Of a stretch of 64,000 nucleotides of DNA, positions 1 through 64,000 are shown one piece after another. The translations under genes were made by a program, and so were the position numbers. Source of the stretch: a virus; the IMG/VR virus record IMGVR_UViG_3300037010_002844, positions 64,001 through 128,000 of that record. The stretch is one strand, 5' to 3'. A model generated the notes under the pieces. The model saw only the letters and a program-made list of their open reading frames with translations, was not told the origin of the DNA and did not search any database. The first letter of the stretch is position 1. Each line of letters opens with the position of its first letter.

Positions 1-254
1 CAAGCCTTCCAGACCGCTGGTGCTCCACCGGGGATGTCATTGACGTTCCGTGACATGGAGCGATACCATTCAATCTCACGAGCCACGTAGTCCTGATTGA
101 CCGTTCCGAAGATCGATGTTTCGTTAGCGATGAACGTAGCACCGACGACCTCGATCATCTTGCAACCAGACTTGTCAGTAACGTGTTCCTGGCGTTCCTT
201 GAGGTCCTTAAACAAGGAGCGAACATCGGCAACCTTGTATTGAATTTGAATCAA
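1..254 (-). CDS. dCMP hydroxymethylase (T4 gp42-like), N-terminal part; ORF continues past the window start; TTG start at 252-254 directly after the stop of the upstream ORF
   Basis: Minus-strand translation LIQIQYKVADVRSLFKDLKERQEHVTDKSGCKMIEVVGATFIANETSIFGTVNQDYVAREIEWYRSMSRNVNDIPGGAPAVW aligns position-by-position with T4 gp42 (recalled: ...DKTGVKTIEIIGASFVADEPFIFGALNDEYIQRELEWYKSKSLFVKDIPGETPKIW...). Not in the supplied ORF track because it lacks an ATG start. Confidence 0.7.
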   Translation of the reverse strand, partial: MIQIQYKVADVRSLFKDLKERQEHVTDKSGCKMIEVVGATFIANETSIFGTVNQDYVAREIEWYRSMSRNVNDIPGGAPAVWKA

Positions 255-443
255 CTATTCCTCCACGCTTCTCGATGTTTTGATTACCAGCGATCCATTC
301 TTTAGACTCACAAGCTCCAAGAGCACCGGTTCTTGTTGGGAAGGTAGAAACCCAGCAAACTTCGCAGTGTCGACATGTTCTCTTAGAGCAGTGCGTAGAT
401 CATTACTGCTTGTAACAGCGTGTGTTGTTTCGATGATTTTCAT
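255..443 (-). CDS. small hypothetical protein (62 aa from internal Met; ATGA overlap with the upstream epimerase stop)
   Basis: ORF 255..491 in track; the Met at 441-443 overlaps the TGA of 440..1399 in an ATGA arrangement (translational coupling). Confidence 0.3.
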   Translation of the reverse strand: MKIIETTHAVTSSNDLRTALREHVDTAKFAGFLPSQQEPVLLELVSLKNGSLVIKTSRSVEE

Positions 444-1399
444 GTGTGCAGCTTCAATACCTTGGTCCACGACCAGTTGTCCTCGTACCACTTGATGGTG
501 CGGTCCAAGCCGTCCCAGAATCGTACCACGGGGATGTACCCGAGTACACGCTCAGCTTTCGAAACGTCGGCCTGCGTGTGCATCACATCACCCGGGCGCC
601 AAGGGGCATCGACATAGGAAGCGCCCGGATAACGACGCTTGAGCTCCTCAAGGATCTCTTTGTTCGTCGTTCGATCACCGCACGCCACGTTGAATGTTTC
701 GGCTCCAAGCTTTCCAGAATACGTGGCTGCCTTCATGCAGGCTGACACCACGTTGTCCACGTAACACATGTCACGGGACTGTGAGCCGTCACCGTCGGAG
801 CGCATAGGCACGCCTTTCTTGATCGCCGTCAACCACGCAGAAACCGCAGTAGCGTACGGTGAATCGCCGAGTTGATTGGGTCCGAAGACGTTGAAGAACC
901 GCATGCAGGCTGAGTCGAGACCGTAAAGCTCGCTGTACAACCGCAGATAGTCCTCAATGATCGCCTTCTGCAGAGCATAAGGCGACTTGGGATTCCGTGG
1001 AAAAGTCTCAGGGGTCGGCAGCACATCAGCGCCTCCGTACACAGATGAGCTGGAGGCGAAGACGACGTGATTGACATTGCCCTTGCAAGCCTCCAGGAGG
1101 AGCAATGTCTTGTCGACGTTGACCTCATGCGTTCTCAAGGGATAGAGGACTGAGTAAGAGACCCGCGGGACCGCCGCCAGGTGAATGACCGTGTCAAACT
1201 CCTGACGCCTGATCCGATCGAGGACCGTGGAGTTCGCAAAGTCGTTGGGTTGAAAGCGCACTGCGATGGGCGATGGCAAGAATTCGCGGTGACCGTTGCT
1301 CAGGTCATCGACGCAGGTGACGTGCCACCCAGCATCTAGACACGCCTTCGTCAGGTTCGAACCTATAAAACCCGCGGCACCCGTAATCAAAACTCTCAT
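440..1399 (-). CDS. NAD-dependent nucleotide-sugar 4-epimerase (GalE-like, extended SDR)
   Basis: N-terminal Rossmann motif VLITGAAGFIGSNL and catalytic YxxxK (SPYALQK). The 319-aa length fits UDP-sugar 4-epimerases. Confidence 0.8.
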   Translation of the reverse strand: MRVLITGAAGFIGSNLTKACLDAGWHVTCVDDLSNGHREFLPSPIAVRFQPNDFANSTVLDRIRRQEFDTVIHLAAVPRVSYSVLYPLRTHEVNVDKTLLLLEACKGNVNHVVFASSSSVYGGADVLPTPETFPRNPKSPYALQKAIIEDYLRLYSELYGLDSACMRFFNVFGPNQLGDSPYATAVSAWLTAIKKGVPMRSDGDGSQSRDMCYVDNVVSACMKAATYSGKLGAETFNVACGDRTTNKEILEELKRRYPGASYVDAPWRPGDVMHTQADVSKAERVLGYIPVVRFWDGLDRTIKWYEDNWSWTKVLKLHT

Positions 1400-1431
1400 G
1401 AGGTCATTATATGCCTCACAGAGTCCTTAGT

Positions 1432-2226
1432 TCAACGGGTCGTGTTTAGCGACAAAAAGATGGTACCCCGGACAGGGTCAGCATCCAAGACACCACGAAT
1501 TGACGGGCTGGTGTAGTCGGCAAACAAACCCTCATCGGAAGTGTCTGCTAGGATCGCAGCAGGATCCTCGATCGAGGACTCAAATCCAAGCTTTATCATG
1601 ACCTCATCAAGATATATTGACACTTTCATGCACTGCTCGGGCGGAACCATCATACTGCACTTCGTCTTCAACGTCTTTGCATCCGGCATGGGCGAACAGG
1701 TGACCTTCGTCCCCTTGAGGCGTATGGCCTCACGCACAGCATTGACGACCTCAGTCAGCGTCTTCGGAGCCTTCTTGATGAGAGCAGTTGTCTTCGAACC
1801 CGACATCACGGAAACGACGGCCGTTGCCAGTGCCTTCGGATCGAACTTTGCGGGCCTGTGACCTGGGGCATAGTTCATGGCGTTGAAGTAACTGTCCGCC
1901 ATGTCAAGAACTGCATCGTGAACGTAGAACTCGACCATATCGAGCCACGTATCATGGCGTTCTGCAGGATCACGGATGCCAGACATCTCGGCCTCGATAT
2001 TGGTCCACGCCTCGTAAATCGCGCCGAAGATGGGCCCACCTTCGTAATCCTCATCGAGGGCCTCGTCGACGAGATCATCCGGCGCACCGGCCTGTTCGAG
2101 CGCCATGGCAAATGCCTTGCGAAACTCGGAAAATGACTTCGGAGGCGCTGCAGCGGCCTCCATGAGGTTGGCTACGACGGCGAGTACCTCTTCACGGATC
2201 ATTTGAACAAGCTCTGACTTCTTCAT
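1432..2226 (-). CDS. hypothetical protein (264 aa)
   Basis: Long ORF with coding-like composition; no recognisable motif. Confidence 0.5.
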   Translation of the reverse strand: MKKSELVQMIREEVLAVVANLMEAAAAPPKSFSEFRKAFAMALEQAGAPDDLVDEALDEDYEGGPIFGAIYEAWTNIEAEMSGIRDPAERHDTWLDMVEFYVHDAVLDMADSYFNAMNYAPGHRPAKFDPKALATAVVSVMSGSKTTALIKKAPKTLTEVVNAVREAIRLKGTKVTCSPMPDAKTLKTKCSMMVPPEQCMKVSIYLDEVMIKLGFESSIEDPAAILADTSDEGLFADYTSPSIRGVLDADPVRGTIFLSLNTTR

Positions 2227-2553
2227 CGGCGGAGTCTCCCTGGCAGGTAATTATTACCTTAGGCGGAGGGGGCCTATAACTAGGCCTACACTTCTCGCAA
2301 GAGTGCCCTTGAAATTGCCAGACGACCACCGAAATTGATGTTTTTGAACTCAGCACTAACGAGTCCCCCACAGAATACGCAAGAATCCGTGGGTCTGACG
2401 GGCACTTTCTTTAGCTCTTCGATGCGCTTCTTTTCTTTCTCACGGGCAGCCTCAGCAACCTCTTTGAAGCGCTTTTCTCTTTATTTGCAGGTAGACTGTC
2501 GAGCCACCTCGCGAAAATGAATTGATCCATGTGATCGGGATCTTTATCGTTCT

Positions 2554-3891
2554 TCACAGCAGGTCCATGCGCTTCATCGCCATCGGCGTCGTGGCCTCGT
2601 ACGAACATCGAGCTCGGACGACCGTCCGCAGACGATCGAGCCAGTCCTTCATGTACGCAGGTCGTTCCTTGATGTTATGAATCAAAGCTGAAGCAATGTG
2701 ATGCAGATCCTTGAAGTCCGGCGACGCCAAGAAGGGCCACTTACTGGCCTCCTGAGCGATGCTCGAATATTCGAAGTTATCGATCCACAGAGGCATACAC
2801 CCGAGCTCAATGCATTCTCGAGCGGCGGTGCCCCCATAGGTGTCCTGATCATAGAGGCTGACAGCGATGTCAGCCTGACGACAGATGACCTTGAACTCGT
2901 CGCGGTTAAAGGCATCCGGGACCAATGAAACGTAGCCATTAGGCCCGCACTCCTTCTCGAGCTCGTGGTTGAAGAACTTCTGGCTGGGGTTGCCCGCTAG
3001 CACAACGAAGTCCTGGCGCAGTTCACGGAGTTTCGGCAAGATGTCAAACATGAACTTGCCACAGTTGGTGTAGTCCGACGAACGACCGCGCCCGCCGACA
3101 CGGTTCGGGACGAAGAGGATGACCTTGCCTTCGGCGTGCCAGCGATTCAACAGGTCGGGATCAAACCTGACGTTGCTCATGTCGGGCTTAGAGTTGATCT
3201 CCTCGGCTGAGTAACCATCGTCCCAGGGATCCGACTTCATCAAGATGTCATTGACAATGTCCCGCTTCAGGACATTGTCAGCCTCGCGCTCGAACTCCTT
3301 CAAGGCCGAGGGACACTGCCAGAAGTTCCAGTCAGCCTTTATGGCTGCCTCAAGCTGGCCGAACCAGAGCGAGGCCTCTTCCGGAAACTTGGGACAAGAA
3401 GGTACGTCGACGAAGTGACTGTGCACGTAAAACCTGGGCCTATAACCACCAGTCACGTGGAACAACGCCTTGAAGTTGCGAAGGTGCATTGGGTCGTTGA
3501 TGTAGACCGCGTCCCACTTGGGCTTTTTGCCGATCTTCTGCATTCCGAGATCAAGGGCACTGGCGAGTGCCGACCAGTTGAAGTCGTACCGTGTCACCAA
3601 CGCGTTGGCGATGATCTCGTGCTCGATGAAATTCAGACGGCGCTCGCCATCCTCACCGTACTTGGCCCACAGGTCAGCATTGACATCCCGGGGATCTGTG
3701 ATAACCTGACGACCAGCGGGATCACCCGTCTTGGGGCACATCACGTCAATGTGAAGGTCAGGATTGAGCTTCAGCATTTCACGGACGCGGCCCATCACCA
3801 TCTGCCATCCTGAGTCACATTCGAGCAGAAACTTACCGTAGGTATTGTAATTGCTCAACTGTGTCTCGATCAAGAGCCTCTTGTGTTCCAT
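2554..3891 (-). CDS. hypothetical 445-aa protein; candidate glycosyltransferase for modified DNA bases (weak)
   Basis: Large ORF lying between the epimerase and the methyltransferase-like/kinase genes. A Rossmann-like stretch VILFVPNRVGGRGRSSDYTNCGKF suggests a GT-B-like fold, but no firm family match. Confidence 0.45.
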   Translation of the reverse strand: MEHKRLLIETQLSNYNTYGKFLLECDSGWQMVMGRVREMLKLNPDLHIDVMCPKTGDPAGRQVITDPRDVNADLWAKYGEDGERRLNFIEHEIIANALVTRYDFNWSALASALDLGMQKIGKKPKWDAVYINDPMHLRNFKALFHVTGGYRPRFYVHSHFVDVPSCPKFPEEASLWFGQLEAAIKADWNFWQCPSALKEFEREADNVLKRDIVNDILMKSDPWDDGYSAEEINSKPDMSNVRFDPDLLNRWHAEGKVILFVPNRVGGRGRSSDYTNCGKFMFDILPKLRELRQDFVVLAGNPSQKFFNHELEKECGPNGYVSLVPDAFNRDEFKVICRQADIAVSLYDQDTYGGTAARECIELGCMPLWIDNFEYSSIAQEASKWPFLASPDFKDLHHIASALIHNIKERPAYMKDWLDRLRTVVRARCSYEATTPMAMKRMDLL

Positions 3892-4169
3892 GAAGCAGTA
3901 TCTACTACTTGTTTATCAAGTTGTATTGGGTTGAAGGAAAAGGCAAGCGATCAGGCCAAGCGACAAACGTCGATCAATCGCTATGGCGTCAAATGCTATG
4001 CAAGCACCTGAAGCTCTAGAAAAAAGACATGTCTCGAACACAGACTATAGGCAACACATTGGGTGCAATAATCTTGCCTCCACACTTTTTGCTTCCATGA
4101 GAAGACACTCCATACCATAGTGGTTCTTGTAGTCAGAAGTGTCTTTCCCATAGTAGCAACAGGGGTGCA

Positions 4170-4916
4170 TCAGGTCGCCTTCTTGTAGACACGAGTGTTC
4201 TTGCGGTAGAAGCTCGCAAAGGCACACTTCAGGCGATTGCCCTTACCTGGCACCTTGAGGTTGGCAAATGCAGCTGACAACGCGGGATCGACCACGTACC
4301 CGCGGGTCGCCATCTTCTTGATGACCTCGTCGACCGGTTGGCAGTTGACATGGTGACGCCCCCACTGTGGGTGCCAATCTGGCCCTCCCGGCAGGCGCTC
4401 GCCCAACCGATTGACCTTCAACGTCAAGTTGGCATCATAGGTACCCCAGCCCGAGGCCACGCCGAAGACTACGAGCCTCGGATCCGGCGACAACAGGCAG
4501 TCCAAAAAGTTCGACTCTTTGTCATGAGTCACGTGTTCCATCGCCTCGAGCGACATGCAGACATCGCGTGAGCCCACCGTCAGGTTCTGAGGCGACACAG
4601 TCCCAATGTCGATCTTTTGGAAGTTCTTGACATCGATCCTCAGCTGATTGACGTCAGCGAAGCCATCGCAGCCCCAGACCGGGATGCTGCCCTCGAGCGG
4701 CTCCAACCAATCACCTTGACCGCAGCCGAAGTCGGCAATCGACTCAGCCTTCAGAACATTCAAAACGAAATCCTTCCACGCCGGTAGCCCGTGAGCGAAA
4801 TACTGCCGACCATCGTCAAAGAAGCCACTGTCGTAATTGATGGGTTTTGCCATGTCAGTCCTTGTTAAGGAAGTCGATGATTTCCTCGGTCTCGCGGGCG
4901 AGGTTCTCGTCGTCAA
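4170..4916 (-). CDS. SAM-dependent methyltransferase-like protein
   Basis: Class I MTase motif I IADFGCGQGDW followed by an acidic residue pattern. Confidence 0.55.
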   Translation of the reverse strand: MTTRTSPARPRKSSTSLTRTDMAKPINYDSGFFDDGRQYFAHGLPAWKDFVLNVLKAESIADFGCGQGDWLEPLEGSIPVWGCDGFADVNQLRIDVKNFQKIDIGTVSPQNLTVGSRDVCMSLEAMEHVTHDKESNFLDCLLSPDPRLVVFGVASGWGTYDANLTLKVNRLGERLPGGPDWHPQWGRHHVNCQPVDEVIKKMATRGYVVDPALSAAFANLKVPGKGNRLKCAFASFYRKNTRVYKKAT

Positions 4917-5394
4917 CGTTCAACCTCAAGATCCTGCACTTCGACCAACTTGCAAATTCCTCATAGGCGCTGTGAAGGCTGGTCAGCAGCTCTTCTCCAA
5001 TGCTAGGGTCGAGGTCGTCCTTGATACCCGCGTAATTGGAGCGTTGCGCAAAGATCACGCGAGCGCCCAATGATGCCCATGCCTCGTCCATGTGTCGCAG
5101 CATCATCAAGTCGGTCTCACGGCCAAATACCTTTGCATATGCATACTCACACGGAAAGCCTCGGTCGAAGATGACACTGTAGCCCGTTTGCTTCAACAGG
5201 TCATATACACGGGGATCTGCGAAACGCAGTTGATTCAAGAATTTGTCGTTCTTGGTGACCCGCGAGCTTAGAAATGAGGTGTATTCTGAGGTCGCCTTGA
5301 AATACGGAATGCCAGTTACCCGCGAAAGCTCGCGGGCCATCTCGGTCTTACCACAACGATCTGGTCCGACAAAAAACGTTAGTGATTGTTTCAT
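4855..5394 (-). CDS. P-loop kinase (dNMP/NMP-kinase-like)
   Basis: Walker A FFVGPDRCGKTEMA at the N-terminus; ~180-aa kinase-sized protein. Confidence 0.55.
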   Translation of the reverse strand: MKQSLTFFVGPDRCGKTEMARELSRVTGIPYFKATSEYTSFLSSRVTKNDKFLNQLRFADPRVYDLLKQTGYSVIFDRGFPCEYAYAKVFGRETDLMMLRHMDEAWASLGARVIFAQRSNYAGIKDDLDPSIGEELLTSLHSAYEEFASWSKCRILRLNVDDENLARETEEIIDFLNKD

Positions 5395-5509
5395 TTACTT
5401 CCTTCCAGATTACGTCTGGATCTTGACGGGCAAGATCAAATACAATCTTGGGAAATCAACATCTGTTACTACACGAAACTCTATCCCGCGTTACGCCATG
5501 CCGATTATC

Positions 5510-6079
5510 TTAAACCGTGGGAATCGGCGTGTTCAGCTCGGGCGCATCTTGCACGTTTTCATAGTTCACGTAGAGCCCGTGACTGCCCACGCCCTTGCGC
5601 ACGTGTCCCAGGGACTCGCAGAAGACCACGTACTGCGCCAGCTGTTCCTCAACCTTCGACACCTCACCCACCTGGTCCTTGCCACGGTGCTTAAAGGTCA
5701 CACGTTGGCCCACAGAATATTTGGGAGTAACCCCATGGTGGTTTACCCATTCCGCGATCAGAGAATTGTGAGCCTTGATTCGCATGTAAGCTACATCCTC
5801 CAAGAGGTGGAGGAGCTCGTGATCAACCTCCCAGTAGTGAATGTTGTCCAACATCTTGGCAATGTCGTACGCATCGTCGTCGAACCTGACGGCACTTCTC
5901 AGGTCATCATGGATCTCCTTCAGGTAGGATTTCTCAAACTTGTCGGTGTCATCGCCCGCGGACTTCATCCACTGAATGACGCGTGGCATCAGGGCATCGA
6001 GCAGGCGCTCGAGCACCTCGGGATCCGTGCGATTCGGGCGAGGCGGCCAACCGCAGCCGAAGAGGACCTGCTGCTTCAT
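5510..6079 (-). CDS. hypothetical protein (189 aa)
   Basis: ORF with coding-like composition. Confidence 0.45.
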   Translation of the reverse strand: MKQQVLFGCGWPPRPNRTDPEVLERLLDALMPRVIQWMKSAGDDTDKFEKSYLKEIHDDLRSAVRFDDDAYDIAKMLDNIHYWEVDHELLHLLEDVAYMRIKAHNSLIAEWVNHHGVTPKYSVGQRVTFKHRGKDQVGEVSKVEEQLAQYVVFCESLGHVRKGVGSHGLYVNYENVQDAPELNTPIPTV

Positions 6080-6267
6080 GGTTTGCTACTGTCGTAGAGT
6101 TCCTGTAGGGAGTTTGTGATCGTTTGGATGATTCCTGGTCGAATTCGGACCCAACACGGACTGCACAGCAACCCACGATTGGTGTGCCACTTTTGTGGGT
6201 CGAACGCCCAGTGAGGTGCCCCGCACTCAGGACAGGTGACCTTGACAATATCATCATTCGACGACAT
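6076..6267 (-). CDS. small zinc-ribbon protein (63 aa)
   Basis: CPECG...(21 aa)...CSPC four-Cys arrangement. Confidence 0.45.
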   Translation of the reverse strand: MSSNDDIVKVTCPECGAPHWAFDPQKWHTNRGLLCSPCWVRIRPGIIQTITNSLQELYDSSKP

Positions 6268-6344
6268 GACATGAAAGTACTTTAGTACGCCCTCGGTTTA
6301 CACTTAGGCGTGCACCCGCACGATGGAGGGAATAATTACCATGC

Positions 6345-9300
6345 ATGAAGGTCACCCTGGGCACATTGCGCGAGTCAATCCTAGAAAGCTACGTTGAGAT
6401 TCTCGTCGAAGGCCGCATAGAAGACGCCCGTGAACGGTACCCTGACATTTCCGACGAGGACTTCGATGACCTAGTCGAGAATCAGCCGCAAGGGTCCAAC
6501 AACAAGTACCTGATGTGGTGTGCCAAGCAGGTCGACGATGGCTTTTCAGTCAACGTCGTCGTCCAGAACATGCGATTGTTCGACGGCAACAAGCAGCGAC
6601 TCGAGAAGAAGGACATCAACCAGTATGAAGATCCCAGCGCCATCGAGACCGCTGTCCAGGCCTTGGGTGGCAAGTCGAAGAGCCAGGAGTCCAAGCAGGC
6701 CAAGGCTGATTCTGACGTGATCTACAATGATGATCACTGGTTGGTCATCCGTCCTCACACCATGGGAGCCTCCTGCAAGTACGGCATCGGAACCAAGTGG
6801 TGCATTGCAGCGACCACGAGCCACAACTACTTCTCGACGTATTCAACCAGCAACAACAAGTTCTACTTCGTCATTGACAAGACGCAGTTGCAGACCACAC
6901 CCCCGCCTCCGAGTTCCAAGTACGCCATCGTCATTCGTGACGAGGCGGGCCGCAATAATGAGGCCTACGATGCCTCTGACAAACGAGTCCCGGTATCGAC
7001 AGTTGCTAAACACGTGGGCGTCGAGTGGCCGGCAATCTGGTCAAAGATTGAGGCTCACGTCAAGAAGGTCCCACTGACCCGTGAGGTTGAGGACGAACAA
7101 CGCGCGGTTGAGGAGCATGTCAATGACCTGATGGCGGGCAAAGACGTGTCTTCGCAGGCGCTACAAAAAATCGCCAAGAGTGCCAAGATGACGTTGCGGG
7201 TGGTGCAGAAGGTCTATGATCTCGCGGCGAAGAAGGTCGAGACCGGAGAAGACAAGTACATGCTTTCATTCTTGATGTATGCGCTCAGCGACAACATCGG
7301 CAACTTGACGCCCGATGCGGCGATGTTCTTCATTCAGAAGATCGGCGATGGCGGCAACAGCTACTACATCAAGCGGGCCATCGAACATGCCAACCTGACA
7401 GAAGAGAACTTCACGCAGTTGGTGAAGAGCGGCAACGAGGCCGTCATCGCGGCCATCATGGAGAATCCACGCGCTCCTGACGCATTGAAGGACGAGATCG
7501 TTAAGGTCATTCCGAACTTCAAGAATGACATGGCAAAACACGATGCATGGTGGGCCTTGATCAAAAGCGGGCGCTACACGCTTGAGCAGTTCAAGGAAGC
7601 CGTGGAAAGCAGCTCTGCTTCACATTACCACGTCGTCGCAGGTCAGGTGTTGAGACACATTGACGAACTGAACTTGACGCCCGAGCAGCTCATGTTGATC
7701 CCCGTCACTGACGAATACGACCTGAAGAACATCATGAAGGCACCCAACCTGCCACCGGCTCACCTAGGTGCCTTGATCGTTAAGCTCCGTGACAAGTTGT
7801 CGACGCAGTTCTTGATCAAGTTGTTGAAGCAGTCGAACATCGACTCTGACACTGTCGAGTTGTTGTGGAAGTCGGTCACGCCCGACATCAGGACGGCGCT
7901 ATTGCAGAACCCGTCGATCGGAGCGTCAAATGCCAGCAAGTTCGCCCTCAGCAAGAATCACGCCTACCGCTTTGCGGTGGCCCACAATCCGGTCACGCCC
8001 AAGGAGGACCTAGCTGTCCTCGCAGGTGATGAGTCGACTTCTACGCGGGCCGCGGTGGCTGCTAACCCCAACACGCCCGTTAATGTTCTGAAACAGCTAT
8101 CCCGCGATGAGGCCGTCGCCATCCGCGCGGCTGCCGCGTCAAATGCCGCTGTCGGCAACGATGTCCTGCAGGCCTTGACCAAAGACAGCGACAACTTCGT
8201 CAGGAGGGTCGCTCGCAAGACTCTGAAGTCCCTAAAGGTCGCTGAGGCCTATGTCAAGGCTGCGATGGGCATGCGTAGGATCTTGTTGGAAGAGCTCAGC
8301 GACGAAAACGAGAACCAGGACATCATGAATCCCTCCTGGCGCGACATCTCGACAAAGTCTCTCAAGTCTGACGAGTTCATTGTCATCTTCTTGCTGCAGA
8401 ACAACGGCCACGCCACCCGCGAAGAAATCGAGTCAGCATGGTTTGACTGGATGGGTCGCCTGGTTCGACGCCACGATTTGTGGAAGAGCACTCAACACGG
8501 CAAGGAACCCGTGCGAGGCATCAATGCCAGCGGCTCAGCTTGGTACTGGGCACCGCCGGGTATCGACAAGGGCGCGCTGTTCCAGCTGACGCCCGCGGGC
8601 GCGGCTGCTGCCATGCATGCCCTGAACAAGGTTCGTGGCAGCGTTGAGCCAAGGCGCTCTGAGGTCGGCTCGGCCGGCGCACGCCCGGGCAGGACGTACT
8701 ACATCAGCAATGATGTCTCGGCTTTTGACATCACCGGCCGCGAAAATGACGAGATCGAAAGTGAAGAGATCGAGGTCAATCGTTACTCTTCCGAGCCCGT
8801 CATCCGCGGTGGCAAGTACACGAAGTTGTCACCGAATCGCAGCCGTGCGTCCAGGATGCGCACCAAGGGCGCGGTCTACTGGAAGTTCACGAGCCCGAAT
8901 GGCCGTGAGACGTACACCAAGAACCTACCTCAGGTTGCCTTGAAGCGCGGTGCCGAGGTCACATACGTCAAGGCTGTCCATGCTCCGGGTAGCGGTGGTC
9001 ACCCGTACAACATGGCGATGGTCAAGTATGGCGACAGGTACCTGTTGACCGCATTCCCGTTGATGACGACGGCCTCGGGCGCCCGTGAGGAAAATGCACC
9101 AGAAAACGTGGCGCCGCCGATTAAGAAGTCGCCGCCGTCGAAGGCAACAGCTGCCGCGCCCGCCGCAGCTGCAGCGATTGAGCCCACGGCAGCCAAGGGT
9201 CCGAAGACGACCTACAAAATCTACGGCCGATTCAAAGGTCACCCGGCCGCGACGCGATTGAAAGGTCAAGCCTACGTGGCCGGACAAGACACGCAGTTCT

Positions 9301-9404
9301 CGGCCGGTGAGCAGGCAGTCATTTCCAAGACGGACGACGGCAAGCTCAAGGTCAAGAAGGCTGACTCGGATCACAGCCAGATCTGGGAGCCGATTGACGG
9401 CTAA
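6345..9404 (+). CDS. large (1019-aa) protein with leucine-rich-repeat-variant/HEAT-like repeats and an Ala/Pro-rich tail
   Basis: Repeats of the form NPxTPxxxLxxLxxDxxxxVRxAAAxN (e.g. HNPVTPKEDLAVLAGDESTSTRAAVAANPNTPVNVLKQLSRDEAVAIRAAAASN). The N-terminal region carries GASCKYGIGTKWCIAATTSHNYFSTY. The C-terminal quarter is Ala/Pro/Lys-rich low complexity. Confidence 0.7.
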   Translation: MKVTLGTLRESILESYVEILVEGRIEDARERYPDISDEDFDDLVENQPQGSNNKYLMWCAKQVDDGFSVNVVVQNMRLFDGNKQRLEKKDINQYEDPSAIETAVQALGGKSKSQESKQAKADSDVIYNDDHWLVIRPHTMGASCKYGIGTKWCIAATTSHNYFSTYSTSNNKFYFVIDKTQLQTTPPPPSSKYAIVIRDEAGRNNEAYDASDKRVPVSTVAKHVGVEWPAIWSKIEAHVKKVPLTREVEDEQRAVEEHVNDLMAGKDVSSQALQKIAKSAKMTLRVVQKVYDLAAKKVETGEDKYMLSFLMYALSDNIGNLTPDAAMFFIQKIGDGGNSYYIKRAIEHANLTEENFTQLVKSGNEAVIAAIMENPRAPDALKDEIVKVIPNFKNDMAKHDAWWALIKSGRYTLEQFKEAVESSSASHYHVVAGQVLRHIDELNLTPEQLMLIPVTDEYDLKNIMKAPNLPPAHLGALIVKLRDKLSTQFLIKLLKQSNIDSDTVELLWKSVTPDIRTALLQNPSIGASNASKFALSKNHAYRFAVAHNPVTPKEDLAVLAGDESTSTRAAVAANPNTPVNVLKQLSRDEAVAIRAAAASNAAVGNDVLQALTKDSDNFVRRVARKTLKSLKVAEAYVKAAMGMRRILLEELSDENENQDIMNPSWRDISTKSLKSDEFIVIFLLQNNGHATREEIESAWFDWMGRLVRRHDLWKSTQHGKEPVRGINASGSAWYWAPPGIDKGALFQLTPAGAAAAMHALNKVRGSVEPRRSEVGSAGARPGRTYYISNDVSAFDITGRENDEIESEEIEVNRYSSEPVIRGGKYTKLSPNRSRASRMRTKGAVYWKFTSPNGRETYTKNLPQVALKRGAEVTYVKAVHAPGSGGHPYNMAMVKYGDRYLLTAFPLMTTASGAREENAPENVAPPIKKSPPSKATAAAPAAAAAIEPTAAKGPKTTYKIYGRFKGHPAATRLKGQAYVAGQDTQFSAGEQAVISKTDDGKLKVKKADSDHSQIWEPIDG

Positions 9405-9739
9405 ACGTCGTCCTTGCGGTTGCCGATGCCCGGGGAGATGTTGCTAAATCTAGCACGTCGCTCGTGACCCTCGCGATCATAGTCACGAACTCGCTCGATG
9501 ATCCCGCGGAAAAATCCACTCCACTCATCAAGCGTGACTTCTTTCTTGAAGTCCTCAGCTAGCTGGACGGCATACGCCTCGATCTCTTCCTCCGAGGCTT
9601 CTGTCATGTCATTGCTGAGGGCCATGCGTAGCTTCCGCGCCAGCTTAACGCTGGGAGGAGGCAACATCCACTGGTTCTTTTCTTTATCCCAAGTTGGGAG
9701 AGAGACCTGTAGCGTTATCACGATGCCGCGTCGACTCAT
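9401..9739 (-). CDS. hypothetical protein (~112 aa from internal Met; the upstream part of track ORF 9401..9874 is Arg-rich and probably not coding)
   Basis: MSRRGIVITLQVSLPTWDKEKNQWMLPP...; acidic coiled segment EASEEEIEAYAVQLAEDFKK. Confidence 0.35.
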   Translation of the reverse strand: MSRRGIVITLQVSLPTWDKEKNQWMLPPPSVKLARKLRMALSNDMTEASEEEIEAYAVQLAEDFKKEVTLDEWSGFFRGIIERVRDYDREGHERRARFSNISPGIGNRKDDV

Positions 9740-10067
9740 CTGCGATCCTTTCTTCCTCGAGGCACCTGTTGTCGCGCTCCGTCCTCTCCATCGTCTCTTC
9801 CCACTGTTGTTCAGCGGCTTCCCAAGCCTCGGCCCACTGTCGGAGTGCGTCCGCGTTGGGCACGCCCTCGTCATTCATAGCTTCAGGTCCTCCAAAGACG
9901 CAGAGATATGACTGTTGTGTGCCGTGGCCCCACAGTTGCACGGAGCGTAGCCCTCGTGATCGCATTCAGCTGGGCACGAGTCCGAGTGCCCGCGGTGGTT
10001 GCCAGCGAGACCTTGGCACGGACTATCTTCTCGATCAACTGTTCGTAGGTGTACATGGGTTTTATGT

Positions 10068-11198
10068 TTACGTGATTTCCCTCAACTTCCAGACCGTCGT
10101 CGACGCGCCAAAGTCGTCCCTCTTGACCTCGGCACAACACAGGATGAAGGGGTCAGGAAGCTCCTTGCCGCCCCAGACAGAAATCTTCGTGGCCTTGCCA
10201 GTGGGTCCAACCGCAAAGATTTGCACATATTCCTTGCCATTGCGGGTCTTCTTCTTGATGCCCGTCACCGGCTTGCCACCCTTCTTTGCAGCAACAGGGG
10301 CCGTGACAAACCAGACGACCGCCGTGTCACCGTGCTCCAGGTCGTCAATGCTATTGACGCCCTTCTTCTCCAAGGCAGCCAAGATTTCGATGTCAATCAT
10401 GGCGGTGACGTCCAAAGCACCGAAGACGTCGACCATATTTTGAGCACGTTCAGAAGACGACCAGTCCTCGATGTCAGCGTAGTCCCTGACCAACTGGTAG
10501 AAGTTCTTAAGGCCCTCGTGCGGGTCAGACTTCGGGTGTCGCTTGATCAACGCCCCGTGATCGATGTCGACCTCTTCGGTGACCTCGACGCCCTTGCGCT
10601 TCTTGGTCACGGTCTCCACGTGAGAACCGAAGAGGACCTCGTGCATGTGATGATAGTTGTTGAAGACCTTGCCTTCGCCCACGATGTCCATACTGCCGAA
10701 GGCACCGATCTTGACCAGGGCCTCCATCGCCTTCTTGTTGAACTTGCTGTGTTTCCACTCGAAGTTGTCATCCCACAGCAACTCCTCGATAGTGTTGTAG
10801 GGACGGTTGGCCATGATCTCTTCGACCGCCGAGTCGCCGACACCCTTGCAGGACGTCATCGACGGCATCAACTTCTTGCCGGGCAGCGCGGTCCACCCGA
10901 GCCCCGCCAGGTTGATGTCGATCGGGACGATCTGATAGCCCAAGGCCTTTACCTCGCTGAACGCCTTAGCACGTTGAGCAGGAGTGTGCGACATGCTTTC
11001 GAGATAGGCACACAGCCATTCCTCCTCGTGATATGTCATCAGCCAGGCGCACCAGAAGCTGTCAATGGCGTATGCCACTGCATGGCTGTTAGACGTCAGT
11101 ATCCCGTTAGCGAGATAGAACTGGTGATCCGGGTGATCGACTTCGAGGTCATAGGTCTGGTGTCGACCCACGGGTGTGATAGACTTGATGTTACTCAT
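10068..11198 (-). CDS. dnaE: DnaE (Pol III alpha) piece H: split-intein C-half (IntC, 11088..11198) plus C-terminal extein
   Basis: Starts MSNIKSITPVGRHQTYDLEVDHPDHQFYLANGILTSN (Hint blocks F/G) then SHAVAYAIDSFWCAWLMTYHEEEW. This matches the DnaE motif [28 protein letters not shown], continuing into the C-terminal OB region. Confidence 0.85.
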   Translation of the reverse strand: MSNIKSITPVGRHQTYDLEVDHPDHQFYLANGILTSNSHAVAYAIDSFWCAWLMTYHEEEWLCAYLESMSHTPAQRAKAFSEVKALGYQIVPIDINLAGLGWTALPGKKLMPSMTSCKGVGDSAVEEIMANRPYNTIEELLWDDNFEWKHSKFNKKAMEALVKIGAFGSMDIVGEGKVFNNYHHMHEVLFGSHVETVTKKRKGVEVTEEVDIDHGALIKRHPKSDPHEGLKNFYQLVRDYADIEDWSSSERAQNMVDVFGALDVTAMIDIEILAALEKKGVNSIDDLEHGDTAVVWFVTAPVAAKKGGKPVTGIKKKTRNGKEYVQIFAVGPTGKATKISVWGGKELPDPFILCCAEVKRDDFGASTTVWKLREIT

Positions 11199-11419
11199 GT
11201 GAGCAGGTCCTTCAACAGGTCTTCGATCGCTCCTGCGTTCGGTTCATCAAGCATTGCTTTAGCATACTCTTCTTCAATGTACTCGTCAGTCGGCTGGAGT
11301 TCAACCTTCGTTTCGCTTTTGCGTCGGTAACGTGCCGCGGCCCGTAACAGTTCGATCGGACTCAGACCCATGCGTTGGGCAATGTCATTCAGTGCGATTT
11401 CAAACGGCGGTCTTTTCAT
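11195..11419 (-). CDS. small hypothetical protein (74 aa) between HE4 and the IntC of piece H
   Basis: ORF MKRPPFEIALNDIAQRMGLSPIELLRAAARYRRK...; possibly a helix-turn-helix fragment. Confidence 0.35.
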   Translation of the reverse strand: MKRPPFEIALNDIAQRMGLSPIELLRAAARYRRKSETKVELQPTDEYIEEEYAKAMLDEPNAGAIEDLLKDLLT

Positions 11420-12449
11420 ACGCTTTTCCTATCCGATGAACGCCAGGTCGAGGATCTTTCAGGATCTCAAAAAGCTTTTTCAAGCAATCAGGTTCGAAGC
11501 GACCGCCATCCTTGTATGAGAACTGATCGTAAGAAATTCGAATGAGTGTCCAATCATGTTTAGTGATGTAATCATCAAGCATTGCATCCATGCACTTCAC
11601 TCGTTCAAAATTATCCTCGCCTTTAATACGTGCATTAAAATGGATGATTCCATCAAATTCAACATAAATGTGTCTTGATCGATCGGCAATGTCAACTTGC
11701 TTTCTTTTAGATTTGTTTGGAAAAGCAACTGACTTGACGACCTGATTATGAACAAAATCATAACCTTCAACGTTTTTCAACAAATCAAACAACGCTAATT
11801 CCGGAATGCTATGCCAAATAGCATGTGCAGCTTTTGTGCACTTTTCGTAGAACTCATCGGGGTTCAACTCACGCCAACGGGCCAGGCGCTCAGCACGTGC
11901 CTTGAGTATCTCAGGCCGGGTTGACGTTAGTCTTGCAACGTCTGATGAACGTTTACGGGCTTCAGGTCGTCGATTAAGTTCTCCCATTAGTTCAGAGCGA
12001 CGTTTCCTCTCGCCCGGATTGCTCGTGATGGCCTCACTGACCGCACGGCCCATCTTTTCCTTGTAGGCAGTCAAATCATCACCGCGTGCCTTCGCTCGTT
12101 TGAGCCAGGCGAAATTCTGCCCACGATGCTTGAAACGCGCTGTCGAGACTTTCGATGTGATTGCGGCAGTCGGGTACGCTTTCAGGTATTCTTCTTTGCT
12201 CATACCATGCGTCCCCGACAAGTGCTTTGCCAGTGCCTTACCCGTGAAGCCACAGACTTGGCATGTGACACTCTCACTGTCACCGAGTATGAATCCTTGG
12301 CACCTAGCTTGGTGTTTTTCGTAGGCCTTCAGGTAGACGAAGAGCCTGCTACATCGGTCACAACGATGCTGAGGCCCCGTTCGGCAATCATCCACAGGGG
12401 CAACATCTCGTTTGTCTCCTTCGTCCTGAACTTGTGATCCCACGTGCAC
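11400..12449 (-). CDS. free-standing homing endonuclease HE4, Vsr-like (EDxHD-type) nuclease core
   Basis: C-terminal core RSRHIYVEFDGIIHFN...WTLIRISYDQ (the Vsr-like 'vEfDG..H' motif). The N-terminal Cys/His-rich region has CDRCSRLF and CQVCGF. The annotated start overlaps the IntN of piece G in another frame, so the real start is probably internal. Confidence 0.75.
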   Translation of the reverse strand: MHVGSQVQDEGDKRDVAPVDDCRTGPQHRCDRCSRLFVYLKAYEKHQARCQGFILGDSESVTCQVCGFTGKALAKHLSGTHGMSKEEYLKAYPTAAITSKVSTARFKHRGQNFAWLKRAKARGDDLTAYKEKMGRAVSEAITSNPGERKRRSELMGELNRRPEARKRSSDVARLTSTRPEILKARAERLARWRELNPDEFYEKCTKAAHAIWHSIPELALFDLLKNVEGYDFVHNQVVKSVAFPNKSKRKQVDIADRSRHIYVEFDGIIHFNARIKGEDNFERVKCMDAMLDDYITKHDWTLIRISYDQFSYKDGGRFEPDCLKKLFEILKDPRPGVHRIGKAYEKTAV

Positions 12450-13030
12450 TTTACCTTCTCTCCGGTCACCAACTCCACTTCTACCAAGTCTAGCTCACCG
12501 TGGTCGTGTTTTGCAACAACAGGGACGAGGATGTTTTTACCTGAATTCTCATCACGAGACATGACCAGGTCGCCGGGTTCGATGTGTTGAAGCTGCTTTG
12601 TCTCTTTGAACGTGCCGTCTGAAAAAAAGGTATTTACTGGTTCCGAAAAGTACAAACTTTTATTGAAGCCGTAGCCCGCGAAGTACAGAATCTTGTCGTA
12701 GAGGTTGTTGGCCACCTTCTCGGTATAACCGTTGGCGATGCAACCCTTGACGAACCCGTCACGGGTCTCTTGGGCTGCCTTCTTTGCCGCCTCACCGCCC
12801 GAGATGCTGCGCTTCATGATTGCGCGACGGACCTCGTCACACTTGTCCTTCGGGAAGCCGGCAGCCTTCTCGGCGAGTTCCATCACCTGTTCCTGAAAAA
12901 TTATGCAGTTATGCACGAGAAGGCCATTTGCGAAGAAGTTGTTGTTCTTCTTGACCTGGATGTCGTACACAGGCTGTGCAGGAACACGCTTGATCGCACG
13001 GATCTTGACGGGAACTACGTCAGGCATCAC
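12329..13030 (-). CDS. dnaE: DnaE piece G: IntC (12908..13030) + 83-aa extein (12659..12907) + IntN (12332..12658)
   Basis: IntC ...PVYDIQVKKNNNFFANGLLVHN, then CIIFQEQVMELAEKAAGF...VRRAIMKR...YFAGYGFNK (DnaE: IILYQEQVMQIAQ...LRRAMGKKK...KFAGYGFNK), then IntN SLYFSEPVNTF...TWDHKFRT (blocks A/B). Confidence 0.85.
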   Translation of the reverse strand: MMPDVVPVKIRAIKRVPAQPVYDIQVKKNNNFFANGLLVHNCIIFQEQVMELAEKAAGFPKDKCDEVRRAIMKRSISGGEAAKKAAQETRDGFVKGCIANGYTEKVANNLYDKILYFAGYGFNKSLYFSEPVNTFFSDGTFKETKQLQHIEPGDLVMSRDENSGKNILVPVVAKHDHGELDLVEVELVTGEKVKCTWDHKFRTKETNEMLPLWMIAERGLSIVVTDVAGSSST

Positions 13031-13344
13031 TTACGCTCCGTTTCACGATGAGTCTGACAAACAATGTGTAATGACATTGAGCGCGACAAAGCATCACTGC
13101 CTAGAACGACTCGGCAAGGGTTGAGATTTTCCCCCACATGACGCATCCATTCTTGCAAAGCGTTGATCAATCGTTGGGCTTCGTTGAAACCCTCATGCGA
13201 GGGTGGAAACTGACAGCAACCTACCAAATCTCTAGTCCCAGGATCATATGCAATGATTCGCAAATTCCCATGAACGTTCATCTCTAGCGTTAGAGATCCA
13301 TAAACATCGTCATCGATCTCGCTAGTGTAAAGATCTGCGCTCAT
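13027..13344 (-). CDS. small hypothetical ORF (105 aa) in the F|G inter-fragment spacer
   Basis: Track ORF; no motif. Confidence 0.3.
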   Translation of the reverse strand: MSADLYTSEIDDDVYGSLTLEMNVHGNLRIIAYDPGTRDLVGCCQFPPSHEGFNEAQRLINALQEWMRHVGENLNPCRVVLGSDALSRSMSLHIVCQTHRETERK

Positions 13345-13345
13345 A

Positions 13346-13591
13346 TCATTTTTCTTTCATGTTCAATGATGATGCGCAGAGTTGGCACACTGGTCCATCA
13401 ACACTCAAAACACGTTGACCATGGTATTCGAGCTCCATATCATTTCCGACCTCTTCATAAGCTCGAAATGTGTCGAACCAGTCGGCATACGTGAGATCAT
13501 CACGCTTTCCAAATGCCGTATGTGACTTCATCGTGTTGATAAAGTTCTTGAACGACGTAAGCAACTCCTCTTCAAAATCATCAATCTTCAT
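13346..13591 (-). CDS. small hypothetical ORF (81 aa) in the F|G inter-fragment spacer
   Basis: Track ORF; no motif. Confidence 0.3.
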   Translation of the reverse strand: MKIDDFEEELLTSFKNFINTMKSHTAFGKRDDLTYADWFDTFRAYEEVGNDMELEYHGQRVLSVDGPVCQLCASSLNMKEK

Positions 13592-13662
13592 GTCTAAATT
13601 GTCCTCAATTTGAGGTGATAGTTCAAGGCATCAGACTCCCAGACGCGGTACACCGTGAAGCC

Positions 13663-13830
13663 TCAAGTTCTTGTGGCAAGCGTCCATAATTGATCAAGCC
13701 TAAATTGCTTCTTCATCGCAGGTGTTAGTTCATGCTTCGCTGGGTTACTGTGCCAATAGTCGCCGTCGTACTCGATGATGAGGTTGAGTGATGGCACGAC
13801 GAAGTAGCCTGGTTTCAGTACTTCATTCCC
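13663..13830 (-). pseudogene. truncated Vsr-like homing-endonuclease remnant (nuclease-core fragment only, no start codon)
   Basis: Third-frame translation NEVLKPGYFVVPSLNLIIEYDGDYWHSNPAKHELTPAMKKQFRLDQLWTLATRT* contains the 'IEYDGxYWHS' Vsr-like motif. It overlaps the 3' end of piece F and has no upstream Met. Confidence 0.5.
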
Positions 13831-14414
13831 AAAATCTCGTCTTCAGACGTCAGTTCACCTGCTTGCACCCAACCACGAGGCGTCATGACAAGGTGATCTT
13901 CAGTCAAAGACAAAGTTTCTCCACCCTCCAGCTCAACCTCGATGATGTCACGTACGCCGTTTGAGGCGACAGCGACAACTTCGTCCATCTCGACGGTCTT
14001 CGTCATTTCATTGTATGACGGAAGCTTAGTTCCCACCATTCCTTGTTCAACGATTTGTCTAATGGGAACCTCACCTTGCTCAGTAAGGATATGTGTGTCA
14101 CCCGTCAAACACGAGTATGTCTTCTTCAGGATGTCGTTGACGCGGTGATCGCCCCACTCCAACTCCTTGCCGTCATTCTTCGCCTCCAAGTACAGTCGAT
14201 CGACTTTGGCGGCCAAGGGACCCGGGCGATAGATGCTGGTCAGCGTCGCGATGTCGATGATGCTCTTGGGCTTGCCTTTGACAAAGAGTCGCTGAGCGCC
14301 CTGGCCCGTGCAATTGTGAACAACGACGTCGTTAGCGACGAAATTATGATGATTTCGCACCTCGATGTCGTAGACGTGGCGCTTACCCACGCTGCGTGAT
14401 GACACAAGCTTCAA
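13815..14414 (-). CDS. dnaE: DnaE piece F: IntC (14313..14414) + 67-aa extein (14112..14312) + IntN (13818..14111)
   Basis: IntC MKLVSSRSVGKRHVYDIEVRNHHNFVANDVVVHN; extein CTGQGAQRLF...IATLTSIYRPGPLAA...ILKKTYS (DnaE 'ALFRPGP' and '..TYG' motifs); IntN CLTGDTHILTEQG...SLTEDHLVMT. Confidence 0.85.
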   Translation of the reverse strand: MKLVSSRSVGKRHVYDIEVRNHHNFVANDVVVHNCTGQGAQRLFVKGKPKSIIDIATLTSIYRPGPLAAKVDRLYLEAKNDGKELEWGDHRVNDILKKTYSCLTGDTHILTEQGEVPIRQIVEQGMVGTKLPSYNEMTKTVEMDEVVAVASNGVRDIIEVELEGGETLSLTEDHLVMTPRGWVQAGELTSEDEILGMKY

Positions 14415-15171
14415 GCGTCGTCTCCTTCTTTTCTAGCAACTGTAGGTCATATCCACTGACAAGTGCACACTTGAGCGTCGGATGCAACGTTACGAATGCG
14501 TCAAACTTCTCCCTAGCATCATCACGCCACCAGCCCTTGACTTCCACGTACACCCGCTTAAAGAGCTCCAACGTCGGTCATTGACGATGGAAGATCATGT
14601 ACGCCTCTCTTGTGAGCTGGATCCTGATCTCCTCCTCGCTGAAGCCCTCGTCCATGCAATGACGCCAGTTGTCATACAGGTCGACGACGCCATTCTTTCC
14701 GTTCCCGTTGCCCGCTGAGTGCAGAAAGTACAAAGGGGCGCTACGATGAGCGGAGCGCGTCCGTACAATCACATGTTGCGGAGTCGTGGGCCTGTTGCGT
14801 CTCTGTAAGGCGACATGGCCACGGTCGCGGCGAAACCTGCGACCAAAACGCCCGCCTCACGTCAATCCACGAGCTTCGTAACCACTGCTAGACCCAATCA
14901 ACTCGTCGTCTTCGGTTAGGTGCTGTGCCTCAACCCACCCGCGATTCTTCGTCAAGATGGGATGATCAGCGGTGCAGACAAGCTTCTTGCCGTCGTCGAA
15001 CACGAGCTCGATGCACTCCTTGGGTCCTTGGTCGTAAACGACGTCGACGACTGATGTGGTGAACTGCTGCTTGACTTCATCGAAGACCGTCACCTCGTCA
15101 CCGACATGGACGTCCTTGATCAACTTGTACGAGTCATCGCCCATCAGCACTGCCGTGTCCTGGTCGACGCA
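14313..15171 (-). mobile_element. split-intein site 5 (E|F): IntN 14860..15171, decayed mini-nuclease gene 14383..14772, IntC 14313..14414
   Basis: As above; the intervening nuclease gene carries an in-frame stop. Confidence 0.7.
14383..14772 (-). pseudogene. mini PD-(D/E)XK nuclease gene (paralog of 23817..24137 and of the HE1 C-terminus) interrupted by one in-frame TGA at 14578..14580
   Basis: Track ORFs 14578..14772 and 14383..14571 are in the same frame, separated by a single TGA. The joined product ...YMIFHRQ*PTLELFKRVYVEVKGWWRDDAREKF aligns with the paralog ...HQIFVHDESVYYEIKGRWSDKACY, which has no stop at that position. Confidence 0.5.
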
Positions 15172-15333
15172 CTGGAAGATGCCTGCCCACTTGCCTTTCT
15201 CGTAGACCTCGTAAGGTTTGGGATCGGTGAAATCAATGACGGCCGGGTGCATGTGCTGCTCGAACCAGGTCTTGATGTCATTGAATGATACCGCATTTGT
15301 ATGTGCGTCAACGTTAGCAACGACTTTTGCCAT
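14857..15333 (-). CDS. dnaE: DnaE piece E: 54-aa extein (15172..15333) + IntN (14860..15171)
   Basis: Extein ...VIDFTDPKPYEVYEKGKWAGIFQ (DnaE 'IPLDD...TAVFQ'); IntN CVDQDTAVLMGDD...CTADHPILTKNRGWVEAQHLTEDDELIG. The first 13 aa, MAKVVANVDAHTN, resemble a vestigial block G. Confidence 0.8.
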   Translation of the reverse strand: MAKVVANVDAHTNAVSFNDIKTWFEQHMHPAVIDFTDPKPYEVYEKGKWAGIFQCVDQDTAVLMGDDSYKLIKDVHVGDEVTVFDEVKQQFTTSVVDVVYDQGPKECIELVFDDGKKLVCTADHPILTKNRGWVEAQHLTEDDELIGSSSGYEARGLT

Positions 15334-17116
15334 GTCTTTGTAAAGGTACTTTCACAGGTCCATAACGTACACCGCGTTGGAGCAACCAAAGATCTTAAAA
15401 AGCCTGTGTTCCATCGCCATCTCTTCTTGTGATGCGATCCCCGGAATCGCCCTGACAGCAAATCTATCGATACGATTTTGTCCGTCCGTCCACCAAAACC
15501 TAGGCTGCGTCATGTGATCAAATCTAAAACCAGATAGTTCATACGCCCGGCCAGTGCCACCCAACCTCATGTCACGGTATGTGATCATTTTTTGGTAACC
15601 ATGCTCACGTGACCAATCCCTGGCAGCGTTGATCAACCGCGACATGCCTCCAACGACGATGGTATCGCGGGCCGTTGAAACCCGCGCCAATTCAATTGTC
15701 TTAGATCCCCACTTAGTCTGCTGGTGCGGTTTTCGCAATGTCAATGCACAAATAATGTTTCCAGCAATGTCCTCTAGCCAGAACGAATGCGACGAAGGAG
15801 TGTTTCCATCGAGGTGATTGTTCGCCATGAACTGAGCGGTGATGGCTGGACGACCGCTGCGAAGATGTAGCTTTCGTGCCATCACGCGAGTAGCAAGACC
15901 AAGCTTTACCCTGATCATGCTTTTGATGATGTTTTTCTTTACATCATGGTGCCATTCATCGTCGAAGATATGTAGCAACGACACACCACGCTCAAGAGCG
16001 CGAGTCGACTTGTCTTGGTGATACGATGGTGGAGTACCGGTCGCCTCACTGTGCCAATAGACACCGTTGCACTCGATGGCAATCCTTCCGTTACCTGACA
16101 CGATGTCCAGCTCATAAGGCGCGATTGACTGTCTGTCGTTGGCGATGGCGTTCGAATCGAGCTTGACGAAGAAATCGAACACCTCACGATGCCAGCGAGA
16201 GAAATTAGCCGGGTAGCACGTTGAACACACCTTTCCCTTGTAAAGGACGTTAAAGGGAACAATATCAGGTACGTTACAACTGACGCATGTCACATGCACC
16301 GGTGTTGAGTATCCAGCAAACTCAAATTTTTCGATGTTCCACCTCGACCGCAGTGCATCAACTCGCCGTTCGACCTCTTCGAGAGACAACCGAAAAGGAG
16401 AGTTAGTGCCGTTCTCGATAAGGCGTTTTCTAGTCTCGATGATCGAACGTTTGATATCTTCAGAATTAGCGTTCCGAGACCAATGATTCAAGCGAACGCC
16501 TTCGCCGATCCGTTCTGATCGCCGTTTGATCCTATCGTCAGTTTCTGACGTCTGACCGTGCTGCGTCCAGTGTTTTTCTACTTGCCATTTTTCAGTCAAT
16601 GCTCGAGAGATGTTATGCGCAGCTCTTGTGATAGATTCATTATTTTCTTTAGTTTGTCCTGTTCTCCAGTGCCCGTGTTTTTTGATGAAATCACGACAAC
16701 CTTGTGCGGCCCTTCGAACCGATTCAGACGTTGTTTCTGACAGCCCCTTGTTCCATGCAGGCAATGATTTTGATTTCCGGCTAAGCGCACCTCTTACTTG
16801 AGAGTTCTTCTTGCTACAAACTCCACAGAGACGTTCATATCCCGTTTGAAAGGTCATGAACTTGACCGGCCCTGAACACTGAACGCACGGTCCAGGGTGC
16901 TCTCGAAAAAGAAGGTACGCAGCCTCCGCATTGAGCCCGTGCTTTTTAAGGAGATGTGCGCGGAGCGAATTTAGGCTAGCTTTTCGCAATGGATCATTGC
17001 ACTGTGGGCACCTCGAAGGACACGATGTCATCGCCGGGCCCGAGCTCCCTCGCAAGGATGGTGCCCCTGTTGCTGGTGACGATTCGTTGGTCGCCGTAGA
17101 CGCCTCGTGTCGTTCC
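15295..17116 (-). mobile_element. split site 4 (D|E): HE3 insertion with no intact intein; Hint-N-like tail on D and a vestigial block-G-like head (MAKVVANVDAHTN) on E
   Basis: The D tail GTTRGVYGDQRIVTSNRGTILARELGPGDDIVSF lacks Cys1 and block B; the E head ends ..HTN|A, with no nucleophile. Confidence 0.45.
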
Positions 17117-17151
17117 ATCGTCGAGTTGGATCTCAAACCACCCTCTTTCAT
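15352..17151 (-). CDS. free-standing homing endonuclease HE3: Zn-finger + NUMOD3 repeats + Vsr-like nuclease + conserved C-terminal domain
   Basis: C2H2-like CPQCNDPLRKASLNSLRAHLLKKH. NUMOD3-like repeats (...SETDDRIKRRSERIGE...). Nuclease core GRIAIECNGVYWHSE. The C-terminal ~200 aa (ARKLHL...HLDGN...VVGGMSRL...RFWWTD...DRF) is shared with HE2. The annotated N-terminus overlaps piece D, so the real start is likely internal (~17118). Confidence 0.8.
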   Translation of the reverse strand: MKEGGLRSNSTMERHEASTATNESSPATGAPSLRGSSGPAMTSCPSRCPQCNDPLRKASLNSLRAHLLKKHGLNAEAAYLLFREHPGPCVQCSGPVKFMTFQTGYERLCGVCSKKNSQVRGALSRKSKSLPAWNKGLSETTSESVRRAAQGCRDFIKKHGHWRTGQTKENNESITRAAHNISRALTEKWQVEKHWTQHGQTSETDDRIKRRSERIGEGVRLNHWSRNANSEDIKRSIIETRKRLIENGTNSPFRLSLEEVERRVDALRSRWNIEKFEFAGYSTPVHVTCVSCNVPDIVPFNVLYKGKVCSTCYPANFSRWHREVFDFFVKLDSNAIANDRQSIAPYELDIVSGNGRIAIECNGVYWHSEATGTPPSYHQDKSTRALERGVSLLHIFDDEWHHDVKKNIIKSMIRVKLGLATRVMARKLHLRSGRPAITAQFMANNHLDGNTPSSHSFWLEDIAGNIICALTLRKPHQQTKWGSKTIELARVSTARDTIVVGGMSRLINAARDWSREHGYQKMITYRDMRLGGTGRAYELSGFRFDHMTQPRFWWTDGQNRIDRFAVRAIPGIASQEEMAMEHRLFKIFGCSNAVYVMDL

Positions 17152-17851
17152 GTCGTTCCTTTTTGATGATGAGCTCGATGGCGCGCTCGATGAGCCGCAT
17201 CGTTTCTAGACCTAGGAGGTCGTACTTGATGAACTCTCCGATCTTCTCAAGGTGTTTATAATTTACGCCCTCGACCCAAGGTGACTGTGGCTCGCGGACG
17301 CCGGCCTTGCCTTTGGACGTCACCAAAGGCATCTTGTTGGGCAAATCGTCTGCAATCAGCACACCACCCGCGTGACGACCGAGACTACGATTCTGCTTGA
17401 AGAGGATCTTGATCGACTCGGCGACGACCGGGTACTTCTCAATGAAGCCGCGAAACGACGGGCTGACCGGCTGCTTACACTCTGGGCTACAGCCCTGGCA
17501 GATGGACTTCGACTCCGGGCCCTTAGGAGCCCTGCAGTGGAAGGCCATGGCCTCATCGTAGGTCAAGACGAACAGATTCTTGTCGTCGCCTTCCTTCATC
17601 GTCGCCTTACGGACCTCGTCCTCGACGGTCCGCGTGGCAGCGTTGGTCTCCTCGAATGGGATGCCGTAGAACTTGCCGATATCCTTTACAAGCGTTTTTA
17701 GTTTGAAACAGTTATAATTGCTGATGGGAACGACGTTTTCCCACCCAAAAAAGTTTCGAAGTTCATCAAGAACCTCATCTCGCCTGGCAAGATCGGTGTT
17801 GTGAACAACGACGCTCTTGTTGGACGCCAAAAATGAATGAACGACCATCAC
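16994..17851 (-). CDS. dnaE: DnaE piece D: 18-aa IntC-like head (17798..17851) + core extein; the ~40-aa C-terminal tail is non-DnaE-like (Hint-N-like, no Cys1)
   Basis: MMVVHSFLASNKSVVVHN|TDLARRDEVLDELRNFFGWENVVPISNYNCFKLKTLVKDIGKFYGIPFEE (DnaE: RRDEVIDYV..YG.D.VAQI.TFGTM.AKAAIRDVGRVLG.PY) ... GRHAGGVLIADD...YDLLGLETMRLIERAIELI (DnaE: KHAGGVVI...FDFLGLRTLTII). Confidence 0.85.
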   Translation of the reverse strand: MMVVHSFLASNKSVVVHNTDLARRDEVLDELRNFFGWENVVPISNYNCFKLKTLVKDIGKFYGIPFEETNAATRTVEDEVRKATMKEGDDKNLFVLTYDEAMAFHCRAPKGPESKSICQGCSPECKQPVSPSFRGFIEKYPVVAESIKILFKQNRSLGRHAGGVLIADDLPNKMPLVTSKGKAGVREPQSPWVEGVNYKHLEKIGEFIKYDLLGLETMRLIERAIELIIKKERHERGWFEIQLDDGTTRGVYGDQRIVTSNRGTILARELGPGDDIVSFEVPTVQ

Positions 17852-20436
17852 ATGAATCCTAACTCAACTACAGTTGAATTTACATGCGCTCGTTGTGGTC
17901 GAAACCACGAAACGCTACGAGCATTGAAGATCCACGAGGCACGACACAGGCGAGAAGACGCCAGGCCTCCCAAACAGGTGTCAACTTACGCGTGTCCGTG
18001 GTGTGAGGCGTCATATGACAGCGGGCGTAAGTTGACATTGCACTGCACAAAAACGCACCAAAAATCACCCGTCGTTGTGTATGAAACAAGGTACCCAGGG
18101 TGCAGGAAGACGTGCATCGATTGTTGCGACTGGGTCAGGTTCATCGATCAAGAAAAAGGATACCCCGAACGGTGTCCACGTTGTAGCCGAAAACACGCAT
18201 ACGCGTCCAAGGGCACCTCGTCATGGAACAAAGGCCTGACGAAAGACAATGACGAACGCATGTCAGCCAGTGCTGCAAACATGCGAGCTCACTACAAGGA
18301 ACACGGTCACCACAACTCCGACAAGACAAAGGAAAACAACGAAAGCCTTAAACAAAAGGCGGCAAAAATCAGCGACAGCCTGCGGAGGTATTATGCAACG
18401 CACAGCGGCTGGTCACTTGGCCTGACAAAGGATACGTCTAGCATCATTGAATCTCGCAGTAAGAAGATCAGCGCTTCGTTGAAAGGACGATTCTTTAGCG
18501 ACGTAACGCTTGAAAAAATGCGCAAGGCAAAGTTGCTGACGCACGACGAGGTACAAAAACGCCTCAAAGAAAAGCAGCTTAAACTCATTGACGAATATGT
18601 CGATACTGTCACCAAAGCGCGCATCGAATGCACGATATGTTCAACAATATTTGAGCGTTGCGTTGGCGCAGTGTTCAACAACGAGGCCAAGTGTCCCACC
18701 TGCTTTCCGCCTTGGTCAGACAAAACGAGCAGGTGGCAACAGGACGTCTACGCATTTATCCAGACGCTGGCACCTGACGCAGTCCTTAGCGATCGTAAGA
18801 CGCTCGGCGGAATGGAGCTCGACATACTCATTCCATCGCGCATGTTTGCCATCGAGTGCAATGGCCTATACTGGCACAGCGAGGCCGCCAATAGATTTGA
18901 GCACGATCACGCGGAAAAGAAGAGATTGCTGTCCCTCAAAGCCGGCGTATCGCTTTTCACGTTATTTGAGGATGAGTGGCGCGACAAACGACCGATAATC
19001 GAAAGCATGTTGCGCCATCGCCTTGGGTTTTCTACCAAAGTCGATGCGCGTAAGTTGAAAGCAGAACGCTGCGAGCCCGAAGAAGTTCGAGAATTCATCA
19101 ATCAGTGCCACCTCGACGGTCACGTGAGGGCCCAATTTGCCGTGCGATTGGTAACCTCATCGGGCGAAATCGTAGGCGCCTGCAGCCTTAGGTGGGCACG
19201 AAATGGGGCAGACAGAACGACGATTGAGATCGCTCGCCTGTGCTTCAAGCTTGGCACACATGTACGAGGCGGGGTGTCAAAATTGCTATCAAAGGCAAAA
19301 GCTATAGCAAGAGAAAACAATGCAGCGAGGTTGATGTCTTACTCAGACAATCGCTTGGGAGGAAACGGTTATGCCACCTCAGGCATGAAGTTCAACGGTA
19401 CCACAGTCGCTCGCTTCTGGTGGACTGACTTCATGCATCGTTACGACAGGTTCAAGTACCGAGCCAACAAGAAGCAAGGTCTAACAGAAAAACAGGTAGC
19501 GGAGGCTGCCGGCGTTTATCGCATCTATGGCTGTAGCAACTCTCGCTACGTCTTAGACGTCACAGCGTGACGCTAATGTCATCGTCAAACTTTGAGGACG
19601 CATTTTCTTTGAGCCAGAAGATGGCGTCAATTGTGCGCTCGTCGGCGTCGGCGTCATCGCACGACGTAGCCCCATAGTATGGGGGCCAAATCGTGCTCAA
19701 ACCCTTTAACGCGCAGTTTGACCTGACAATCTTGAAATTCAGGATTTTCTGCAGCTCTCGTCTGAGCTATTCTTTCCAGGCCAGACACTATCACATCATC
19801 TGCTCGGCAGAATCGCCGTTGTCTGTAAGCTGCACCGCATCAACGTTGCTCGGACACGGTCCCAACTCCAGCTCAAATTTCATAGTTGCGCTCGCTGTGG
19901 TCTGTTCTTCTCTTAGACGCGCACCAATCGCTGCAAAAATTGTCTCCTTCGCCACACGCAAGGAACGTGCCAGGAATGACGCCCATGCAATAACCGACGT
20001 CATGTGATGGATCACCTCCACTTAGAATGGACGTATTGAACGGTACCACGTGGAATCTGTGATCGTCTTCAACAGTCAGGTCGACGTATCTAGCGTTGGA
20101 AGAGCCCCAACCACCGTGCTCGATCGATACGACCTCAACGCTGCCGCATGATGCCATCAATTCATCTCCGACCTTAAGGTCGCGGCAGTACACGATGACG
20201 CCGTCAGCTCTGACAAATTTGTGACCGGGCACCACCAAAATGTGGCCCAACGTACCATCATTGGCCCTAACTCTGACCCAGACAGCGTCCTCGAATGGCC
20301 GCAAATTTCTAGCATAGGTCGCAGTTACTGCGTGTGGCATTCCATCGCCTCCCAGGACGACGTCGCCGACAATGATGTCAACAGCTCGCTTATGAGTGCC
20401 GTCTGTCATGACGACAAGATGGTCCTCGTGGACGCA
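17798..20436 (-). mobile_element. split-intein site 3 (C|D): long IntN with blocks A/B/F (19876..20436), HE2 on the opposite strand (17837..19570), 18-aa IntC carrying block G only (17798..17851)
   Basis: The IntN tail ...YVDLTVEDDHRFHV plus the IntC head SFLASNKSVVVHN|T together reconstruct a contiguous F-G block (compare HNFVANDVVVHN of piece F). Confidence 0.55.
17837..19570 (+). CDS. free-standing homing endonuclease HE2 (opposite strand to dnaE): Zn-finger + NUMOD3 repeats + Vsr-like nuclease + conserved C-terminal domain
   Basis: CARCGRNHETLRALKIHEARH; NUMOD3 repeats (WNKGLTKDNDERMSASAANMRAHYKEHGHHNSDKTKENNESLKQKAAKISDSL...); nuclease core RMFAIECNGLYWHSE; C-terminal domain homologous to that of HE3 (ARKLKA...HLDGH...VRGGVSKL...RFWWTD...DRF). 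Confidence 0.8.
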   Translation: MNDHHMNPNSTTVEFTCARCGRNHETLRALKIHEARHRREDARPPKQVSTYACPWCEASYDSGRKLTLHCTKTHQKSPVVVYETRYPGCRKTCIDCCDWVRFIDQEKGYPERCPRCSRKHAYASKGTSSWNKGLTKDNDERMSASAANMRAHYKEHGHHNSDKTKENNESLKQKAAKISDSLRRYYATHSGWSLGLTKDTSSIIESRSKKISASLKGRFFSDVTLEKMRKAKLLTHDEVQKRLKEKQLKLIDEYVDTVTKARIECTICSTIFERCVGAVFNNEAKCPTCFPPWSDKTSRWQQDVYAFIQTLAPDAVLSDRKTLGGMELDILIPSRMFAIECNGLYWHSEAANRFEHDHAEKKRLLSLKAGVSLFTLFEDEWRDKRPIIESMLRHRLGFSTKVDARKLKAERCEPEEVREFINQCHLDGHVRAQFAVRLVTSSGEIVGACSLRWARNGADRTTIEIARLCFKLGTHVRGGVSKLLSKAKAIARENNAARLMSYSDNRLGGNGYATSGMKFNGTTVARFWWTDFMHRYDRFKYRANKKQGLTEKQVAEAAGVYRIYGCSNSRYVLDVTA

Positions 20437-20610
20437 GTCGATATCAGGAGCACCAGAGTTATGTGTCAGCACCCAATCGCTATCGTTGTTGGACACCCAA
20501 AACGTATGCTGGCCTTCGACCTCGATGTCGATGAGTTCTACACTTTCATCGACAACCTCGATAGCTTCAATTTTGGCCGTGCTTGCTGATGAGATGTTGG
20601 GTTCCTGCAT
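19873..20610 (-). CDS. dnaE: DnaE piece C: IntC (20458..20610) + 7-aa extein SGAPDID (20437..20457) + long IntN carrying blocks A, B and F (19876..20436)
   Basis: IntC ...ELIDIEVEGQHTFWVSNNDSDWVLTHN; extein SGAPDID (DnaE 'SMPDIDIDF'); then CVHEDHLVVMTDG...GDVVL (block A), TLGHILVVPGHKF (B), ARYVDLTVEDDHRFHV (F-like), then a ~55-aa tail. Confidence 0.75.
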   Translation of the reverse strand: MQEPNISSASTAKIEAIEVVDESVELIDIEVEGQHTFWVSNNDSDWVLTHNSGAPDIDCVHEDHLVVMTDGTHKRAVDIIVGDVVLGGDGMPHAVTATYARNLRPFEDAVWVRVRANDGTLGHILVVPGHKFVRADGVIVYCRDLKVGDELMASCGSVEVVSIEHGGWGSSNARYVDLTVEDDHRFHVVPFNTSILSGGDPSHDVGYCMGVIPGTFLACGEGDNFCSDWCASKRRTDHSERNYEI

Positions 20611-21788
20611 AGTCCCTGTGCTCTAGATTGGCAATCGTATGGTACAAACCTTGTCGACGAAGTTCACCATAGAAGTCATTCATGTACACGACGTCGATGC
20701 GCTGACCAGACGCCACAACGACTTCCCGTGAACGTGCGTTTGAGTTAAGCAACTTTGAGAAACGCGATTTGCCTTCTCGCACACCTTTCAACTCCACGTA
20801 TCGGTCCTCATCACTGAACCAAAAGTCTGGAGTGTAACACTTCTCTTTGCCATCGATGACAACATGGAAAGACCTATGTTCATAGAATGGCATCTTACCG
20901 AGGTGCAAGCAATATCTGTAGTAGTCGGCTTCGAACGAGCTCTTGAAGTACGGGCTGTTTAGGATGTCGGAACGAAAACACGAGCGTCCGTTCACATGTG
21001 AAGCAACCATATCACGTGACTGTGCCTCGCGGGTGCACCGTTTGGAACAGAACCGCGGCACGTAGCTCTTCTTGGTGACGATCGGTTCGCTACAAACTTC
21101 GCATACCAACGTGTGGCGGTCAAACCTCGATGCAGCGAAACATTTGGGTGAACAGAACCTGCGATTGACGTTCTTCGTTGAGAAAGTGCCTAGACACTGT
21201 ACACATGTCAGTGTACGGAGCTCATTCTTTGTCAGCGCTTTCGCAGTGTACTTGTGCCTGCACGCATTCGAACATAGTTTTCTGTTGTTGTGACACTTTG
21301 GAACGTAGAACTCATCGCCGTACTCGACGCACGTCTTCACAAGCCTCGAGGGCATGGGAGCGTGTGACATCAGCTTCCTGTGAGCGACGGCACACTCATC
21401 AGTGCAGTACGGGCGATGGAGCCTACTACCAGAACCCTTGCAGTTGGGCTCATAGTTGAACTGAAACATAATACCACAGTGTTTACACTGTTTCTCAATG
21501 ATGCTCATAGTGGTACGTGTACAGCTCGTCACTCGTCGACAGCTCAGATGTATACTTCTTCACAGGTTGTCCATCAGGACCCACTGTCAACCACACATGA
21601 TTTTCAGAACACGTGAACGTAGTACCATTCACCTTCACGCGGTACGTCTTCTCATGTTTTGTGGTCATGGTGAACGTAACTTTACGGTGTGAGCCATCCT
21701 GTGAGACAACGCTGTCACCGACTTTCACGTCTCGAAGCGCGGACGACGAACCATCTGACATCAATACCTTTGTGTCTGGCGACAGACA
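20458..21788 (-). mobile_element. split-intein site 2 (B|C): IntN 21498..21788, HE1 20567..21532, IntC 20458..20610
   Basis: As above; the HE gene overlaps both intein halves in other frames. Confidence 0.75.
20567..21532 (-). CDS. free-standing homing endonuclease HE1: tandem zinc-ribbon array + C-terminal mini PD-(D/E)XK nuclease
   Basis: At least six CxxC pairs ([40 protein letters not shown]). C-terminus [37 protein letters not shown] is a D...E.K nuclease motif shared with ORFs 23817..24137 and 14383..14772. Both gene ends overlap the intein halves of pieces B and C. Confidence 0.65.
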
Positions 21789-21992
21789 CCTGTGAACGCT
21801 AAGGAATCGCGCGAAAGGCAGGTCCCAGAACAACGGGTCCAAGTCGGTGATGTATAGGACGTAGGCGACCAGAGAGCCACCGCCCGAATTGTGGACTGCA
21901 ATACCTTCCACGTTGTAAGTGTGGCTGTTTTCCACACACAGGTCTACGACCTCACCCTTATACGGTACGACAGTCTTACTTCTGAGCTTCAT
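21495..21992 (-). CDS. dnaE: DnaE piece B: IntC (21888..21992) + 33-aa extein (21789..21887) + IntN (21498..21788)
   Basis: Int[36 protein letters not shown]; extein [33 protein letters not shown] (DnaE: GSGAGSLVAYALGITDIDPL.YDLLFERFLNPER); Int[14 protein letters not shown]...CSENHVWLT. Confidence 0.85.
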
Positions 21993-22352
21993 GATATGCG
22001 TTCGCTCTCTTCATGTAAGCCTTGAGATCCCTGTCTAATAGACATTTGACGAGGATCAGGTAAACTTAGTTGAGTTTCATTCAACCTCGATTAGGTCATC
22101 ATCTTCAGTCAAGTGTTGTGCTTCAATCCACCCACGATTCTTCGTCAGAAACTTATGCTCCTTGGTGCACCTGATCTTCTTACCGTCATCAAACTCGAGT
22201 TCTAGCAGCTCCTCATCAACCTGATACCTGAAGATCTGAGTCACCATCTGATCAACACCATATGCATCCTTGATAACGTCGCCCACCTTGATGGTGCCAA
22301 TGGGAGCATGCATGCCGTCAGCCATTAGAACCCGCGTCTCAGGAACGAAACA
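21888..22352 (-). mobile_element. split-intein site 1 (A|B): IntN 22080..22352, 84-nt spacer with no HE, IntC 21888..21992
   Basis: Hint blocks A/B in IntN, F/G (..VHN|S) in IntC; the halves sit in separate ORFs with their own stop and start codons. Confidence 0.75.
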
Positions 22353-23762
22353 ACCGCGGGCTGGGCCGGTAAGGCACACATTGCGTGCCAGCTCCATGAT
22401 CTTCTGGTAGGAAATGAAGTAGTCAGAGTTTTTCATCACCTTAATGACGCCGAGTTCCTCCTTGAGGCGCGCGATATACTCTGGCTTGTCTTGAAGACCA
22501 CGCTTCACCATGCCCACCTTACAAAGCGAGATGAGGTGATTGAACGAGGTCGTGCCTTCGGGCACCAACAACCTCGTCGGAAACTTGGGCGAACGATCGG
22601 GTGGAATCTCCCCGATGACACTGTGTGCGATATCGTGAGTCCGCTCAATGGCGTCACAGACGACTTCATCGTCATACCAGTCGGTGCCTTCCTTGGAGCG
22701 CTGGTACTCATCCCACATCTGTTGGGCGTTCTTCGGATAGAGCTCACACTTCAGCTCATCCTTCGACTTCGGAATCGCGTCAGGATTGATCTCCTGGTAG
22801 TTCATCCAACCCAGGCGCTTGTAGAGCTCACGGTCCTTCCAACGATCGGGATTATAGTAGTGAGCATCGCCGGTGACGATCAGCTGCTTGTTGAGCCCAT
22901 TGCGACGAGCGAACTCCAGGATCGCGCGGTTGACGAGGTTCTGCGCCGGTAGGCGATTGAACTGCAGCTCGAGGAAGTAGTTTCCTTCGCCGACTGCATC
23001 GACCATGTGCTGGTAGGTATTGCCCACCGCGACAACGCATTTCTCGAGCAGCACAGGGTCACTGAGCAACCGTGCGTCGAGCTCGTCAAACTTGTACTGT
23101 TGGATTTCCTGGAATATGGAGTACGCCGGCATGCCGCCGATACAAGCGCTGCTGACGATGATGTCGCCGCCTTTGGCTGCCTCTTTGAGGACAGCATGGT
23201 CAATGCGCGGGAACTTGTAGAAGCCCTTCAAGAATCCCTTCGAACATGCTGCGAAGATCGCCAACAGGCCCTTCTGGTTCTTGGGCAGAATGACTAGGTG
23301 ATGCCGTCGGTTGACGGGATTGAAGTGTTTGGTCGATTTGGACTCTTCCTCGTTTTCGACAGTCAAGGCGTTGGACATCTCAATGTCCTCAGTCTCATCA
23401 TTTTCATCGATGGTGGCGATGATCTTGGTCTGCAGCTTTTCCTGCTCCTTAGCAAGCTTGGCCGCAACCCTCCTGTCTCCCTTCGCCTGCTCTGCGAGTT
23501 CGACGTCCTTCTTCCATTGCTCCAGGTCGGGATGGTAGTACGCCTCGACGCCGGGAATGTACTTGAACGACTTTCCCTTATTGGCCTTGGCCCACTCCTC
23601 GACCCACAGTTGAGCGTGGGCATAGGAGTTCATGTTCCCGTGCTCGGTGATGGCATGGCCATCGAGCCCGTTCTCCATGCACCACTTGAAGTGTTCATCG
23701 GGATAGCCCAAACCATCGAAGGGCGCATTACGAGAAGCCCGTGTGGTTGTGCAAACCGACAA
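22077..23762 (-). CDS. dnaE: DnaE piece A: PHP-domain N-terminal extein (22353..23762) + IntN (22080..22352)
   Basis: PHP motif ...GLDGHAITEHGNMNSYAHAQLW...KYIPGVEAYY; extein ends ...VCLTGPARG (DnaE 'GPGRGSAAGS'); IntN CFVPETRVLMADG...CTKEHKFLTKNRGWIEAQHLTEDDDLIEVE. Confidence 0.9.
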   Translation of the reverse strand: MSVCTTTRASRNAPFDGLGYPDEHFKWCMENGLDGHAITEHGNMNSYAHAQLWVEEWAKANKGKSFKYIPGVEAYYHPDLEQWKKDVELAEQAKGDRRVAAKLAKEQEKLQTKIIATIDENDETEDIEMSNALTVENEEESKSTKHFNPVNRRHHLVILPKNQKGLLAIFAACSKGFLKGFYKFPRIDHAVLKEAAKGGDIIVSSACIGGMPAYSIFQEIQQYKFDELDARLLSDPVLLEKCVVAVGNTYQHMVDAVGEGNYFLELQFNRLPAQNLVNRAILEFARRNGLNKQLIVTGDAHYYNPDRWKDRELYKRLGWMNYQEINPDAIPKSKDELKCELYPKNAQQMWDEYQRSKEGTDWYDDEVVCDAIERTHDIAHSVIGEIPPDRSPKFPTRLLVPEGTTSFNHLISLCKVGMVKRGLQDKPEYIARLKEELGVIKVMKNSDYFISYQKIMELARNVCLTGPARGCFVPETRVLMADGMHAPIGTIKVGDVIKDAYGVDQMVTQIFRYQVDEELLELEFDDGKKIRCTKEHKFLTKNRGWIEAQHLTEDDDLIEVE

Positions 23763-23816
23763 ATCGTCGGGGCACTCGCACCGAGCTTCCCTTGGCGTCC
23801 TCCTTTCCTTGCTGCG

Positions 23817-24137
23817 TCATTTACCTTCCCACCTTACCTTGTCACGGTACTGTAGACCCAATTGACGGTACTGGACACCGTCAATGACCACGATAGTCAC
23901 TTCAGGAAACTTGATTCGCATCAGTGCAAGCTGATAGCACGCCTTGTCAGACCACCTTCCCTTAATTTCGTAGTACACGCTTTCATCGTGAACGAAAATC
24001 TGGTGTGTACCAAGCCGGCCATGTCGGCGATCTGCGGCAACGTGGCCATACCAATGGGTATCAGCACGCGGAGCCACTTGGGCAGCTTGTTCCAGGTGGG
24101 CTTCAGCTGGGTGACGAGCTATGAAACAACGATGCAA
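23817..24137 (-). CDS. mini PD-(D/E)XK nuclease-like protein (106 aa), intact paralog of 14383..14772 and of the HE1 C-terminus
   Basis: ...HQIFVHDESVYYEIKGRWSDKACYQLALM; D..(Y)YE(I)KG motif. Confidence 0.5.
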   Translation of the reverse strand: MHRCFIARHPAEAHLEQAAQVAPRADTHWYGHVAADRRHGRLGTHQIFVHDESVYYEIKGRWSDKACYQLALMRIKFPEVTIVVIDGVQYRQLGLQYRDKVRWEGK

Positions 24138-24211
24138 CCAGCGGCAACCTCGGCAGCAATGTCTGCAAGAACCATGTCGTCATGGTAAACCGGAAGCGAT
24201 CAGTTTTACAT

Positions 24212-25234
24212 CTAGGCGATGACCTTCCGGAAGTAATCGATGGAACGTTTGAGGCCTTCTGCGAGCTGCACCTTGGGCTCCCACCCTAGACGATTCTGGG
24301 CTTGGGTGATGTCGGGCCGACGCTGCGTCGGGTCATCGACAGGCAGCGGTTTGTAGTCAAACCAACGGGCCACATCGCGGTGAGGTGCCTCGCGCCCACC
24401 GTAGATTTGGTGAATGACCTCCTTCGCCAACTGATTCATCGTGAACTCGTGCGGGTTGCCGAGGTTGATGGGCATCCGCGGGTTGTTGCCCAGATCGCCC
24501 AAGGTCACAATGCCTTTGATCAGGTCGTCCACGTAACAAAAGCTACGTGTCTGTTGACCGTCACCGTAGATCGTCAACTTCTCGCCCTTCAAGGCCTGGA
24601 CGATGAAATTGCTGACGACCCGGCCATCGTATGGGTCCATGTGCGGACCGTAGGTGTTGAAGATCCGGACCATGCGAGCGTCGACACCGTGGGTATGTAG
24701 GTAGTCATAGCACAGGGCCTCTGCCGCACGTTTTCCCTCGTCGTAACAGGCTCTGGGCCCGTAGGAGTTGACGCGACCTCGGTATGACTCGACCTGCGGC
24801 GAACTCTCGGGATCACCATAGACCTCAGAAGTCGAAGCGTGGACCACGATCGATCCATGCGATGCCGCCAGTTCCAGGACGTTCTGGACGCCTAGCGTAC
24901 AGGTCATCATGGTCTCCACGGGCATGCGCTGGTAGATGGGCGGCGATGCTGGGCAGGCGAAGTTGTAGATGATGTCGAAGCGTACCGAGTGCATCGACCC
25001 GGTGTCGTAATCGTGAATCACGCGACTAAAGCGACTGTCTCCATGGACGTCAGCGATATCGCAGTACATCAACGTCGCCAGCGGAAACTTCTTGATCTCA
25101 TCGACCTGAATCGACTCCGGCTTCGACGAACAGAAATTGTCGAGGCCGAGGACCTTGTCACCCGCCCTCAAGTGATGTAGCATCAAGTGCGAACCCAGAA
25201 AACCAGCGGCTCCCGTGACGAGGACAGTCTTCAT
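24212..25234 (-). CDS. UDP-glucuronate decarboxylase (UDP-xylose synthase, UXS-type SDR)
   Basis: VLVTGAAGFLGSHL; ASTSEVYGDPE; GPRACYDEGKRAAE; RIFNTYGP; GRVVSNFIVQALKGEKLTIYGDGQQTRSFCYVDDL. This is near-collinear with eukaryotic/bacterial UXS (ASTSEVYGDPE..GPRACYDEGKRVAE..RIFNTFGP..GRVVSNFILQAL.GE.LTVYG.GSQTRAF.YVSDL). Confidence 0.85.
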   Translation of the reverse strand: MKTVLVTGAAGFLGSHLMLHHLRAGDKVLGLDNFCSSKPESIQVDEIKKFPLATLMYCDIADVHGDSRFSRVIHDYDTGSMHSVRFDIIYNFACPASPPIYQRMPVETMMTCTLGVQNVLELAASHGSIVVHASTSEVYGDPESSPQVESYRGRVNSYGPRACYDEGKRAAEALCYDYLHTHGVDARMVRIFNTYGPHMDPYDGRVVSNFIVQALKGEKLTIYGDGQQTRSFCYVDDLIKGIVTLGDLGNNPRMPINLGNPHEFTMNQLAKEVIHQIYGGREAPHRDVARWFDYKPLPVDDPTQRRPDITQAQNRLGWEPKVQLAEGLKRSIDYFRKVIA

Positions 25235-25243
25235 GCGTCCATT

Positions 25244-25585
25244 CTATCCAATCGTCACGTGCTCTACACTGCCTTTACGCGGGTAGCTTTCGAGATACGC
25301 AATCAACAAGCGTCTTGACACGGGCTCCCAATCAATGCCGGCGCTTCCGCGAGACATTTCGTCGAACCAAAACTGAAAGACGTCGGAGACCATTTGAACC
25401 GCAATGGGCGTTGCTTCCTCGGCATCTGCGAGTTGAAAACCCGCCTCGTTGAAGCGCGCCAGGATTGACAACGCCTCACTCTCGTACTCGTCATCGTGCG
25501 GAGAGTGAAGACCCATCGGATCGACCTCGTAGAGGATTGTAGCCATCTCAATGAGGAGTTCTGCTTTGCTCTTCGCCTTGTCCAT
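25244..25585 (-). CDS. hypothetical protein (113 aa)
   Basis: ORF with coding-like composition. Confidence 0.4.
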   Translation of the reverse strand: MDKAKSKAELLIEMATILYEVDPMGLHSPHDDEYESEALSILARFNEAGFQLADAEEATPIAVQMVSDVFQFWFDEMSRGSAGIDWEPVSRRLLIAYLESYPRKGSVEHVTIG

Positions 25586-25621
25586 GCCCTCAATGTAACA
25601 CAGGAAGCGATATTTAGTTCA

Positions 25622-26038
25622 ATGAAGAAGCAACAGTTCGATGAGACAGCGCGCCGCATGTTCAAAATCCTAGTTGAACGCTTCGGCGAGCCCATCGGTG
25701 ATGCGCCCGCAGTCCCAGGCGTCCCAGACGAGAGAAACGAGGCGCTCGAGGCCGGCGGTTTCCCGACCTGTCCTGAGTGTGGAGGTCAGTACGCAATTGA
25801 GACCGACGTGCCGGGCGAGTTGCTGTGCCACGATTGCGGCGCAACTTATACGCCTGATGTGAACGAGGCCAAGAAGCGCAATGGCCCATCAAAGAAGGCC
25901 GCAAAGTCTTGGATCAATGGAACCAAGAAGTTCAAGGACAAGGTCACCAAGGCGAAGAAGGCTGGCGCCAAAAATCCTGAGGGACTCGCGGCCTGGATGC
26001 AACACAAGGCAACCGGCAAATGGCCTTCGGCCAAGTGA
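25622..26038 (+). CDS. zinc-ribbon protein with a Lys-rich C-terminal tail (~138 aa from internal Met)
   Basis: CPECGG...(16 aa)...CHDCG; the KKAAKSW...KKFKDKVTKAKKAGAK tail suggests nucleic-acid binding. The first 42 codons of track ORF 25496..26038 overlap a minus-strand gene. Confidence 0.5.
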   Translation: MKKQQFDETARRMFKILVERFGEPIGDAPAVPGVPDERNEALEAGGFPTCPECGGQYAIETDVPGELLCHDCGATYTPDVNEAKKRNGPSKKAAKSWINGTKKFKDKVTKAKKAGAKNPEGLAAWMQHKATGKWPSAK

Positions 26039-26091
26039 TGGCCACAGCCACGACATTCTTTTGAATATTCTACGGGCCTTTGAATGACCGC

Positions 26092-26319
26092 TCAGTGACG
26101 GCGGAAGCCACTGTGAGGATGTCCATACCCAGGATGCGGGTACCAGCGCCTGTAACCCGAATGCCAAGTGTAGTAGACGCCCATATGATAGTAGACGCCA
26201 GGACTCACGTAAATCGCGCCGGGCGGATAATCGTAGTACGCAACTGGATAGCCACCGTGGCCCACCACGCAACCGCTGAGTCCGAGCGCCAGGATCAGCG
26301 CTGCCAACAACTTCTTCAT
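26092..26319 (-). CDS. small lipoprotein (75 aa) with a Tyr/Gly/Pro/His-rich mature domain
   Basis: Signal peptide plus lipobox MKKLLAALILALGLSG|C, then YPVAYYDYPPGAIYVSPGVYYHMGVYYTWHSGYRRWYPHPGYGHPH. Confidence 0.6.
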   Translation of the reverse strand: MKKLLAALILALGLSGCVVGHGGYPVAYYDYPPGAIYVSPGVYYHMGVYYTWHSGYRRWYPHPGYGHPHSGFRRH

Positions 26320-26320
26320 G

Positions 26321-26875
26321 TTAGACTCCGGTGGCGATTCGCTGTTTCAGCAGGTAAACGTGGCCCTCGTGCTTGTCCTCGATGCCAGCGATCAAATTGT
26401 CGAGGCCACGCGTCAAGGTGCCAGCCTCCTTCATGGAGTCGACCAGATTCTTGACGACAACGAGAAAGTTCATTTCAGCCAGTAGGCTGCGCTTGGCCAG
26501 CTCCGTCGGCTGTGGGATCATTTGCGACATCCCGTAACCCTGCACGAGTCGCATGATCTGCGACGTCTGCAACGCCAAGTTGACATTCTCCGTCGTGCCC
26601 AGGCCAACTGCCTTTTCAGCGATCGAGTCGACCTCTTCAACGACGGCAGTGTACAGCCTGTCGAACAACAGATGATCACCGTAGAACAAATCACCCTTCG
26701 AGGTCCAGTGATGATTCTGGTGAACCATCGCTAGAAACTTCAGGTGGACCAGCAACACCGAAAGCTGCGGGTAGGGCAGCGCGCCCCACTCTGAACACAT
26801 GTTGTCGAGGACGATTGAGACGTTCGGGTCTGAGACGACCACCTGCACCTCAAGTGTTTCTGCGAGGCGCCTCAT
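26321..26875 (-). CDS. Dps-like (ferritin-fold) DNA-protection protein
   Basis: HQNHHWTSKGDLFYGDHLLFDRLY...VDSIAEKAVGLG, matching the Dps ferroxidase-site pattern (H.NHHW..G..F..H..F...Y......D.IAER...LGG). Confidence 0.7.
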   Translation of the reverse strand: MRRLAETLEVQVVVSDPNVSIVLDNMCSEWGALPYPQLSVLLVHLKFLAMVHQNHHWTSKGDLFYGDHLLFDRLYTAVVEEVDSIAEKAVGLGTTENVNLALQTSQIMRLVQGYGMSQMIPQPTELAKRSLLAEMNFLVVVKNLVDSMKEAGTLTRGLDNLIAGIEDKHEGHVYLLKQRIATGV

Positions 26876-26879
26876 CGTC

Positions 26880-28031
26880 TCACCTCAACTCAGCGTTGAA
26901 CGAAATCATTCCTGCCTTAGTAGGATTTGTCGACCAGTTGATCCTGACGGGCTCGCCGTTCATCGCTTGAAGCATGTTCCAGTTCTTGACGTAGAGGTCG
27001 AGGGCACGTTCCGCCAACCGCGAGACGTTGCCGTTGCCAGGCACTCGGGCCAAGCATGGGATCTTGATATCACCCGAGAGTCCTTCCGTAACGCGAAACT
27101 TGCGTAGCGACTTGGGCATCACTGACTCGCGGACATTGAACAGCTTGTTGGCCTGCTTGACGTACTCTGCGGCCGAGACGTCTGAGTGCAGCAGCGTTTC
27201 CAACGGGTCAACCGCTTCTGAGAAGAGCTGCGGCAGCTCAGGCTCGAGGCCTTCACGAAGTGACTGGGCGATCTCCTTCAACGCATAGCGTTCCAGAGTC
27301 CGATCGTCCTTCTCCTTAAGCTGCTTCATGATCTCTTTGTAGAGCTTCTTCTCGTCGATTTCCACGCCTGACGTGGCTTTCGACGAAGCACAGAACCTGT
27401 GAACGACAGGCTCTTCCCATTGTCCTTCGATATTGCCGCCATAGTCCTGAATGAACTTGTGTGCCGTTGTCTCGTACCAGGCGTCGCTCAGGCCCTCGTC
27501 AGTGGCCGCGCCGTCCTGTTTGACGGTGTCGCCCAACGGTTCTTCGCCGTACATGTCAAACGGTTCGTCTTTCTTGTCGGGAGTGGCCAGGCCGGCCTCT
27601 GTCAACTTCTTGTCGTGGAAGATGACACGAAGTGCATCGTCATTGGGCGTGCGCTTCAGCATCTCCTTGACCAGGCTCGCAGGCAACCGGCGAGCGACTG
27701 CGTGACGAACAGCGGCGCTCTTGTCACCGCGCATCCGAGCAACGTACCGCTCCGGCAGCGTCCTGGCCGCAAGCACGCGGGCCTCGACTGACGCGCTATC
27801 AGCGAACTTCAACATCACAGCAGGTTTGAAGTTGATCTGTGACTCACGGCCAGTTCGCTCCAGCACGCTGATCCGATCGTTGGCGCCCTCGGCCAGCTGG
27901 TCCAACTTGACGTTCGTCAGAACGGATGGACCTAGCACCCGGGACACTTCCTGACGGAGGGCATCGACAGCCTTTTCTTCGGCCAAGGTCCGATCGACGA
28001 CCCTCTGTAGCTCTTGCAGCCTCAATCGCAT
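26880..28031 (-). CDS. hypothetical protein (383 aa)
   Basis: ORF with coding-like composition. Confidence 0.5.
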   Translation of the reverse strand: MRLRLQELQRVVDRTLAEEKAVDALRQEVSRVLGPSVLTNVKLDQLAEGANDRISVLERTGRESQINFKPAVMLKFADSASVEARVLAARTLPERYVARMRGDKSAAVRHAVARRLPASLVKEMLKRTPNDDALRVIFHDKKLTEAGLATPDKKDEPFDMYGEEPLGDTVKQDGAATDEGLSDAWYETTAHKFIQDYGGNIEGQWEEPVVHRFCASSKATSGVEIDEKKLYKEIMKQLKEKDDRTLERYALKEIAQSLREGLEPELPQLFSEAVDPLETLLHSDVSAAEYVKQANKLFNVRESVMPKSLRKFRVTEGLSGDIKIPCLARVPGNGNVSRLAERALDLYVKNWNMLQAMNGEPVRINWSTNPTKAGMISFNAELR

Positions 28032-28067
28032 GAAGTGACTCCTACGCTCTAAGTATTGTACACAATC

Positions 28068-28319
28068 TCAACGCGAGCGTTTGCGGCCATCGAGCCCCAT
28101 GGCCACCATCCACTTTTTGATGGCGTCCTTGATATCATCAGGCACGTATACGCTGCGCTCGGCGTAAACAGGATCGTCGACCAGCAACTGGTCGTACGTC
28201 TCCTCAGGCTGCGAGCCTCCCCAACAGTCACGTGCTTCGCACAACCGCTTAAACTCCTCGCGGATCGACCGCCGGAGTTGTCCGACAGTGATCCGCGAGA
28301 TTCGCTTGTCGTTACTCAC
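28068..28319 (-). CDS. hypothetical small protein (83 aa)
   Basis: ORF. Confidence 0.4.
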   Translation of the reverse strand: MSNDKRISRITVGQLRRSIREEFKRLCEARDCWGGSQPEETYDQLLVDDPVYAERSVYVPDDIKDAIKKWMVAMGLDGRKRSR

Positions 28320-28332
28320 GAAGAGTAACTAT

Positions 28333-28908
28333 TCAGCCTTGAGGAAGGAACATCTCCCAATCGGGATGCCAATCATTGCCCTTTGCGACGTCCCAGAAGT
28401 GCAATGGAGACGGCTCCATTGGAGCCTTTCGCAAAGGCATGCCGGCCTCGACGGGCGTCTTGTTGGCCTTCTTCTTGTTGCATGGTTTACAAGAAGCCAC
28501 GCAATTCTTCCAACTCGTCCCGCCGCCACGCGACTTGGGCTGCACGTGGTCGATCGTCACATTGCTCCAGTGAAGCGGCGCATGACAGTACTGACACTGC
28601 CAATTGTCGCGGTTGAAGAGGACCTTCTTCCGGAAACGCGGAACCTTCCAGCGCTTGTGAACGCGCTCAAGAACGCGGATCGTGGCAGGCACGTCCCAAG
28701 TACGTCCAGGACTCGTCAGCTGTTCACCTTCCCAGATGGAAGGCTTACCACTGAGATCGACGATCTCGGCGATGCCCTTGTAGACCATGATAAATGCTTC
28801 CACGTCCGATAGGAAATGGAGCGGCGAGTAGTCGGCGTTGAGTAGAAGGGCTCTCTTCATGAGAAACCTCGTAGGACCACTATAACTAGTCGTGACCAAG
28901 AATTGCAT
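28333..28908 (-). CDS. HNH endonuclease
   Basis: CQYCHAPL...TIDHVQPKSRGGGTSWKNCVASCKPCNKKKANK (C..CH...DH...N..C..CN motif). Confidence 0.8.
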   Translation of the reverse strand: MQFLVTTSYSGPTRFLMKRALLLNADYSPLHFLSDVEAFIMVYKGIAEIVDLSGKPSIWEGEQLTSPGRTWDVPATIRVLERVHKRWKVPRFRKKVLFNRDNWQCQYCHAPLHWSNVTIDHVQPKSRGGGTSWKNCVASCKPCNKKKANKTPVEAGMPLRKAPMEPSPLHFWDVAKGNDWHPDWEMFLPQG

Positions 28909-28961
28909 CGTCCGTGCTCTTTGTTGAGCACTGAACGATTCAACAGCGATTTACGCAGGCC

Positions 28962-29933
28962 TTAGCGCGCCATCGCAAAGTCGAAGCTGACGTGTCCAAC
29001 GTCAGCATCAATCTCACACTGCGCGCCGATCGGTACCGGCCCGGTCAGCGGCCCATGTGAGAATGGGTAACCATACGTGCAGGGAGGACCATTTCGAAAG
29101 TACTCCTCGATCGAGTTTTCAATGGACGGTTCACGTTCCTCAGTCCGCTTAGGGACCTCGGCAAATTCTCCGATGACGATGCCATTGACCATGTTCAACA
29201 TGCCCGAAAGACGCATGTGAAGGAACTCGCGGCCGAGAATCTCACCGCTCTTGTGGACGTCTTCGATGAAAAGGATCGTGCCCGTAAGTTCAGGCATGTA
29301 CGGCGTCCCGAGCAGGTGCACGAAGGTGTCAGCGTTTCCACCAATCACGTTACCAGTGGCCTTGCCAGGGCACACGGTCCTCGGAAAATATTCAGAAAAA
29401 TCAAAGGGTTGAGTTCCCCAAGGCTCGTCAGACATCATCAGGCGCAACGTCAATCGAAACGAGTCGGAATCGGCTCGGCGAATGGCCTCGCCCTTATCGA
29501 GACGAATCGACGGCGATTGACCGTTGATAGAGATGAGCCCGGCACGGGCCAGGATGCCCGCATTCAACGCCGTGATGTCAGACATGCCCAACAGGGCCTT
29601 TCTCGAGGCTCGAATCATTCGATAGTCGAGATAGGGAAGGATTGCAGCTGAACCCATGCCGCCGCAAACGGCGAGCACGCCGTTGATGCTTGGGTCCGAA
29701 AATGCCCAATTGAGCTCTGCGGCGCGATCTGCAAGACTGCCCGCGTGGATGTTGTCGCTGCGTAGGTTGCGAACGCAGGGACCCAAGACAGGAACGAGTC
29801 CCATCTCACGCATGATATCCATGCCCTCCGTCACCTCATCCGTCTTGAACGGCGAGGCCGGAGCCACTAGCGCGATCTTGGCGCCTCTACGCAGTTTCCG
29901 GGGCGTCAGGTACATCGACTTTAAGTATGTCAA
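28962..29933 (-). CDS. LD-carboxypeptidase (peptidase S66; LdcA/MccF-like)
   Basis: AKIALVAPASP...SDPSINGVLAVCGGMGSAAILPYLDY...GMSDITALNAGI. This matches the S66 pattern (.I.IvAPSs..........dP.V.AI.c.rGGYGa.RlL..lD......GySDiTaL). Confidence 0.75.
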   Translation of the reverse strand: MTYLKSMYLTPRKLRRGAKIALVAPASPFKTDEVTEGMDIMREMGLVPVLGPCVRNLRSDNIHAGSLADRAAELNWAFSDPSINGVLAVCGGMGSAAILPYLDYRMIRASRKALLGMSDITALNAGILARAGLISINGQSPSIRLDKGEAIRRADSDSFRLTLRLMMSDEPWGTQPFDFSEYFPRTVCPGKATGNVIGGNADTFVHLLGTPYMPELTGTILFIEDVHKSGEILGREFLHMRLSGMLNMVNGIVIGEFAEVPKRTEEREPSIENSIEEYFRNGPPCTYGYPFSHGPLTGPVPIGAQCEIDADVGHVSFDFAMAR

Positions 29934-29937
29934 AACA

Positions 29938-31098
29938 TCAATTCAAATCCGTCTCGACCTGTGACTTGGGATTCGTAAGCTTCTCAATTGTCGGCTGCAG
30001 CGACGCCGAGGTCCGCCTGTACAATTCCTTCATCGGGTAATTGTAGGCCTCAGGCGGGTAGTACATGCTGAGTTTCATCAGGTTTTCAGACGAGAAGCAT
30101 CGCATGATCGGATGCAGGTAGTTGAAGATGAAATCGTATGGCTTCCGCGGCGGTGCATTCTCACGGTAAACCGGAGCATAACCGCCGGCCTCGATATCCT
30201 GGATCACCTGATCGATGTTGTCGTTCAACATCTGCAGGCTAGCGGGCGTCAGGCCGTTGTCGTACCCGTGCTTCTTGACCCACTTGGCCAACCGTGACAT
30301 CATGTAGTTTTGCTTCCAGGTGTGAATGTGAATCATCTTGTTCTGGAAGAGCCACTCCCACCCCTCGGGAATGAAAAGTTGGTCATTGACGATGTAACAG
30401 GCGGCGTTGTAAATGTCAAAGCCGTCCACGATCTCTTCTGGAGATCCGAGGAACTTGGTAATCGTCTGCACCAACTGCCCATCCAATCCGCCCTGAGCAA
30501 AGCAGATGAACTCTTCACCAAAGCCGGCTGGGGTGATGTTGTTGACGATGCGTGCAGGCTCGAGGTATTGCGGCGACTGCTTGACCTCGAACAGGAATGT
30601 CTCCAGGCAGTAGCGATTCCGGAACCAGACATCGATGTCACCCATGTTCTTCTTCCAGAAGTGCCTTGTCTGGTGAATGTTGTTGAAGTCGAGCCCGGCT
30701 GAGCCCATCCCGATGCCCATGTAACGCTTCAACTCATTGATGACTGGTCGCTCGGACATCTCGTATGTCTCGATGGGTCGATCGTACCATTGGCACGAAG
30801 ACACTAGGGACTTCTCGCTTGCCGCGACCTTGAGGTAACTGAACGGATCATCTGTACCAAGGTGGACTGCGGCCCGCTTAATGCCCGCCGCGATCAACTC
30901 TTTGTTGGTCTTCAACCAGTGCTCTGGTCCACCATGAACCAGCTGCATCGAGGCGATCTTAGTCGCAAATCCACCAGCAATGAAGCCACCGTGCTCGTGC
31001 ACCTTGCCCAACAGCCAACTCGTGCGTTCATTCAGAACGCCTGCGTTATAGAGCAGTTCGACGATCGGCGCTTTGAACGTCAAGGCATGGTGTTGCAT
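29938..31098 (-). CDS. hypothetical protein (386 aa)
   Basis: ORF. Confidence 0.5.
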   Translation of the reverse strand: MQHHALTFKAPIVELLYNAGVLNERTSWLLGKVHEHGGFIAGGFATKIASMQLVHGGPEHWLKTNKELIAAGIKRAAVHLGTDDPFSYLKVAASEKSLVSSCQWYDRPIETYEMSERPVINELKRYMGIGMGSAGLDFNNIHQTRHFWKKNMGDIDVWFRNRYCLETFLFEVKQSPQYLEPARIVNNITPAGFGEEFICFAQGGLDGQLVQTITKFLGSPEEIVDGFDIYNAACYIVNDQLFIPEGWEWLFQNKMIHIHTWKQNYMMSRLAKWVKKHGYDNGLTPASLQMLNDNIDQVIQDIEAGGYAPVYRENAPPRKPYDFIFNYLHPIMRCFSSENLMKLSMYYPPEAYNYPMKELYRRTSASLQPTIEKLTNPKSQVETDLN

Positions 31099-31124
31099 GC
31101 CTACATACTACCAAGCTTTATACT
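31099..31124 (-). promoter_or_regulatory. AT-rich intergenic spacer upstream of 29938..31098; possible promoter (weak)
   Basis: Minus-strand ctatatTTGTACttaaagTATAAAgcttggTAGTATgtaggcATG; no clean -35/-10 spacing. Confidence 0.15.
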
Positions 31125-31907
31125 TTAAGTACAAATATAGTGGACACTCAACGCATCTAGCCGAGCCTTTGTTATTGCGATTGCCTGCGGGTTGGCATCA
31201 CCTACTACGAACTGACGACCAAGACCCGCGCTCGCCACGGCAGTTGTTCCCGATCCGCAGAAAGGATCGAGGACTGTTCCTTCCGGCGGTGAAGACGCCA
31301 GAATCGCTCGCTCGATCAACTTGACGGGTTTCTGATTTGGATAACCCGTGCGTTCCTTGGACGCGGTTCCCACGATCGACATCCACCACACGTCGGTCGG
31401 CACCTTTCCAGCAGCGGCCCGTGCCGGGTCCTTCTGAAGCCCCGGTGCCATGTACGGAATGCGATCGATGTCGTTCCAATTGAAGACGTGCTTGCCACGT
31501 TCCTTGGCATAGACCAGGATCGTATCATGTTTAGCGGGCCAGCGATCCTTGCCGCGGCCTCCGAAATCATAGGCCCAGATGACCTCGTTCAGGAAGTTAT
31601 CCCGCGTGAAGATCTTATCGAGCTCCACCTTGGCATAATGAACCCAACGAGGGTCCAGGTGCAAGTAGAGAGTTCCTGTCGGTTTCAAGACCCTGTGTAG
31701 GGCCGCCAGATGAGGCACGAGAAAACCCACGTAATCCTCAAACCTGTCACTATAGCCCATTTCCGGGAATACTTGATCGCCCACGCGTCTTTGAGCCCGC
31801 TGGACGGTGCCGGTTCCAAAAGGTGGATCGGTATAGACCAGATCGATGCTCTCCTCGGGCAGCGACTGGATCACAGAAAAGGCATCGGCCAGATGAACAC
31901 TGTTCAC
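31125..31907 (-). CDS. DNA N6-adenine/N4-cytosine methyltransferase (beta class: DPPF then FxGxG)
   Basis: IDLVYTDPPFGTG ... DPFCGSGTTAVAS. Confidence 0.85.
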   Translation of the reverse strand: MNSVHLADAFSVIQSLPEESIDLVYTDPPFGTGTVQRAQRRVGDQVFPEMGYSDRFEDYVGFLVPHLAALHRVLKPTGTLYLHLDPRWVHYAKVELDKIFTRDNFLNEVIWAYDFGGRGKDRWPAKHDTILVYAKERGKHVFNWNDIDRIPYMAPGLQKDPARAAAGKVPTDVWWMSIVGTASKERTGYPNQKPVKLIERAILASSPPEGTVLDPFCGSGTTAVASAGLGRQFVVGDANPQAIAITKARLDALSVHYICT

Positions 31908-32314
31908 TGGCCGATCTTACTACGATGACGTCGCCATGATAGGTCGCATTGAGAGTAGCATCACCCTCTATCGTAGCCCCAGCGACTTTGGTCTTTGCCA
32001 TCGAGAGCATCGAGCAGCATGTCGACCTTTTCAGTTCGGCCTCAAGGACCCGCAATGGCTTCAGTCGCTCGAGCAGATCCTTCTTTTGGCGAGGAGGAAG
32101 TCCCTGGTTGATATTGGATCCACGTTGGCATCAGCGATATTGATCGCCTTCGCGGTCGTAGGGTTGACCGGCGGCTTCCGGGAAGGTGACGGTGATCTGT
32201 TTAGCTTCGTACACCTGGTTGGGGTTTGACTTGATGATCACCGTCACCTCAACTTCGCATGTGACCTCTAGCTTGTGATGGTTGGCGGCCCACTCTCAGT
32301 GGGCCTCGACCACC

Positions 32315-32623
32315 TCATCGCGAGTCAGCTTCACGATCACTGCGCCCCAGCTGCTCCAGGCGGTGCTTGATGTGATCAATGGCGTTCACGGCCTGCTCAT
32401 CATCGCGGCCAGCTGCGATCAAACGTCTGACCATCTTCGCCGTCTTCTCGGGCTTCCACTTGCGAGTGATCTTGCGCTTCATCAGCGCCTCCAATCGAGC
32501 TCGACGTGGGCCAGCGTAGGCGTGCTGGTTCTCGAACGTCTTGAGAACCTTCTTGAGGTGCTCAGCATTCTCTTCGATTTCCTTGACTTCTTCTTCCGTG
32601 ACGGGTGCTGTCTTGGTATCCAT
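32315..32623 (-). CDS. small hypothetical protein (102 aa) between the two MTases
   Basis: Charged, helical-looking ORF. Confidence 0.4.
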   Translation of the reverse strand: MDTKTAPVTEEEVKEIEENAEHLKKVLKTFENQHAYAGPRRARLEALMKRKITRKWKPEKTAKMVRRLIAAGRDDEQAVNAIDHIKHRLEQLGRSDREADSR

Positions 32624-32635
32624 GTGTCCTCTGCT

Positions 32636-33427
32636 TCAGGATACAACGGGCGGTGGCTCGTTTACACGGAGGCGTTTCACCATGTCATCAAAGATCGTTG
32701 GGTCACTTTCGACCAACGCGAACCTACGACCGAGCTTTCGCGCCGCGAAGCCCGTGACGCCTGAGCCCGCGAAGGGATCGATGATCCACTCGCCTGGGTC
32801 TGTGTGAACCTCAATCATGACCTCGTGAAGGCGTTGAACCTTCTCCGTCGGGTGGACCTTGCCCCGCATCAATTCTGTGATGTCAGTCCAGACGTTGGAG
32901 CGTCGATAGAACTCGCTTTTGGCCGGATACTTCGCATTGTAGCCCGCATAACCACGCTTCTCATCCAAGAGAGGCACATGGAACTTTCTAGGCTTCTTCA
33001 TGGGACCCTTGACGAAGTAAGCAAGCTCCTCGCGAGTAAAAAGGTAGTTCCACTGCACGCCGTAGGCACGGCGCTTCTTCCAGGTGATCAGGTTCGCCAG
33101 CTCAAATTGGTCCTTGATCTCCACGTCGCACAGGTAGCGCATGAACGGCCTGAAGCTCGGCTGCCCAATGCCACCCCAGACGTAGAACGCGCCCCCATCG
33201 TGAAGTGCGTGGGTCGTCCAACGCAGCGTCCAATCGATCATCCACGATGCAAATGCCTTATCGGATTGTTGAACGCGGTCCCACTTTTCACGGACCACGT
33301 TTCCGTATGGCGGATCCGCAATGATCAAACCGACCTTCCCGGTGGCCTCGACCGTCGCCAGGACGGTCACGAGGTCGGTACAGTCGGCTTGAATTGCTAG
33401 GCCGTCCGTGAACTTTTCGATTTTCAT
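32636..33427 (-). CDS. DNA N6-adenine/N4-cytosine methyltransferase (beta class: DPPY then FAGSG)
   Basis: GLIIADPPYGN ... DPFAGSGVTGFAA. Confidence 0.85.
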   Translation of the reverse strand: MKIEKFTDGLAIQADCTDLVTVLATVEATGKVGLIIADPPYGNVVREKWDRVQQSDKAFASWMIDWTLRWTTHALHDGGAFYVWGGIGQPSFRPFMRYLCDVEIKDQFELANLITWKKRRAYGVQWNYLFTREELAYFVKGPMKKPRKFHVPLLDEKRGYAGYNAKYPAKSEFYRRSNVWTDITELMRGKVHPTEKVQRLHEVMIEVHTDPGEWIIDPFAGSGVTGFAARKLGRRFALVESDPTIFDDMVKRLRVNEPPPVVS

Positions 33428-33681
33428 TTCATGATCCTCAATGTCTCTCTAATCTCGAACCGGGCCACCTCACGGCCGGCCTCGTAAGCATGGTCCAACA
33501 TGTGACAGATGACGTCCGCCGCAAGATCATGACGATCCTTATCGTCGTTCAGGCACTTGATAGCCCATTCGTTGTTGTGTTGTTGCAGATGAACGCTCGA
33601 ACCGTGCTGACTCAGTCCTGGGCCTTGGAAGACGTGCTGCTTCCCCGAGGCCGTGTGACTGTGCCTGAAGGTGTAGCTCAC
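33424..33681 (-). CDS. small hypothetical protein (85 aa)
   Basis: ORF. Confidence 0.35.
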   Translation of the reverse strand: MSYTFRHSHTASGKQHVFQGPGLSQHGSSVHLQQHNNEWAIKCLNDDKDRHDLAADVICHMLDHAYEAGREVARFEIRETLRIMK

Positions 33682-34526
33682 GGGACGTTGATGACCGTCT
33701 GAAGCTGCGGTTGGTAGTATTCAGCGCCGCCCACGTGAACAAACATGTTGTTCGTAATCTGCAGATCTGCTTTCCCGTGGGTGTGACCCGCGAAGACCTC
33801 AAAGCGAACCTTCGGGTAGGCCTGCGCGGCCTGCCTCAACATGTCGCCCATCATCTTCGACGTGTACCAAGGCTGGTGCGCCGCGTCGCCCTTCTGCCCC
33901 TCGAAGATATGCGATTCCTCGAAAGGTGGGAAGTGCGTTGCCACCAGGATGACCGTGTGGTAGCGAGCAGCTGCCTTGATGCCGTTCATCACGTGGGTCA
34001 CCCCCTCGTGAGCCAACTTCCGCGAGACCGAGATGATCTTGCTATAGTTGGGTGAACGGCCGCCGTACATCGACGCTGCGCCCATCGCGCCCTCGCTGAC
34101 GAAGTCACCGATCCGGTGCCAGTCCATCATGATGAACCGCGAGTTTCGAGCATCGCCGTAGAGGGCATCGTACCATCCATCGTGGCCCACCAATGCCGTC
34201 GCCGGCGAGAGCGCCACGTAAGGCGTGGTCGGCAGGTATCGCAGAAACTGCGACATATTGCTGACATCCTTCATCTCCTTGCGGACTGTCTCGGTAGTGC
34301 CACCGTAGTAATCGTGATTGCCCAAAACGTAGTAAACCGGACGGCCGACGACCTTCTCCACGGCCGACAAGTGATACGTCAGATCACGAGCGATCGAGAT
34401 GTCACCCGTCAGGAGGACGGCGTCAGGATTGTCCTTGATCAGCGCCTGGCCAAAAGCCACAAGAGCCCCCGGTCTTTCAGCGATGAAATCAAGGTGAACG
34501 TCAGTGGCCCATGCAAGCTTCGGCAT
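33678..34526 (-). CDS. calcineurin-like metallophosphoesterase
   Basis: ATDVHLDF...LTGDIS...VLGNHDYY (motifs I-III). Confidence 0.8.
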   Translation of the reverse strand: MPKLAWATDVHLDFIAERPGALVAFGQALIKDNPDAVLLTGDISIARDLTYHLSAVEKVVGRPVYYVLGNHDYYGGTTETVRKEMKDVSNMSQFLRYLPTTPYVALSPATALVGHDGWYDALYGDARNSRFIMMDWHRIGDFVSEGAMGAASMYGGRSPNYSKIISVSRKLAHEGVTHVMNGIKAAARYHTVILVATHFPPFEESHIFEGQKGDAAHQPWYTSKMMGDMLRQAAQAYPKVRFEVFAGHTHGKADLQITNNMFVHVGGAEYYQPQLQTVINVP

Positions 34527-34558
34527 GATCTTATTTTACTTCAAAGTGGGTTGTTGGA

Positions 34559-35104
34559 TCAGAGCTTGAAGCGACAGACATTGGCCACGTACTGTCGCAC
34601 GTCGTCGAACGTCTTTCCGTTCCCGTAACGTCTGCACAGGTGCGTCAGATACTGCGGGTACTTGCCGTTCTCCCACTTCTCCGCGTTCCAGGCGATGGCC
34701 CGATCAAGTTCCTCGAGGTCAGCCACGAGCAACAGCGAATAGTCAGCCGACTCGCAGACGTACTGCGCGACGGGGCCGGGGAGCAGTGCAAGCATCGACA
34801 GGTAGCAATCGCGGTAGTGCCGCGCATCGAACATGTAACACTCGTCGATGAATTGTTGGTCAGGGTCGCCAGTGTGCCCCGTCTTCAACCAACGTTCTGT
34901 GACGAGAGCTTGATCAGCCAACGTGCAGTAGATTCGAATGTCTGCGAACTTGACCTTGTGCTGGTAGACCATAATGGTCGACGTCCACGGTTGCGTCCCG
35001 TCAGTGTACCACGAGCCATTGCACCGCGGCACGGGATACCGCAGCGCGGCTCCGATGAACCGGGCCACATCGTTGAGGTTGGGTTCCTGCTTGTTCTTCA
35101 TCAC
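34559..35104 (-). CDS. hypothetical protein (181 aa)
   Basis: ORF. Confidence 0.45.
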   Translation of the reverse strand: MMKNKQEPNLNDVARFIGAALRYPVPRCNGSWYTDGTQPWTSTIMVYQHKVKFADIRIYCTLADQALVTERWLKTGHTGDPDQQFIDECYMFDARHYRDCYLSMLALLPGPVAQYVCESADYSLLLVADLEELDRAIAWNAEKWENGKYPQYLTHLCRRYGNGKTFDDVRQYVANVCRFKL

Positions 35105-35988
35105 GTGTCGCTCCTGAACATGTGCTCCAGCGCACCTGGAATCAGGCCGTTCTGCAAGATGGGTCTGTCGTGCCAGTGTTCGTCTTGCCCCGCGATGTGG
35201 CTGACGAAGTCGTCACGCACGAACTTGTAGCGGCCCTTCACGATACCGTCCTTCTCCCACTTGACGTAGAGGCCCTCCATCGTGGGACCGACGTAGTACT
35301 TCTTTCGCAGCTCTTCACATCTGGCGATCCACTCGTCCTGCTGGAACACGTAGTGTCCCCTCTTACCCAGGACGTTACACACAACAACAGCATCGTACCA
35401 CGAAGACTCGCACGACAGCAACGAGTCGTTGTGACGTGACTTTCCCTCGCTCACAAACGCAGACGGGCCGATCATAGACTTCAGCTCTTCGACGCCCGAC
35501 ACAAGGCCAGTTGCGATCACCCGCACAGGCACGATCCTGACGGGTGCAGACGTGCGTCTCAGCAACTCGTCACGGGCGGGTGTCGACAGGAACGTGTCGG
35601 TCTCCCTGTCGAAGACGTCGAACTCCATGAAGTAGTGTGGTAGCCTGTCGTACCAGATCGTGTGACAGGCGAACATCCACTCACCGTACATCACGTAGCG
35701 TTCGCCAAGCATCTCGTACAAACCCATCTCATGTGTCGCTGCCCACTGTTTCAACAGTTCGAACTGCTTTTCACGGGGACCTCCATGAAGGTAGTGCCCA
35801 CGCGACTGTAGCTTCATCTCACCGTCGACGAAGGAAATGCCGACGTTAGCACCGTCGATCTTCTCCTCGATGAGGAGGTGTTTGCCGGCGAGCTCCTCCC
35901 ACGGGACGGCCTCGAGGTCGTCGTCCCCATGTTGGAACCGCGAACCACGAATGTGTCTTGTGCGCGGGAACTTTTTCATCTCGCTCAT
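35101..35988 (-). CDS. ATP-dependent RNA ligase-like nucleotidyltransferase
   Basis: Ligase motif I EEKIDGANVGISF (KxDG); size and position next to Pnkp. Confidence 0.6.
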   Translation of the reverse strand: MSEMKKFPRTRHIRGSRFQHGDDDLEAVPWEELAGKHLLIEEKIDGANVGISFVDGEMKLQSRGHYLHGGPREKQFELLKQWAATHEMGLYEMLGERYVMYGEWMFACHTIWYDRLPHYFMEFDVFDRETDTFLSTPARDELLRRTSAPVRIVPVRVIATGLVSGVEELKSMIGPSAFVSEGKSRHNDSLLSCESSWYDAVVVCNVLGKRGHYVFQQDEWIARCEELRKKYYVGPTMEGLYVKWEKDGIVKGRYKFVRDDFVSHIAGQDEHWHDRPILQNGLIPGALEHMFRSDT

Positions 35989-36269
35989 AGCTTCACCAGA
36001 TGTTTCTGTTCGTATCCGTAGCGCAGGCCGCTGGATTGCAAGCGAACGTCAACGAAGTCTTTCGCATCCTCATACGTAAAGTCACCGACGATGCCAAGAC
36101 ACTCGCCGAACTCATCTACGCGTGAGGTCGAGCAGGAAATGCAGCCCTCGTCGGGCAGCTCTGAATCGGCAGGACCTCGAAGTCCCTTGTGATTTCACGG
36201 AGTGCACTGCCCACGAAGAATCACCTTGAACTCCTCGGTCATCTTGACCTGGTCACCGCACTTCAACAT
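35985..36269 (-). pseudogene. Cys-rich small ORF (94 codons) with one internal TGA
   Basis: MLKCGDQVKMTEEFKVILRGQCTP*NHKGLRGPADSELPDEGCISCSTSRVDEFGECLGIVGDFTYEDAKDFVDVRLQSSGLRYGYEQKHLVKL; its terminal TGA overlaps the RNA-ligase ATG (ATGA). Confidence 0.3.
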
Positions 36270-36300
36270 GTTACAATTCTATTCCACTGAATCGTGAAGT

Positions 36301-36600
36301 TACATACCCGCGCACTCTTTTGCCCAACGTAGTTCATCCTCGAGGAATGCCACGCGTTGAGCATCCTCAAACTGCCGGAGCTTCTGCCGATAGGCATTGC
36401 GTGTCGCCTCGGCATTTCGATAGCGAAAGCGATTCTTTGCCAGCCTCTCGGAGACGTCGATCGTCTGGACGTGGGTGATCTCGAACTCGTGGATCTCCGG
36501 CCAGGGTCCCTAGTCGTCACAGGTGCTCGCAGCCATTCCAAGGTGACGCTTGTATTCTTGCTCTGTCGTATAGAGCCAAGCGCGCTTGTGATCAGACATC
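36301..36600 (-). pseudogene. small ORF (99 codons) with one internal TAG
   Basis: MSDHKRAWLYTTEQEYKRHLGMAASTCDD*GPWPEIHEFEITHVQTIDVSERLAKNRFRYRNAEATRNAYRQKLRQFEDAQRVAFLEDELRWAKECAGM. The composition reads as coding on both sides of the stop. Confidence 0.3.
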
Positions 36601-36727
36601 CACGCGAGGCCGCCACCCGACCAGGAACTGCGTGCTTCCTACACGTATTGTCCCTAGCAGAAGATCGCGAAGAGCCTCATCCTCGATTTCACTTGTAGGG
36701 ATCGTAGCCGCTGCCGTAGCACGTGGT

Positions 36728-37057
36728 CTACGAGCTACCGAGACCCAGGTCGACGCTGACCTGCAGTTGTGCATTACCCAACTGTCTGACCTCGAAAAAG
36801 AAAAAGTTCTTCTTGTCCCTGGCCGCACGTAGGACCCACTCACCGAGCGTTTCCTTGTCAGGGAAGGCAAAGTAGTGAATGTCAGGCACCGTCGACGATG
36901 AATCGCTATCGTGAGAATCGTAGGCCGGCATCCACTCCGTCCGGGTGTCGAACAGGACGGCAGCGAAATGCGGACCCTTGGGCTTCTTCTCAGGACGATC
37001 GACCATGAACTGCGTCCAGTCGTGGTAGTTGTAATCGTCCATGTACTTCTTCGGCAT
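36728..37057 (-). CDS. hypothetical protein (109 aa)
   Basis: ORF. Confidence 0.45.
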   Translation of the reverse strand: MPKKYMDDYNYHDWTQFMVDRPEKKPKGPHFAAVLFDTRTEWMPAYDSHDSDSSSTVPDIHYFAFPDKETLGEWVLRAARDKKNFFFFEVRQLGNAQLQVSVDLGLGSS

Positions 37058-37064
37058 GGCATCC

Positions 37065-37289
37065 TCAGCAGGGGTTGTCGCGGTAATGCTTCACAATGGT
37101 GAGGATCTCATCGACCTCATCGTCTCCGCAGTCCTTGTAGCTCTTCCCCTTCGTTGACTTGATGCGTTCCCAGAGGTGAGCATAAGAGTTACGCTTCGCG
37201 AGTCCGGGATGAAGCGGAAGCTTCCCGTCGAGGTGGGCTCCCGCCTCCTTCACGGCTTCCTGGATGCGCTTGCAGTTTTCAGGACTCAT
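37065..37289 (-). CDS. small hypothetical protein (74 aa)
   Basis: ORF. Confidence 0.4.
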   Translation of the reverse strand: MSPENCKRIQEAVKEAGAHLDGKLPLHPGLAKRNSYAHLWERIKSTKGKSYKDCGDDEVDEILTIVKHYRDNPC

Positions 37290-37674
37290 CGATGTCGCCA
37301 GTCTTCAAGCGAAGCAAGTCGTTCTTCGAGATCTCGAACTTTTGCCGCCAACAATTTGGTGCAAGTTGATCCACAGTGACCGGCGCCGGTTTCGTGATCA
37401 GCGTGAAGGTTGTCAGTGTAGCGAGGAAACCCGCAAAATCAGTGAGAGTCGGAAAGGAAAGACTCAGTGGAACAAAGGCATGCGCGGTCTGACATACAAT
37501 TTTAGCGAAGAAGATCGACAGAAAGCACGTGAACAACGCATTACTTTCAGCAAGTTACGGCCCATGTTAGGAAAACGACACAGCGATAAAACTCGCGCAA
37601 AGATGCGAAAATCTCATCGCTGTTCGAAGTACGGTGAACCCAGCCACCAGAAGATGACCCGTAAATCCTCCTAG
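37264..37674 (+). pseudogene. NUMOD3-repeat fragment with no nuclease domain (degenerate homing-endonuclease remnant)
   Basis: CSEETRKISESRKGKTQWNKG..SEEDRQKAREQR..HSDKTRAKMRKSH = three NUMOD3-like units; no catalytic motif; opposite strand to its neighbours. Confidence 0.45.
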
Positions 37675-38675
37675 AACGCACCTGGGGCTACTTGAAAACA
37701 GGTCAGGCCGATGCTGCGCCAGAAGTCGACGACCTGATTGCGATCATCGAGGACGAAGTCCACGTGGTACTTACCGGCCACGAACTTGTCGAACAGCTCC
37801 TGCTTGATGACGGCGTCCTTGCGCTGGTCGAGCTTTCCCGGATCGGGCGCAGTCTCGCCACGCATGTGCAGCTCGTACGGGATAGGCATGGTCGCAGATG
37901 TCTCCACCATGTCCTGCGTGAATGCTGGGTTGGCGACGCGGCAGTACTTCTCAATGAAGCGCTGCGTCTCGGGACGGTACTTCTGGTCGCGGCCCGACAT
38001 GAACATGATCTTGTAGCCCTGAGCGTGCATCGCCAGGACTGTTCGGATCACCGGCCAATTGGGCTTGTCGATCTCGTCGCAGTTCGACGCATCGTATGGC
38101 GTGCGGTTGCCGATGATGGCCAACGTCCCATCGAGGTCACACATGATCGCCTTCGGCAGGCTCTCGTCCTGGATGATGACTCGGAACGAGTCCGGCCGCG
38201 GTTCGTAGTAGCACTCCTTGTCGGAGAGCTTGCGCCCCTTGTCGAGGCCAGCGCCACGGGCCATGTCAAGGATGATCTTCTCACCCACATGAGCGAACCC
38301 GGTGCGCTGTGCATCGCGAGCGATGCAGGTCTTGACATCAACATTGACACCCTTCTCGATGACCTTGACGTCGCCATAGCTCGCAGCCGCAGCGTGCAGC
38401 TTCTTGACGGTCATCGGCACCAGGTGCGTGTCATCCAGGATGACATCGTAACCCGCGTCGAAGGCCTGACGCATCAGCGCTTCCTTCATTGAGCGAACAA
38501 GGTCCTCACGAGAGTTGTCACGAGCGTGTGGGTTGTTGCCAGGGCCCACGCACATGCCGCGCAAATCATCGCGGTTGATGCGCACCCAACGCTTGGGCTC
38601 GCGCTTCACCAGCGCCGCGGCTTCGGTCGACTTACCGGAACCCGGCAGGCCCTTGAAAATCACGAGAGTACGCAT
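37671..38675 (-). CDS. pnkp: polynucleotide kinase / 3'-phosphatase (T4 Pnkp/PseT-like)
   Basis: N-terminal P-loop FKGLPGSGKST plus C-terminal HAD phosphatase motif IMCDLDGTL (DxDGT). Confidence 0.85.
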   Translation of the reverse strand: MRTLVIFKGLPGSGKSTEAAALVKREPKRWVRINRDDLRGMCVGPGNNPHARDNSREDLVRSMKEALMRQAFDAGYDVILDDTHLVPMTVKKLHAAAASYGDVKVIEKGVNVDVKTCIARDAQRTGFAHVGEKIILDMARGAGLDKGRKLSDKECYYEPRPDSFRVIIQDESLPKAIMCDLDGTLAIIGNRTPYDASNCDEIDKPNWPVIRTVLAMHAQGYKIMFMSGRDQKYRPETQRFIEKYCRVANPAFTQDMVETSATMPIPYELHMRGETAPDPGKLDQRKDAVIKQELFDKFVAGKYHVDFVLDDRNQVVDFWRSIGLTCFQVAPGAF

Positions 38676-38761
38676 ACCTTGACTCTATTCTCTGTGATGG
38701 TTGTTTTGCACAACATCAATGCGGGCCGTCTCTGACCCGCATTGATTCGCTGCGTTTGTTG

Positions 38762-39718
38762 TCAGCCGTGGAGCGTCAGGTACCGCTCCGTCATCGACAC
38801 CACGAATTTGTCGATGAGCTTACGGTCGGGCTCTCGACGCAGGGTTGAGGTCTCATAGAGCTCGTTGGCACGTTTCTCCAGTGCATCGGCACGCTCAATC
38901 AGGGCATCGTAGTCGTGCTCGCCCCGGCGATACGCCAGGATCTCTTCGCGGTCGCCACGTTCCTGACGGTCCACGTAGACCTTATGGTCTTCGAGGATTT
39001 CAACGGCCATGGTCTTGAGGCGAATCAGGTGCATGCCATGTTTCACGTCAAAACCCCACTTGGCCTCAAGCTCGGCACGAGCTGGGTTCCGAGTCTTGAG
39101 CCAGTTGACGTACTGGTCGTAGTGCGTCTTCGCAGCCTGATACTGCTTCTCCCGCGTGAACAGGGTCAGCACGTCCTTGGGCAGGTCCAGCTCAATCCCG
39201 TCGGCGACTGCCGCATCGTAGGCACCCAACTCCGACTTCGAGACCTTGCTCGTCTCGGAAAGTCCGAATGACTTCCTCGAAGGAGCTTCCTTGGGCGGGT
39301 TGAGCAACCACGAGCGATGCGTCTTGATGCGCTGCAGCTGGGCATGGGCATAGCCCGAGAAGGTGAACTTCGCCTTCTTGGACAAGAACTCGTCCTTGAT
39401 GCTGCGCAACTCTTCGCCGAACTCGTCGATCTTCAACACGTGCCTGTCGGCCACGTGGAGGATCTCGATGATGTTCGGGTTGCAGTCGGCAGCGAGCCTA
39501 GCAAACTTGTTGAGGGCATAGGTTACCGAGTCGACGCCGTCGCTCTTGGAACCCATGTGTTCCGCCTGCTCGAACGTCTTCATGAAGCCCAAGTAGTACT
39601 CCTTGGGAGCGATGGCAACGCCCTTGAAGTCCTCGTCAGAGGTGGCGACGTTCAGGCCATAGGCGTGAGAACCGTGCCGAACGTAGAGGATTGTGCGCTT
39701 TTTGACGTCAAAGTCCAT
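38762..39718 (-). CDS. Pol-beta-superfamily nucleotidyltransferase (minimal NTase fold)
   Basis: YVRHGSHAYGLNVATSDEDFKG (hGS..YG...SD.D signature). Confidence 0.55.
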   Translation of the reverse strand: MDFDVKKRTILYVRHGSHAYGLNVATSDEDFKGVAIAPKEYYLGFMKTFEQAEHMGSKSDGVDSVTYALNKFARLAADCNPNIIEILHVADRHVLKIDEFGEELRSIKDEFLSKKAKFTFSGYAHAQLQRIKTHRSWLLNPPKEAPSRKSFGLSETSKVSKSELGAYDAAVADGIELDLPKDVLTLFTREKQYQAAKTHYDQYVNWLKTRNPARAELEAKWGFDVKHGMHLIRLKTMAVEILEDHKVYVDRQERGDREEILAYRRGEHDYDALIERADALEKRANELYETSTLRREPDRKLIDKFVVSMTERYLTLHG

Positions 39719-39810
39719 GTCTTCACCTCCCGTAAGGGTACTTTCATCCTACCCCAACGAGTAACGATTGTGCACAGGCACTCGCGGGCCCGAAAGGCCT
39801 ACTTATAGTC

Positions 39811-40080
39811 ATGTCGAAATCCACCCTCGCGCTACTTCGTGAGTTCATCAGCGAAATCATGCTGAGCGAGGCGCCTGTCAACCTGCAGGTCCCCAAGGAC
39901 AAGAAGCAGGCCGACGCATTCATCGACATGTTGCTATGGGCAGGCGAGAAGATGCAGGCCACTCAGGAAGAGGTCGACACTGCCGTCGAAAAGGCCAAAG
40001 ACAAAAACGACTGGTCTGACGCGCTTGACTTGATCTCAACCTACTTTGTGATGAAGGGCATCAAGTTCAAGCGTCAGTGA
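39811..40080 (+). CDS. small hypothetical protein (89 aa)
   Basis: ORF. Confidence 0.45.
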   Translation: MSKSTLALLREFISEIMLSEAPVNLQVPKDKKQADAFIDMLLWAGEKMQATQEEVDTAVEKAKDKNDWSDALDLISTYFVMKGIKFKRQ

Positions 40081-40528
40081 CTTCGACGCGAATGTTCTCG
40101 ACCTGCATCACCACCTCAGTGATAACGGGAGACGGGTCGCCGTAGTCAAGAAACTGCGGTGTGGCGTGCAGTGGCTTGACTGTCATGGTCCATACTTCAG
40201 TCGCGCTGCCGGCGGCATTGATGAACTTGAAGACGGCTTGGCGCGACTTCTTCTCTTGACACCACTCCTGAAACTGTGAGTAGATCGATTGCCCTTCGAT
40301 CTCGTAAAACTGCGCTGTCAAGAATGACTGGCGGTCTGCTGCGGCCCAAAGCATCGGCAGCTGAGCGCTCTTAACGAGGAACGTGTCCAGACCTTCGATT
40401 GCAAGGACCCATCGATTTCTGCGCTGCGGGCGAAACTTCTCATCCTCTGGCTTGACTTCGATGACTCGAGCCTGAGGTTTGGGTGACCAGAAGGTCCGCT
40501 TGAAAAATTCGAGAAATTGAGAGAGCAT
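40067..40528 (-). CDS. hypothetical protein (153 aa)
   Basis: ORF. Confidence 0.45.
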   Translation of the reverse strand: MLSQFLEFFKRTFWSPKPQARVIEVKPEDEKFRPQRRNRWVLAIEGLDTFLVKSAQLPMLWAAADRQSFLTAQFYEIEGQSIYSQFQEWCQEKKSRQAVFKFINAAGSATEVWTMTVKPLHATPQFLDYGDPSPVITEVVMQVENIRVEVTDA

Positions 40529-40543
40529 GATAAACCGTATCAG

Positions 40544-40930
40544 TCAATAGCCATTTTCGATGCGCTCCACGTTGGTGCGACCCTTTTCGAGGTAAGCCTC
40601 GAACAGTTCATCCAATGTGATACCTGAGGCGATGACGAGCTCGAGGTAGAGATGCAGAGCATCGACTAGCTCTTCTTTGTATTCCTCGCGGTCCACGTGA
40701 GGAAGTTCAGTCGCCCGGTGTGACTTTGCATTCTTGAGATGCTGCCCGGCCTCAAACAGTTCCTCCATGATGTGATTGCGAATGTCCTTCAGGAACTTCT
40801 GCCCTTGCTTCGACGTAATGTCAGTCGGGAAGTCCGGGAAACCGCGCTTCTTCTGCAGGAGCCTCATGAACGACTCCTGTTGGTCCCAAAGCATCTGCAA
40901 ACGATCGGTCATCCGTACACCCTCACGCAT
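40544..40930 (-). CDS. MazG-like nucleoside-triphosphate pyrophosphohydrolase (probable start at the internal Met MTDRLQ, with GAGGG Shine-Dalgarno)
   Basis: IRNHIMEELFEAGQ...KEELVDALHLYLELVIASGITLDELFEAYLEK (EExxE ... D motifs). Confidence 0.55.
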   Translation of the reverse strand: MREGVRMTDRLQMLWDQQESFMRLLQKKRGFPDFPTDITSKQGQKFLKDIRNHIMEELFEAGQHLKNAKSHRATELPHVDREEYKEELVDALHLYLELVIASGITLDELFEAYLEKGRTNVERIENGY

Positions 40931-40936
40931 TCGCGC

Positions 40937-40967
40937 ATCGTGTTATCGTGTTATCGTGTTATCGTGG
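40937..40967. repeat. direct tandem repeat (ATCGTGTT)x3.9
   Basis: atcgtgtt atcgtgtt atcgtgtt atcgtgg, spanning the stop of 40951..41319 and the 5' leader of 40544..40930. Confidence 0.8.
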
Positions 40968-41319
40968 ATCTCGAGCACCTTTGGGATGCTACCATCCTTC
41001 TCAGTCTGATAGCCGCCTGCGAGGTCCAGGCCACTGGAGTGCGACTTTTGGCTAGGTCATCGAAGACCATTGCGTCTCGGAGTCGCAACTGTTCCGTTGT
41101 CATCCACCCGCCATACGGGTCATTGATGTGTGGATCAGCGCCGGCCTGGAACAGGACGATGTCAGTGTAACTCATCCAGTCGAGGACGTCACTGAGCTCT
41201 CGGAAGAGATCATTGACCTGACTGTGATGCATGTAGCGTTGGCCGGCCGTGAAGTGTTGAATCCAAGAACCGGCGTTGAGGCGCTTGATGATCTCGGGAT
41301 CACTCATCGGGTAGGTCAT
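40951..41319 (-). CDS. hypothetical protein (122 aa)
   Basis: ORF. Confidence 0.45.
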   Translation of the reverse strand: MTYPMSDPEIIKRLNAGSWIQHFTAGQRYMHHSQVNDLFRELSDVLDWMSYTDIVLFQAGADPHINDPYGGWMTTEQLRLRDAMVFDDLAKSRTPVAWTSQAAIRLRRMVASQRCSRSTITR

Positions 41320-41394
41320 CCTCTCTGAACATCATGCACGGGAAGAGCATCACTCCGATGAACAGGATCTGCCACCAAGACAACTCTTCCACGA

Positions 41395-41655
41395 TCAACT
41401 CTTGAAGATGACGCTCGAACCCTGACGGGCCTGCTGATGCTCCTGCGCTTCCGCGAGCAACTTCTCGTGCATCTGCTTGATGGATGCCACGTAGGCGGGG
41501 GTCAAGGTCAACGTCTCGCCATCGCCGGCAGGTTCAACCTCGATCTGGCGCATCAGATCGACGACGTCAATGCCAAGGATCATGCCCTCCTGGACGATCT
41601 GGGCAATACGCGCGATAACGGTGTCATTCAGTTTGTGGCTCATGGTTCGTATCAT
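41395..41655 (-). CDS. small hypothetical protein (86 aa)
   Basis: ORF. Confidence 0.4.
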   Translation of the reverse strand: MIRTMSHKLNDTVIARIAQIVQEGMILGIDVVDLMRQIEVEPAGDGETLTLTPAYVASIKQMHEKLLAEAQEHQQARQGSSVIFKS

Positions 41656-41676
41656 ACTCCTTCATCTGACGGGTGA

Positions 41677-42258
41677 TCAAAGAAGGCCGTGCTTCTTGAC
41701 CTGTTCAATGACTCGCTCATGAACATTGACGCGAGTGCCCTCACAAGACACTAGCACCGTGTCGGGATCATGCTTCCCGTGATCTGCGTAAAGGACTCGA
41801 ACACGAGCCTGGAGGGTGTCATCCTTCTCATAGACGTCATCCTTGCGATCGATGTGAGATCGACCGTGCAATACGATTGTCAGGTCGGGCTTACGGAGGC
41901 GTGAACACAGTTCACGGGTCCATTGGGGATTTGCCCCGCCTGCACAACCGTAGACGATGGCCGACAGCGCCCAACGATCGAGCACGACAAAGTCATTGTC
42001 GGCCTCGAGTTCGGGCAGCTGATAGGTTTGAAAGATTCGCTTGTTGATGTACTGCGTCCACTGAAAGAGATTGGGCATCGACTTGGCAATACCTTTTCTC
42101 AACATCCAGTAGATGGCCTTGTGCGTAAAGTTGTCGTTGAATGGTACTTCAACGAGAGTTGCGCGGTGACCATTGTGCTTCAAATATGCAGTCAACAGCT
42201 TTGACTGCGTCTCCTTGCCCACCTTGTCAGGGCCCTCAATGACGATCAACTTGGCCAT
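41677..42258 (-). CDS. tmk: thymidylate (dTMP) kinase
   Basis: LIVIEGPDKVGKETQSKLL (Tmk P-loop IviEGpDGaGKtTq); DRW (Tmk DR[YHW]). Confidence 0.75.
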   Translation of the reverse strand: MAKLIVIEGPDKVGKETQSKLLTAYLKHNGHRATLVEVPFNDNFTHKAIYWMLRKGIAKSMPNLFQWTQYINKRIFQTYQLPELEADNDFVVLDRWALSAIVYGCAGGANPQWTRELCSRLRKPDLTIVLHGRSHIDRKDDVYEKDDTLQARVRVLYADHGKHDPDTVLVSCEGTRVNVHERVIEQVKKHGLL

Positions 42259-42266
42259 GTGTTTCC

Positions 42267-43031
42267 TCAGACGTACAGTGCGCGGAGATTGCCGTCAGGC
42301 ATCACCAGCTCGAACGCCTCGAGGCTGGCCTGAAATTGTCCGGTCATCTGGGCGAGCTTCAGCATCGCTTCCGCGATGTGCCGCACTTCGACCTGAGCGT
42401 GCTTCGAGTAGCGCAGCCTCAGGAAGTGGACGAAGCTTCGAAAGTTGAACATCACGTCAGCCGTGATCTGATTGCCGTAAGGTAGATAGAACCTCGCGGT
42501 CTCCTTGGCGCGCTTGCGTGGCACTCCCTTGGTCACGAGTCGCTCCAACGTTTCATGGTAGCGTTCCATCGCCTGTTCCATGTGATCGATGTAACGAGCA
42601 CGTTCTTCATCGTCCCAATCGAATGGCACGTAGTACTTGTCGTCCTTCAGCTCCTTATATCGAGCCGATTCTGCATTGACAGAAACGCCGATGCGGTGCT
42701 TGATCAGGTGGATGTGCGTGGCAATGTCAGTCGTCACCAGGAAGTGCAGAGACGACTTCTCGAAAGGCGTCTCGTGACCAGCAGAAGCGAGGTCCTTCAA
42801 CAACTTCGGAAGTCGGGCACGCTTCTCGTCGGTCAGATCCCGCGAGGTACTGGTCCAGGCTGACATGGCATGGCTCTGATCGCCACCGTAGATGCCGACC
42901 AGCTCGACGGTGTTGGGACCAGCGCCTTTGCCCTTGATCTTGATGGGCTCCGGAGGAGGCGAAGAAATAGTCGGCACCTCAACTTGGGGCTGAGAACCTT
43001 TGCTGGTTTTTGCGGATTTCTTCTGCTTCAT
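42267..43031 (-). CDS. thyX: flavin-dependent thymidylate synthase ThyX
   Basis: ThyX signature RHRxxSxxxxSxR: LIKHRIGVSVNAESARY. Confidence 0.85.
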   Translation of the reverse strand: MKQKKSAKTSKGSQPQVEVPTISSPPPEPIKIKGKGAGPNTVELVGIYGGDQSHAMSAWTSTSRDLTDEKRARLPKLLKDLASAGHETPFEKSSLHFLVTTDIATHIHLIKHRIGVSVNAESARYKELKDDKYYVPFDWDDEERARYIDHMEQAMERYHETLERLVTKGVPRKRAKETARFYLPYGNQITADVMFNFRSFVHFLRLRYSKHAQVEVRHIAEAMLKLAQMTGQFQASLEAFELVMPDGNLRALYV

Positions 43032-43069
43032 TCTGTGTCCTCTTTCTTGGCATCGATGATGGCCTCAGA

Positions 43070-43309
43070 TCACTCGAACAGATTGTGGAGACATGGGTAA
43101 TCCACGGGCTGCAGCAGAACGGCGCCAAAGGCGCCCGACTTGCTCTGAAAGCCGAAAACATACTTCACCGCAATCCAAAGGCAACGATACCACGGATGAT
43201 AGTGCGACAGAAAGACCTCGGTCGTCACGAGGCCGTCTTCAGTGTCAACTGCAATACATAACGTGTGTTCAGCACAACCGCACTGGCACTCGTAGTATTC
43301 CCTCTCCAC
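43070..43309 (-). CDS. small Cys-rich hypothetical protein (79 aa)
   Basis: ORF; CQCGCAEH. Confidence 0.4.
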   Translation of the reverse strand: MEREYYECQCGCAEHTLCIAVDTEDGLVTTEVFLSHYHPWYRCLWIAVKYVFGFQSKSGAFGAVLLQPVDYPCLHNLFE

Positions 43310-43349
43310 GAGAAAGAAGTATAACCTACGTTAGGTCGACTGTTTCAAC

Positions 43350-43613
43350 TCACGTCTGCTGGATGAATTGCCAGAGGGCGTCTTCAGCCACAGCGTACAT
43401 CTTCTCGTCGAGCTCAGCCAGTGTCTTGTTGGCGATCTGCATCAACTCACGGGCCTGTGACGGATTCTCAGCGCGAAGCTGGATGAACCGCTTGACGTGC
43501 TGGCGGATCCGATCAGTGCAGTCGTCCGTCGCCTGACGCACCATGAACTCTGGGACGCCGCGCATGAACTCCTCGCAGATGATCTGCCTCAGATCTCCCA
43601 GACGAACCTTCAT
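43350..43613 (-). CDS. hypothetical protein (87 aa)
   Basis: ORF. Confidence 0.4.
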   Translation of the reverse strand: MKVRLGDLRQIICEEFMRGVPEFMVRQATDDCTDRIRQHVKRFIQLRAENPSQARELMQIANKTLAELDEKMYAVAEDALWQFIQQT

Positions 43614-43972
43614 CAGGACTCCGACTTGCCCTTCAGAGCACGAGCCCAGGCGCCCTTGACCGCGCTACCGACCTGCGACATCATGGTCTCAGTCGCGCCC
43701 TCGGCGGCCTGCTTCAACTGCTCGTAGGTCGCATCGTCAAATTCACGTGAGCCCTCGTCGTACTTGTCGGCGTGTGCCAACAGCAGTGCATGCATCACAG
43801 AATTACTGAAGTGGCGCTCGAGGTTGCCCAAGGCCTGCGAAATGTTCTGCGACTCGAGAGGATCCTTGACGGCAGTGTTGCCGGCACGAAAGAGCGCCGG
43901 CGACAGTCCGACTTCGGAGATGACACTTTCGCGGATCAGGCGACGTAGGGTTCCCAACTTGATCTTCATCAC
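43613..43972 (-). CDS. hypothetical protein (119 aa)
   Basis: ORF. Confidence 0.4.
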   Translation of the reverse strand: MMKIKLGTLRRLIRESVISEVGLSPALFRAGNTAVKDPLESQNISQALGNLERHFSNSVMHALLLAHADKYDEGSREFDDATYEQLKQAAEGATETMMSQVGSAVKGAWARALKGKSES

Positions 43973-44391
43973 AGTTCCTCTGAATCGTTGTGGTCAATGA
44001 CAGAAGCCACGGCCTCGTAGATGCCGTCTGACAGGTCGTTCAACCGCGAGCTGATCTCAACGGTAATATTTGCGCGGAGATCTTCGAGATCATCAACGTA
44101 CTCCAGCGATTCCTTGAGGGTCCGAGGAGTGATGCGGTTCAACCCATCAGACTTCCGGTAGGTCTCCTCCGCGATGATTGCGTAGGCCTTCTTTTGGAAA
44201 TTCTCGACCGCCGAGGTCGCCTCTTCGAAGACAAGCTGCGAAAGACGTTCCTGGATGACCAACTGCGTGTCGGTGTCAAATCCACTGACCATTTCCTTGA
44301 ACGAGGGCTCACGGCGCTTTTCCAGCGCCGTTTGCACTTCTTCCTGAATGATCTCGTTGATTCGGACGGCCTGCCGAGGCGTGATTCTCAT
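43969..44391 (-). CDS. hypothetical protein (140 aa)
   Basis: ORF. Confidence 0.4.
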   Translation of the reverse strand: MRITPRQAVRINEIIQEEVQTALEKRREPSFKEMVSGFDTDTQLVIQERLSQLVFEEATSAVENFQKKAYAIIAEETYRKSDGLNRITPRTLKESLEYVDDLEDLRANITVEISSRLNDLSDGIYEAVASVIDHNDSEEL

Positions 44392-44404
44392 GCAGGTAAG
44401 TATC

Positions 44405-47400
44405 TCACCCGCATTTGCTGTTTCCGCAGTTCATGCAAGTAACGCATCCCTGCTGATAGGCGAGCGACGTCGAGGCACAGATCGGGCAACACTTTTCCTG
44501 CGTTGCCTTGGTCCCATCCACGATGTAGTGCTTGCTCAACGTTCGCGCGATAACCGTCGAGAACGAGAACAGATCGCTGTGCTTGTCCTTGCGGAGCTGC
44601 TCGACGACAAGGTGAACTGGTACTCCATGTCGAAGTGTCATCGACAAGGTTCGAGTGTGCGCTCCGTACAACGGATTGTCGAAGAGGTTGACAATGTCCT
44701 TATAGAGAAGGAAATTGTCGTCCAGGTCGACGCGGAGGTTGTACGTGGACACCCCGTCAGCGTTCTTGCCGTTCTTGATGAGGACGCCCTTCTTGGCCTT
44801 CCTCGGGACTTCAACCTGTTCTGACAGTCCGGCGAACAGCTCGTAAGGCTTGCCGTTCATGAGGCCCACGAAGACCAGGTACTTCTCACCCTTGATCGAA
44901 ACGTGGTGAATGTCACACTCCAGCTCCTTCGGACGCTTCAGAGAGTGAGACTCGGCGATATTCTTGGGTTGGTCCGCCGCTGTCTTCTTCTCGTCCTTGA
45001 TGAGGACGCCATCACGAGAACCATCTCGATAGATGGTGACGCCCTTGCAACCAGTCTCCCAACCGCGCATGTAGATCTGCTTCACCACATCGACCGGCGT
45101 GTCACTCGGAATGTTGGTGGTGTTCGAGATGGAGTGACAGACCCACTTCTGAGCTGCGGCCTGGACGTCGATCTTCTTGACCCAGTCGATGTCATTCGAC
45201 GTGGCACCGAAGTAAGGCGACTTTTCCACGTCGGTCTCACCAGTGACGTCCATCCACTTCTTGAATCCGTGGTGATAGACCGTGTACTCCTGCCACTTGT
45301 CGCCCATGGCGTCAACGAAGTCGACACGAGCATCCAAGTCATTCGGATTGATCTTCTTCCTTCGCTTGTAGCTCAGGAGGAAGGCGGGCTCGCAGCCAGA
45401 TGTAGTCTGGGTCAAGATGGAGACAGAGCCAGCTGGCGCTGTCGTCGTCAAGGCGATGTTGCGACGTCCATAGAGACGATACTGATCACGGAGCTCATGA
45501 TCAGCGTCCATCACTTGTTCAATGAAAGGATGTCCCTCTTCCACCTTGTGGGAAAAAATCGGGAAGGGACCACGATCACGTGCCATCTCAACAGTCGAGC
45601 GGTAGGCACCCAACGCGAGGCCCTTATAGATCTGCTCAGTGACGTTGATAGACTCGTCCGAACCGTACTTGATGTTGAGGTAGGCCAAGGCATCGCCCAA
45701 GGCAGTGATGCCCAAGCCGGTGCGACGACCATTGATTGCAGTGTTGCGGATCTTGGTCCATAGCTCGATTTCGGGCCGCTTCACGTCAGCGGGCTCAGGG
45801 TCATTCTCGATCTTCTGCATGATTCGATCAATGGCCTCGAGCTCCAGGTCGACGAGATCGTCCATCAACTTCTGCGCCTTCTTAACAACATCGTTGAAGC
45901 GCACGAAGTCAAAACTGGCGTGAGGAGTAAATGGATCTCTGACGAAGCGAGCGAGGTTGACGAGAAGCAAACGACATGAATCGTAAGGCGACAGCGTAAT
46001 CTCACCGCATTGTTCGCTAGCGATTATTACGTTTGCTTGATTTTGGAACTGTACAAGCTTTTCGTCACCAACATACATGCACAGTGTGTGCTCTCCGTCG
46101 ACAGTGCCGTTGTACACGTCTTCGACACCCGCGGGTTCAACGCTGATCACGCGGTGATTGTGCAATGCCGCGGCCTCTTTCAGGGCAGACCAGGACGCAA
46201 AACCGTTTTTGGTACCGATTCGTGCCGGCACATCCAAGCGTCGACATTCGGCAACCCACTCTCTTCCCAAGGGCTCTCTACCCAACGTAAACCTAAGTGA
46301 GGTAAAGGCGTCAAGTTGCTGTTTTCGCGTTACTTCTGCACGATCAGCGTGAAGCTTCTTCAGGTTCTCTGCCCGTGCAACGTTCTTATTGGCCTTCCTG
46401 TTTGCGTAGAGGTTGGAACACGAATGTGAGCAGAATGCCTGTTCACGTCGGCAGTACGGCAGCGCGAACATTTCGTTGCACCACTCACACGTCCGGTTGA
46501 CGTACAGCTCACCGTCGATCACATCGACATCATAACCTTCTTCAAGGGCCTGAACGTACGTACGTTGAATCCTCGTGTCGAGTTCTGGTGTTGAGATGTC
46601 GACCTCTCGAGCCGCCCAGCACGACAGGTCGTAGAAGCTTCCCAGCTCGCTGCGACGCCAGGCCGAAAACGACATCGGCAGCGACCGTTGTTTAGCGTAA
46701 GCGTACCACTCGTTCAGTGAAACGCGGCGGCCGAGCGACCGGGTCAACCCCAGCACGTGTTGGCGGATGTCATCATTGGTGACGTTGTCATAGGCACGCG
46801 GATTGTTGGCCCCACCGACGCTCTCGCTCATCTTCGCCGAATATTCAGCAAACTTGCCAGCGACTTTATGAGCAACCCAAAGTTGATCGCCATTCAACAG
46901 CTCGTCGACTCGCTTCCGGGATCCGTCACGCATGATCATCGTGTGGTTTCCGGTGGCCTTAAAAGTGTGACCTCCCTCAATGGTCACCTTGAACACAGGA
47001 ACTCCCTTACCGGTAAGCCTAGGATTCCTCATCAGGCGGATGCCAATTTTTCCTGTGGCCTCCTGGTAACAATAGACCGGCAAGTCCTTGCCTTCGTCAG
47101 CTAGCTGCTTGATGGGCACGTAACCCCTTCCGTCAGCGACGGCGATAAGAGTTTCTCCCGTAATGCACGGGTTGGTGCTCGTCGAGCCGTAACCAAACGC
47201 AGCGTAGGCATCTGCTGGCCCGCGGCGCAGGACAGTGTCCCAGAACAGCAAACCGGGTTCAGCAGATTCCCATGCTGCCTGGATGATCTCATGCCACAGT
47301 TGGCGAGCGTCTACCTGTTCCTCGACGATGTGAGGAACGTCTTTGTCAACTGGAAACCGCAGTTGAACCTGCGTACCCGCCTTAACGGCGTTCATGAACT

Positions 47401-48046
47401 CGTCTGTCAAACGAATCGATATGTTGGCGCCCGTGACCTTCTTCTTGTTCTTCTTGATGTTGATGAAGGTGCGAATCTCCGGGTGGTGCACCGACACTGT
47501 CAACATCAGCGCGCCTCGGCGGCCGCCTTGGGCCACCTCGCGACAGGTATTACTGTAGCGCTCCATGAAGATGCCCAGGCCATCGGTGGTGCGGGCAGCG
47601 TTGGCAGTCTCGATACCCTTCGGGCGAATCGTCGAGATGTCAAAACCCACGCCGCCGCGACGCTTCATGATCTGCGCCTGTTCCTGGTCAGTCTTTAGGA
47701 TGCCGCCATAGGAATCATAAGGGCTCTCGATAACGAAGCAGTTGCTCAACGACTGAAACTGGTACGGATTGCCAACTGCCGACATGGGTGATCCCTGTGG
47801 GACCACGTCCCATGAAGAGAAGAGCTCATAGATCTCTTGCTCTGACATGGCGTTCGGATACCGTGTCTCGATGCGAGCAAACTCCCGCGCCTCGCGCCGG
47901 TGCATGTCGTCAGGGGTAGCCTCGTAAATGTTTCCCTTAAGATCCTGCAGCGCATACTTGCCTGCAAAGACCTCACCCGCCAGCTCATCTCCACGAAAAT
48001 ACTCGATCGACGCATCGCGAACGTGCTGATACGTGAAAGTCCTCAT
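44405..48046 (-). CDS. nrdJ: class II (B12-dependent) ribonucleotide reductase NrdJ, interrupted by an in-frame intein
   Basis: N-terminal RNR fold; ...GYGSTSTNP|[intein]|CGEITLSPYDSCRLLLVNL (RNR NPCGE...CNL active-site motif); C-terminal Zn finger CCPIC...CVTCMNCG typical of NrdJ. Confidence 0.85.
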   Translation of the reverse strand: MRTFTYQHVRDASIEYFRGDELAGEVFAGKYALQDLKGNIYEATPDDMHRREAREFARIETRYPNAMSEQEIYELFSSWDVVPQGSPMSAVGNPYQFQSLSNCFVIESPYDSYGGILKTDQEQAQIMKRRGGVGFDISTIRPKGIETANAARTTDGLGIFMERYSNTCREVAQGGRRGALMLTVSVHHPEIRTFINIKKNKKKVTGANISIRLTDEFMNAVKAGTQVQLRFPVDKDVPHIVEEQVDARQLWHEIIQAAWESAEPGLLFWDTVLRRGPADAYAAFGYGSTSTNPCITGETLIAVADGRGYVPIKQLADEGKDLPVYCYQEATGKIGIRLMRNPRLTGKGVPVFKVTIEGGHTFKATGNHTMIMRDGSRKRVDELLNGDQLWVAHKVAGKFAEYSAKMSESVGGANNPRAYDNVTNDDIRQHVLGLTRSLGRRVSLNEWYAYAKQRSLPMSFSAWRRSELGSFYDLSCWAAREVDISTPELDTRIQRTYVQALEEGYDVDVIDGELYVNRTCEWCNEMFALPYCRREQAFCSHSCSNLYANRKANKNVARAENLKKLHADRAEVTRKQQLDAFTSLRFTLGREPLGREWVAECRRLDVPARIGTKNGFASWSALKEAAALHNHRVISVEPAGVEDVYNGTVDGEHTLCMYVGDEKLVQFQNQANVIIASEQCGEITLSPYDSCRLLLVNLARFVRDPFTPHASFDFVRFNDVVKKAQKLMDDLVDLELEAIDRIMQKIENDPEPADVKRPEIELWTKIRNTAINGRRTGLGITALGDALAYLNIKYGSDESINVTEQIYKGLALGAYRSTVEMARDRGPFPIFSHKVEEGHPFIEQVMDADHELRDQYRLYGRRNIALTTTAPAGSVSILTQTTSGCEPAFLLSYKRRKKINPNDLDARVDFVDAMGDKWQEYTVYHHGFKKWMDVTGETDVEKSPYFGATSNDIDWVKKIDVQAAAQKWVCHSISNTTNIPSDTPVDVVKQIYMRGWETGCKGVTIYRDGSRDGVLIKDEKKTAADQPKNIAESHSLKRPKELECDIHHVSIKGEKYLVFVGLMNGKPYELFAGLSEQVEVPRKAKKGVLIKNGKNADGVSTYNLRVDLDDNFLLYKDIVNLFDNPLYGAHTRTLSMTLRHGVPVHLVVEQLRKDKHSDLFSFSTVIARTLSKHYIVDGTKATQEKCCPICASTSLAYQQGCVTCMNCGNSKCG
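46010..47167 (-). mobile_element. NrdJ intein (386 aa, residues 294-679) inserted before the catalytic Cys; Cys-rich internal insert; C-terminal Gln rather than Asn
   Basis: Starts CITGETLIAVADG (block A), TGNHTMIM (block B), ...VEDVYNGTVDGEHTLCMYVG...VIIASEQ|C (blocks F/G). Internal insert CEWCNEMFALPYCRREQAFCSHSCSNLYANRKANKN. Confidence 0.7.
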
Positions 48047-48128
48047 TCAGTTATTCTCCATGGCATTGAAGATGGTTTTCGCCGGCCAAGCGAAGCAGCC
48101 CATTGAGCAGACATAACTATACCGAGAT

Positions 48129-49592
48129 TCAGCTCAGCCCTGAACTGCCCGAACCTTCGCTCCCTCCGTCGCCAAAGCCGGACTTTTTCATCTTGTCGCC
48201 GAGCAGGGGGTCATTGCGAAGCTCCTTCCACTTCACGCGAAGGGCGCGCTTCACTTCATCCTCGTCTTCCTTGACGGCTGCGTCCAACGAACCGGCGTTG
48301 CCAACGATCTCGAACTTGCTTTTCGAGGTATCGATTTTTACCGAATAGACGAGGCCATCACGGCCCGCACGGTTCTTGGCGACGTAGAGGCGACCAAATC
48401 CCGTAGCCTTCTCGTGAGCGCGTCTCGAGATGCTCAACACCACGTCAGCGACCATCGCCTTGCCATAGGCCTCACTCATGTTGCCAAGGTCAACAATGTC
48501 GCTGTTGGAGCCTTCCTTGTTGGACTGCGATGCGGTCCAGATTGGGATGCTCTTCTCCGCTGAGAAACCGCGAAGTTCCTCGTAGATCAGCTTCAACTCA
48601 TGACGCAGCGAATCGTACTGCCGCGTCGATCGCATGATGTCAGCGTAGTCGATGATGATGAGGCCAGGCCTGAAGCCCTTGACGTCCAACCGCTCGATGT
48701 GATTGCGAAGGGTGTAGATACTGGCCGTGTTGGTCGGGAACTCCTTGATGATGAGGCGACCCAACTTCATGCCTTTGTAGTTGTCGAGGACTTTCTCTTT
48801 GTTGTCAATGACGTGGTTAGAGTCGATGTCACAGAGGTTTGAATCATAGCGGCGGCCGACGGCCGCCTCAGAGAGCTCAAACGTGTAGTGAAGAACGTCG
48901 ACCTGATTGCGCAGTGCGTTGGCGCCCAGGAACGTCAACATGTGGCTCTTGCCCACGCCGGTGGGAGCAACGATGACGCCGATCTCGCCGCTACCCAGGC
49001 CACCGTTGAGAATGTCCTTCTTGTCGAGCTCGTCTAGTCCCGTGGCCACGCAGTTGCGTTGAAGTTGGGTGAAGCGCGCCTCGAAGTCATTAAAGAAATC
49101 ATGGCCCAATTGTGGGGCAGTGCCCACCATCACTGCCTTCTTGATGCCTTCGACAATTGACTCGTATTTCTCGGCCTGCATGTCATCGACCGCACTCTCC
49201 AGCGCGGCCTTGAGGGCCTGCTTGCGACAGAAGTCCAGCGACTTTTCCTTGACGTACTGGAGGTCACCCGGGTCAGGGTTAGCCCGCATACGCTGCAGGT
49301 AGTCGATGATCTGATCACGGAGCACCGTGTCTGTGCCCACCTTCAACTCATCACGGATGATGGTGATGAGTAGTTGCAGGGTCGGAAAGACCTTGTATTT
49401 CTTTGCGTAACCGAAATAACGATCAGCCAAGAAGGCGAGGTACTTCAGTTCTAGATACCCATTGTCAAAAACCTCGAGCATCTGCTCGGCAAACTGCCTG
49501 TCGACCAACAAGGCCTGGACGAACTTCTCCTGAAATGACTTTCCGTACGTTCCGAATGTTGCCTTGGTGGTGATCCTGTCGTCGCTCATCAT
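48129..49592 (-). CDS. dnaB: DnaB-family replicative DNA helicase
   Basis: RecA-like core with Walker A GVIVAPTGVGKSHML; DnaB-type N-terminal domain. Confidence 0.8.
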   Translation of the reverse strand: MMSDDRITTKATFGTYGKSFQEKFVQALLVDRQFAEQMLEVFDNGYLELKYLAFLADRYFGYAKKYKVFPTLQLLITIIRDELKVGTDTVLRDQIIDYLQRMRANPDPGDLQYVKEKSLDFCRKQALKAALESAVDDMQAEKYESIVEGIKKAVMVGTAPQLGHDFFNDFEARFTQLQRNCVATGLDELDKKDILNGGLGSGEIGVIVAPTGVGKSHMLTFLGANALRNQVDVLHYTFELSEAAVGRRYDSNLCDIDSNHVIDNKEKVLDNYKGMKLGRLIIKEFPTNTASIYTLRNHIERLDVKGFRPGLIIIDYADIMRSTRQYDSLRHELKLIYEELRGFSAEKSIPIWTASQSNKEGSNSDIVDLGNMSEAYGKAMVADVVLSISRRAHEKATGFGRLYVAKNRAGRDGLVYSVKIDTSKSKFEIVGNAGSLDAAVKEDEDEVKRALRVKWKELRNDPLLGDKMKKSGFGDGGSEGSGSSGLS

Positions 49593-50566
49593 TCCTCTGA
49601 TTTGTTGCCTAGGTTGTCGATGCCGTTGAACGCGTAGAAGAAACCTTCTGCATCAAAGTCATTGACGCCCTCTTTGATAAGGGCCTTGATCAGCCCCATC
49701 CTATCGATGCGGGGTCTAAATGTACTGATCAGGTGGTCAACCTTCGAAGCCTGGTGCGCTGATAGCATTGAACCATCGAGGAACACCAACTTCCAGTTAC
49801 GCTTGACCTCTTCCTCATGATCAACGATACGTTGATAGAGCACGCTCTCGTCAGCATGAGAGTGACAAAACTTGAGCACGTCCTCGAGCAACACTTCCTC
49901 TTCTAGAGACAAGAAAGGCAGCACGCGAGCGACAGTCTTGAAGCCTAAACCTTTGACGCCCGGAATGTTGTCGCTCGGGTCACCACACAGTGCCTTGGCC
50001 AAGGCGAAGTTGTGAGGCTGCACTCGGAAGTCCTTGACAACGTCTTCCGGGACGATGTAGGTCTTCTTGTGCAAATTGTAGACTCGAGTGTTCTCGTCTA
50101 GCAACTGGTACATGTCCTTGTCGCTGGAAGCGATGACCTTGGGGACAGCCTTGAAGGGACCACGAGCTAGGTAGGCGATGACATCGTCACCCTCACAGTC
50201 CGAAACGTAGATCTGACAAACCGGGCAACACTTCAGCATGCCGAGCAACGCGATGATCTGGTGCTGACGATTCTCTTCTGTGTCTGGGATGTCGTCCTCA
50301 TAGAAGCGGTTTAGCTTCCCGGGTTTTCGGTTGAGCTTGTACTCGGAATAGAGGGCTCGACGCCTCTGTGAGCCTCCGCCCTCCCAAGCGATGTAGACCG
50401 CCGAAGGTCCGATCTCGTTGACGAGACGTTGAAGCGTCTTCAGGAATCCGATGCAACCGCCCATTTGGTAGCCATGGGCGCTCATCGAGGGGTACGCACT
50501 GTAGCTACGTACGAAGAGGTTCATACTATCCACAATAAGGACAGGTCTTTGTACGTTATTTTGCAT
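49589..50566 (-). CDS. 5'-3' exonuclease / flap endonuclease (FEN, T4 RNase H / Pol I 5'-exo family)
   Basis: LIVDSMNLFVR...CGDPSDNIPGVKGLGFKTVARVL (H3TH motif GDxSDNIPGVxGIGxKTA). Confidence 0.8.
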   Translation of the reverse strand: MQNNVQRPVLIVDSMNLFVRSYSAYPSMSAHGYQMGGCIGFLKTLQRLVNEIGPSAVYIAWEGGGSQRRRALYSEYKLNRKPGKLNRFYEDDIPDTEENRQHQIIALLGMLKCCPVCQIYVSDCEGDDVIAYLARGPFKAVPKVIASSDKDMYQLLDENTRVYNLHKKTYIVPEDVVKDFRVQPHNFALAKALCGDPSDNIPGVKGLGFKTVARVLPFLSLEEEVLLEDVLKFCHSHADESVLYQRIVDHEEEVKRNWKLVFLDGSMLSAHQASKVDHLISTFRPRIDRMGLIKALIKEGVNDFDAEGFFYAFNGIDNLGNKSEE

Positions 50567-50600
50567 TTCAATACCGCCTACCCAATACAGGATCTATACC

Positions 50601-51617
50601 ATGCCTACCAAGATCGTCATACCGCCAGAGAACATCAATGAGATGCGTAATTTGTTCTGTTCTGGCGCCAGCATCCCAGAGCTCATGCTAAAGTACGGTC
50701 TCTCACGGAACAAGGTCACTGCTACCCTTCAAAACGCTCTGGGCGAGGAATACACGACATATGCTCAGAAGATCATCGCCGGTTGTGCTGTAAAATCTGC
50801 TGACAAACGGCGTGGGCGCAAACAAAACCGAACTCCGAAGTGGAACGCTAAAATCGCTGATGCAAATCGAGGAAAGAAACGATTAGAAGAGACAAAAGCT
50901 AAGATCAGCGAAGCATCACGCACACGCTTCGAGCGTGGCACCTGGTCGAAAGAAAAACACATTGAGGCTATGAAGAAGGCCGTACAAACCAAGCGTAAGA
51001 ACGGCTACTTTCAGTTTCATTCACAGCGTCATTCTGAGTAGACGAAGGAACACACACCGATGCGTGGTAAGAAAATGTCAGATGAGGCGTGGCAAAAGAT
51101 GCGTAAAGCAAAAACGCTTTTTTGAACTGGGTGGTGAGCCCTCGCACTTAGATCGCATCATTCCTGCACATGAATGTCAAAAACATAGTGAAAATACCAA
51201 GCGCATGTGTGCAAATGGCAAATTTTCATACGGCGACGGTTCTGTAATGCGTAGTAAGCTCGAAAAACGTATCTACGATCAAGCGCTCACCGTCTTTCCA
51301 GACGCTCAACACTCACGTTGGCTCACTGTCAATGACACCACGTACGTCTTCGACATCTTCATCCCATCGATCAAGACGTTCATCGAAGTCAATGGGAACT
51401 ATTGGCACCTTAACTCACGGATCTACGAGGCCACACACACCACGACGCATACCGTGATGTGATGGCTTCAGAGATCTGGGAACGAGACGCTGTAAAACGT
51501 CACGTCGCTGAATCTCAAGGCTATCGTGTCATCAATCTTCCACTGCAGCCTGACGTCCATCCGTCACTGCCTCCCCGTGCTACCGAAGCCGCCCTGTCCG
51601 CGATCAGTCAACGATAG
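50601..51617 (+). pseudogene. Vsr-like/NUMOD3 homing endonuclease broken by one in-frame TAG (51039) and two frameshifts (~51105-51125 at an A5..T6 run; ~51460)
   Basis: Frame 0: MPTKIV...NUMOD3 (LEETKAKISEASR; SKEKHIEAMKKAV)...HSE*TKEHTPMRGKKMSDEAWQKMRKAKTLF*. Frame +1: ...TYVFDIFIPSIKTFIEVNGNYWHLN... (Vsr core). Frame 0 again: MASEIWERDAVKRHVAESQGYRVINL... (Vsr-like C-terminus). Confidence 0.6.
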
Positions 51618-52013
51618 CTCTTCCGAGCCCTCGAAGACCGCCTGAATAACTGGCGCAATCACCAATTGGGCAATCCTGTCGCCTTTTCGAACATAGAAGT
51701 GAGTGTTCGAAGAATTGCGCAGGATGACCTTCACCTCGCCTCGGTAGTCAGAATCAATGGTTCCTGGTGAGTTCAACACGGAGATTCCATGCTTTGCAGC
51801 CAGACCTGACCGCGATCGAACCTGTCCCTCGTACCCAGGCGGAATTTCGAGGAACAATCCCGTCGAGATCAGTGCCTGGCCATGCGCCCTGACTTCCTTG
51901 TCCTCGTCAGCAATGATGTCACAGCCCGCCGCGCCGGCCGTTTGATAGGCCGGCGCATTGGGACCGCGAAACTTGATGGTGACCTTGGTGACGAAGTAGT
52001 CCTTGTCAGTCAT
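51564..52013 (-). CDS. dut: dUTPase (trimeric Dut)
   Basis: AGAAGCDI...SRSGLAAKHGISVLNSPGTIDSDYRGEVKVIL...GDRIAQLVI (Dut motifs 1-5). Start taken at MTDKDYF, 3 nt after the recA stop. Confidence 0.85.
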   Translation of the reverse strand: MTDKDYFVTKVTIKFRGPNAPAYQTAGAAGCDIIADEDKEVRAHGQALISTGLFLEIPPGYEGQVRSRSGLAAKHGISVLNSPGTIDSDYRGEVKVILRNSSNTHFYVRKGDRIAQLVIAPVIQAVFEGSEELSLTDRGQGGFGSTGRQ

Positions 52014-53250
52014 CGCCCACGACCTCATCGTCATCAGAGTCAGGCGTTTCGCCTTCTCCCGCCACCTCGCCACCGTGAACGGTCAATGCTGCGTCAATGA
52101 CCTTGTCGATGAAAGGCTTGAAGACCTCGTCCTTCATCAAATCACCGAAGTCGTCCTTGTAGAACTTCTTCTCGATCAGGACTTCACCCGTCTCAGCATC
52201 GCTGACGAGCAGTTCCTTCCAGGCCTGGGTACCTGAAATCTTGATCTCCACCTTCTTCACGTTCCCCTTGGAGTCCGTGTAATCGGCAAAGACCTTGTTC
52301 TTATCGCACCATGAGCGACACTCATCGAAGATGAAGGTGTGTTCCACAATGCCTTTGCCGAAGTGAATGTCGAACTCACACTTTCGGAAAGGCGCCGCGA
52401 CCTTGTTCTTCTTGATAGAGACGGTCACGTGAATGCCGATGATGTTGCCTGCCTTGTCCTTGATGGGGCTGCCTGAGCCCAATCGAATCCGCAGCGAGGC
52501 GTGGAACGGAATGGCCTTGCCACCCGGGGTCGTCATCGGATCACCGTGCATCACCCCGATCTTTTCGCGGAGCTGGTTGATGCAGATGAACGTCACGTTA
52601 TTCTGACCGATGACGCCAGTGATCTTGCGCATACCCTTGCTGATGACGCGGGCCTGCAGACCGACCGTGTTCTGGTCGTAGTCGCCGTCGAGCTCTGCCT
52701 TCGGCGAGGTGGCAGCGACGGAGTCCCAAATCACGAGGATCGGGATGTTTTTGTCGACGATCTGCTTCGCCTTGTTGATCGTGGACTCCACGATGGCGAA
52801 GACCTCCTCGGTGCAGTGGGTATCGCAATAGACGAATTTCTTCGCCACGTTGATGCCCATGTGCCGCAGCTTATCAAGCGGCGTCGCGTTCTCAGTGTCT
52901 ACGTAAACAACGAGACCGCCCATCGACTGGACGACTGCTGCTGCATGGTATGCAAGGTGTGACTTGCCCGATGAAGGCAGGCCAGAGATCTCGATGATGC
53001 GTCCCTCGGGATAACCGCCCCCGAGAGCATTTCGAATCGCGTAGTTCAGTTGGATCGACCCTGTGTCGATCCACCGCTTAACAACCGTCGGTGCTTCGTC
53101 CTCACTCAGATTGTACGCCACCCGGACGCCGAACTCCTTGTTGAGCGCCTTGATGAGGTCGGAGGTGAGATCATCGATCTCATCCCCCGGCTTCTTCTTA
53201 GACGTCTTCTCGGAATCGACGTTGGGGGCTGCCTTAGCTGCCCTCGCCAT
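52006..53250 (-). CDS. recA: RecA-family recombinase (bacterial-RecA-like)
   Basis: EISGLPSSGKSHLAYH (Walker A); VGLQARVISKGMRKITG; FICINQLREKIGVMHGDPMTTPGGKAIPFHASLRIRL. Near-collinear with bacterial RecA; acidic C-terminal tail. Confidence 0.85.
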   Translation of the reverse strand: MARAAKAAPNVDSEKTSKKKPGDEIDDLTSDLIKALNKEFGVRVAYNLSEDEAPTVVKRWIDTGSIQLNYAIRNALGGGYPEGRIIEISGLPSSGKSHLAYHAAAVVQSMGGLVVYVDTENATPLDKLRHMGINVAKKFVYCDTHCTEEVFAIVESTINKAKQIVDKNIPILVIWDSVAATSPKAELDGDYDQNTVGLQARVISKGMRKITGVIGQNNVTFICINQLREKIGVMHGDPMTTPGGKAIPFHASLRIRLGSGSPIKDKAGNIIGIHVTVSIKKNKVAAPFRKCEFDIHFGKGIVEHTFIFDECRSWCDKNKVFADYTDSKGNVKKVEIKISGTQAWKELLVSDAETGEVLIEKKFYKDDFGDLMKDEVFKPFIDKVIDAALTVHGGEVAGEGETPDSDDDEVVGDD

Positions 53251-53260
53251 GTCGCCTCAC

Positions 53261-54163
53261 TTATTCGTTGTCCATCAACTCGTCGAACGCCTCGTCAAGC
53301 GTCTGCTTCTTCACCGGTGCGGCCGAAGCATCGTCATCATCAACCTTGGGCTTGCGAGGCGAAGCCTTCGCCGGCTTCACTGCCTCAGCCTTGGGAGCCG
53401 CAGGTTCATCATGGGCTTTGGCGCCGCGCACGTCCTTCACCAGCTCGTCGAGCTGGTCCTTAGGAGCGGCAGAACCACGCTGAGTGCCCTCGTCACCCGA
53501 GGAGCTCTCGCCGCCCGAGAGCCAGGTGCTAAGGATCGACTCGATCTCTTCCTTGGACTTCAGGCGATACATGTCATCAAGGTTGGGGACTGCGTCGAGC
53601 CAGGACTGCGCCTGCTTCGAATCATCATGCAGCTTGCTGGCCTTCGGCTTGCAAGAGACGGCGGTGTCCTGGAACTGCTTGCCAGGCGCCTGGGAGATAA
53701 CGACCTTGAGGTCGAACCCTTCGTTCGGGTCCAGGATGTCGCCATAGTCCTCATCGAGGAAAAAACCCAGTAGCTGCTGATAGACGATCTTGCCGAAGCT
53801 CCAAACCATCACGCCCTTGTCTTCCTGACCGCGAACGATGACCGGAGCATAGGCACGCATCTTTGGGAGCAACTTCTTTGCCAAGAGCCTGTCGTCAGGC
53901 TTACCGCTGCTGAAGAGCTTCTTGATCAGATCGTCAATCGGATCGGGCTTGTTGAACTGCTTGGGAGACAGAATGCCGGCGTTGGTGCCGATGTAGTAGA
54001 ACCAACGCTCCATGAACGGATTCTCTGAAGAGTTGTTCTTCCATGGAAGACAACGGATCCTGTACTCACCGACGCCCGGCTTCCAGAGTTGGACCGACGA
54101 CGTCTTCTTCGTGCCATTGAGTTCTGCCATGCGGCGACGAATCGCCTCGAGATCTACTGCCAT
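53261..54163 (-). CDS. T4 gp32-like single-stranded DNA-binding protein
   Basis: N-terminus MAVDLEAIRRRMAELNGTKKTSSVQLWKPGVGEYRIRCLPWKNNSSENPF parallels T4 gp32 (AELAAQMAKLNGNKGFSS...IRFLPSKNDEQAPF); acidic C-terminus DEAFDELMDNE. Confidence 0.6.
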   Translation of the reverse strand: MAVDLEAIRRRMAELNGTKKTSSVQLWKPGVGEYRIRCLPWKNNSSENPFMERWFYYIGTNAGILSPKQFNKPDPIDDLIKKLFSSGKPDDRLLAKKLLPKMRAYAPVIVRGQEDKGVMVWSFGKIVYQQLLGFFLDEDYGDILDPNEGFDLKVVISQAPGKQFQDTAVSCKPKASKLHDDSKQAQSWLDAVPNLDDMYRLKSKEEIESILSTWLSGGESSSGDEGTQRGSAAPKDQLDELVKDVRGAKAHDEPAAPKAEAVKPAKASPRKPKVDDDDASAAPVKKQTLDEAFDELMDNE

Positions 54164-54319
54164 GATTTCCTCTACCTTTTCCGTATTCCATGAATCGACG
54201 GAATGGACCGCACCATGCGGCTCATACCATCTTACAGATCAAGCTTTCACAAGTTCAAGAGACAAAACGTCCTACCATCACAATCGATGTGGTGGCCAGA
54301 TTTCGTCGGTGGAGCGCTG

Positions 54320-54580
54320 TCACTTCCGGCGCTTTTTGCCGGCGTTCTTCCTGCGACCCATGGCGTCAGGGTTCGCACCCAGCGGCGCGGTGTACCCAGC
54401 GACGGCTCCAACACCCGAAAACTCATTGACGTCTTCAACCTCATCACGCTTCTTTCCGTCTTCCGATCCCGTGTCCGGTTCAATGAGCTGGTTTGGAACG
54501 CGAGCATCCCTGGCCGACTCGAGGACCATCCTAACATACCGCACGAGCAATGTCTTGCCCATACTAATAAGTATGACCAC
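54320..54580 (-). CDS. small hypothetical protein (86 aa) with a basic C-terminal tail
   Basis: ORF between the SSB and HD genes; ...GRRKNAGKKRRK. Confidence 0.3.
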   Translation of the reverse strand: MVILISMGKTLLVRYVRMVLESARDARVPNQLIEPDTGSEDGKKRDEVEDVNEFSGVGAVAGYTAPLGANPDAMGRRKNAGKKRRK

Positions 54581-54621
54581 GAGCCGGATTTGTTGAACTC
54601 AGCGACGCAGCGGGTCACTTT

Positions 54622-55209
54622 TCAGGGAAAGCGACCCTTCTCCTGCATCGTCGAGACGTAGTCTGCGGTCATGACAACGTGAGCCAGCAACGGTTCCTTG
54701 AGGCAGTACTGTTTGTTCTCTTCGACGACCCAACCGTCGTTCAAGAGGATGGCCAGCGTCTCATCCCGCGTCAACTTCAGACCGTAGTGATTGCAGAGGA
54801 AGACGCCGCGATGAGGCACCGACATGTGATCGATCTCGCGGTTGTACGAATAGAGCTCACCGCGCTTCGCCTGCCAGTCTTCGGCAAGGACGTAGTAGTC
54901 CTTCTCATGGTCGCCGACCTTGCCCAGATCGTGGAAAAGGCAGCTGATGATGAGCGAGTCCTTCGGGACCGTCCACCCCATCGACTTCACATACGTCATG
55001 GCATTGCCAAGGACGCGCAACGAATGGTCCACCAACCCGCCCGGAAAGGCGTTGTGATAATCCTTCTTACCCGAGGCAGGACACAGTGCTAGGCGCTCAC
55101 CCAGGCCGTCAACCAAGGCTAGGGCATCAGTGGAGCGCGGGCCGAGCTTTTCGCACAATGCGCGGTACTTGTTGAAGCTCTTCTCAATCTCTTCTGCTGT
55201 CAGCGACAT
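54622..55209 (-). CDS. HD-domain phosphohydrolase
   Basis: YHNAFPGGLVDHSLRV...ISCLFHDLGK (H...HD...D). Confidence 0.7.
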   Translation of the reverse strand: MSLTAEEIEKSFNKYRALCEKLGPRSTDALALVDGLGERLALCPASGKKDYHNAFPGGLVDHSLRVLGNAMTYVKSMGWTVPKDSLIISCLFHDLGKVGDHEKDYYVLAEDWQAKRGELYSYNREIDHMSVPHRGVFLCNHYGLKLTRDETLAILLNDGWVVEENKQYCLKEPLLAHVVMTADYVSTMQEKGRFP

Positions 55210-55231
55210 GTAAGAATCGTACCCTTCACGT

Positions 55232-56458
55232 TCACCGTGTACAAGTAATGAACTCGCACTTCAATGGAAAATAATTGACGTAGCCCGGAACTCGCACCTT
55301 GTCAATTGATTTGACGATGTCAATGCAATCAGGCGCCACATCGAGCAGTAGCGCATCGTGCAGCACAAAGATGGGCCTGACGCCGGGCAATCCCGAGAAC
55401 TGGTTGACGAGCTCTGAAAACCCGAGGAGGCTAACGTCAACACCGGTCGACTGGGCATACGTATTGATGAGGATGTGATCAAGCGGTTCCTCGATCAACA
55501 GCGACCTGCCATAGCGATTGGTGACGTGGCCTGTCTTGATGAACTCGTCCTTGACACGCTTCAACAGTTCCTTGGTACGAAAGAATCGCTTGACCTTGCC
55601 AACGAAGTCGTTGAGTTCCTTGCCTTCGATCCCGAGCACCTCACCCAATGAATGCTTGCCAGATCCGTAGAGCTCAGAGATAACGGCCTGCTTGATGGCG
55701 TTCCGTGAGGCGGTCCCAGCAAACAACTCACGGGAAATGAACGTGTACATGTCAGCGTCTTCGCAACGACCACCGGCCTCGTACAGCAGGACACGGGCCT
55801 CCAATGCCGCGAAGTCAACGTAGGCAATGGCACCACCTTCCTCGACGGGTACTACCATGTCGCGGAACTCTCGCTTCAAGCTAAGGATCGCGGGCCCGCT
55901 TGCGGTCGTCAAGCGCCCAGTGCGTGTTCCGAAGCGATCATAGTCAACGATGGTTGCCATGCCGTCGCTGTCAGGTTGAAAGCTCTCAATCACCTTAGCA
56001 TTGTTTCCCGCGGACGCCCGCAGCTCTAGGTACCGAGCCTTGTCAACACGTGCAGGTTGCAACGACCTGAGGACGGCCGATTGGGGAACCCACGTGTTCA
56101 CGTAATAATCTCGTGATAGGGTGTCCAAGGCAACAGTGGCCTCATTTATGAGGCTTTTTACGAGGCCGCGGTGTTCCCTTTCTGGCATCACCTGTGACCA
56201 CGGCGGCTGCACGTTAGAACCCGACATCAACAGGTTCATTGCATTGATGAATCTCTCGGGTGGTCGAGAGGAAATCTCCTTGCCCGCTAGACGCATCACA
56301 GTGTCCAGGCACCTGTCAGAACGCAGCTTCACCTGGCCCGACAGGTGCCAGACGCCCAAAGGCACATCGTCGACCCAGCGGTAACCCGTGTCGACGTACA
56401 GGTGACGTTCCGTGCCCATCAACCGCGAGTCAATGCAAAAAGGTTCTGTCACGAGCAA
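55232..56458 (-). CDS. family-A (Pol I-like) DNA polymerase, polymerase domain only (408 aa; no exonuclease domains)
   Basis: TGRLTTASGPAILSL (Pol I: TGRLSSSDPNLQNIP); AYVDFAALEARVLLY (motif A DYSQIELR); RNAIKQAVISELYGSG (motif B RRxAKxxNFGxIYG); IFVLHDALLLD (motif C VHDE). Confidence 0.55.
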   Translation of the reverse strand: MLVTEPFCIDSRLMGTERHLYVDTGYRWVDDVPLGVWHLSGQVKLRSDRCLDTVMRLAGKEISSRPPERFINAMNLLMSGSNVQPPWSQVMPEREHRGLVKSLINEATVALDTLSRDYYVNTWVPQSAVLRSLQPARVDKARYLELRASAGNNAKVIESFQPDSDGMATIVDYDRFGTRTGRLTTASGPAILSLKREFRDMVVPVEEGGAIAYVDFAALEARVLLYEAGGRCEDADMYTFISRELFAGTASRNAIKQAVISELYGSGKHSLGEVLGIEGKELNDFVGKVKRFFRTKELLKRVKDEFIKTGHVTNRYGRSLLIEEPLDHILINTYAQSTGVDVSLLGFSELVNQFSGLPGVRPIFVLHDALLLDVAPDCIDIVKSIDKVRVPGYVNYFPLKCEFITCTR

Positions 56459-56490
56459 ATCGTAACTCGCAAAAGGCCACGATTACACGG

Positions 56491-59400
56491 TCACTTATCG
56501 AGGACCAAGGGATGTGACTTAATCTTGTCAACGAGCTGCGGCGCGCCTTCATATTTGCCATAGGCATCATAGAAGGCCATTGTTAGGCTCGATTCGAACT
56601 TGCCCGGTGCCAGAGTGTGCGTCAAACCAGAGATGCCGTAGATGTTGTCCAACGTGGTGCCGGTGTTGAAGTCAATAAAGAACAGTTGCGAGTAGTTCAA
56701 CAACGGACAACCTATCGTCCGCAGCGTCAATGCTGCAGGAATCACCTTCAAAGGCAGTCCACCCATGCCGCCGCCCTGTGGAGTCGCCTGGACCTTCTTG
56801 CCCGAATTGAGGCCCAACAGCTGCGCTGCGGTCAGGTTAGCATCGTGCTTCGTCTGAACCGATGCATCGATGATTCCCGAGGCATTCATGCCATAGACGA
56901 GGCTGGGCACCATCTTGGAGACCAGGTGCTTGATGCTCTGGTTGCTAGAGACCTCAGTGACCTCGATCAGCTTCACGTGAATCGGGCTGTCATTTGAGTC
57001 GCTCGCTGTCGCAGTCTTAGATGCAATCTTGGTCTTCAGCGGTCCCGCCGTGGTGACCGTCTTCTCGTCATCCCCGTGGTATGCCTTAACCCAGGAATTT
57101 GCATCGACTTCATAGATCGACGAGGCAGAGCCCAAAGGCGTGTCGGCCCGCAGCAGCGCGCCGGCAGCGCGGTACGGGTTAACGGTCTTGTCATAGATGT
57201 GAACGCGGACGATCTTCTTGATCTTTGAGAAACCCGCTGAGCCCGGCTTTGACGGTGAACCCTCGTAGTAACGCAGTAGGTCAGTCGGCACGTCCTTGGT
57301 GGCATCACTAGATGACGCCTTGGCGTGCGTCGTCTCAATGTAGACCTCGATCTGTGGCATCTGAAATGCGCCGCGCTGGCCGTTGACCGACCAGATCAAC
57401 TGGTCGTACTGTGATGCCGTTGCATTGTCCTTGAATGCTGGATCGCGGCCTTTAGGATCCCAAGGTTTGAAGACCTGCGCTGACTTGAATCCATACCCGA
57501 TGGCGCGAGGATCCTGCAGCTGAGCGTCGATGGCCAACTTGACAAACTGTTCAATCGTCATCGTCGTGGTGCCACGGGATTCGATAACTTCCTTGTACTG
57601 TCGCAAAAAGACGGGAAGGTCGATTGGAAACTCGGCGATGCTGATGGCTGAGGCCGGACCGCACTTGTCGTTCAAGGTGTAGAACAACAGTTGAAATTCG
57701 TCGACGCTCTTGACGGTGAACAAGGCCGGGCCCATAAAGACGCTGAAGAGCTTGCCGAACGAGCAGTAGCCTTTCTTCAGGCCGTCCTTCTTCAGATCGT
57801 CGCTCAAGGGATCTGATTTCAGGTACGTCTCCATCTCCTTCAGCAGCGGATGCGAATCATCGGGTCCCGCCTCAGCCTTACGCTTGTCATCCTTGACCCT
57901 GAAAGGCAAGAATGGATCTGGCCCCCTCGACAGTTCCTCAAACTTCCGCGCTACGTATGAAGACGCAATGTTCTTGTACTGCTGCTGGTAATCAAAGACG
58001 TCCTTATTGGCACCGCCCGCTGAAGCGTACAGTTGCTTCAGCTTGGCGATCAATGGATCTGATGTACCTGCGCCAATCTTGCCTGAGTTTCGCAGTGCCG
58101 TCTCGAGCGCAGTGATCGCGTCCAACACCTCGTTGGGCTTCAGATTTGGAAATCCGCCTTGTTCAGCGGTATCGAGGACCATGAACCCGCGGATCTCCTT
58201 GTTGAGACCAGTAGGTGGATTGAGGTTGTAGGCACGGCGAAGTTCACCGATCTGTCGAGCAAGGTCCTCAATCTTCTGCGAGATCTGCTTGAAACCTTCC
58301 TCTGGATCATCAGTGACCTTGATGTCGCGCATCTCAGAGACTGACTTGGTGAACAACTCCAAGGTGATCGTCACTTGACCGACCTGGTCGAACGCAAAGC
58401 CTGCGTTCATGACGCCGTACGCCTCGCGGATCAACATGTTGTTGTTGATGAAGTCAGCGTACGTCTGCGTCGACTTTGTGTCAGATGCTGGCTCGTATGG
58501 ATGTCGCCAGCCGTACGTCAGCCACACTGTGGTGCGTGTGTAGGTCGTGGGCTGAATCAGGTCGGCCAACTCAGCTAGCCTAGAGCGATCGTGCAGCTTG
58601 ATGACCGCCGTGGCCTTCTTGTAGGACATGATGCCCACGGTGGGTGCCACGTTGATGGTGACGTTCTCCAGGGACGCAAAAGGCCGTGTTGGATCGATGA
58701 CGTCAACGTAGCGCTTGCCTTGCTTGGCGGTCACCGGGTCCATGTTGATCAACGTCTGAGGAGCTGTGAACAGTTCCATTCCCGCCGTCGACTTCATGCG
58801 CTGTGAGTCTTTGTCCTCGCCGACCGTCGTCCTAGCGCCGAACATTGCCGCGTTAGGCGTGTCAGCCTGTAGCTTGTCGCCGCCCAATAGGAACTTGAGC
58901 ATGCCAGCGGTGGTCAACGTCAAGGCCTTGTCGTCGCCTTTACTGATACCGCGGTCGAACTCAAACTCGAGCTCTAGGTACGGAACGCACCGCGAGATCA
59001 CCGTCGTCGGCAGGAAATTCAAGAACAGTTCGACCTTCTGCGCATCACGGGCCATTGGCGTGATGAAGGGCGACCGCGAGACGAAGATGCTCAAATCGCG
59101 ATCACCGCGAATCTTGTCGGGATCTTTAAATCCGACGATCTTGTCAACGCTGATGTCATCCTTGACCGTCTTACCGTCAGCGTCTTGATAGATGTACGGA
59201 TATGTCACGTCCGACAGCTTGCCAGCGCCTGCAGTCGTGTAAAAGTTGATCAACCGATTGAACAACTTAAGGTCTTCCGCACCCGTCGACTTGGTCGACA
59301 GTTCTTGCATTTTGGCCAACATCGTGGCAGCATCATAGACGCCACCATTGCCACCTTCGAGCATCAGCCTTTGCAGCTGACGTAGGACAGAATTACGGTT

Positions 59401-59499
59401 CGTGGCATCACTACCTAGACTGACCTTCTGCGCAGCCAACAGATCTGCGGGCTGCAGCATTTGAAAGATACTCTCGAGGCTACCAAAATCACCTGTCAT
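56491..59499 (-). CDS. large (1002-aa) putative virion/tail structural protein
   Basis: Long ORF adjacent to the Tail_X-like gene; no catalytic motifs. Confidence 0.45.
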   Translation of the reverse strand: MTGDFGSLESIFQMLQPADLLAAQKVSLGSDATNRNSVLRQLQRLMLEGGNGGVYDAATMLAKMQELSTKSTGAEDLKLFNRLINFYTTAGAGKLSDVTYPYIYQDADGKTVKDDISVDKIVGFKDPDKIRGDRDLSIFVSRSPFITPMARDAQKVELFLNFLPTTVISRCVPYLELEFEFDRGISKGDDKALTLTTAGMLKFLLGGDKLQADTPNAAMFGARTTVGEDKDSQRMKSTAGMELFTAPQTLINMDPVTAKQGKRYVDVIDPTRPFASLENVTINVAPTVGIMSYKKATAVIKLHDRSRLAELADLIQPTTYTRTTVWLTYGWRHPYEPASDTKSTQTYADFINNNMLIREAYGVMNAGFAFDQVGQVTITLELFTKSVSEMRDIKVTDDPEEGFKQISQKIEDLARQIGELRRAYNLNPPTGLNKEIRGFMVLDTAEQGGFPNLKPNEVLDAITALETALRNSGKIGAGTSDPLIAKLKQLYASAGGANKDVFDYQQQYKNIASSYVARKFEELSRGPDPFLPFRVKDDKRKAEAGPDDSHPLLKEMETYLKSDPLSDDLKKDGLKKGYCSFGKLFSVFMGPALFTVKSVDEFQLLFYTLNDKCGPASAISIAEFPIDLPVFLRQYKEVIESRGTTTMTIEQFVKLAIDAQLQDPRAIGYGFKSAQVFKPWDPKGRDPAFKDNATASQYDQLIWSVNGQRGAFQMPQIEVYIETTHAKASSSDATKDVPTDLLRYYEGSPSKPGSAGFSKIKKIVRVHIYDKTVNPYRAAGALLRADTPLGSASSIYEVDANSWVKAYHGDDEKTVTTAGPLKTKIASKTATASDSNDSPIHVKLIEVTEVSSNQSIKHLVSKMVPSLVYGMNASGIIDASVQTKHDANLTAAQLLGLNSGKKVQATPQGGGMGGLPLKVIPAALTLRTIGCPLLNYSQLFFIDFNTGTTLDNIYGISGLTHTLAPGKFESSLTMAFYDAYGKYEGAPQLVDKIKSHPLVLDK

Positions 59500-59502
59500 G
59501 CA

Positions 59503-59796
59503 TCACCCCGTGATTCCTACGACAGCGCCTAGATCCGGGATCCGGATGACGGTCCCAGCGGGAACCTGCATTCCCCAGCCAATGTCGCTGGCAGCAGCCA
59601 AGACCCACCAGTACCGTGAGTCGCCGTAGATAGTTCCGGCCAGCGTATCAAGTCGCTCGACACCGCGTAGCAACAGGGTCTTGGTCGGCACCGTGCCTGC
59701 CTTGATCGCAGCACGCAGGTTATTGATCGACTCAGTCGTACCGTACTGTCGACCAAAATCAAGGATGGGTGTGCGAGCGTATCGAGATGCTGCCAT
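59503..59796 (-). CDS. tail protein X-like (LysM-like fold, P2 gpX family)
   Basis: ...TLAGTIYGDSRYWWVLAAASDIGWGMQVPAGTVIRIPDL matches the Tail_X/LysM pattern (GDTLd.ia....G...........N.i......l..G..l.IP). Confidence 0.5.
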   Translation of the reverse strand: MAASRYARTPILDFGRQYGTTESINNLRAAIKAGTVPTKTLLLRGVERLDTLAGTIYGDSRYWWVLAAASDIGWGMQVPAGTVIRIPDLGAVVGITG

Positions 59797-59799
59797 GGC

Positions 59800-62700
59800 T
59801 CACTTCTTGTCGTCAGTATCAGTCGATGGAGCAAAGTAACCCACCGGATAAATGGGAGCCCGATTGTACCCCTGCGAATCGAGACCAGGCGAGATGTCGT
59901 GGATGGGCGTGAATGAGATGGTGACCTTGCACATCATCGGTGCCTTGTGACCAGGCCTGTCGTCCCAATTGACCTTGTCGTACCAGTCAAAGTTCATGGA
60001 ATCGATGAAACCCGCCAAGCCCCGGCCGCCTGCTGACTTGAACGACTTGACAAGTGCGTTCTTCTCAGGATCAAGGAAGTTGCTCAACGAATCGAGCGAT
60101 GTGACCTTGGCGCCTGAAGCCTGGTTGATTGCCTTCAATGTGCTCTGCGTCGGACGCAATTCCGAAGACTTGACGAGGAACTTCTGATTGATGATCTTGT
60201 TCAGAGGATCTTTGTCATTATTGTACAAATTTGTGATGGCCCGAGTAAGCGCGGCCTGTCGAGCAGGATCAGTGATTCCTTGCGAGTTGAAGAACGCAGC
60301 GTCGGGCATCTTGACCTGGACTGCTACAACATCTGCATCGTCTGTCGTTGAGACAACATTGACAGGAATCATGTCAGCATAGGCATCGACCTTCCACCGA
60401 GGGGCCGACGGCACCTGATTGCTAGGCAGCGGATTGCTCTTGCCTGCGTCGGACGCGGAATCGTAGATCTGACCCGGAGTCACGAACCAAGTCTTTTCTG
60501 ACGGCGTGGTTCGTGACTTGATGATCTCCGGCGGTACCTTAAACTGGTTACCTGCATCAAAGTCAAGGCCAGAACTATCACCGAACTGTGCCACCGAATC
60601 ACCACCCAACGTGGCTCCAAAGAGCCTGGCCAACGCGAATCGTGAGTAGTTGGTCGACAACAGGTTGCCCAGCCTCAATCGAACCAACGGTGATGCTGCA
60701 ATCATCTGGCTAAACGGTTGGGTGAAGGCGTAGTTGTTGTCCTTGTCTGACAACCAACGACCTTCGCTGTACTGTGGATAGATGAGAGTCGTCAGCTTGT
60801 TGATTTTGACCCACATGTCCTTGAAATCAGCCGGGCTCGTGGCGGCCACGTAGAAGCTGAGGCCGATCTTGCGGACGGTGCTCTTGTAGATCTTGACGGG
60901 CTCTACACGCCCGAAGCCATCAGATGATTCATAGTTGGCCGTGTAATCGTCAGACAATGACGACAGGAAGGCGTGGAAGGCAATAATCTCGTTGGTCCTC
61001 ACATCGTGAAAATAGAACGGGATGTACTCAGCATCGAGAGCACGTTCCATGTTCCGCAACGTGACATCGTTGTCGTTATCAGAGCCCTTGCCGACCGGGA
61101 TACGATTGCCGTTCTTCTTGCTGGCATCGTTCGACAACAGGTAGTACTGCGCTCGAGTGTCTGCGTCTTCTGAGGCAATGCCTGATTGGAAGCTACCCAA
61201 GTTATCAGTCGTGGCCTGCAGCGCTAGCGTGGCATTCGGCAGCAGGTACAACGCAGGTGCTCTGTTAGAGCTCCACGCCAGCTTGAGATTCTTGCCATCG
61301 CCCATTCGGTTCTTGCCGATGACATTTGACGGAACGTCATCGGGCAGCTTGTCGATGCTCGAGCGCCTGACGGGCTCACCCGGGGCGCTGATGTTGTCAA
61401 AGTCACTGTCGGTCAAGATCTTGTCGCCCAACGTTGAAAACACGTTCAAGGCTGAGACCAACTTTGAATGCCTCAACACATCGAGCATCGACAGCAGGTT
61501 CTTAACGCCAGACACCAGGTTGTTGCTCTGAAAGATCTTCTTGATTGACTCGATGATGCTAGAGATTGAACGGATGACAGCACGTGCAACGACAGAGTTG
61601 TAGCCCGGCGCAGACGTGATGGCTGTGGCATCGATCGTGACCAGGGCACCAGCGGTGCCATCACTAGAAATGCCAAAGAATGCCAGCGTCCCGACCTTGA
61701 GGCAGTCCGAAAACCTATGCAATGTGGGCCTGATTCCCAAGAGGGCGCCGATGTCCAACGGAAAGTTCGGTGGGAATGCATTGGGATCAGCCAGCTTAGC
61801 CTTTGTTGAAGATCCCAAGATGAAGCGACCGTCTCTCGTCTTCTTGTCTTCTGGCGTTCCTTTGATCAATGACAACAATGAGGCCAGGCCCTCGAACAGC
61901 AACTGAACTCCTGCTGTCAAGGCAGTCGACAGGGCGATCATGCCCAATGACGTGATTCCTGAGTAGGTATCGTATGTGTTGTTCATAGATCCCCACGAGC
62001 CATTGGCGATCGACACCAGGCCTTGGTCGGGAATCTCGTCAGCGCTGATGGTCCGGAGGACGTCTTGCGCCTCCAACATCGACAGGTCAATCTTGGTCGT
62101 TCCCAGTTGGTTGAATGACGGCAAGATCGCCTTGGCTTCCATGCCGCCGGAGCTGGGATTCAGACCTTCCTTTGCGGAGTTCAGCTCGCGGGATGCACGC
62201 ACCGACAAGGCAACGCCGACCTGTGCCATTCGTTTGGTCGAAAATCGACCAAACTTGGGTGAGTACAATGTCGGATTATCACTGGCCCCATAGGGAGCGT
62301 CAGACGTAAAGCGATTGTTGGCCAACACAGACTTGGTGTAGTTGCCGACCGTCGTGCCGTCGACTGACCCGTCGGGCACGTCGGGCAGCAAATGATTGCC
62401 GTCAATCGCATCGGGCGGCGAGCCCAACTCTTTGCCTTTCTTGAGCTTGACGATCGCCGGATCAGGCGCGGTGTACTTCTTATCGTCAGTTTGCGCGCCC
62501 GTCATCCATCCCTTCAAATTTGATGTGGATGAAGTGCCGCCGATGATGCTCTTGCCTTTCGTGAAGAAGGTAGAATTTTCGGTGGTGTGATCGGGCGCTG
62601 GAATAGCGGGCGTCTGATTGTTAGGCGCGGAAGTACTGGCATCAGATGCCGTGCCATCGACGGGGTAGTAGTTGATCTGCGTCTTCTTACCCAAGTAGTC

Positions 62701-62886
62701 TGCCAGCGTCTTCTTGGTGGTGTTGCTGAGGTCCTTCTTGGGCGGGTCGTTCTTGTCAACCGTCAAGTCGCCTTTGTCTGTCGTCAGCGGGTAACCAGGC
62801 GCAGGCGGTGCACTCGGGTCGCCAACATCGTAGGTGTACGACTGACCGTCAATGTCGAATCCAGGAGTGCCTGTGTTGGTGCCCAT
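59800..62886 (-). CDS. large (1028-aa) putative tail/baseplate structural protein
   Basis: Long ORF in the tail module; Gly/Thr/Pro-rich N-terminus. Confidence 0.45.
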   Translation of the reverse strand: MGTNTGTPGFDIDGQSYTYDVGDPSAPPAPGYPLTTDKGDLTVDKNDPPKKDLSNTTKKTLADYLGKKTQINYYPVDGTASDASTSAPNNQTPAIPAPDHTTENSTFFTKGKSIIGGTSSTSNLKGWMTGAQTDDKKYTAPDPAIVKLKKGKELGSPPDAIDGNHLLPDVPDGSVDGTTVGNYTKSVLANNRFTSDAPYGASDNPTLYSPKFGRFSTKRMAQVGVALSVRASRELNSAKEGLNPSSGGMEAKAILPSFNQLGTTKIDLSMLEAQDVLRTISADEIPDQGLVSIANGSWGSMNNTYDTYSGITSLGMIALSTALTAGVQLLFEGLASLLSLIKGTPEDKKTRDGRFILGSSTKAKLADPNAFPPNFPLDIGALLGIRPTLHRFSDCLKVGTLAFFGISSDGTAGALVTIDATAITSAPGYNSVVARAVIRSISSIIESIKKIFQSNNLVSGVKNLLSMLDVLRHSKLVSALNVFSTLGDKILTDSDFDNISAPGEPVRRSSIDKLPDDVPSNVIGKNRMGDGKNLKLAWSSNRAPALYLLPNATLALQATTDNLGSFQSGIASEDADTRAQYYLLSNDASKKNGNRIPVGKGSDNDNDVTLRNMERALDAEYIPFYFHDVRTNEIIAFHAFLSSLSDDYTANYESSDGFGRVEPVKIYKSTVRKIGLSFYVAATSPADFKDMWVKINKLTTLIYPQYSEGRWLSDKDNNYAFTQPFSQMIAASPLVRLRLGNLLSTNYSRFALARLFGATLGGDSVAQFGDSSGLDFDAGNQFKVPPEIIKSRTTPSEKTWFVTPGQIYDSASDAGKSNPLPSNQVPSAPRWKVDAYADMIPVNVVSTTDDADVVAVQVKMPDAAFFNSQGITDPARQAALTRAITNLYNNDKDPLNKIINQKFLVKSSELRPTQSTLKAINQASGAKVTSLDSLSNFLDPEKNALVKSFKSAGGRGLAGFIDSMNFDWYDKVNWDDRPGHKAPMMCKVTISFTPIHDISPGLDSQGYNRAPIYPVGYFAPSTDTDDKK

Positions 62887-62888
62887 CT

Positions 62889-63149
62889 CTACCCTGTGGA
62901 GCCCGAAGTCGCGCTCTCACTGTTAACTACTTCCCTGTCTCCGGTGAGACCCCTGATCAGTTCGGCACACGCCTCTGGGTCGGCTACGACTTTCTCGGCA
63001 AATTCGTCCATCTGCGAAATCAGGTTGACGAACAACGGTTCCAACATCGCCTGGATCTTCTTGCGATCCTCTTCAGTGCCCGCGAGGATCGCTCGCCGAT
63101 AGAGAGGATCGTTGACTAGCAAGTCTCGAATTTGCTGCTTCGTGCGCAT
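62889..63149 (-). CDS. small hypothetical protein (86 aa)
   Basis: ORF. Confidence 0.4.
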   Translation of the reverse strand: MRTKQQIRDLLVNDPLYRRAILAGTEEDRKKIQAMLEPLFVNLISQMDEFAEKVVADPEACAELIRGLTGDREVVNSESATSGSTG

Positions 63150-63192
63150 GGCAATATCCTACTCCACAATTCCCACGATTATTCGTGGGTCA

Positions 63193-64000
63193 TCACTTGG
63201 CCGTCACGGGAGTATACGTGTAACCCGTTGCTGTATCGGGCAGTGTGGTCGAAGCAGTCTTGTCGGGCGAGCCCGTCGCAAAGTTGATGCGGTCCCTGAT
63301 GACCGAGTCCTTACGCAGGACGATCGCTTTCTCAACGTCAGAAGCACTCATCTCGATCTTGACGGTCATGTTGATGACGACGTCTTTCGCCTTGATCTCG
63401 TAATTGAACTTGCCGCCCAAACCCATGCCGTTGGCTAGCGTCTTCAACTTGGCGTCCAACTTCAAATCCGGGAGCTTGCCCAAGGCATCATTCAGACTCT
63501 GGGCCTTAGTGACCATGTCGTTGATTGCAATCAACGCGGTGCCGATGCCGTCCTTCGTCATGCTCTTGGAGATGGCCTCAAGGTCGCTACCACTCTTCAG
63601 AATGTCTGTGAAGTTGCCAAAGGCCTTCTTGAGGTTCTCGAGGGCTGCCTTCTGACCAGCGATCTTGCCGATGATCGGATCAGCCAGTGAATCGGAGATC
63701 AACTTCAGTGGGGCGTCGCCTTGTCCGACGCCGCTCTTGGTGATCTTCTCGAAGAACCAACCAATTTCATTCATGATGAGTGCCATCTTGAAACCAATGC
63801 CGGCGATCTGCGTGCCGCCCGACACCAGTGAGTTGACGTCCTTGATGACCTTCATGACATCATTAATGAGGCCGAACAGCAACTTTAGGCTATCGATTTC
63901 CGACTTCTGTCCTGCCAATGTCTTGATGATGGGCAATCCCAAGACGTAAGAAATCAGCTCCATCGGCGCGATGCCGGCGCCGACGCCGCTCTTGAAGATC
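63193..64000 (-). CDS. tape-measure-like protein, C-terminal part; ORF is open past the window end; ~85-aa protein-level tandem repeats
   Basis: Repeat units ...KSGVGAGIAPMELISYVLGLPIIKTLAGQKSEIDSLKLLFGL... and ...KSGVGQGDAPLKLISDSLADPIIGKIAGQKAALENLKKAFGN...; the in-frame reading continues upstream of the first Met to position 64000. Confidence 0.5.
   Translation of the reverse strand, partial: IFKSGVGAGIAPMELISYVLGLPIIKTLAGQKSEIDSLKLLFGLINDVMKVIKDVNSLVSGGTQIAGIGFKMALIMNEIGWFFEKITKSGVGQGDAPLKLISDSLADPIIGKIAGQKAALENLKKAFGNFTDILKSGSDLEAISKSMTKDGIGTALIAINDMVTKAQSLNDALGKLPDLKLDAKLKTLANGMGLGGKFNYEIKAKDVVINMTVKIEMSASDVEKAIVLRKDSVIRDRINFATGSPDKTASTTLPDTATGYTYTPVTAK

Follow-up and report, generated by a model that had tools for sequence, protein, structure and literature searches.

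The 64,000-nucleotide stretch of DNA analysed here (IMGVR_UViG_3300037010_002844:64001-128000, hereafter the window) comes from a metagenome-derived, huge, uncultured phage with a genome of about 309 kb, and probably encodes the central part of a DNA hypermodification module in which hydroxymethylcytosine (hmC) is glycosylated and the donor sugar is linked to a phage UDP-glucuronate decarboxylase (UXS). That the DNA of this phage would contain glycosylated hmC is well supported; that its sugar is a UXS-derived pentose is plausible but unproven, with the balance close to even, and use of UDP-xylose as a substrate by the neighbouring 4-epimerase appears unlikely.

Sugar-decorated cytosines are a main means by which phages evade restriction enzymes and CRISPR nucleases, and the set of effective defences shifts with every new sugar. 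Those known are glucose on hmC (T-even phages), arabinose and hexoses on 5-hydroxycytosine (5hoC; RB69, DLP3, RL38J1), and hexose (Hex), N-acetylhexosamine (HexNAc) and HexA on TET-made 5hmC, while a pentose on hydroxymethylcytosine DNA has not been described before. If the proposal is true, pentosyl-hmC formed via UDP-glucuronate decarboxylation would be a new base whose donor is supplied by a new route. Of possibly greater consequence is the comparative finding that at least 73 viral contigs share a kinase, glycosyltransferase and hydroxymethylase core, with the tailoring genes and the transferase swapped. They offer a ready source of gene sets to be expressed heterologously and of new DNA glycosyltransferase tools, and also open the question of how Pol III-type phage replicases handle hmC.

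Gene content of the window

All features named in the initial annotation were recovered where it had placed them, every one on the minus strand, and their database matches were far beyond chance. The genes discussed below are:

1..254, minus strand: T4-type dCMP hydroxymethylase (5-hydroxymethyl-dCMP synthase), predicted; N-terminal 84 codons, the gene running off the window start
440..1399, minus strand: NAD-dependent nucleotide-sugar 4-epimerase (EPI), an extended SDR, WbpP/WbgU/TviC-like (Pfam Epimerase, E 6e-51)
1432..2226, minus strand: 264-aa protein, a variable insert between glycosyltransferase and epimerase
2554..3891, minus strand: p445, a 445-aa GT-B (GT4-like) glycosyltransferase by confident structure model, candidate hmC-DNA glycosyltransferase
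4170..4853, minus strand: class I SAM-dependent methyltransferase, small-molecule/O-methyl type, an accessory cluster gene (motif DFGCGQG)
4855..5394, minus strand: deoxynucleoside/thymidylate-kinase-like P-loop kinase (KIN; phrog_761, E 1e-9)
5510..6079, minus strand: 189-aa protein, a frequent upstream neighbour of KIN (phrog_17597/11118, function unknown, E 3e-10)
24212..25234, minus strand: UXS, UDP-glucuronate decarboxylase (UDP-xylose synthase), predicted (human UXS1, E 4.5e-83)
40544..40930, minus strand: all-alpha NTP pyrophosphohydrolase (phrog_12184, E 2e-16; phrog_173, E 7.5e-13; Pfam dUTPase_2, E 1e-5)
41677..42258, minus strand: Tmk
42267..43031, minus strand: ThyX

The modification block sits inside a replication and nucleotide-metabolism module; ThyX and Tmk, both reported earlier for this genome, were found. 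The window covers 64 of the ~309 kb, and the remainder may encode further glycosyltransferases or a UDP-glucose dehydrogenase.

A predicted T4-type dCMP hydroxymethylase

The gene at 1..254 belongs to the thymidylate synthase (TS) family (phrog_160, E 2e-8) and starts with TTG at 254. Only 84 aa of its product lie within the window, and the full protein (219 aa) was taken from contig L013 (5535-6194), which is 100% identical to window positions 1..5788. Over residues 16-219 it matched the T4 enzyme structures 1b5e/1b49 (E 8e-76), and it is 52-56% identical to Tequatrovirus gp42, compared with ~25% to the Mosigvirus 5hoC synthase. Its signature residues lie in the motifs MSDFIC, MRSND and GYKND, of which the first and last, aligned with E. 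coli ThyA and the T4 enzyme, show the catalytic Cys, an Asp at ThyA N177 and an acidic residue at ThyA L143. By published rules, Asp at N177 denotes a cytosine substrate, an acidic residue at L143 a hydroxymethyl and not a methyl product, and Asn at ThyA D169 the 5-hydroxy-dCMP synthases of RB69 type (PMC13326640). At D169 the phage enzyme keeps Asp (MRSND), whereas the Mosigvirus APCEc01 control has Asn (MRSQN) in the same alignment. The TS homologs beside the related glycosyltransferases described below have Asp at both 169 and 177 in 68 of 68 cases (67 by automated scan, and the 68th, L211, confirmed by hand). The gp42-type enzyme proposed in the initial annotation is borne out by the T4 match, the full signature and the retained Asp169: as judged from sequence, the phage encodes a T4-type hm-dCMP synthase, and hm-dCMP is its predicted product.

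The kinase, glycosyltransferase and hydroxymethylase core

The candidate transferase noted earlier at 2554..3891 was confidently modelled as a GT-B glycosyltransferase with a nucleotide-sugar-binding C-terminal domain. The p445 sequence had no match in Pfam, NCBIfam, PHROG or PDB, and hhalign with the Mosigvirus GT1 gave a probability below 1%; with no sequence similarity to them, membership of GT72 AGT, GT63 BGT or RB69 GT1 was ruled out. The top structural neighbours of the model were BshA, SPS (6kih) and PimA (2gej), the same as for the RB69-type glycosyltransferase. While the fold comes from modelling, it is gene linkage that points to hmC-DNA as the acceptor.

The comparison set consisted of 73 fetched loci, many of them on contigs above 100 kb: 30 contigs with p445 and 43 further contigs with an unrelated glycosyltransferase in its place. 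Wherever one of the 30 p445 loci reaches far enough, KIN, p445 and the TS homolog are all present, and EPI is found in 28 of the 30; the TS homolog lies at most ~5.3 kb downstream of p445 (28/28 loci reaching far enough). Among the 68 loci of the 73 that reach the TS gene, the glycosyltransferase invariably has a cytosine-hydroxymethylase-type TS no more than a few kb away, and a nucleotide kinase either directly beside it or a few kb away at most (68/68 for each). This core is kept despite swaps of the glycosyltransferase and of the TS family, the variants comprising two TS clades and two unrelated glycosyltransferase families, with UXS, UDP-galactopyranose mutase (UGM), a second SDR and a methyltransferase as optional members. 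UGM occurs in relatives L204-L226 and L238, and none was found in the 64-kb window.

KIN, noted earlier as a P-loop kinase near the hydroxymethylase, was found in every p445 locus extending upstream. Its family profile matched deoxyguanosine kinase (2jaq, E 0.0015) and YorR (2axp/3kb2, E 0.011), and KIN is a homolog of the kinase in the RB69-type kinase/glycosyltransferase/TS triad, hhalign with that of the Mosigvirus 5hoC cluster (APCEc01) giving 95.8% probability (E 7e-9, 140 columns). YorR (3kb2) is a structural relative of the RB69-type cluster kinase too (PMC13326640 Table 1). We infer that KIN is an hm-dCMP kinase.

The remaining neighbours are more variable. The methyltransferase, flagged previously as SAM-MTase-like, has its true start at an ATG at 4853, not 4916; its single-sequence match was weak, and in the family alignment Methyltransf_23 was matched by 7/7 members (best E 1e-8), the family profile also matching phosphoethanolamine N-MT, HEN1 and Mg-protoporphyrin O-MT. 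The gene is present in 9 of the 30 p445 loci. Homologs of the 189-aa protein lie upstream of KIN in 9/30 p445 loci, and in L026 and L211 as well, while the 264-aa protein, which had no Pfam, NCBIfam or PHROG match, has a homolog in L001 only. The NTP pyrophosphohydrolase gave tblastn matches in 312 phage records, many of them T4-like phages, and is a candidate dCTPase/dUTPase that may supply dCMP to the hydroxymethylase.

Source and identity of the donor sugar

The product of 24212..25234 contains the Rossmann GxxGxxG, Thr/Ser-x-Glu, Tyr-x3-Lys and Arg motifs, and the segments TGAAGFLGSH, STSEVYG, YDEGKR and QTRSF align to hUXS1 at positions invariant in 19 clade members. Its best match was human UXS1 (E 4.5e-83), compared with 2e-32 for GalE-type enzymes, 5e-22 for UAXS, 3e-21 for RmlB and 3e-15 for ArnA, and its identity to rhizobial Uxs is 53-54%; it stayed below every NCBIfam equivalog cutoff. 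A dTDP-glucose 4,6-dehydratase is ruled out by the far poorer match to that group (~1e-21). The description as a bona fide UXS, for which four motifs had been quoted, all visible in the alignment, is upheld, and the sequence evidence identifies the gene as a genuine UXS.

Within the window UXS lies 20 kb from the cluster, and in L001 and L004, relatives with an intein-free dnaE, the distance is ~5 kb; the gene order Dps-like, UXS, dnaE, KIN is kept in ~24 loci. UXS directly adjoins the cluster in four other phages (L225, L227, L238, L241), overlapping a cluster glycosyltransferase by 4 bp in L225 and belonging in L238 to a tight six-gene run of UXS, UGM, KIN, glycosyltransferase, EPI and TS2. 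UXS and p445 are on the same contig in at least 19 of the 30 p445 contigs, a co-occurrence within one phage clade and so not independent evidence. In these relatives UXS and the hydroxymethylase/glycosyltransferase cluster are genomically linked; other viral contigs have it beside rhamnose-type SDRs or purine genes.

EPI carries SSSSVYG and YALQK (SDR Ser/Tyr/Lys), with no dehydratase or decarboxylase acid, and these catalytic motifs mark it as an epimerase and are silent on its substrate. It had been described as a GalE-like UDP-sugar 4-epimerase; a 4-epimerase adjoining the hydroxymethylase was indeed found, but of WbpP/WbgU/TviC type and not GalE- or Uxe-like. Its best solved relatives are 10ke, 6dnt, WbgU, PelX and WbpP (E 1e-44 to 1e-54), it has no GalE-type insertion, and its gatekeeper is a small Thr (Leu in Uxe, Tyr299 in GalE). 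A Sinorhizobium Uxe ortholog scored 106 bits (32% identity), compared with 186 bits for the WbpP-like 10ke. Identity, WbpP-like architecture and gatekeeper together rule out an ortholog of the characterised UDP-xylose 4-epimerases (Uxe/MUR4 type). The EPI family also occurs in ~20 related clusters with no UXS within 10 kb, there paired with UGM, so EPI can work on host UDP-hexose or UDP-HexNAc, and conversion of UDP-xylose to UDP-arabinose is only one option. For these reasons the arabinose step is the weakest link of the proposed pathway, although EPI presumably tailors the sugar donor.

The same properties of EPI underlie the foremost alternative, a hexose or HexNAc on hmC: the WbpP-like EPI would turn host UDP-Glc, UDP-GlcNAc or UDP-GlcNAcA into the galacto-epimer, p445 would attach it, and UXS would provide another sugar, used by a glycosyltransferase encoded beyond the window, or have an unrelated role. 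The closest solved relatives of EPI are UDP-GlcNAc/GalNAc and UDP-GlcNAcA 4-epimerases and its gatekeeper is small, the ~20 clusters combine EPI with UGM and GT404 and no nearby UXS, which fits UDP-Gal to UDP-Galf, and 5hmC adducts of Hex, HexNAc and HexA that depend on an epimerase have been documented (10.1101/2023.12.21.572611). However, UXS would be left an orphan, though its position beside the cluster is conserved and in the four phages named above it is part of the cluster, and L211 has UXS, GT404, KIN and TS but no epimerase gene adjoining the cluster. A hexose or HexNAc is considered improbable.

Acceptor and modified base

It is very improbable that the sugar-nucleotide genes serve host manipulation or the glycosylation of virion or host surfaces instead of DNA, with p445 acting on protein, lipid or polysaccharide. 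A survey of huge phages does class UDP-glucuronate decarboxylase and glycosyltransferase folds as host-manipulation functions (10.1101/2025.02.27.640493), no TS homolog lies close to UXS in unrelated viral contigs, and the acceptors of GT4 enzymes are mostly not DNA; but the link of glycosyltransferase to hydroxymethylase-type TS and nucleotide kinase holds in all 68 TS-reaching loci despite family swaps, the whole block lies inside the replication/nucleotide-metabolism module, and in T4 the beta-GT gene likewise adjoins gene 42. Least credible of all is a different TS product (5-hydroxy-dCMP as in RB69, 5-methyl-dCMP or dTMP) and thus a sugared base other than hmC, since, although the kinase/glycosyltransferase/TS triad is common to 5hoC systems, the D169N rule derives from a limited experimental set (PMC13326640) and the signature residues lie outside the window and were read from the identical contig, the enzyme sides with the T4-type proteins in identity and in residues 143, 169 and 177, and dTMP synthesis is covered by the separate ThyX.

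Proposed pathway

For glycosylated hmC with a UXS-linked donor, the NTP pyrophosphohydrolase would convert dCTP to dCMP, the substrate of a hydroxymethylation step supported by 55% identity to the T4 enzyme and the complete residue signature. The adjacent dNK/Tmk-like kinase would phosphorylate the product towards the triphosphate pool, the Pol III-type phage replicase would incorporate hmC, and p445 would, after replication, glycosylate the hydroxymethyl group, the acceptor suggested by linkage, from a UDP-sugar donor. The donor would be tailored by the phage, the neighbouring 4-epimerase giving a C4-epimer and UXS, from the same conserved neighbourhood, converting host UDP-glucuronate to UDP-xylose. 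The most parsimonious scheme, in which no enzyme is left an orphan, would run from UDP-GlcA to UDP-Xyl and possibly to UDP-L-Ara, yielding pentosyl-hmC, to which the optional methyltransferase may add a further modification. As a tentative proposal, the virion DNA of this huge-phage clade may contain xylosyl- or L-arabinosyl-5-hydroxymethylcytosine, possibly O-methylated, made from host UDP-glucuronate via phage UXS and a new DNA glycosyltransferase family, whether or not the epimerase takes part; the module may belong to a large and so far undescribed group of interchangeable clusters generating many different sugars on hmC.

Comparison with known systems

The T-even glucosyl-hmC system (gp42, gp1 kinase, gp56 dCTPase, alpha/beta-glucosyltransferases) resembles the present one in its hydroxymethylase (~55% identical, same active-site signature, same predicted base chemistry), in a glycosyltransferase of GT-B fold adjoining the gene for the hydroxymethylase, the position that beta-GT has in T4, and in the all-alpha NTP pyrophosphohydrolase also found here. 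It differs in that p445 does not resemble GT72 or GT63 in sequence, the kinase is of dNK/Tmk type and not gp1-like, the phage has its own sugar-nucleotide enzymes (4-epimerase, UXS) where T4 uses host UDP-glucose, the replicase is of Pol III alpha type, and the genome is ~309 kb.

The arabinosyl-hmC earlier attributed to an RB69-like phage is outdated: RB69 DNA contains arabinosyl-5-hydroxycytosine, with UDP-arabinofuranose made from ribulose-5-phosphate (PMC13326640). Likewise, the initial annotation knew of no phage UDP-xylose/arabinose supply coupled to hmC; pentose-nucleotide supply for DNA modification has been described for RB69, DLP3 and HY126 and also for Thanatos (PMC12838424), while a UXS route has not. 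The Afh system of RB69, DLP3 and HY126 (PMC13326640) shares the module of TS homolog, Tmk-like kinase and GT-B glycosyltransferase, with detectably homologous kinases, the same top structural neighbours of the glycosyltransferases, and a phage-supplied pentose nucleotide (here by the predicted UXS). The glycosyltransferases, however, are unrelated in sequence, the TS here keeps Asp169, predicting hydroxymethyl and not hydroxyl, and the pentose would come by UDP-glucuronate decarboxylation (D-Xyl or L-Ara), not as D-Araf from ribulose-5-P. Pfam annotation of the window and flanks gave no arabinose-5-P isomerase, bifunctional kinase/uridylyltransferase or HAD phosphatase; with Asp169 kept and no Afh sugar genes, an Afh-type module was rejected, the Tmk/dNK-like kinase being the only trait in common among those used for this assignment.

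In MT/TET phages, pairs of a glycosyltransferase and partner epimerase ('subclass II') glycosylate 5hmC with Hex, HexNAc or HexA (bioRxiv 10.1101/2023.12.21.572611). The pairing of a DNA glycosyltransferase with a donor-supplying epimerase and the glycosylated 5hmC products (here predicted) are alike, but there 5hmC is made on DNA at specific sites by a C5-methyltransferase and a TET-like dioxygenase, and no UXS or pentose is reported, whereas here hmC would be made as a nucleotide by the TS homolog, probably for global replacement. Outside phages, Sinorhizobium meliloti Uxs/Uxe (Gu et al. 2011, as cited in PMC6024577) offers a parallel: the phage UXS shares 53% identity with the Uxs family of rhizobia, where genes for a 4-epimerase and a glycosyltransferase come after uxs, a set of three activities that the phage has too. 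EPI, though, is not a Uxe ortholog (32% identity, different SDR subgroup), and the rhizobial acceptor is a cell-surface glycan.

Rhizobium phage RL38J1 (Pootjesviridae) carries glycosyl-5hoC and a phage UGM, the latter shared with the UGM-bearing relatives and not with the window. RL38J1 and Shewanella phage Thanatos differ from the present phage in having D169N-type TS enzymes, which gave 5hodC in an in vivo assay (PMC13326640), and Thanatos uses a UDP-xylose pyrophosphorylase instead of UXS (PMC12838424). Its pentosyl-cytosine shows that phage DNA can carry a xylose-type pentose on cytosine.

The modification cluster and its source

The features that the initial annotation had read from this DNA were confirmed as a whole. 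Its interpretation, that the phage makes hydroxymethylcytosine (hmC) DNA bearing xylose or arabinose and supplies the pentose itself through a UDP-glucuronate decarboxylase (UXS) and an epimerase, stood in part, more firmly for the base and its glycosylation than for the UXS-derived pentose and, weakest, the conversion of xylose to arabinose. Every gene of the finding lies on the minus strand, and those of the cluster are as follows.

Genes of the modification cluster, in transcription order
5510..6079, minus, 189-aa ORF
4855..5394, minus, P-loop kinase (KIN)
4170..4853, minus, methyltransferase-like gene
2554..3891, minus, 445-aa protein (p445)
1432..2226, minus, 264-aa ORF
440..1399, minus, SDR epimerase (EPI)
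254..1, minus, thymidylate-synthase homolog (TS), first 84 codons, running past the window start

An exact-sequence look-up of EPI returned a contig (L013) that matches window 1..5788 at 100% identity and extends past the window start, yielding the complete TS homolog of 219 aa. Just beyond the window start this contig carries two 181-aa ORFs (L013:6657-7751), one of which weakly matches a proteasome family (HslV-like) in Pfam. The longest p445-bearing contig is 309 kb, and the source is an uncultured huge phage. A search of 50,697 deposited phage genomes (INPHARED, cultured phages) with the DNA of the region and with the p445 protein gave no match, which leaves no cultured relative for comparison.

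The remainder of the window forms a module for replication and nucleotide metabolism. In it are DnaB, a Pol III alpha fragmented by inteins, an intein-bearing RNR, both ThyX and Tmk, an NTP pyrophosphohydrolase, genes for RNA repair and two N6/N4 DNA methyltransferases. In the Pol III alpha gene, dnaE (9999..23762), the coding sequence is broken up into numerous ORFs, with intein, Hint and homing-endonuclease domains in between, and this stretch also contains a 577-aa plus-strand ORF; in relatives, dnaE is one gene of 1197-1230 aa (L001:5388-9023, L004:4973-8665, L039:45-3638). Between the modification cluster and dnaE is a 1019-aa protein on the plus strand (6345..9404) with faint LRV repeats; L109 and L112 have homologs of this protein at the equivalent position. 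The RNR large subunit (44405..48046, 1213 aa) has a Pfam Intein_splicing match between two Ribonuc_red_lgC matches. As both DNA methyltransferases (31125..31907 and 32636..33427) are of N6_N4 type, the DNA may also bear 6mA or 4mC besides the cytosine modification. The RNA-repair-like set spans 35101..39718.

Genes of the RNA-repair-like set
35101..35988, RNA ligase
37671..38675, Zeta-toxin/AAA_33/HAD_PNKP kinase-phosphatase
38762..39718, RlaP nucleotidyltransferase

The modified base

The comparison first drawn with RB69, as a phage with arabinosyl-hmC, was not borne out, as the DNA of RB69 and DLP3 contains arabosylated 5-hydroxycytosine (5hoC) according to a 2026 paper (PMC13326640). The TS homologs of these phages are flavin-dependent 5-hydroxy-dCMP synthases, marked by Asn at the position of E. 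coli ThyA Asp169 (PMC13326640). This position was therefore checked in the TS of the window, using an alignment with E. coli ThyA and T4 gp42 in which a Mosigvirus (RB69-like) enzyme served as positive control. The window's TS and T4 both read MRSND here, versus MRSQN in the Mosigvirus control, and the window's enzyme also has Asp at position 177 (cytosine substrate) and at position 143 (hydroxymethyl versus methyl). It matched T4 dCMP hydroxymethylase structures with an E value of 8e-76, and its identity was 52-56% with the enzymes of Tequatrovirus but only about 25% with those of Mosigvirus. A 5hoC-type enzyme is thus rejected by Asp169, the published criterion (PMC13326640), and by the pattern of identity, and the T4-type hydroxymethylase proposed at 1..254 is upheld. 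The expectation that thymine is kept agreed with the separate ThyX and Tmk, which, with a candidate dCTPase/dUTPase (40544..40930), fit a T4-like nucleotide economy. It is very probable that the phage has an hmC pathway.

Kinase, transferase and conservation of the cluster

A profile built from 22 KIN homologs matched the kinase encoded in the 5hoC cluster of Mosigvirus (hhalign probability 95.8%, E 7e-9), and also deoxyguanosine kinase and YorR in the PDB, which bears out the P-loop kinase; YorR is the top Foldseek match of the DLP3 kinase (PMC13326640). A Tmk-like kinase, a GT-B transferase and a TS homolog have been noted as a triad in RB69, DLP3 and RL38J1 (PMC13326640), and by the KIN profile matches this triad recurs here with a hydroxymethylating TS. 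We infer that KIN is an hm-dCMP kinase.

No match to p445 was found in Pfam, NCBIfam, PHROGs or PDB sequences, its family consisting of 415 unannotated metagenomic proteins, and its identity as a GT-B glycosyltransferase was resolved solely via a structure model. The top structural neighbours of the model include BshA, 6kih and 2gej, and identical top neighbours have been reported for the DNA arabinosyltransferases of RB69 and DLP3 (PMC13326640), in agreement with the suggestion that the 445-aa protein is a transferase. It is likely that p445 glycosylates hmC.

Searched with a profile, IMG/VR yielded 30 p445 loci. KIN was present in every one that reached far enough upstream, a TS homolog in 28 of the 28 that reached downstream, and EPI in 28 of the 30. 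The methyltransferase-like gene, confirmed as a class I SAM enzyme and of the small-molecule/O-methyl kind, was kept in only nine. In 13 of the 30 loci the T4-type TS was replaced by a second clade (TS2) of about 330 aa, which is about 29% identical to the window's TS and keeps the acid/Asp/Asp signature; no report of its product was found in the literature. TS2 sits at the hydroxymethylase position in L002, L010, L011, L108 and most of L204-L246.

The transferase is also exchanged. A second glycosyltransferase family, GT404 (Pfam Glyco_trans_1_2), was reached from a glycosyltransferase close to UXS in L039 and stands where p445 would be in another 43 loci (L204-L246, e.g. L026:11654-12697 and L225:10001-11047), again with KIN, EPI, and TS or TS2. 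Pairwise tests among p445, GT404 and the RB69-type GT1 detected no sequence relationship between the three families. All 68 TS homologs adjoining p445 or GT404 have Asp at both 169 and 177. Since proximity to the hydroxymethylase and kinase survives non-orthologous swaps of both transferase and TS, there is strong evidence from gene arrangement that the acceptor would be the modified base.

UXS and its linkage to the cluster

The proposed UXS (24212..25234) was verified by its match to human UXS1 (E 4.5e-83) and its 53-54% identity to the rhizobial Uxs family. A dTDP-glucose dehydratase, raised initially as the alternative, is ruled out, such enzymes matching at only about 1e-21.

In the window, UXS lies 20 kb from the cluster, the gap consisting of a dnaE swollen by inteins and homing endonucleases plus the 1019-aa insert. 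L001 and L004, in which dnaE is intact, have the gene order Dps-like, UXS, dnaE, KIN, p445, EPI, TS, with UXS about 5 kb from KIN, and the order Dps-like/UXS/dnaE/KIN is kept in about 24 loci. UXS and p445 share a contig in at least 19 of the 30 cases, which by itself is weak evidence, as the contigs are relatives. More telling are four arrangements without an intervening dnaE. In L225, UXS and the start of GT404 share 4 bp, and a helicase, KIN, EPI and TS2 come next. In L227, about 1 kb separates UXS from the GT404 gene downstream of it, after which come KIN, EPI and TS2. In L241, UXS is again upstream of GT404, at a distance of about 0.9 kb, and the genes that come after are a helicase, KIN, EPI and TS. 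The genes of L238 mostly abut or overlap, in the order UXS, UDP-galactopyranose mutase (Pfam GLF, E 4.6e-67), KIN, GT404, EPI, TS2. Conversion of UDP-GlcA to UDP-L-arabinofuranose takes three steps, by UXS, a 4-epimerase and a pyranose-furanose mutase, and flavin UDP-galactopyranose mutases can also turn over UDP-L-arabinose. A weak tubulin-like ORF (L238:6265-7338) lies near the same cluster.

UXS in other viral contigs (L040, L085) is accompanied by RmlB/RmlD-like (rhamnose-type) SDRs or purine genes, so the link to DNA modification is particular to this group; a huge-phage survey files the UXS fold only under 'host manipulation' (10.1101/2025.02.27.640493). Given the operon-level linkage in relatives, placement of a UXS-derived pentose on the DNA is plausible, at close to even chances.

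Two genes upstream of UXS were rejected as transferases, one of 383 aa with no enzyme signature and one of 184 aa (26321..26875) that is Dps/ferritin-like. The latter, usually within about 1-2 kb of UXS, is found upstream of it in most clade members and in the distant relatives L225 and L241. Elsewhere, a Volactin-family actin adjoins UXS (L033:7271-8275), and in another distant relative an R2K-clade ATP-grasp protein and a GNAT-Thg1 fusion are directly upstream (L039:3952-5971).

The sugar and the epimerase

The claim of a GalE-like 4-epimerase next to the hydroxymethylase held as to its chemistry, EPI having the epimerase catalytic residues and lacking the dehydratase acid, but not as to the likeness to GalE, and EPI does not resemble UDP-xylose 4-epimerase (Uxe) either. 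It shares only 32% identity with the ortholog of Uxe from Sinorhizobium, a characterised enzyme; in rhizobia, the gene for this ortholog directly follows uxs. Where E. coli GalE has Tyr299, EPI has Thr and the Uxe ortholog has Leu. Its nearest solved relatives are 10ke, 6dnt, WbgU, PelX and WbpP (UDP-GlcNAc/GalNAc and UDP-GlcNAcA 4-epimerases), and its best NCBIfam model is TviC.

About 20 GT404 clusters have an EPI-family gene and a mutase with no UXS within 10 kb, so the family can act on host hexose nucleotides; by gene content, these clusters would fit a route from UDP-Glc through UDP-Galp to UDP-Galf. In L211, UXS, GT404, KIN and TS are present with no epimerase gene adjoining the cluster, which suggests that xylose may be used directly. 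That EPI would convert the xylose to the arabinose form is accordingly speculative and rather unlikely.

A UDP-galactopyranose mutase stands beside GT404 in at least 20 of the 43 GT404 loci, from which furanosyl sugars on hmC are predicted. A further sugar-tailoring variant is seen in L228-L237 (e.g. L229:11034-11942), where, besides the EPI ortholog, GT404 is directly followed by another SDR, which matches Pfam Epimerase at E 2e-49 and shares 28-30% identity with EPI.

Relation to known systems

Beyond the papers on the systems described here, the literature yielded no phage UXS tied to DNA modification, no xylosyl-hmC or pentosyl-hmC, and neither hydroxymethylase-mutase clusters nor this cluster family. 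The UXS route, pentosyl-hmC and the cluster family are new in the sense that we found no report of them. Phage-made pentose nucleotides are known from RB69, DLP3 and HY126, but there the sugar is D-Araf, made from ribulose-5-P and placed on 5hoC (PMC13326640), and from Thanatos, by way of a UDP-xylose pyrophosphorylase (PMC12838424). Pairs of glycosyltransferase and epimerase are already known from systems with TET-made 5hmC (10.1101/2023.12.21.572611), and glycosylated hmC itself is the classic theme of the T-even phages, which the system predicted here has in common with them.

Follow-up and report, generated by a model that had tools for sequence, protein, structure and literature searches.

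A jumbo-phage dnaE gene in eight pieces bearing the hallmarks of six split inteins

The dnaE gene lies in eight collinear ORFs

The DNA analysed here (the window, 64,000 nucleotides) derives from an uncultured giant (jumbo) phage whose polymerase is of the DnaE type. Its dnaE gene (10068-23762) consists of eight separate minus-strand ORFs, pieces A to H, all of which lie where a preliminary description of the sequence had placed them. Piece A (22077..23762) carries the PHP domain and the start of the palm; its extein ends in ...GPARG at 22353, and next comes N-intein a (22080-22352; 91 aa, with Cys1 and a TKEH block B). In piece B (21495..21992), the 35-aa C-intein a (21888-21992; ...VHN) precedes a 33-aa extein (21789-21887; SGGGSLV...SVHR) and N-intein b (21498-21788; 97 aa, Cys1). 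Piece C (19873..20610) is made up of C-intein b (20458-20610; 51 aa), a 7-aa extein with two catalytic Asp residues (SGAPDID; 20437-20457), and a long N-intein c (19876-20436; 187 aa) that includes block F and a Cys-rich tail. The two tiny exteins, of 33 and 7 aa, are real, as the preliminary description had it, and diverged homologs of piece C carry the same 7-aa extein (P0005, P0006, P0008 and P0009). Piece D (16994..17851) comprises an 18-aa C-intein c (17798-17851; ...SVVVHN), a 219-aa extein from Thr+1 that supplies the rest of the palm and, within YDLLGLE, the third catalytic Asp (17141-17797), and a 48-aa tail resembling a degenerate N-intein, without Cys1 and with TxxH lost (16997-17140).

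The remaining pieces encode the fingers and the C-terminal part of the polymerase. Piece E (14857..15333) opens with a 13-aa head, apparently what is left of a C-intein's first strand and without an Asn/nucleophile junction (15295-15333), and continues with a 41-aa extein containing the start of the fingers (15172-15294; ...GIFQ) and N-intein e (14860-15171; 104 aa, Cys1, TADH). Piece F (13815..14414) joins C-intein e (14313-14414; 34 aa) to a 67-aa extein from Cys+1 (14112-14312; ...IYRPGP...KKTYS) and N-intein f (13818-14111; 98 aa, Cys1, TEDH). Its TTG start is preceded by a strong Shine-Dalgarno sequence, AAGGAG, and most dnaE pieces are preceded by plausible ones. Piece G (12329..13030) contains C-intein f (12908-13030; 41 aa), an 83-aa extein from Cys+1 (12659-12907; CIIFQEQVM...GYGFNK) and N-intein g (12332-12658; 109 aa, Ser1, TWDH). 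Finally, piece H (10068..11198) consists of C-intein g (11088-11198; 37 aa, ...LTSN) and a 339-aa extein from Ser+1 with the end of the fingers, the HhH and the C-terminal region (10071-11087).

Placement of Pfam profiles confirmed that the DnaE segments are collinear across the eight ORFs, in the motif order claimed earlier: piece A matches PHP and DNA_pol3_alpha positions 2-66, piece B positions 57-107 and piece D positions 110-260 of the latter, while E, F and G cover positions 12-46, 49-114 and 113-161 of the finger domain and H matches HHH_6. Hint-family matches were located at the ends of the pieces. When the intein halves were removed in silico, a 1259-aa DnaE protein was obtained with full-length domains and all polymerase motifs intact. 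The joined exteins match Taq Pol III alpha (E=6.6e-81), and the spliced product is 73-77% identical to the unbroken DnaE of related phages (L002, L003 and others), with 0 gaps at the six intein junctions and a difference of 2-3 residues only at D/E. None of the eight pieces has an internal stop or frameshift, and every inter-piece gap holds multiple stops in the sense frames. Given the Taq match and the identity to unbroken homologs, this fracture anatomy is far beyond chance. Boundary mapping, unbroken alleles, catalytic residues and selection support the earlier core reading of a dnaE fractured by six split inteins and one junction unable to splice, with homing endonucleases or their remnants between the halves.

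Six junctions have the features of split inteins

By their sequences, junctions a, b, c, e, f and g qualify as genuine split inteins. The Hint blocks are complete at all six, position 1 is Cys or Ser, the last intein residue is Asn and +1 is C, S or T, with the insertion points at GPARG/S (a), VHR/S (b), PDID/T (c), GIFQ/C (e), KTYS/C (f) and GFNK/S (g). The fused a halves (IntN of A, IntC of B) align over their full length with the gp41-1 intein and also with NrdJ-1, the e halves (E and F) over their full length with the Spl DnaX mini-intein and also with NrdJ-1 (E=1e-15), and the f halves end to end with the Spl DnaX mini-intein (E=7.5e-17). For the g halves the alignment is to the Npu DnaE intein and extends through its C-terminus (E=5e-11), the b halves match a solved intein in their N-part, and the c halves weakly match a BIL-type Hint. 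At the six sites the catalytic residues are invariant, both in the window and in all alleles elsewhere.

The +1 residue follows the intein across ~45 related genomes. All 30 intein-bearing junctions, the six of the window included, have C, S or T at this position, as compared with 0/31 (K/Q/A), 7/25, 11/23 and 8/23 of the intein-free alleles at sites b, e, f and g, respectively; at site b, Ser is found in 4/4 alleles with the intein and 0/31 without it (Lys, for example). Strong purifying selection was observed on both kinds of segment, with dN/dS of 0.02-0.25 in the intein halves wherever computable (dS>1) and 0.01-0.3 in the exteins. Individual values were 0.13-0.16 for the piece A extein, 0.05-0.20 for IntN a, 0.02-0.045 for IntC a, 0.09-0.20 for IntN f, 0.07-0.19 for piece G and 0.04-0.07 for IntC g. 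Such low ratios at dS>1 show that the fractures are old and maintained.

Taken at face value, these features predict trans-splicing at all six junctions. The splicing was earlier described as ordered, a term we drop because nothing demands an order; the six pairs need to be orthogonal instead, which we infer. Inteins a and e are paralogous (44/88 identical residues in IntN, 14/34 in IntC), the last ~32 aligned IntN residues being nearly identical, and mis-pairing of A with F is therefore conceivable. Intein b has charges of -1 (IntN) and -10 (IntC) and is missing the usual anionic-IntN/cationic-IntC complementarity.

Site c is split asymmetrically. Its C-fragment is naturally 16-18 aa long and contains block G only, and block F, for which a signal was detected within the N-fragment, lies on the 130-187-aa N-fragment; this arrangement recurs in at least 11 diverged alleles. 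The N-fragment lacks the block B Thr, and similarity of this intein to known Hint structures is weak (E about 0.01). The short C-fragment had been missed in the preliminary description. As in AceL-TerL, GOS-TerL and engineered S11-type inteins, a near-complete fragment would be completed to a Hint fold by a short one. Known natural atypical split inteins have a short N-fragment of 25-37 aa, and splits near the intein C-terminus are only synthetic among known cases (PMC11766414); unlike in AceL-TerL and GOS-TerL, the natural short fragment of site c is on the C-side.

A degenerate intein remnant at the D/E junction

The preliminary description counted six split inteins and one intein-less split; the six stand, but at D/E a degenerate intein remnant has been kept. 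The 48-aa tail of piece D shares homology with an N-intein over the latter's C-terminal half, as seen by hhalign (96.9%, E=1.5e-10; IntN profile positions 53-94) and in a match to HMM positions 44-94 (E=4e-6), and the head of piece E resembles the first strand of a C-intein. What remains are thus the parts next to the split site, the C-terminal ~45 aa of IntN and the first ~12 aa of IntC. Nucleophiles are absent from tail and head in all alleles, including those in nine further distinct loci, and a D-type tail is present in all site-d alleles. The junction falls in a variable surface loop. Judged from these sequences, the remnant is unable to splice and probably serves as a non-covalent association tag. 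Elsewhere, site d holds GIY-YIG-like ORFs, Vsr-like ORFs or no ORF.

The best model for this joint is the NrdA gene of Aeromonas phage Aeh1 (Crona et al. 2010), where insertion of the homing endonuclease (HE) gene mobE splits an essential gene into two ORFs; the C- and N-terminal tails created by that insertion are needed for active enzyme, and no splicing takes place (PMC3045599). The D/E tails differ from those of Aeh1 in being recognisably derived from a split intein and conserved across many genomes with different HEs, or none, in the gap.

Homing endonucleases in the gaps

The A/B gap is an 84-nt spacer without an HE, as had been noted, and A and B are in the same frame. Four HE genes and the nuclease remnants of the E/F and F/G gaps were all found as previously described. 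HE1 (minus strand, 20567..21532) has a zinc ribbon and a C-terminal PD-(D/E)xK-like nuclease, matches PHROG endonuclease families and overlaps the ends of pieces B and C; its orthologs occupy site b in L016, L018, L021 and L043 (39-78% identity; dN/dS 0.07). Antisense between the intein c halves lies HE2 (plus strand, 17837..19570; 577 aa; phrog_3339 'homing endonuclease', E=3.5e-59), with a Vsr-like nuclease core, a Mom/GNAT-like C-terminal region, weak matches to MTES_1575 and PDB 3r3p, and antisense orthologs at site c in L041 and L046. Its paralog HE3 (minus strand, 15352..17151; 599 aa; phrog_3339, E=1e-59; 32% identity, BLASTP E=4e-83) sits between D and E. HE4 (minus strand, 11400..12449; 349 aa) combines a ROS/MucR-type zinc finger with a Vsr-like nuclease and has orthologs at site g in L014, L016, L041 and L049 (dN/dS 0.19); it is followed by a small conserved ORF (11195-11419). 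We read HE1 and HE4 as homing endonucleases specific to sites b and g, HE1 being free-standing. Endonuclease activity is presumed.

The E/F gap holds EFb (minus strand, 14383..14571), a 62-aa PD-(D/E)xK-type endonuclease remnant (phrog_945, E=0.005) to which an ORF in the corresponding gap of L045 is 64% identical. Three ORFs occupy the F/G gap (minus strand, 13027..13797). FGa (13663-13797) is a 44-aa Vsr-like HE remnant with the motif EYDGDYWH; it matches phrog_559 and phrog_3339, is 42% identical to HE2 residues 332-364, and has a counterpart in L001, where a 251-aa ORF covers the FGa-like match (79% identity). FGb (13346-13591; 81 aa) is well conserved, with 84-87% identity in L008, L016 and L035, and FGc (13027-13344) encodes 105 aa.

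A stop-containing gap after codon 30

The mechanical TTG start of piece A (23762) is not the real N-terminus of DnaE. The conserved N-terminal peptide is encoded upstream in another frame (23820-23731) by a micro-ORF (minus strand, 23728..23820; MTQQGKEDAKGSSVRVPRRFVGLHNHTGFS then TAA), with the Ser codon TCG at 23731-23733 as candidate take-off codon and the stop at 23728-23730. Compared with unbroken homologs, the window has a 7-nt insertion, which shifts the remainder of DnaE to the +1 frame; after 30 codons, a stop and this change of frame cut off the PHP strand HNHTGFS from what follows. Ten other genomes have gaps of 8-16 nt at the same site, each initiated by a stop, which brings the 7-16-nt stop-containing coding gap to 11 genomes. 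Both flanks are under purifying selection (dN/dS 0.04-0.07). The putative take-off and landing codons encode Ser and are identical in 3/11 genomes and synonymous in six more; the landing codon of the window, GCG, does not match the take-off codon, so that the DnaE made by this genome may be truncated at its N-terminus. The gap is associated with an upstream homing endonuclease, of which the window retains HEup directly upstream of dnaE (minus strand, 23817..24137), a 106-aa truncated PD-(D/E)xK-like remnant whose TGA overlaps the ATG of the micro-ORF (ATGA). Full-length homologs of 253-267 aa lie immediately upstream of dnaE in L001, L007, L012, L029, L031 and L048.

In its sequence the gap looks like programmed ribosomal bypassing. 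It shares with T4 gene 60/mobA a stop right after the take-off codon, a matching landing codon, a location in an essential replication gene and an adjacent homing endonuclease gene. The gap of the T4 gene 60 cassette is 50 nt (bioRxiv 10.1101/2022.08.31.505936; PMC5009743), as against 7-16 nt in dnaE, where the take-off and landing codons encode Ser. The preliminary description had overlooked this gap.

Fracturing is polymorphic across the clade

Related uncultured jumbo phages have 0 to 5 fractured sites in dnaE, and the window has all seven recurrent ones. Many genomes share the same split-intein alleles at a given site but combine the sites differently; each intein site has its own HE family, and empty-site (unbroken) alleles exist in relatives. 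Fracturing is thus polymorphic in this clade of jumbo phages; the earlier view of an extreme case holds, but the gene is one end of a clade-wide polymorphism and not a singleton. Neither this analysis nor the literature searched yielded a natural split-intein gene in more fragments. The fractured arrangement has been assembled independently in several metagenomes: a 309-kb JGI contig carries the same sequence at 100%, a second JGI sample has an identical sequence, the Logan SRR11727985 assembly shows 1 mismatch over 6.5 kb, and 7 contigs from independent samples encode the exact protein of piece B.

Discussion

We consider it probable that this dnaE is functional and that its product is assembled by six split inteins and a non-covalent D/E joint. 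HE cassettes would have invaded seven recurrent positions in dnaE, at six of which the cassette would sit between the halves of a Hint-fold intein. The eight polypeptides would be translated separately, and each N-intein would meet its cognate C-intein and undergo protein trans-splicing through Cys1 or Ser1, the terminal Asn and the +1 C, S or T. This would give a chain A-B-C-D (PHP and palm, ~730 aa) and a chain E-F-G-H (fingers, HhH and C-terminus, ~530 aa), which could not be ligated to each other and are most likely held together non-covalently by the D/E remnants. Splicing would build the active site, with two of the catalytic aspartates coming from SGAPDID and the third from piece D. The endonucleases (HE1 to HE4 intact, the others decayed or lost) would be selfish elements that spread the cassettes to empty alleles, and the inteins would render their insertion harmless.

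It is unlikely that the pieces assemble only non-covalently, with intein halves acting as high-affinity dimerisation modules and splicing unneeded, or lost at some junctions. Such assembly would fit the D/E joint, which is tolerated with its intein-derived tails kept, and has a precedent in the tail-mediated assembly of Aeh1 NrdA (PMC3045599). However, it leaves the invariance of Cys1/Ser1, terminal Asn and +1 nucleophile at the other six sites, and the tracking of the intein by the +1 residue at site b, with no rationale if there is no chemistry, and a 7-aa extein with two catalytic Asp between halves of ~50-190 aa is hard to fit into an unspliced enzyme.

We likewise regard it as improbable that dnaE is a dead or dying HE-riddled pseudogene while a PolA-like enzyme or host Pol III replicates the genome. 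The load of selfish elements is unusual, HEs have decayed (A/B lost, E/F and F/G reduced to remnants), the N-terminus is broken by a stop and a frame change, and the phage also encodes a PolA-like protein (55232-56458), which leaves the essentiality of DnaE unproven. Against this stand the strong purifying selection seen, with synonymous divergence saturated, on exteins and on intein halves, the eight uninterrupted pieces with intact polymerase motifs, and the maintenance of the same fractures in many diverged genomes. DnaE would presumably be the phage's essential replicase.

Restoration of contiguity before translation ends, by self-splicing introns, DNA excision or stop readthrough, with an intact protein or ordinary cis-splicing inteins as the outcome, seems very improbable, although phage HE genes often lie within group I introns, TGA terminates all seven upstream pieces, and A and B share a frame 84 nt apart. 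Between 9800 and 24400, Rfam gave no match of any kind, introns included, at E<=1. In the upstream frame, every gap is interrupted by 2-43 stops; if TGA were sense, TAA or TAG would follow within 3-157 codons, so that the pieces would stay apart even with TGA, simply the most frequent stop here (29/40), recoded. Moreover, HE2 runs antisense, the ends of intein-half ORFs are overlapped by HE ORFs, and the downstream pieces are equipped with starts and Shine-Dalgarno sequences of their own. Misassembly, or the merging of population variants into a chimera, to which metagenome-derived DNA with paralogous a and e segments might lend itself, can practically be dismissed in view of the JGI and Logan assemblies and of dozens of diverged contigs with the same junction architecture.

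The probable trans-spliced DnaE belongs with the 'fractured genes' of Dassa, London, Stoddard, Schueler-Furman and Pietrokovski (2009), metagenomic phage-like replication genes in which a free-standing, often Vsr-like HE lies between split-intein halves. Their loci DnaE-1, -2 and -3 have integration points different from the cyanobacterial one and were single-site on short reads, with a hint of a second intein in DnaE-1 (PMC2677866). The window has seven sites in one gene, six of them apparently spliceable, and adds empty-site alleles, site-specific HE families and selection data, as well as the HE-less A/B spacer, the antisense HE at C/D and the degenerate D/E junction. In Ssp/Npu DnaE and Nanoarchaeum PolB, too, the catalytic subunit of a replicative polymerase is made in pieces and joined by trans-splicing, and fused halves from the window align with the Npu DnaE intein; those genes have one split each, their halves coming from distant loci without an intervening HE, whereas the window has different sites, six in tandem in one locus. 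The cultured jumbo phage MIJ3 has a single fractured PolB with a split intein and an HNH HE (PMC6892783), one site as opposed to six intein pairs at once. Engineered orthogonal split-intein sets ligate several fragments (Pinto et al. 2020, PMC7090010) and resemble the window in making one protein from several fragments with several split inteins in one cytoplasm. In the literature searched, such multi-fragment assembly was described only as engineering; in the dnaE of this phage, nature appears to use six split-intein pairs at once.

The eight pieces together encode one DnaE polymerase

The preliminary description read eight minus-strand ORFs, here pieces A to H, as one fractured dnaE gene at positions 10068-23762 of the window, with the DnaE signature motifs in order across them. 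All eight ORFs were found at these coordinates, and the Pfam profile positions that they matched ran collinearly from A to H. Piece A matched PHP and positions 2-66 of DNA_pol3_alpha, the latter profile was continued by B (57-107) and D (110-260), DNA_pol3_finger was covered successively by E (12-46), F (49-114) and G (113-161), and H matched HHH_6. Pfam Hint families matched at both ends of B, C, F and G and at the C-terminal end of A and E. The boundaries between inteins and exteins (the DnaE parts) were set from intein motifs, which gave exteins of 470, 33, 7, 219, 41, 67, 83 and 339 aa for A to H.

Concatenated in silico, the exteins form a spliced product of 1259 aa (its coordinates are given below as q-numbers). 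This product matched PHP (E=7.7e-17), DNA_pol3_alpha over positions 2-260 of 260 (E=2.3e-44), the finger domain (E=2.1e-32) and HHH_6 (E=1.6e-9), with PHP, the palm and its Asp triad (PDxD...D), fingers and HhH in the canonical DnaE order. It aligned to Taq Pol III alpha with E=6.6e-81, with PDIDTD and the Asp of YDLLGL in register, and this alignment crossed the junctions uninterrupted (…SVHR-SGAPDID-TDLA opposite GPGRGSAAGSLVAY…PERVSMPDIDTDFS). Two of the three catalytic aspartates fall within SGAPDID, the 7-aa extein of piece C, and the third in piece D (YDLLGLE), an assignment that we take from established work on the E. coli and Taq enzymes. Among the Pfam domains that the preliminary description had named for this protein, PHP, DNA_pol3_alpha and HHH_6 were recovered, but tRNA_anti, for the C-terminal OB-fold, had no match in piece H or in the spliced product, and the OB-fold and clamp/tau-binding region typical of the DnaE C-terminus were thus not recovered. 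PDB alignments of the spliced product ended at residue ~1052-1059, and conservation of the C-terminal ~200 aa was confined to the phage clade.

The surrounding window is a large-phage replication module with a ribonucleotide reductase (RNR), a DnaB-like helicase, a RecA/UvsX-like recombinase, an exonuclease and a PolA-like ORF. The last of these (55232-56458, minus strand) encodes a family-A-polymerase-like protein of 408 aa whose Pfam match was restricted to the C-terminal portion of the domain, and it adjoins a 1002-aa ORF (56491-59499, minus strand) that had no family match. In this setting DnaE is a candidate for the essential replicative polymerase, with a PolA-like protein encoded alongside it. 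The RNR large subunit (44405-48046, minus strand, 1213 aa) contains a contiguous intein of ~350 aa at residues ~294-653, so that inteins of the cis-splicing kind and split inteins of the trans-splicing kind occur in the same genome.

The fractures are shared by an uncultured phage clade

Stop codons in the upstream frame numbered 2-43 per gap between pieces, and all sense frames were closed in every gap. The seven upstream pieces all end in TGA, as they might if this codon were recoded; TAA or TAG would nevertheless still stop each piece before the next, and 29 of 40 stops here are TGA, more than of any other kind, so we rejected recoding. An intron reading was rejected as well, because an Rfam search returned no intron and no family of any kind at E<=1. 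Assembly artefact is excluded by identical or near-identical sequence in independent assemblies: a 309-kb JGI contig (3300035181) was 100% identical to the window over 6.5 kb, a contig from a second JGI sample was 100% identical over 3.3 kb, the independent Logan assembly SRR11727985 differed by one base in 6.5 kb, and the exact piece-B protein was present in 7 contigs from independent samples. Scans for sigma-70 promoters (12 versus 10.1 expected) and for terminators (18 versus 13.3 expected) remained at chance level.

A megablast search of the region against deposited phages gave no match, and a protein search gave relatives at <=31% identity only, some of them with a single HNH-split dnaE. 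The clade is uncultured and has no annotated reference. Scans of IMG/VR and JGI metagenomes recovered about 45 related loci, 47-80% identical in amino acids (numbered here with the prefix L); dnaE is unbroken in many of them, at 1211-1269 aa. The spliced product was 73-77% identical to these unbroken homologs, with zero gaps at the six intein junctions (L002 and L003 included), which means that insertion was precise and in-frame and that removal restores the native host protein.

The remaining relatives are fractured, always at common positions. Lettered in order along the gene, and with a slash at the break, these are site a (q470, GPxRG/S), site b (q503, R/SGAPDID), site c (q510, PDID/T), site d (about q729), site e (q770, GIFQ/C), site f (q837, KT.S/C) and site g (q920, GFNK/S). 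Site h (q207, SA/C-IGG, in the PHP domain) was seen in L007 only, where 10588-11974 holds a complete split intein; the repertoire of the clade thus exceeds the seven sites of the window. At none of the dnaE sites in the examined loci was a contiguous intein found, all fractures being split. The next most fractured genomes have 4-5 sites (a, b, d, f and g in L016/L017; a, d, f and g in L049), and all seven occur together in the window only. The window is therefore the extreme of a clade-wide presence/absence polymorphism, a pattern produced by mobile elements.

Six junctions carry split inteins that are predicted to splice in trans

When the N- and C-terminal intein halves (IntN and IntC) of a junction were fused, the site-a pair covered positions 6-126 of 126 of gp41-1 and also matched NrdJ-1 (E=1e-9), and the site-e pair covered positions 7-138 of Spl DnaX and likewise matched NrdJ-1 (E=1e-15). 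Spl DnaX was also matched by site f, over 2-139 (E=7.5e-17), and Npu DnaE by site g, through its C-terminus (E=5e-11). At site b the N-part aligned with gp41-1 and Prp8 inteins, and blocks F and G were recognizable at the motif level. The N-fragments thus supply Hint blocks A and B and the C-fragments F and G (only G at site c), and each pair makes up one complete Hint domain. All six sites (a, b, c, e, f and g) have Cys1 (Ser1 at g), a block B T/SxxH (degenerate at c), a terminal HN (SN at g) and C, S or T at +1, and the first residue, the terminal Asn and the +1 nucleophile were also present in every allele of the relatives at these sites.

We classified +1 residues by explicit junction patterns and found a nucleophile at 30 of 30 intein-bearing junctions across the clade, the six of the window counted. 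At site b the residue was Ser in all four intein-bearing alleles and a nucleophile in none of 31 intein-free ones, which have K, Q or A; intein-free alleles with a +1 nucleophile numbered 7 of 25 at site e, 11 of 23 at site f and 8 of 23 at site g. Since a +1 nucleophile is required solely where the chemistry occurs, its co-occurrence with inteins indirectly supports splicing. Wherever it was computable, dN/dS of the intein halves was 0.02-0.25 at saturated synonymous divergence (dS>1), compared with 0.01-0.3 for exteins, 0.07 for HE1 and 0.19 for HE4, the homing endonucleases (HEs) at junctions B/C and G/H. By these ratios, the split inteins and HEs have been maintained for a long time and are not recent debris.

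The downstream pieces have their own start codons, and a Shine-Dalgarno sequence was plausible for most pieces (for F, AAGGAG 8 nt before a TTG start). By these starts, the intervening stops and the antisense orientation of HE2 at C/D, the halves sit on separate polypeptides. We accordingly describe trans-splicing at the six sites as a prediction, one backed indirectly by the dN/dS of the halves and the +1 co-occurrence. An order among the reactions, as had been proposed, is not necessary. The inteins at a and e are paralogous (IntN 44 of 88 identities, with the last ~32 aligned residues nearly identical; IntC 14 of 34), and orthogonality of the pairs is consequently not to be assumed. At site g, L049 has a Cys1 N-intein (GFNK/CFTGENEV…) and a C-intein like those of the other alleles examined (the window and L016), in which the N-intein begins with Ser1. 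This difference might have arisen by replacement of the intein or by a switch of nucleophile.

Homing endonucleases occur in a range of states predicted by the homing cycle

Full-length HE ORFs are present in the window at junctions b, c, d and g. An HE between intein halves is intact at b, at c (antisense) and at g, and remnants were found at e and f, in agreement with the nuclease decay that had been noted at E/F and F/G. The spacer at A/B is 84 nt and has no HE, as first described; the site-a alleles of L012, L014 and L016 have gaps of 1.4-2.7 kb. HE2 at C/D was likewise confirmed on the opposite strand (17837-19570, plus). This range of states, from intact through decayed to lost, is a prediction of the homing cycle.

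HE2 and HE3 (15352-17151, minus strand, at D/E) are paralogs (32% identity) with a match to the 'homing endonuclease' family phrog_3339 (E about 1e-59), and their similarity to the Vsr-like family was weak (Pfam MTES_1575, E about 4e-3; PDB 3r3p, E=0.8). HE1, the E/F gap ORF EFb and HEup, the ORF 5' of dnaE, look PD-(D/E)xK-like, and HE4 and the F/G gap ORF FGa look Vsr-like. Each family was tied to one site across genomes: HE1 to b, HE2 (antisense) to c, HE4 to g and that of FGa to f. Judging from these family matches, we regard HE activity as putative. The C-terminal ~150 aa of HE2 and HE3 match Mom-like DNA-modification/GNAT families (phrog_1384, E=1e-10; Acetyltransf_1 weakly), an appendage that is unusual for a homing endonuclease. 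Also in the F/G gap lies FGb (13346-13591, minus strand), an 81-aa ORF with no family match that is 84-87% identical in L008, L016 and L035. Between these genomes it has diverged less than the DnaE exteins, and it is a conserved passenger gene.

The site-c intein is split close to its C-terminus

At site c the N-fragment comprises 130-187 aa with blocks A, B and F, and the C-fragment is just 16-18 aa (…HSFLASNKSVVVHN/T), essentially block G. This short C-fragment was present in every allele seen (L013, L041, L044 and the piece-C-like proteins P0002-P0011), and the 7-aa extein piece recurs in at least four other diverged genomes. When the fragments were joined at the duplicated H-x-F strand, the resulting 139 aa reached the terminal VHN of BIL/Hint structures, a weak match (E about 0.01) with which a Pfam PT-HINT match agreed. 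According to a 2025 review (PMC11766414), it is the N-fragment that is short in natural atypical split inteins, splits close to the C-terminus (S11) being synthetic; site c differs in that its C-fragment is the short one.

A 'VVPFN' in the N-fragment was considered as a decayed intein C-terminus and dismissed, because it is variable in homologs, unlike the HN plus Thr/Ser of the short C-fragment. An AlphaFold2 model of the fused intein, run with no alignment, had a pLDDT of 32 and was discarded. The C-terminal ~55 aa of piece C (19876-20040, minus strand) follow block F and are Cys-rich (…YC.G.IPGTF.ACGEG.N.CSD.C.SK…). This extension, present also in L013 and P0002-P0004 and absent from P0005-P0009, may be a zinc-binding add-on.

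The D/E junction retains an intein remnant

The preliminary description took the D/E junction to be intein-less. This was right in so far as there is no functional intein and the nucleophiles are missing, but a remnant is present, and 'ex-intein' is a better term for the junction. In D, the tail of 48 aa (GWFEIQLDDGTTRGVYGDQRIVTSNRGTILARELGPGDDIV…) matched positions 53-94 of an N-intein profile (hhalign 96.9%, E=1.5e-10), and an independent HMM search matched N-intein positions 44-94 (E=4e-6). By eye the tail could be taken for a degenerate block A; the profile comparison instead placed it in the C-terminal half of IntN, with the TxxH degraded to GVYGD and the first ~50 residues, Cys1 included, gone. 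In E, the head is 13 aa long (MAKITSI.K is the consensus in relatives) and weakly similar to the initial beta-strand of a C-intein (E=0.002-0.009 for the heads of L012 and L013). There is no Asn/nucleophile junction, the Cys1 position being Trp, Ile or Leu and +1 being Ala or another residue.

Site-d alleles in ten distinct loci and the window have tails of 37-48 aa and heads of 11-18 aa, with nucleophiles in none. Both extensions are absent from unbroken DnaE, which here differs in length from the spliced product by 2-3 residues, in a variable loop. The gap gene varies and is GIY-YIG-like, Vsr-like, HE3 (in the window) or missing (L009). The segments kept at D/E are exactly those that flank the split site, and in canonical split inteins the split-proximal regions drive fragment association by 'capture and collapse' (PMC11766414). 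From this parallel and the conservation of the tail we infer that the remnants act as a putative non-covalent association module. The arrangement resembles the split NrdA of Aeh1, in which assembly proceeds via tails created by mobE insertion (PMC3045599): in both, extra tails missing from unsplit homologs flank an HE insertion. With D/E unspliceable and presumably held together non-covalently, the mature enzyme would be expected to be a heterodimer, with one chain spliced from A-B-C-D and the other from E-F-G-H.

A coding gap near the N-terminus looks like a short translational bypass

Unbroken homologs begin with M(S/P)RVP.RFVGLHNHTGFSPFDGLGYPDEH. In the window the N-terminal peptide lies in a separate frame, with an ATG at 23820, 30 codons of which the last is TCG (Ser), and a TAA at 23728-23730, and a 7-nt insertion shifts PFDGLGY… to the +1 frame. 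Ten other genomes have a gap of 8-16 nt at the same dnaE codon, most lengths not being multiples of three (L001 ~9962-10010, L007 ~9956, L012 ~5588, and L019, L029, L031, L035, L038, L046 and L048). The layout is …HNHTGFS/stop…/Ser codon/PFDG, after codon ~30. A stop directly follows the take-off Ser codon in 11 of 11 genomes, and the landing codon, immediately before CCN-TTY-GAY, encodes Ser in 9 of the 11. In L019 (TCC TAG TGA TCC), L038 and L046 it is identical to the take-off codon; the landing codon of the window, GCG, does not match its take-off codon, and the window may have either a +1 shift (GFS-NA-PFDG) or a truncated protein. Among gap-bearing genomes dN/dS was 0.04 and 0.07 for the two flanks of the gap, which places both under strong purifying selection, and there was no in-frame start codon after the gap in L001 or L012.

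A full-length HE1-like gene lies directly upstream of dnaE in 6 of the 10 other gap-bearing loci (L001 9101-9904, L007 9129-9890, L012 4719-5522, L029, L031 and L048), a truncated copy is present in the window (23817-24137, minus strand), and such a gene was found upstream in 2 of 25 gap-free loci. In the window the TGA stop of the upstream HE overlaps the ATG of dnaE (ATGA). In L007 the 5' end of dnaE is duplicated ('KRFVGLHNHTCFS' and stop) ~900 nt upstream, where the copy flanks the HE. The association of gap and upstream HE suggests a mobile cassette like T4 mobA/gene 60, where a gap in a replication gene is likewise linked to an adjoining HE (bioRxiv 10.1101/2022.08.31.505936). The gap itself looks like the anatomy of a short translational bypass, a putative one, that would protect the HE target. 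Short 'stop-hops' have been obtained in synthetic constructs only, and natural counterparts were expected but unknown as of 2016 (PMC5009743).

Discussion

Fractured genes with a free-standing HE between intein halves were reported at single sites, three dnaE loci among them, in short metagenomic reads (Dassa et al. 2009, PMC2677866), and each of the intein junctions that hold an HE here resembles that one-locus arrangement. The cultured jumbo phage MIJ3 has one such site, in PolB (PMC6892783), and actinophage inteins that contain Vsr-like HEs in antisense were described in 2025. Our literature searches for natural proteins with at least two split inteins gave engineered systems only. Six split inteins that are predicted to splice, a probably exapted remnant and a short-C split in one natural gene are therefore new and extreme. 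The possible bypass cassette adds a further lead of potentially high interest. Taken together, one dnaE might hold three remedies for HE damage: six trans-splicings, simultaneous and mutually orthogonal (with a 16-18-aa C-fragment and a Ser1/Ser+1 pair among them), an exapted association tag at D/E, and a Ser-Ser stop-hop of 7-16 nt at codon 30, which would be a new class of natural ribosomal bypass and travel with the upstream HE as a mobile cassette. We put this combined reading forward tentatively, as one that is somewhat more likely to fail than to hold in full.

If the pieces splice, this would be the first known case of a natural protein that depends on many trans-splicings at once, six versus one in every natural case described. 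It would also offer a ready-made, co-evolved set of split inteins, necessarily orthogonal in a single cytoplasm, including a Ser/Ser intein free of cysteine nucleophiles and a natural one with a short C-fragment; parts of this kind are sought by protein engineers for multi-fragment ligation and labelling. Should the N-terminal gap be bypassed, recoding research would gain a bypass element that is short, portable and phylogenetically replicated in 11 variants. Finally, the clade is a natural allele series of 0 to 7 fractures, with HEs intact, decayed or lost and one intein reduced to a probable binding tag, and it makes both the life cycle of the 'fractured gene' and the limits to which an active site tolerates selfish DNA directly testable.
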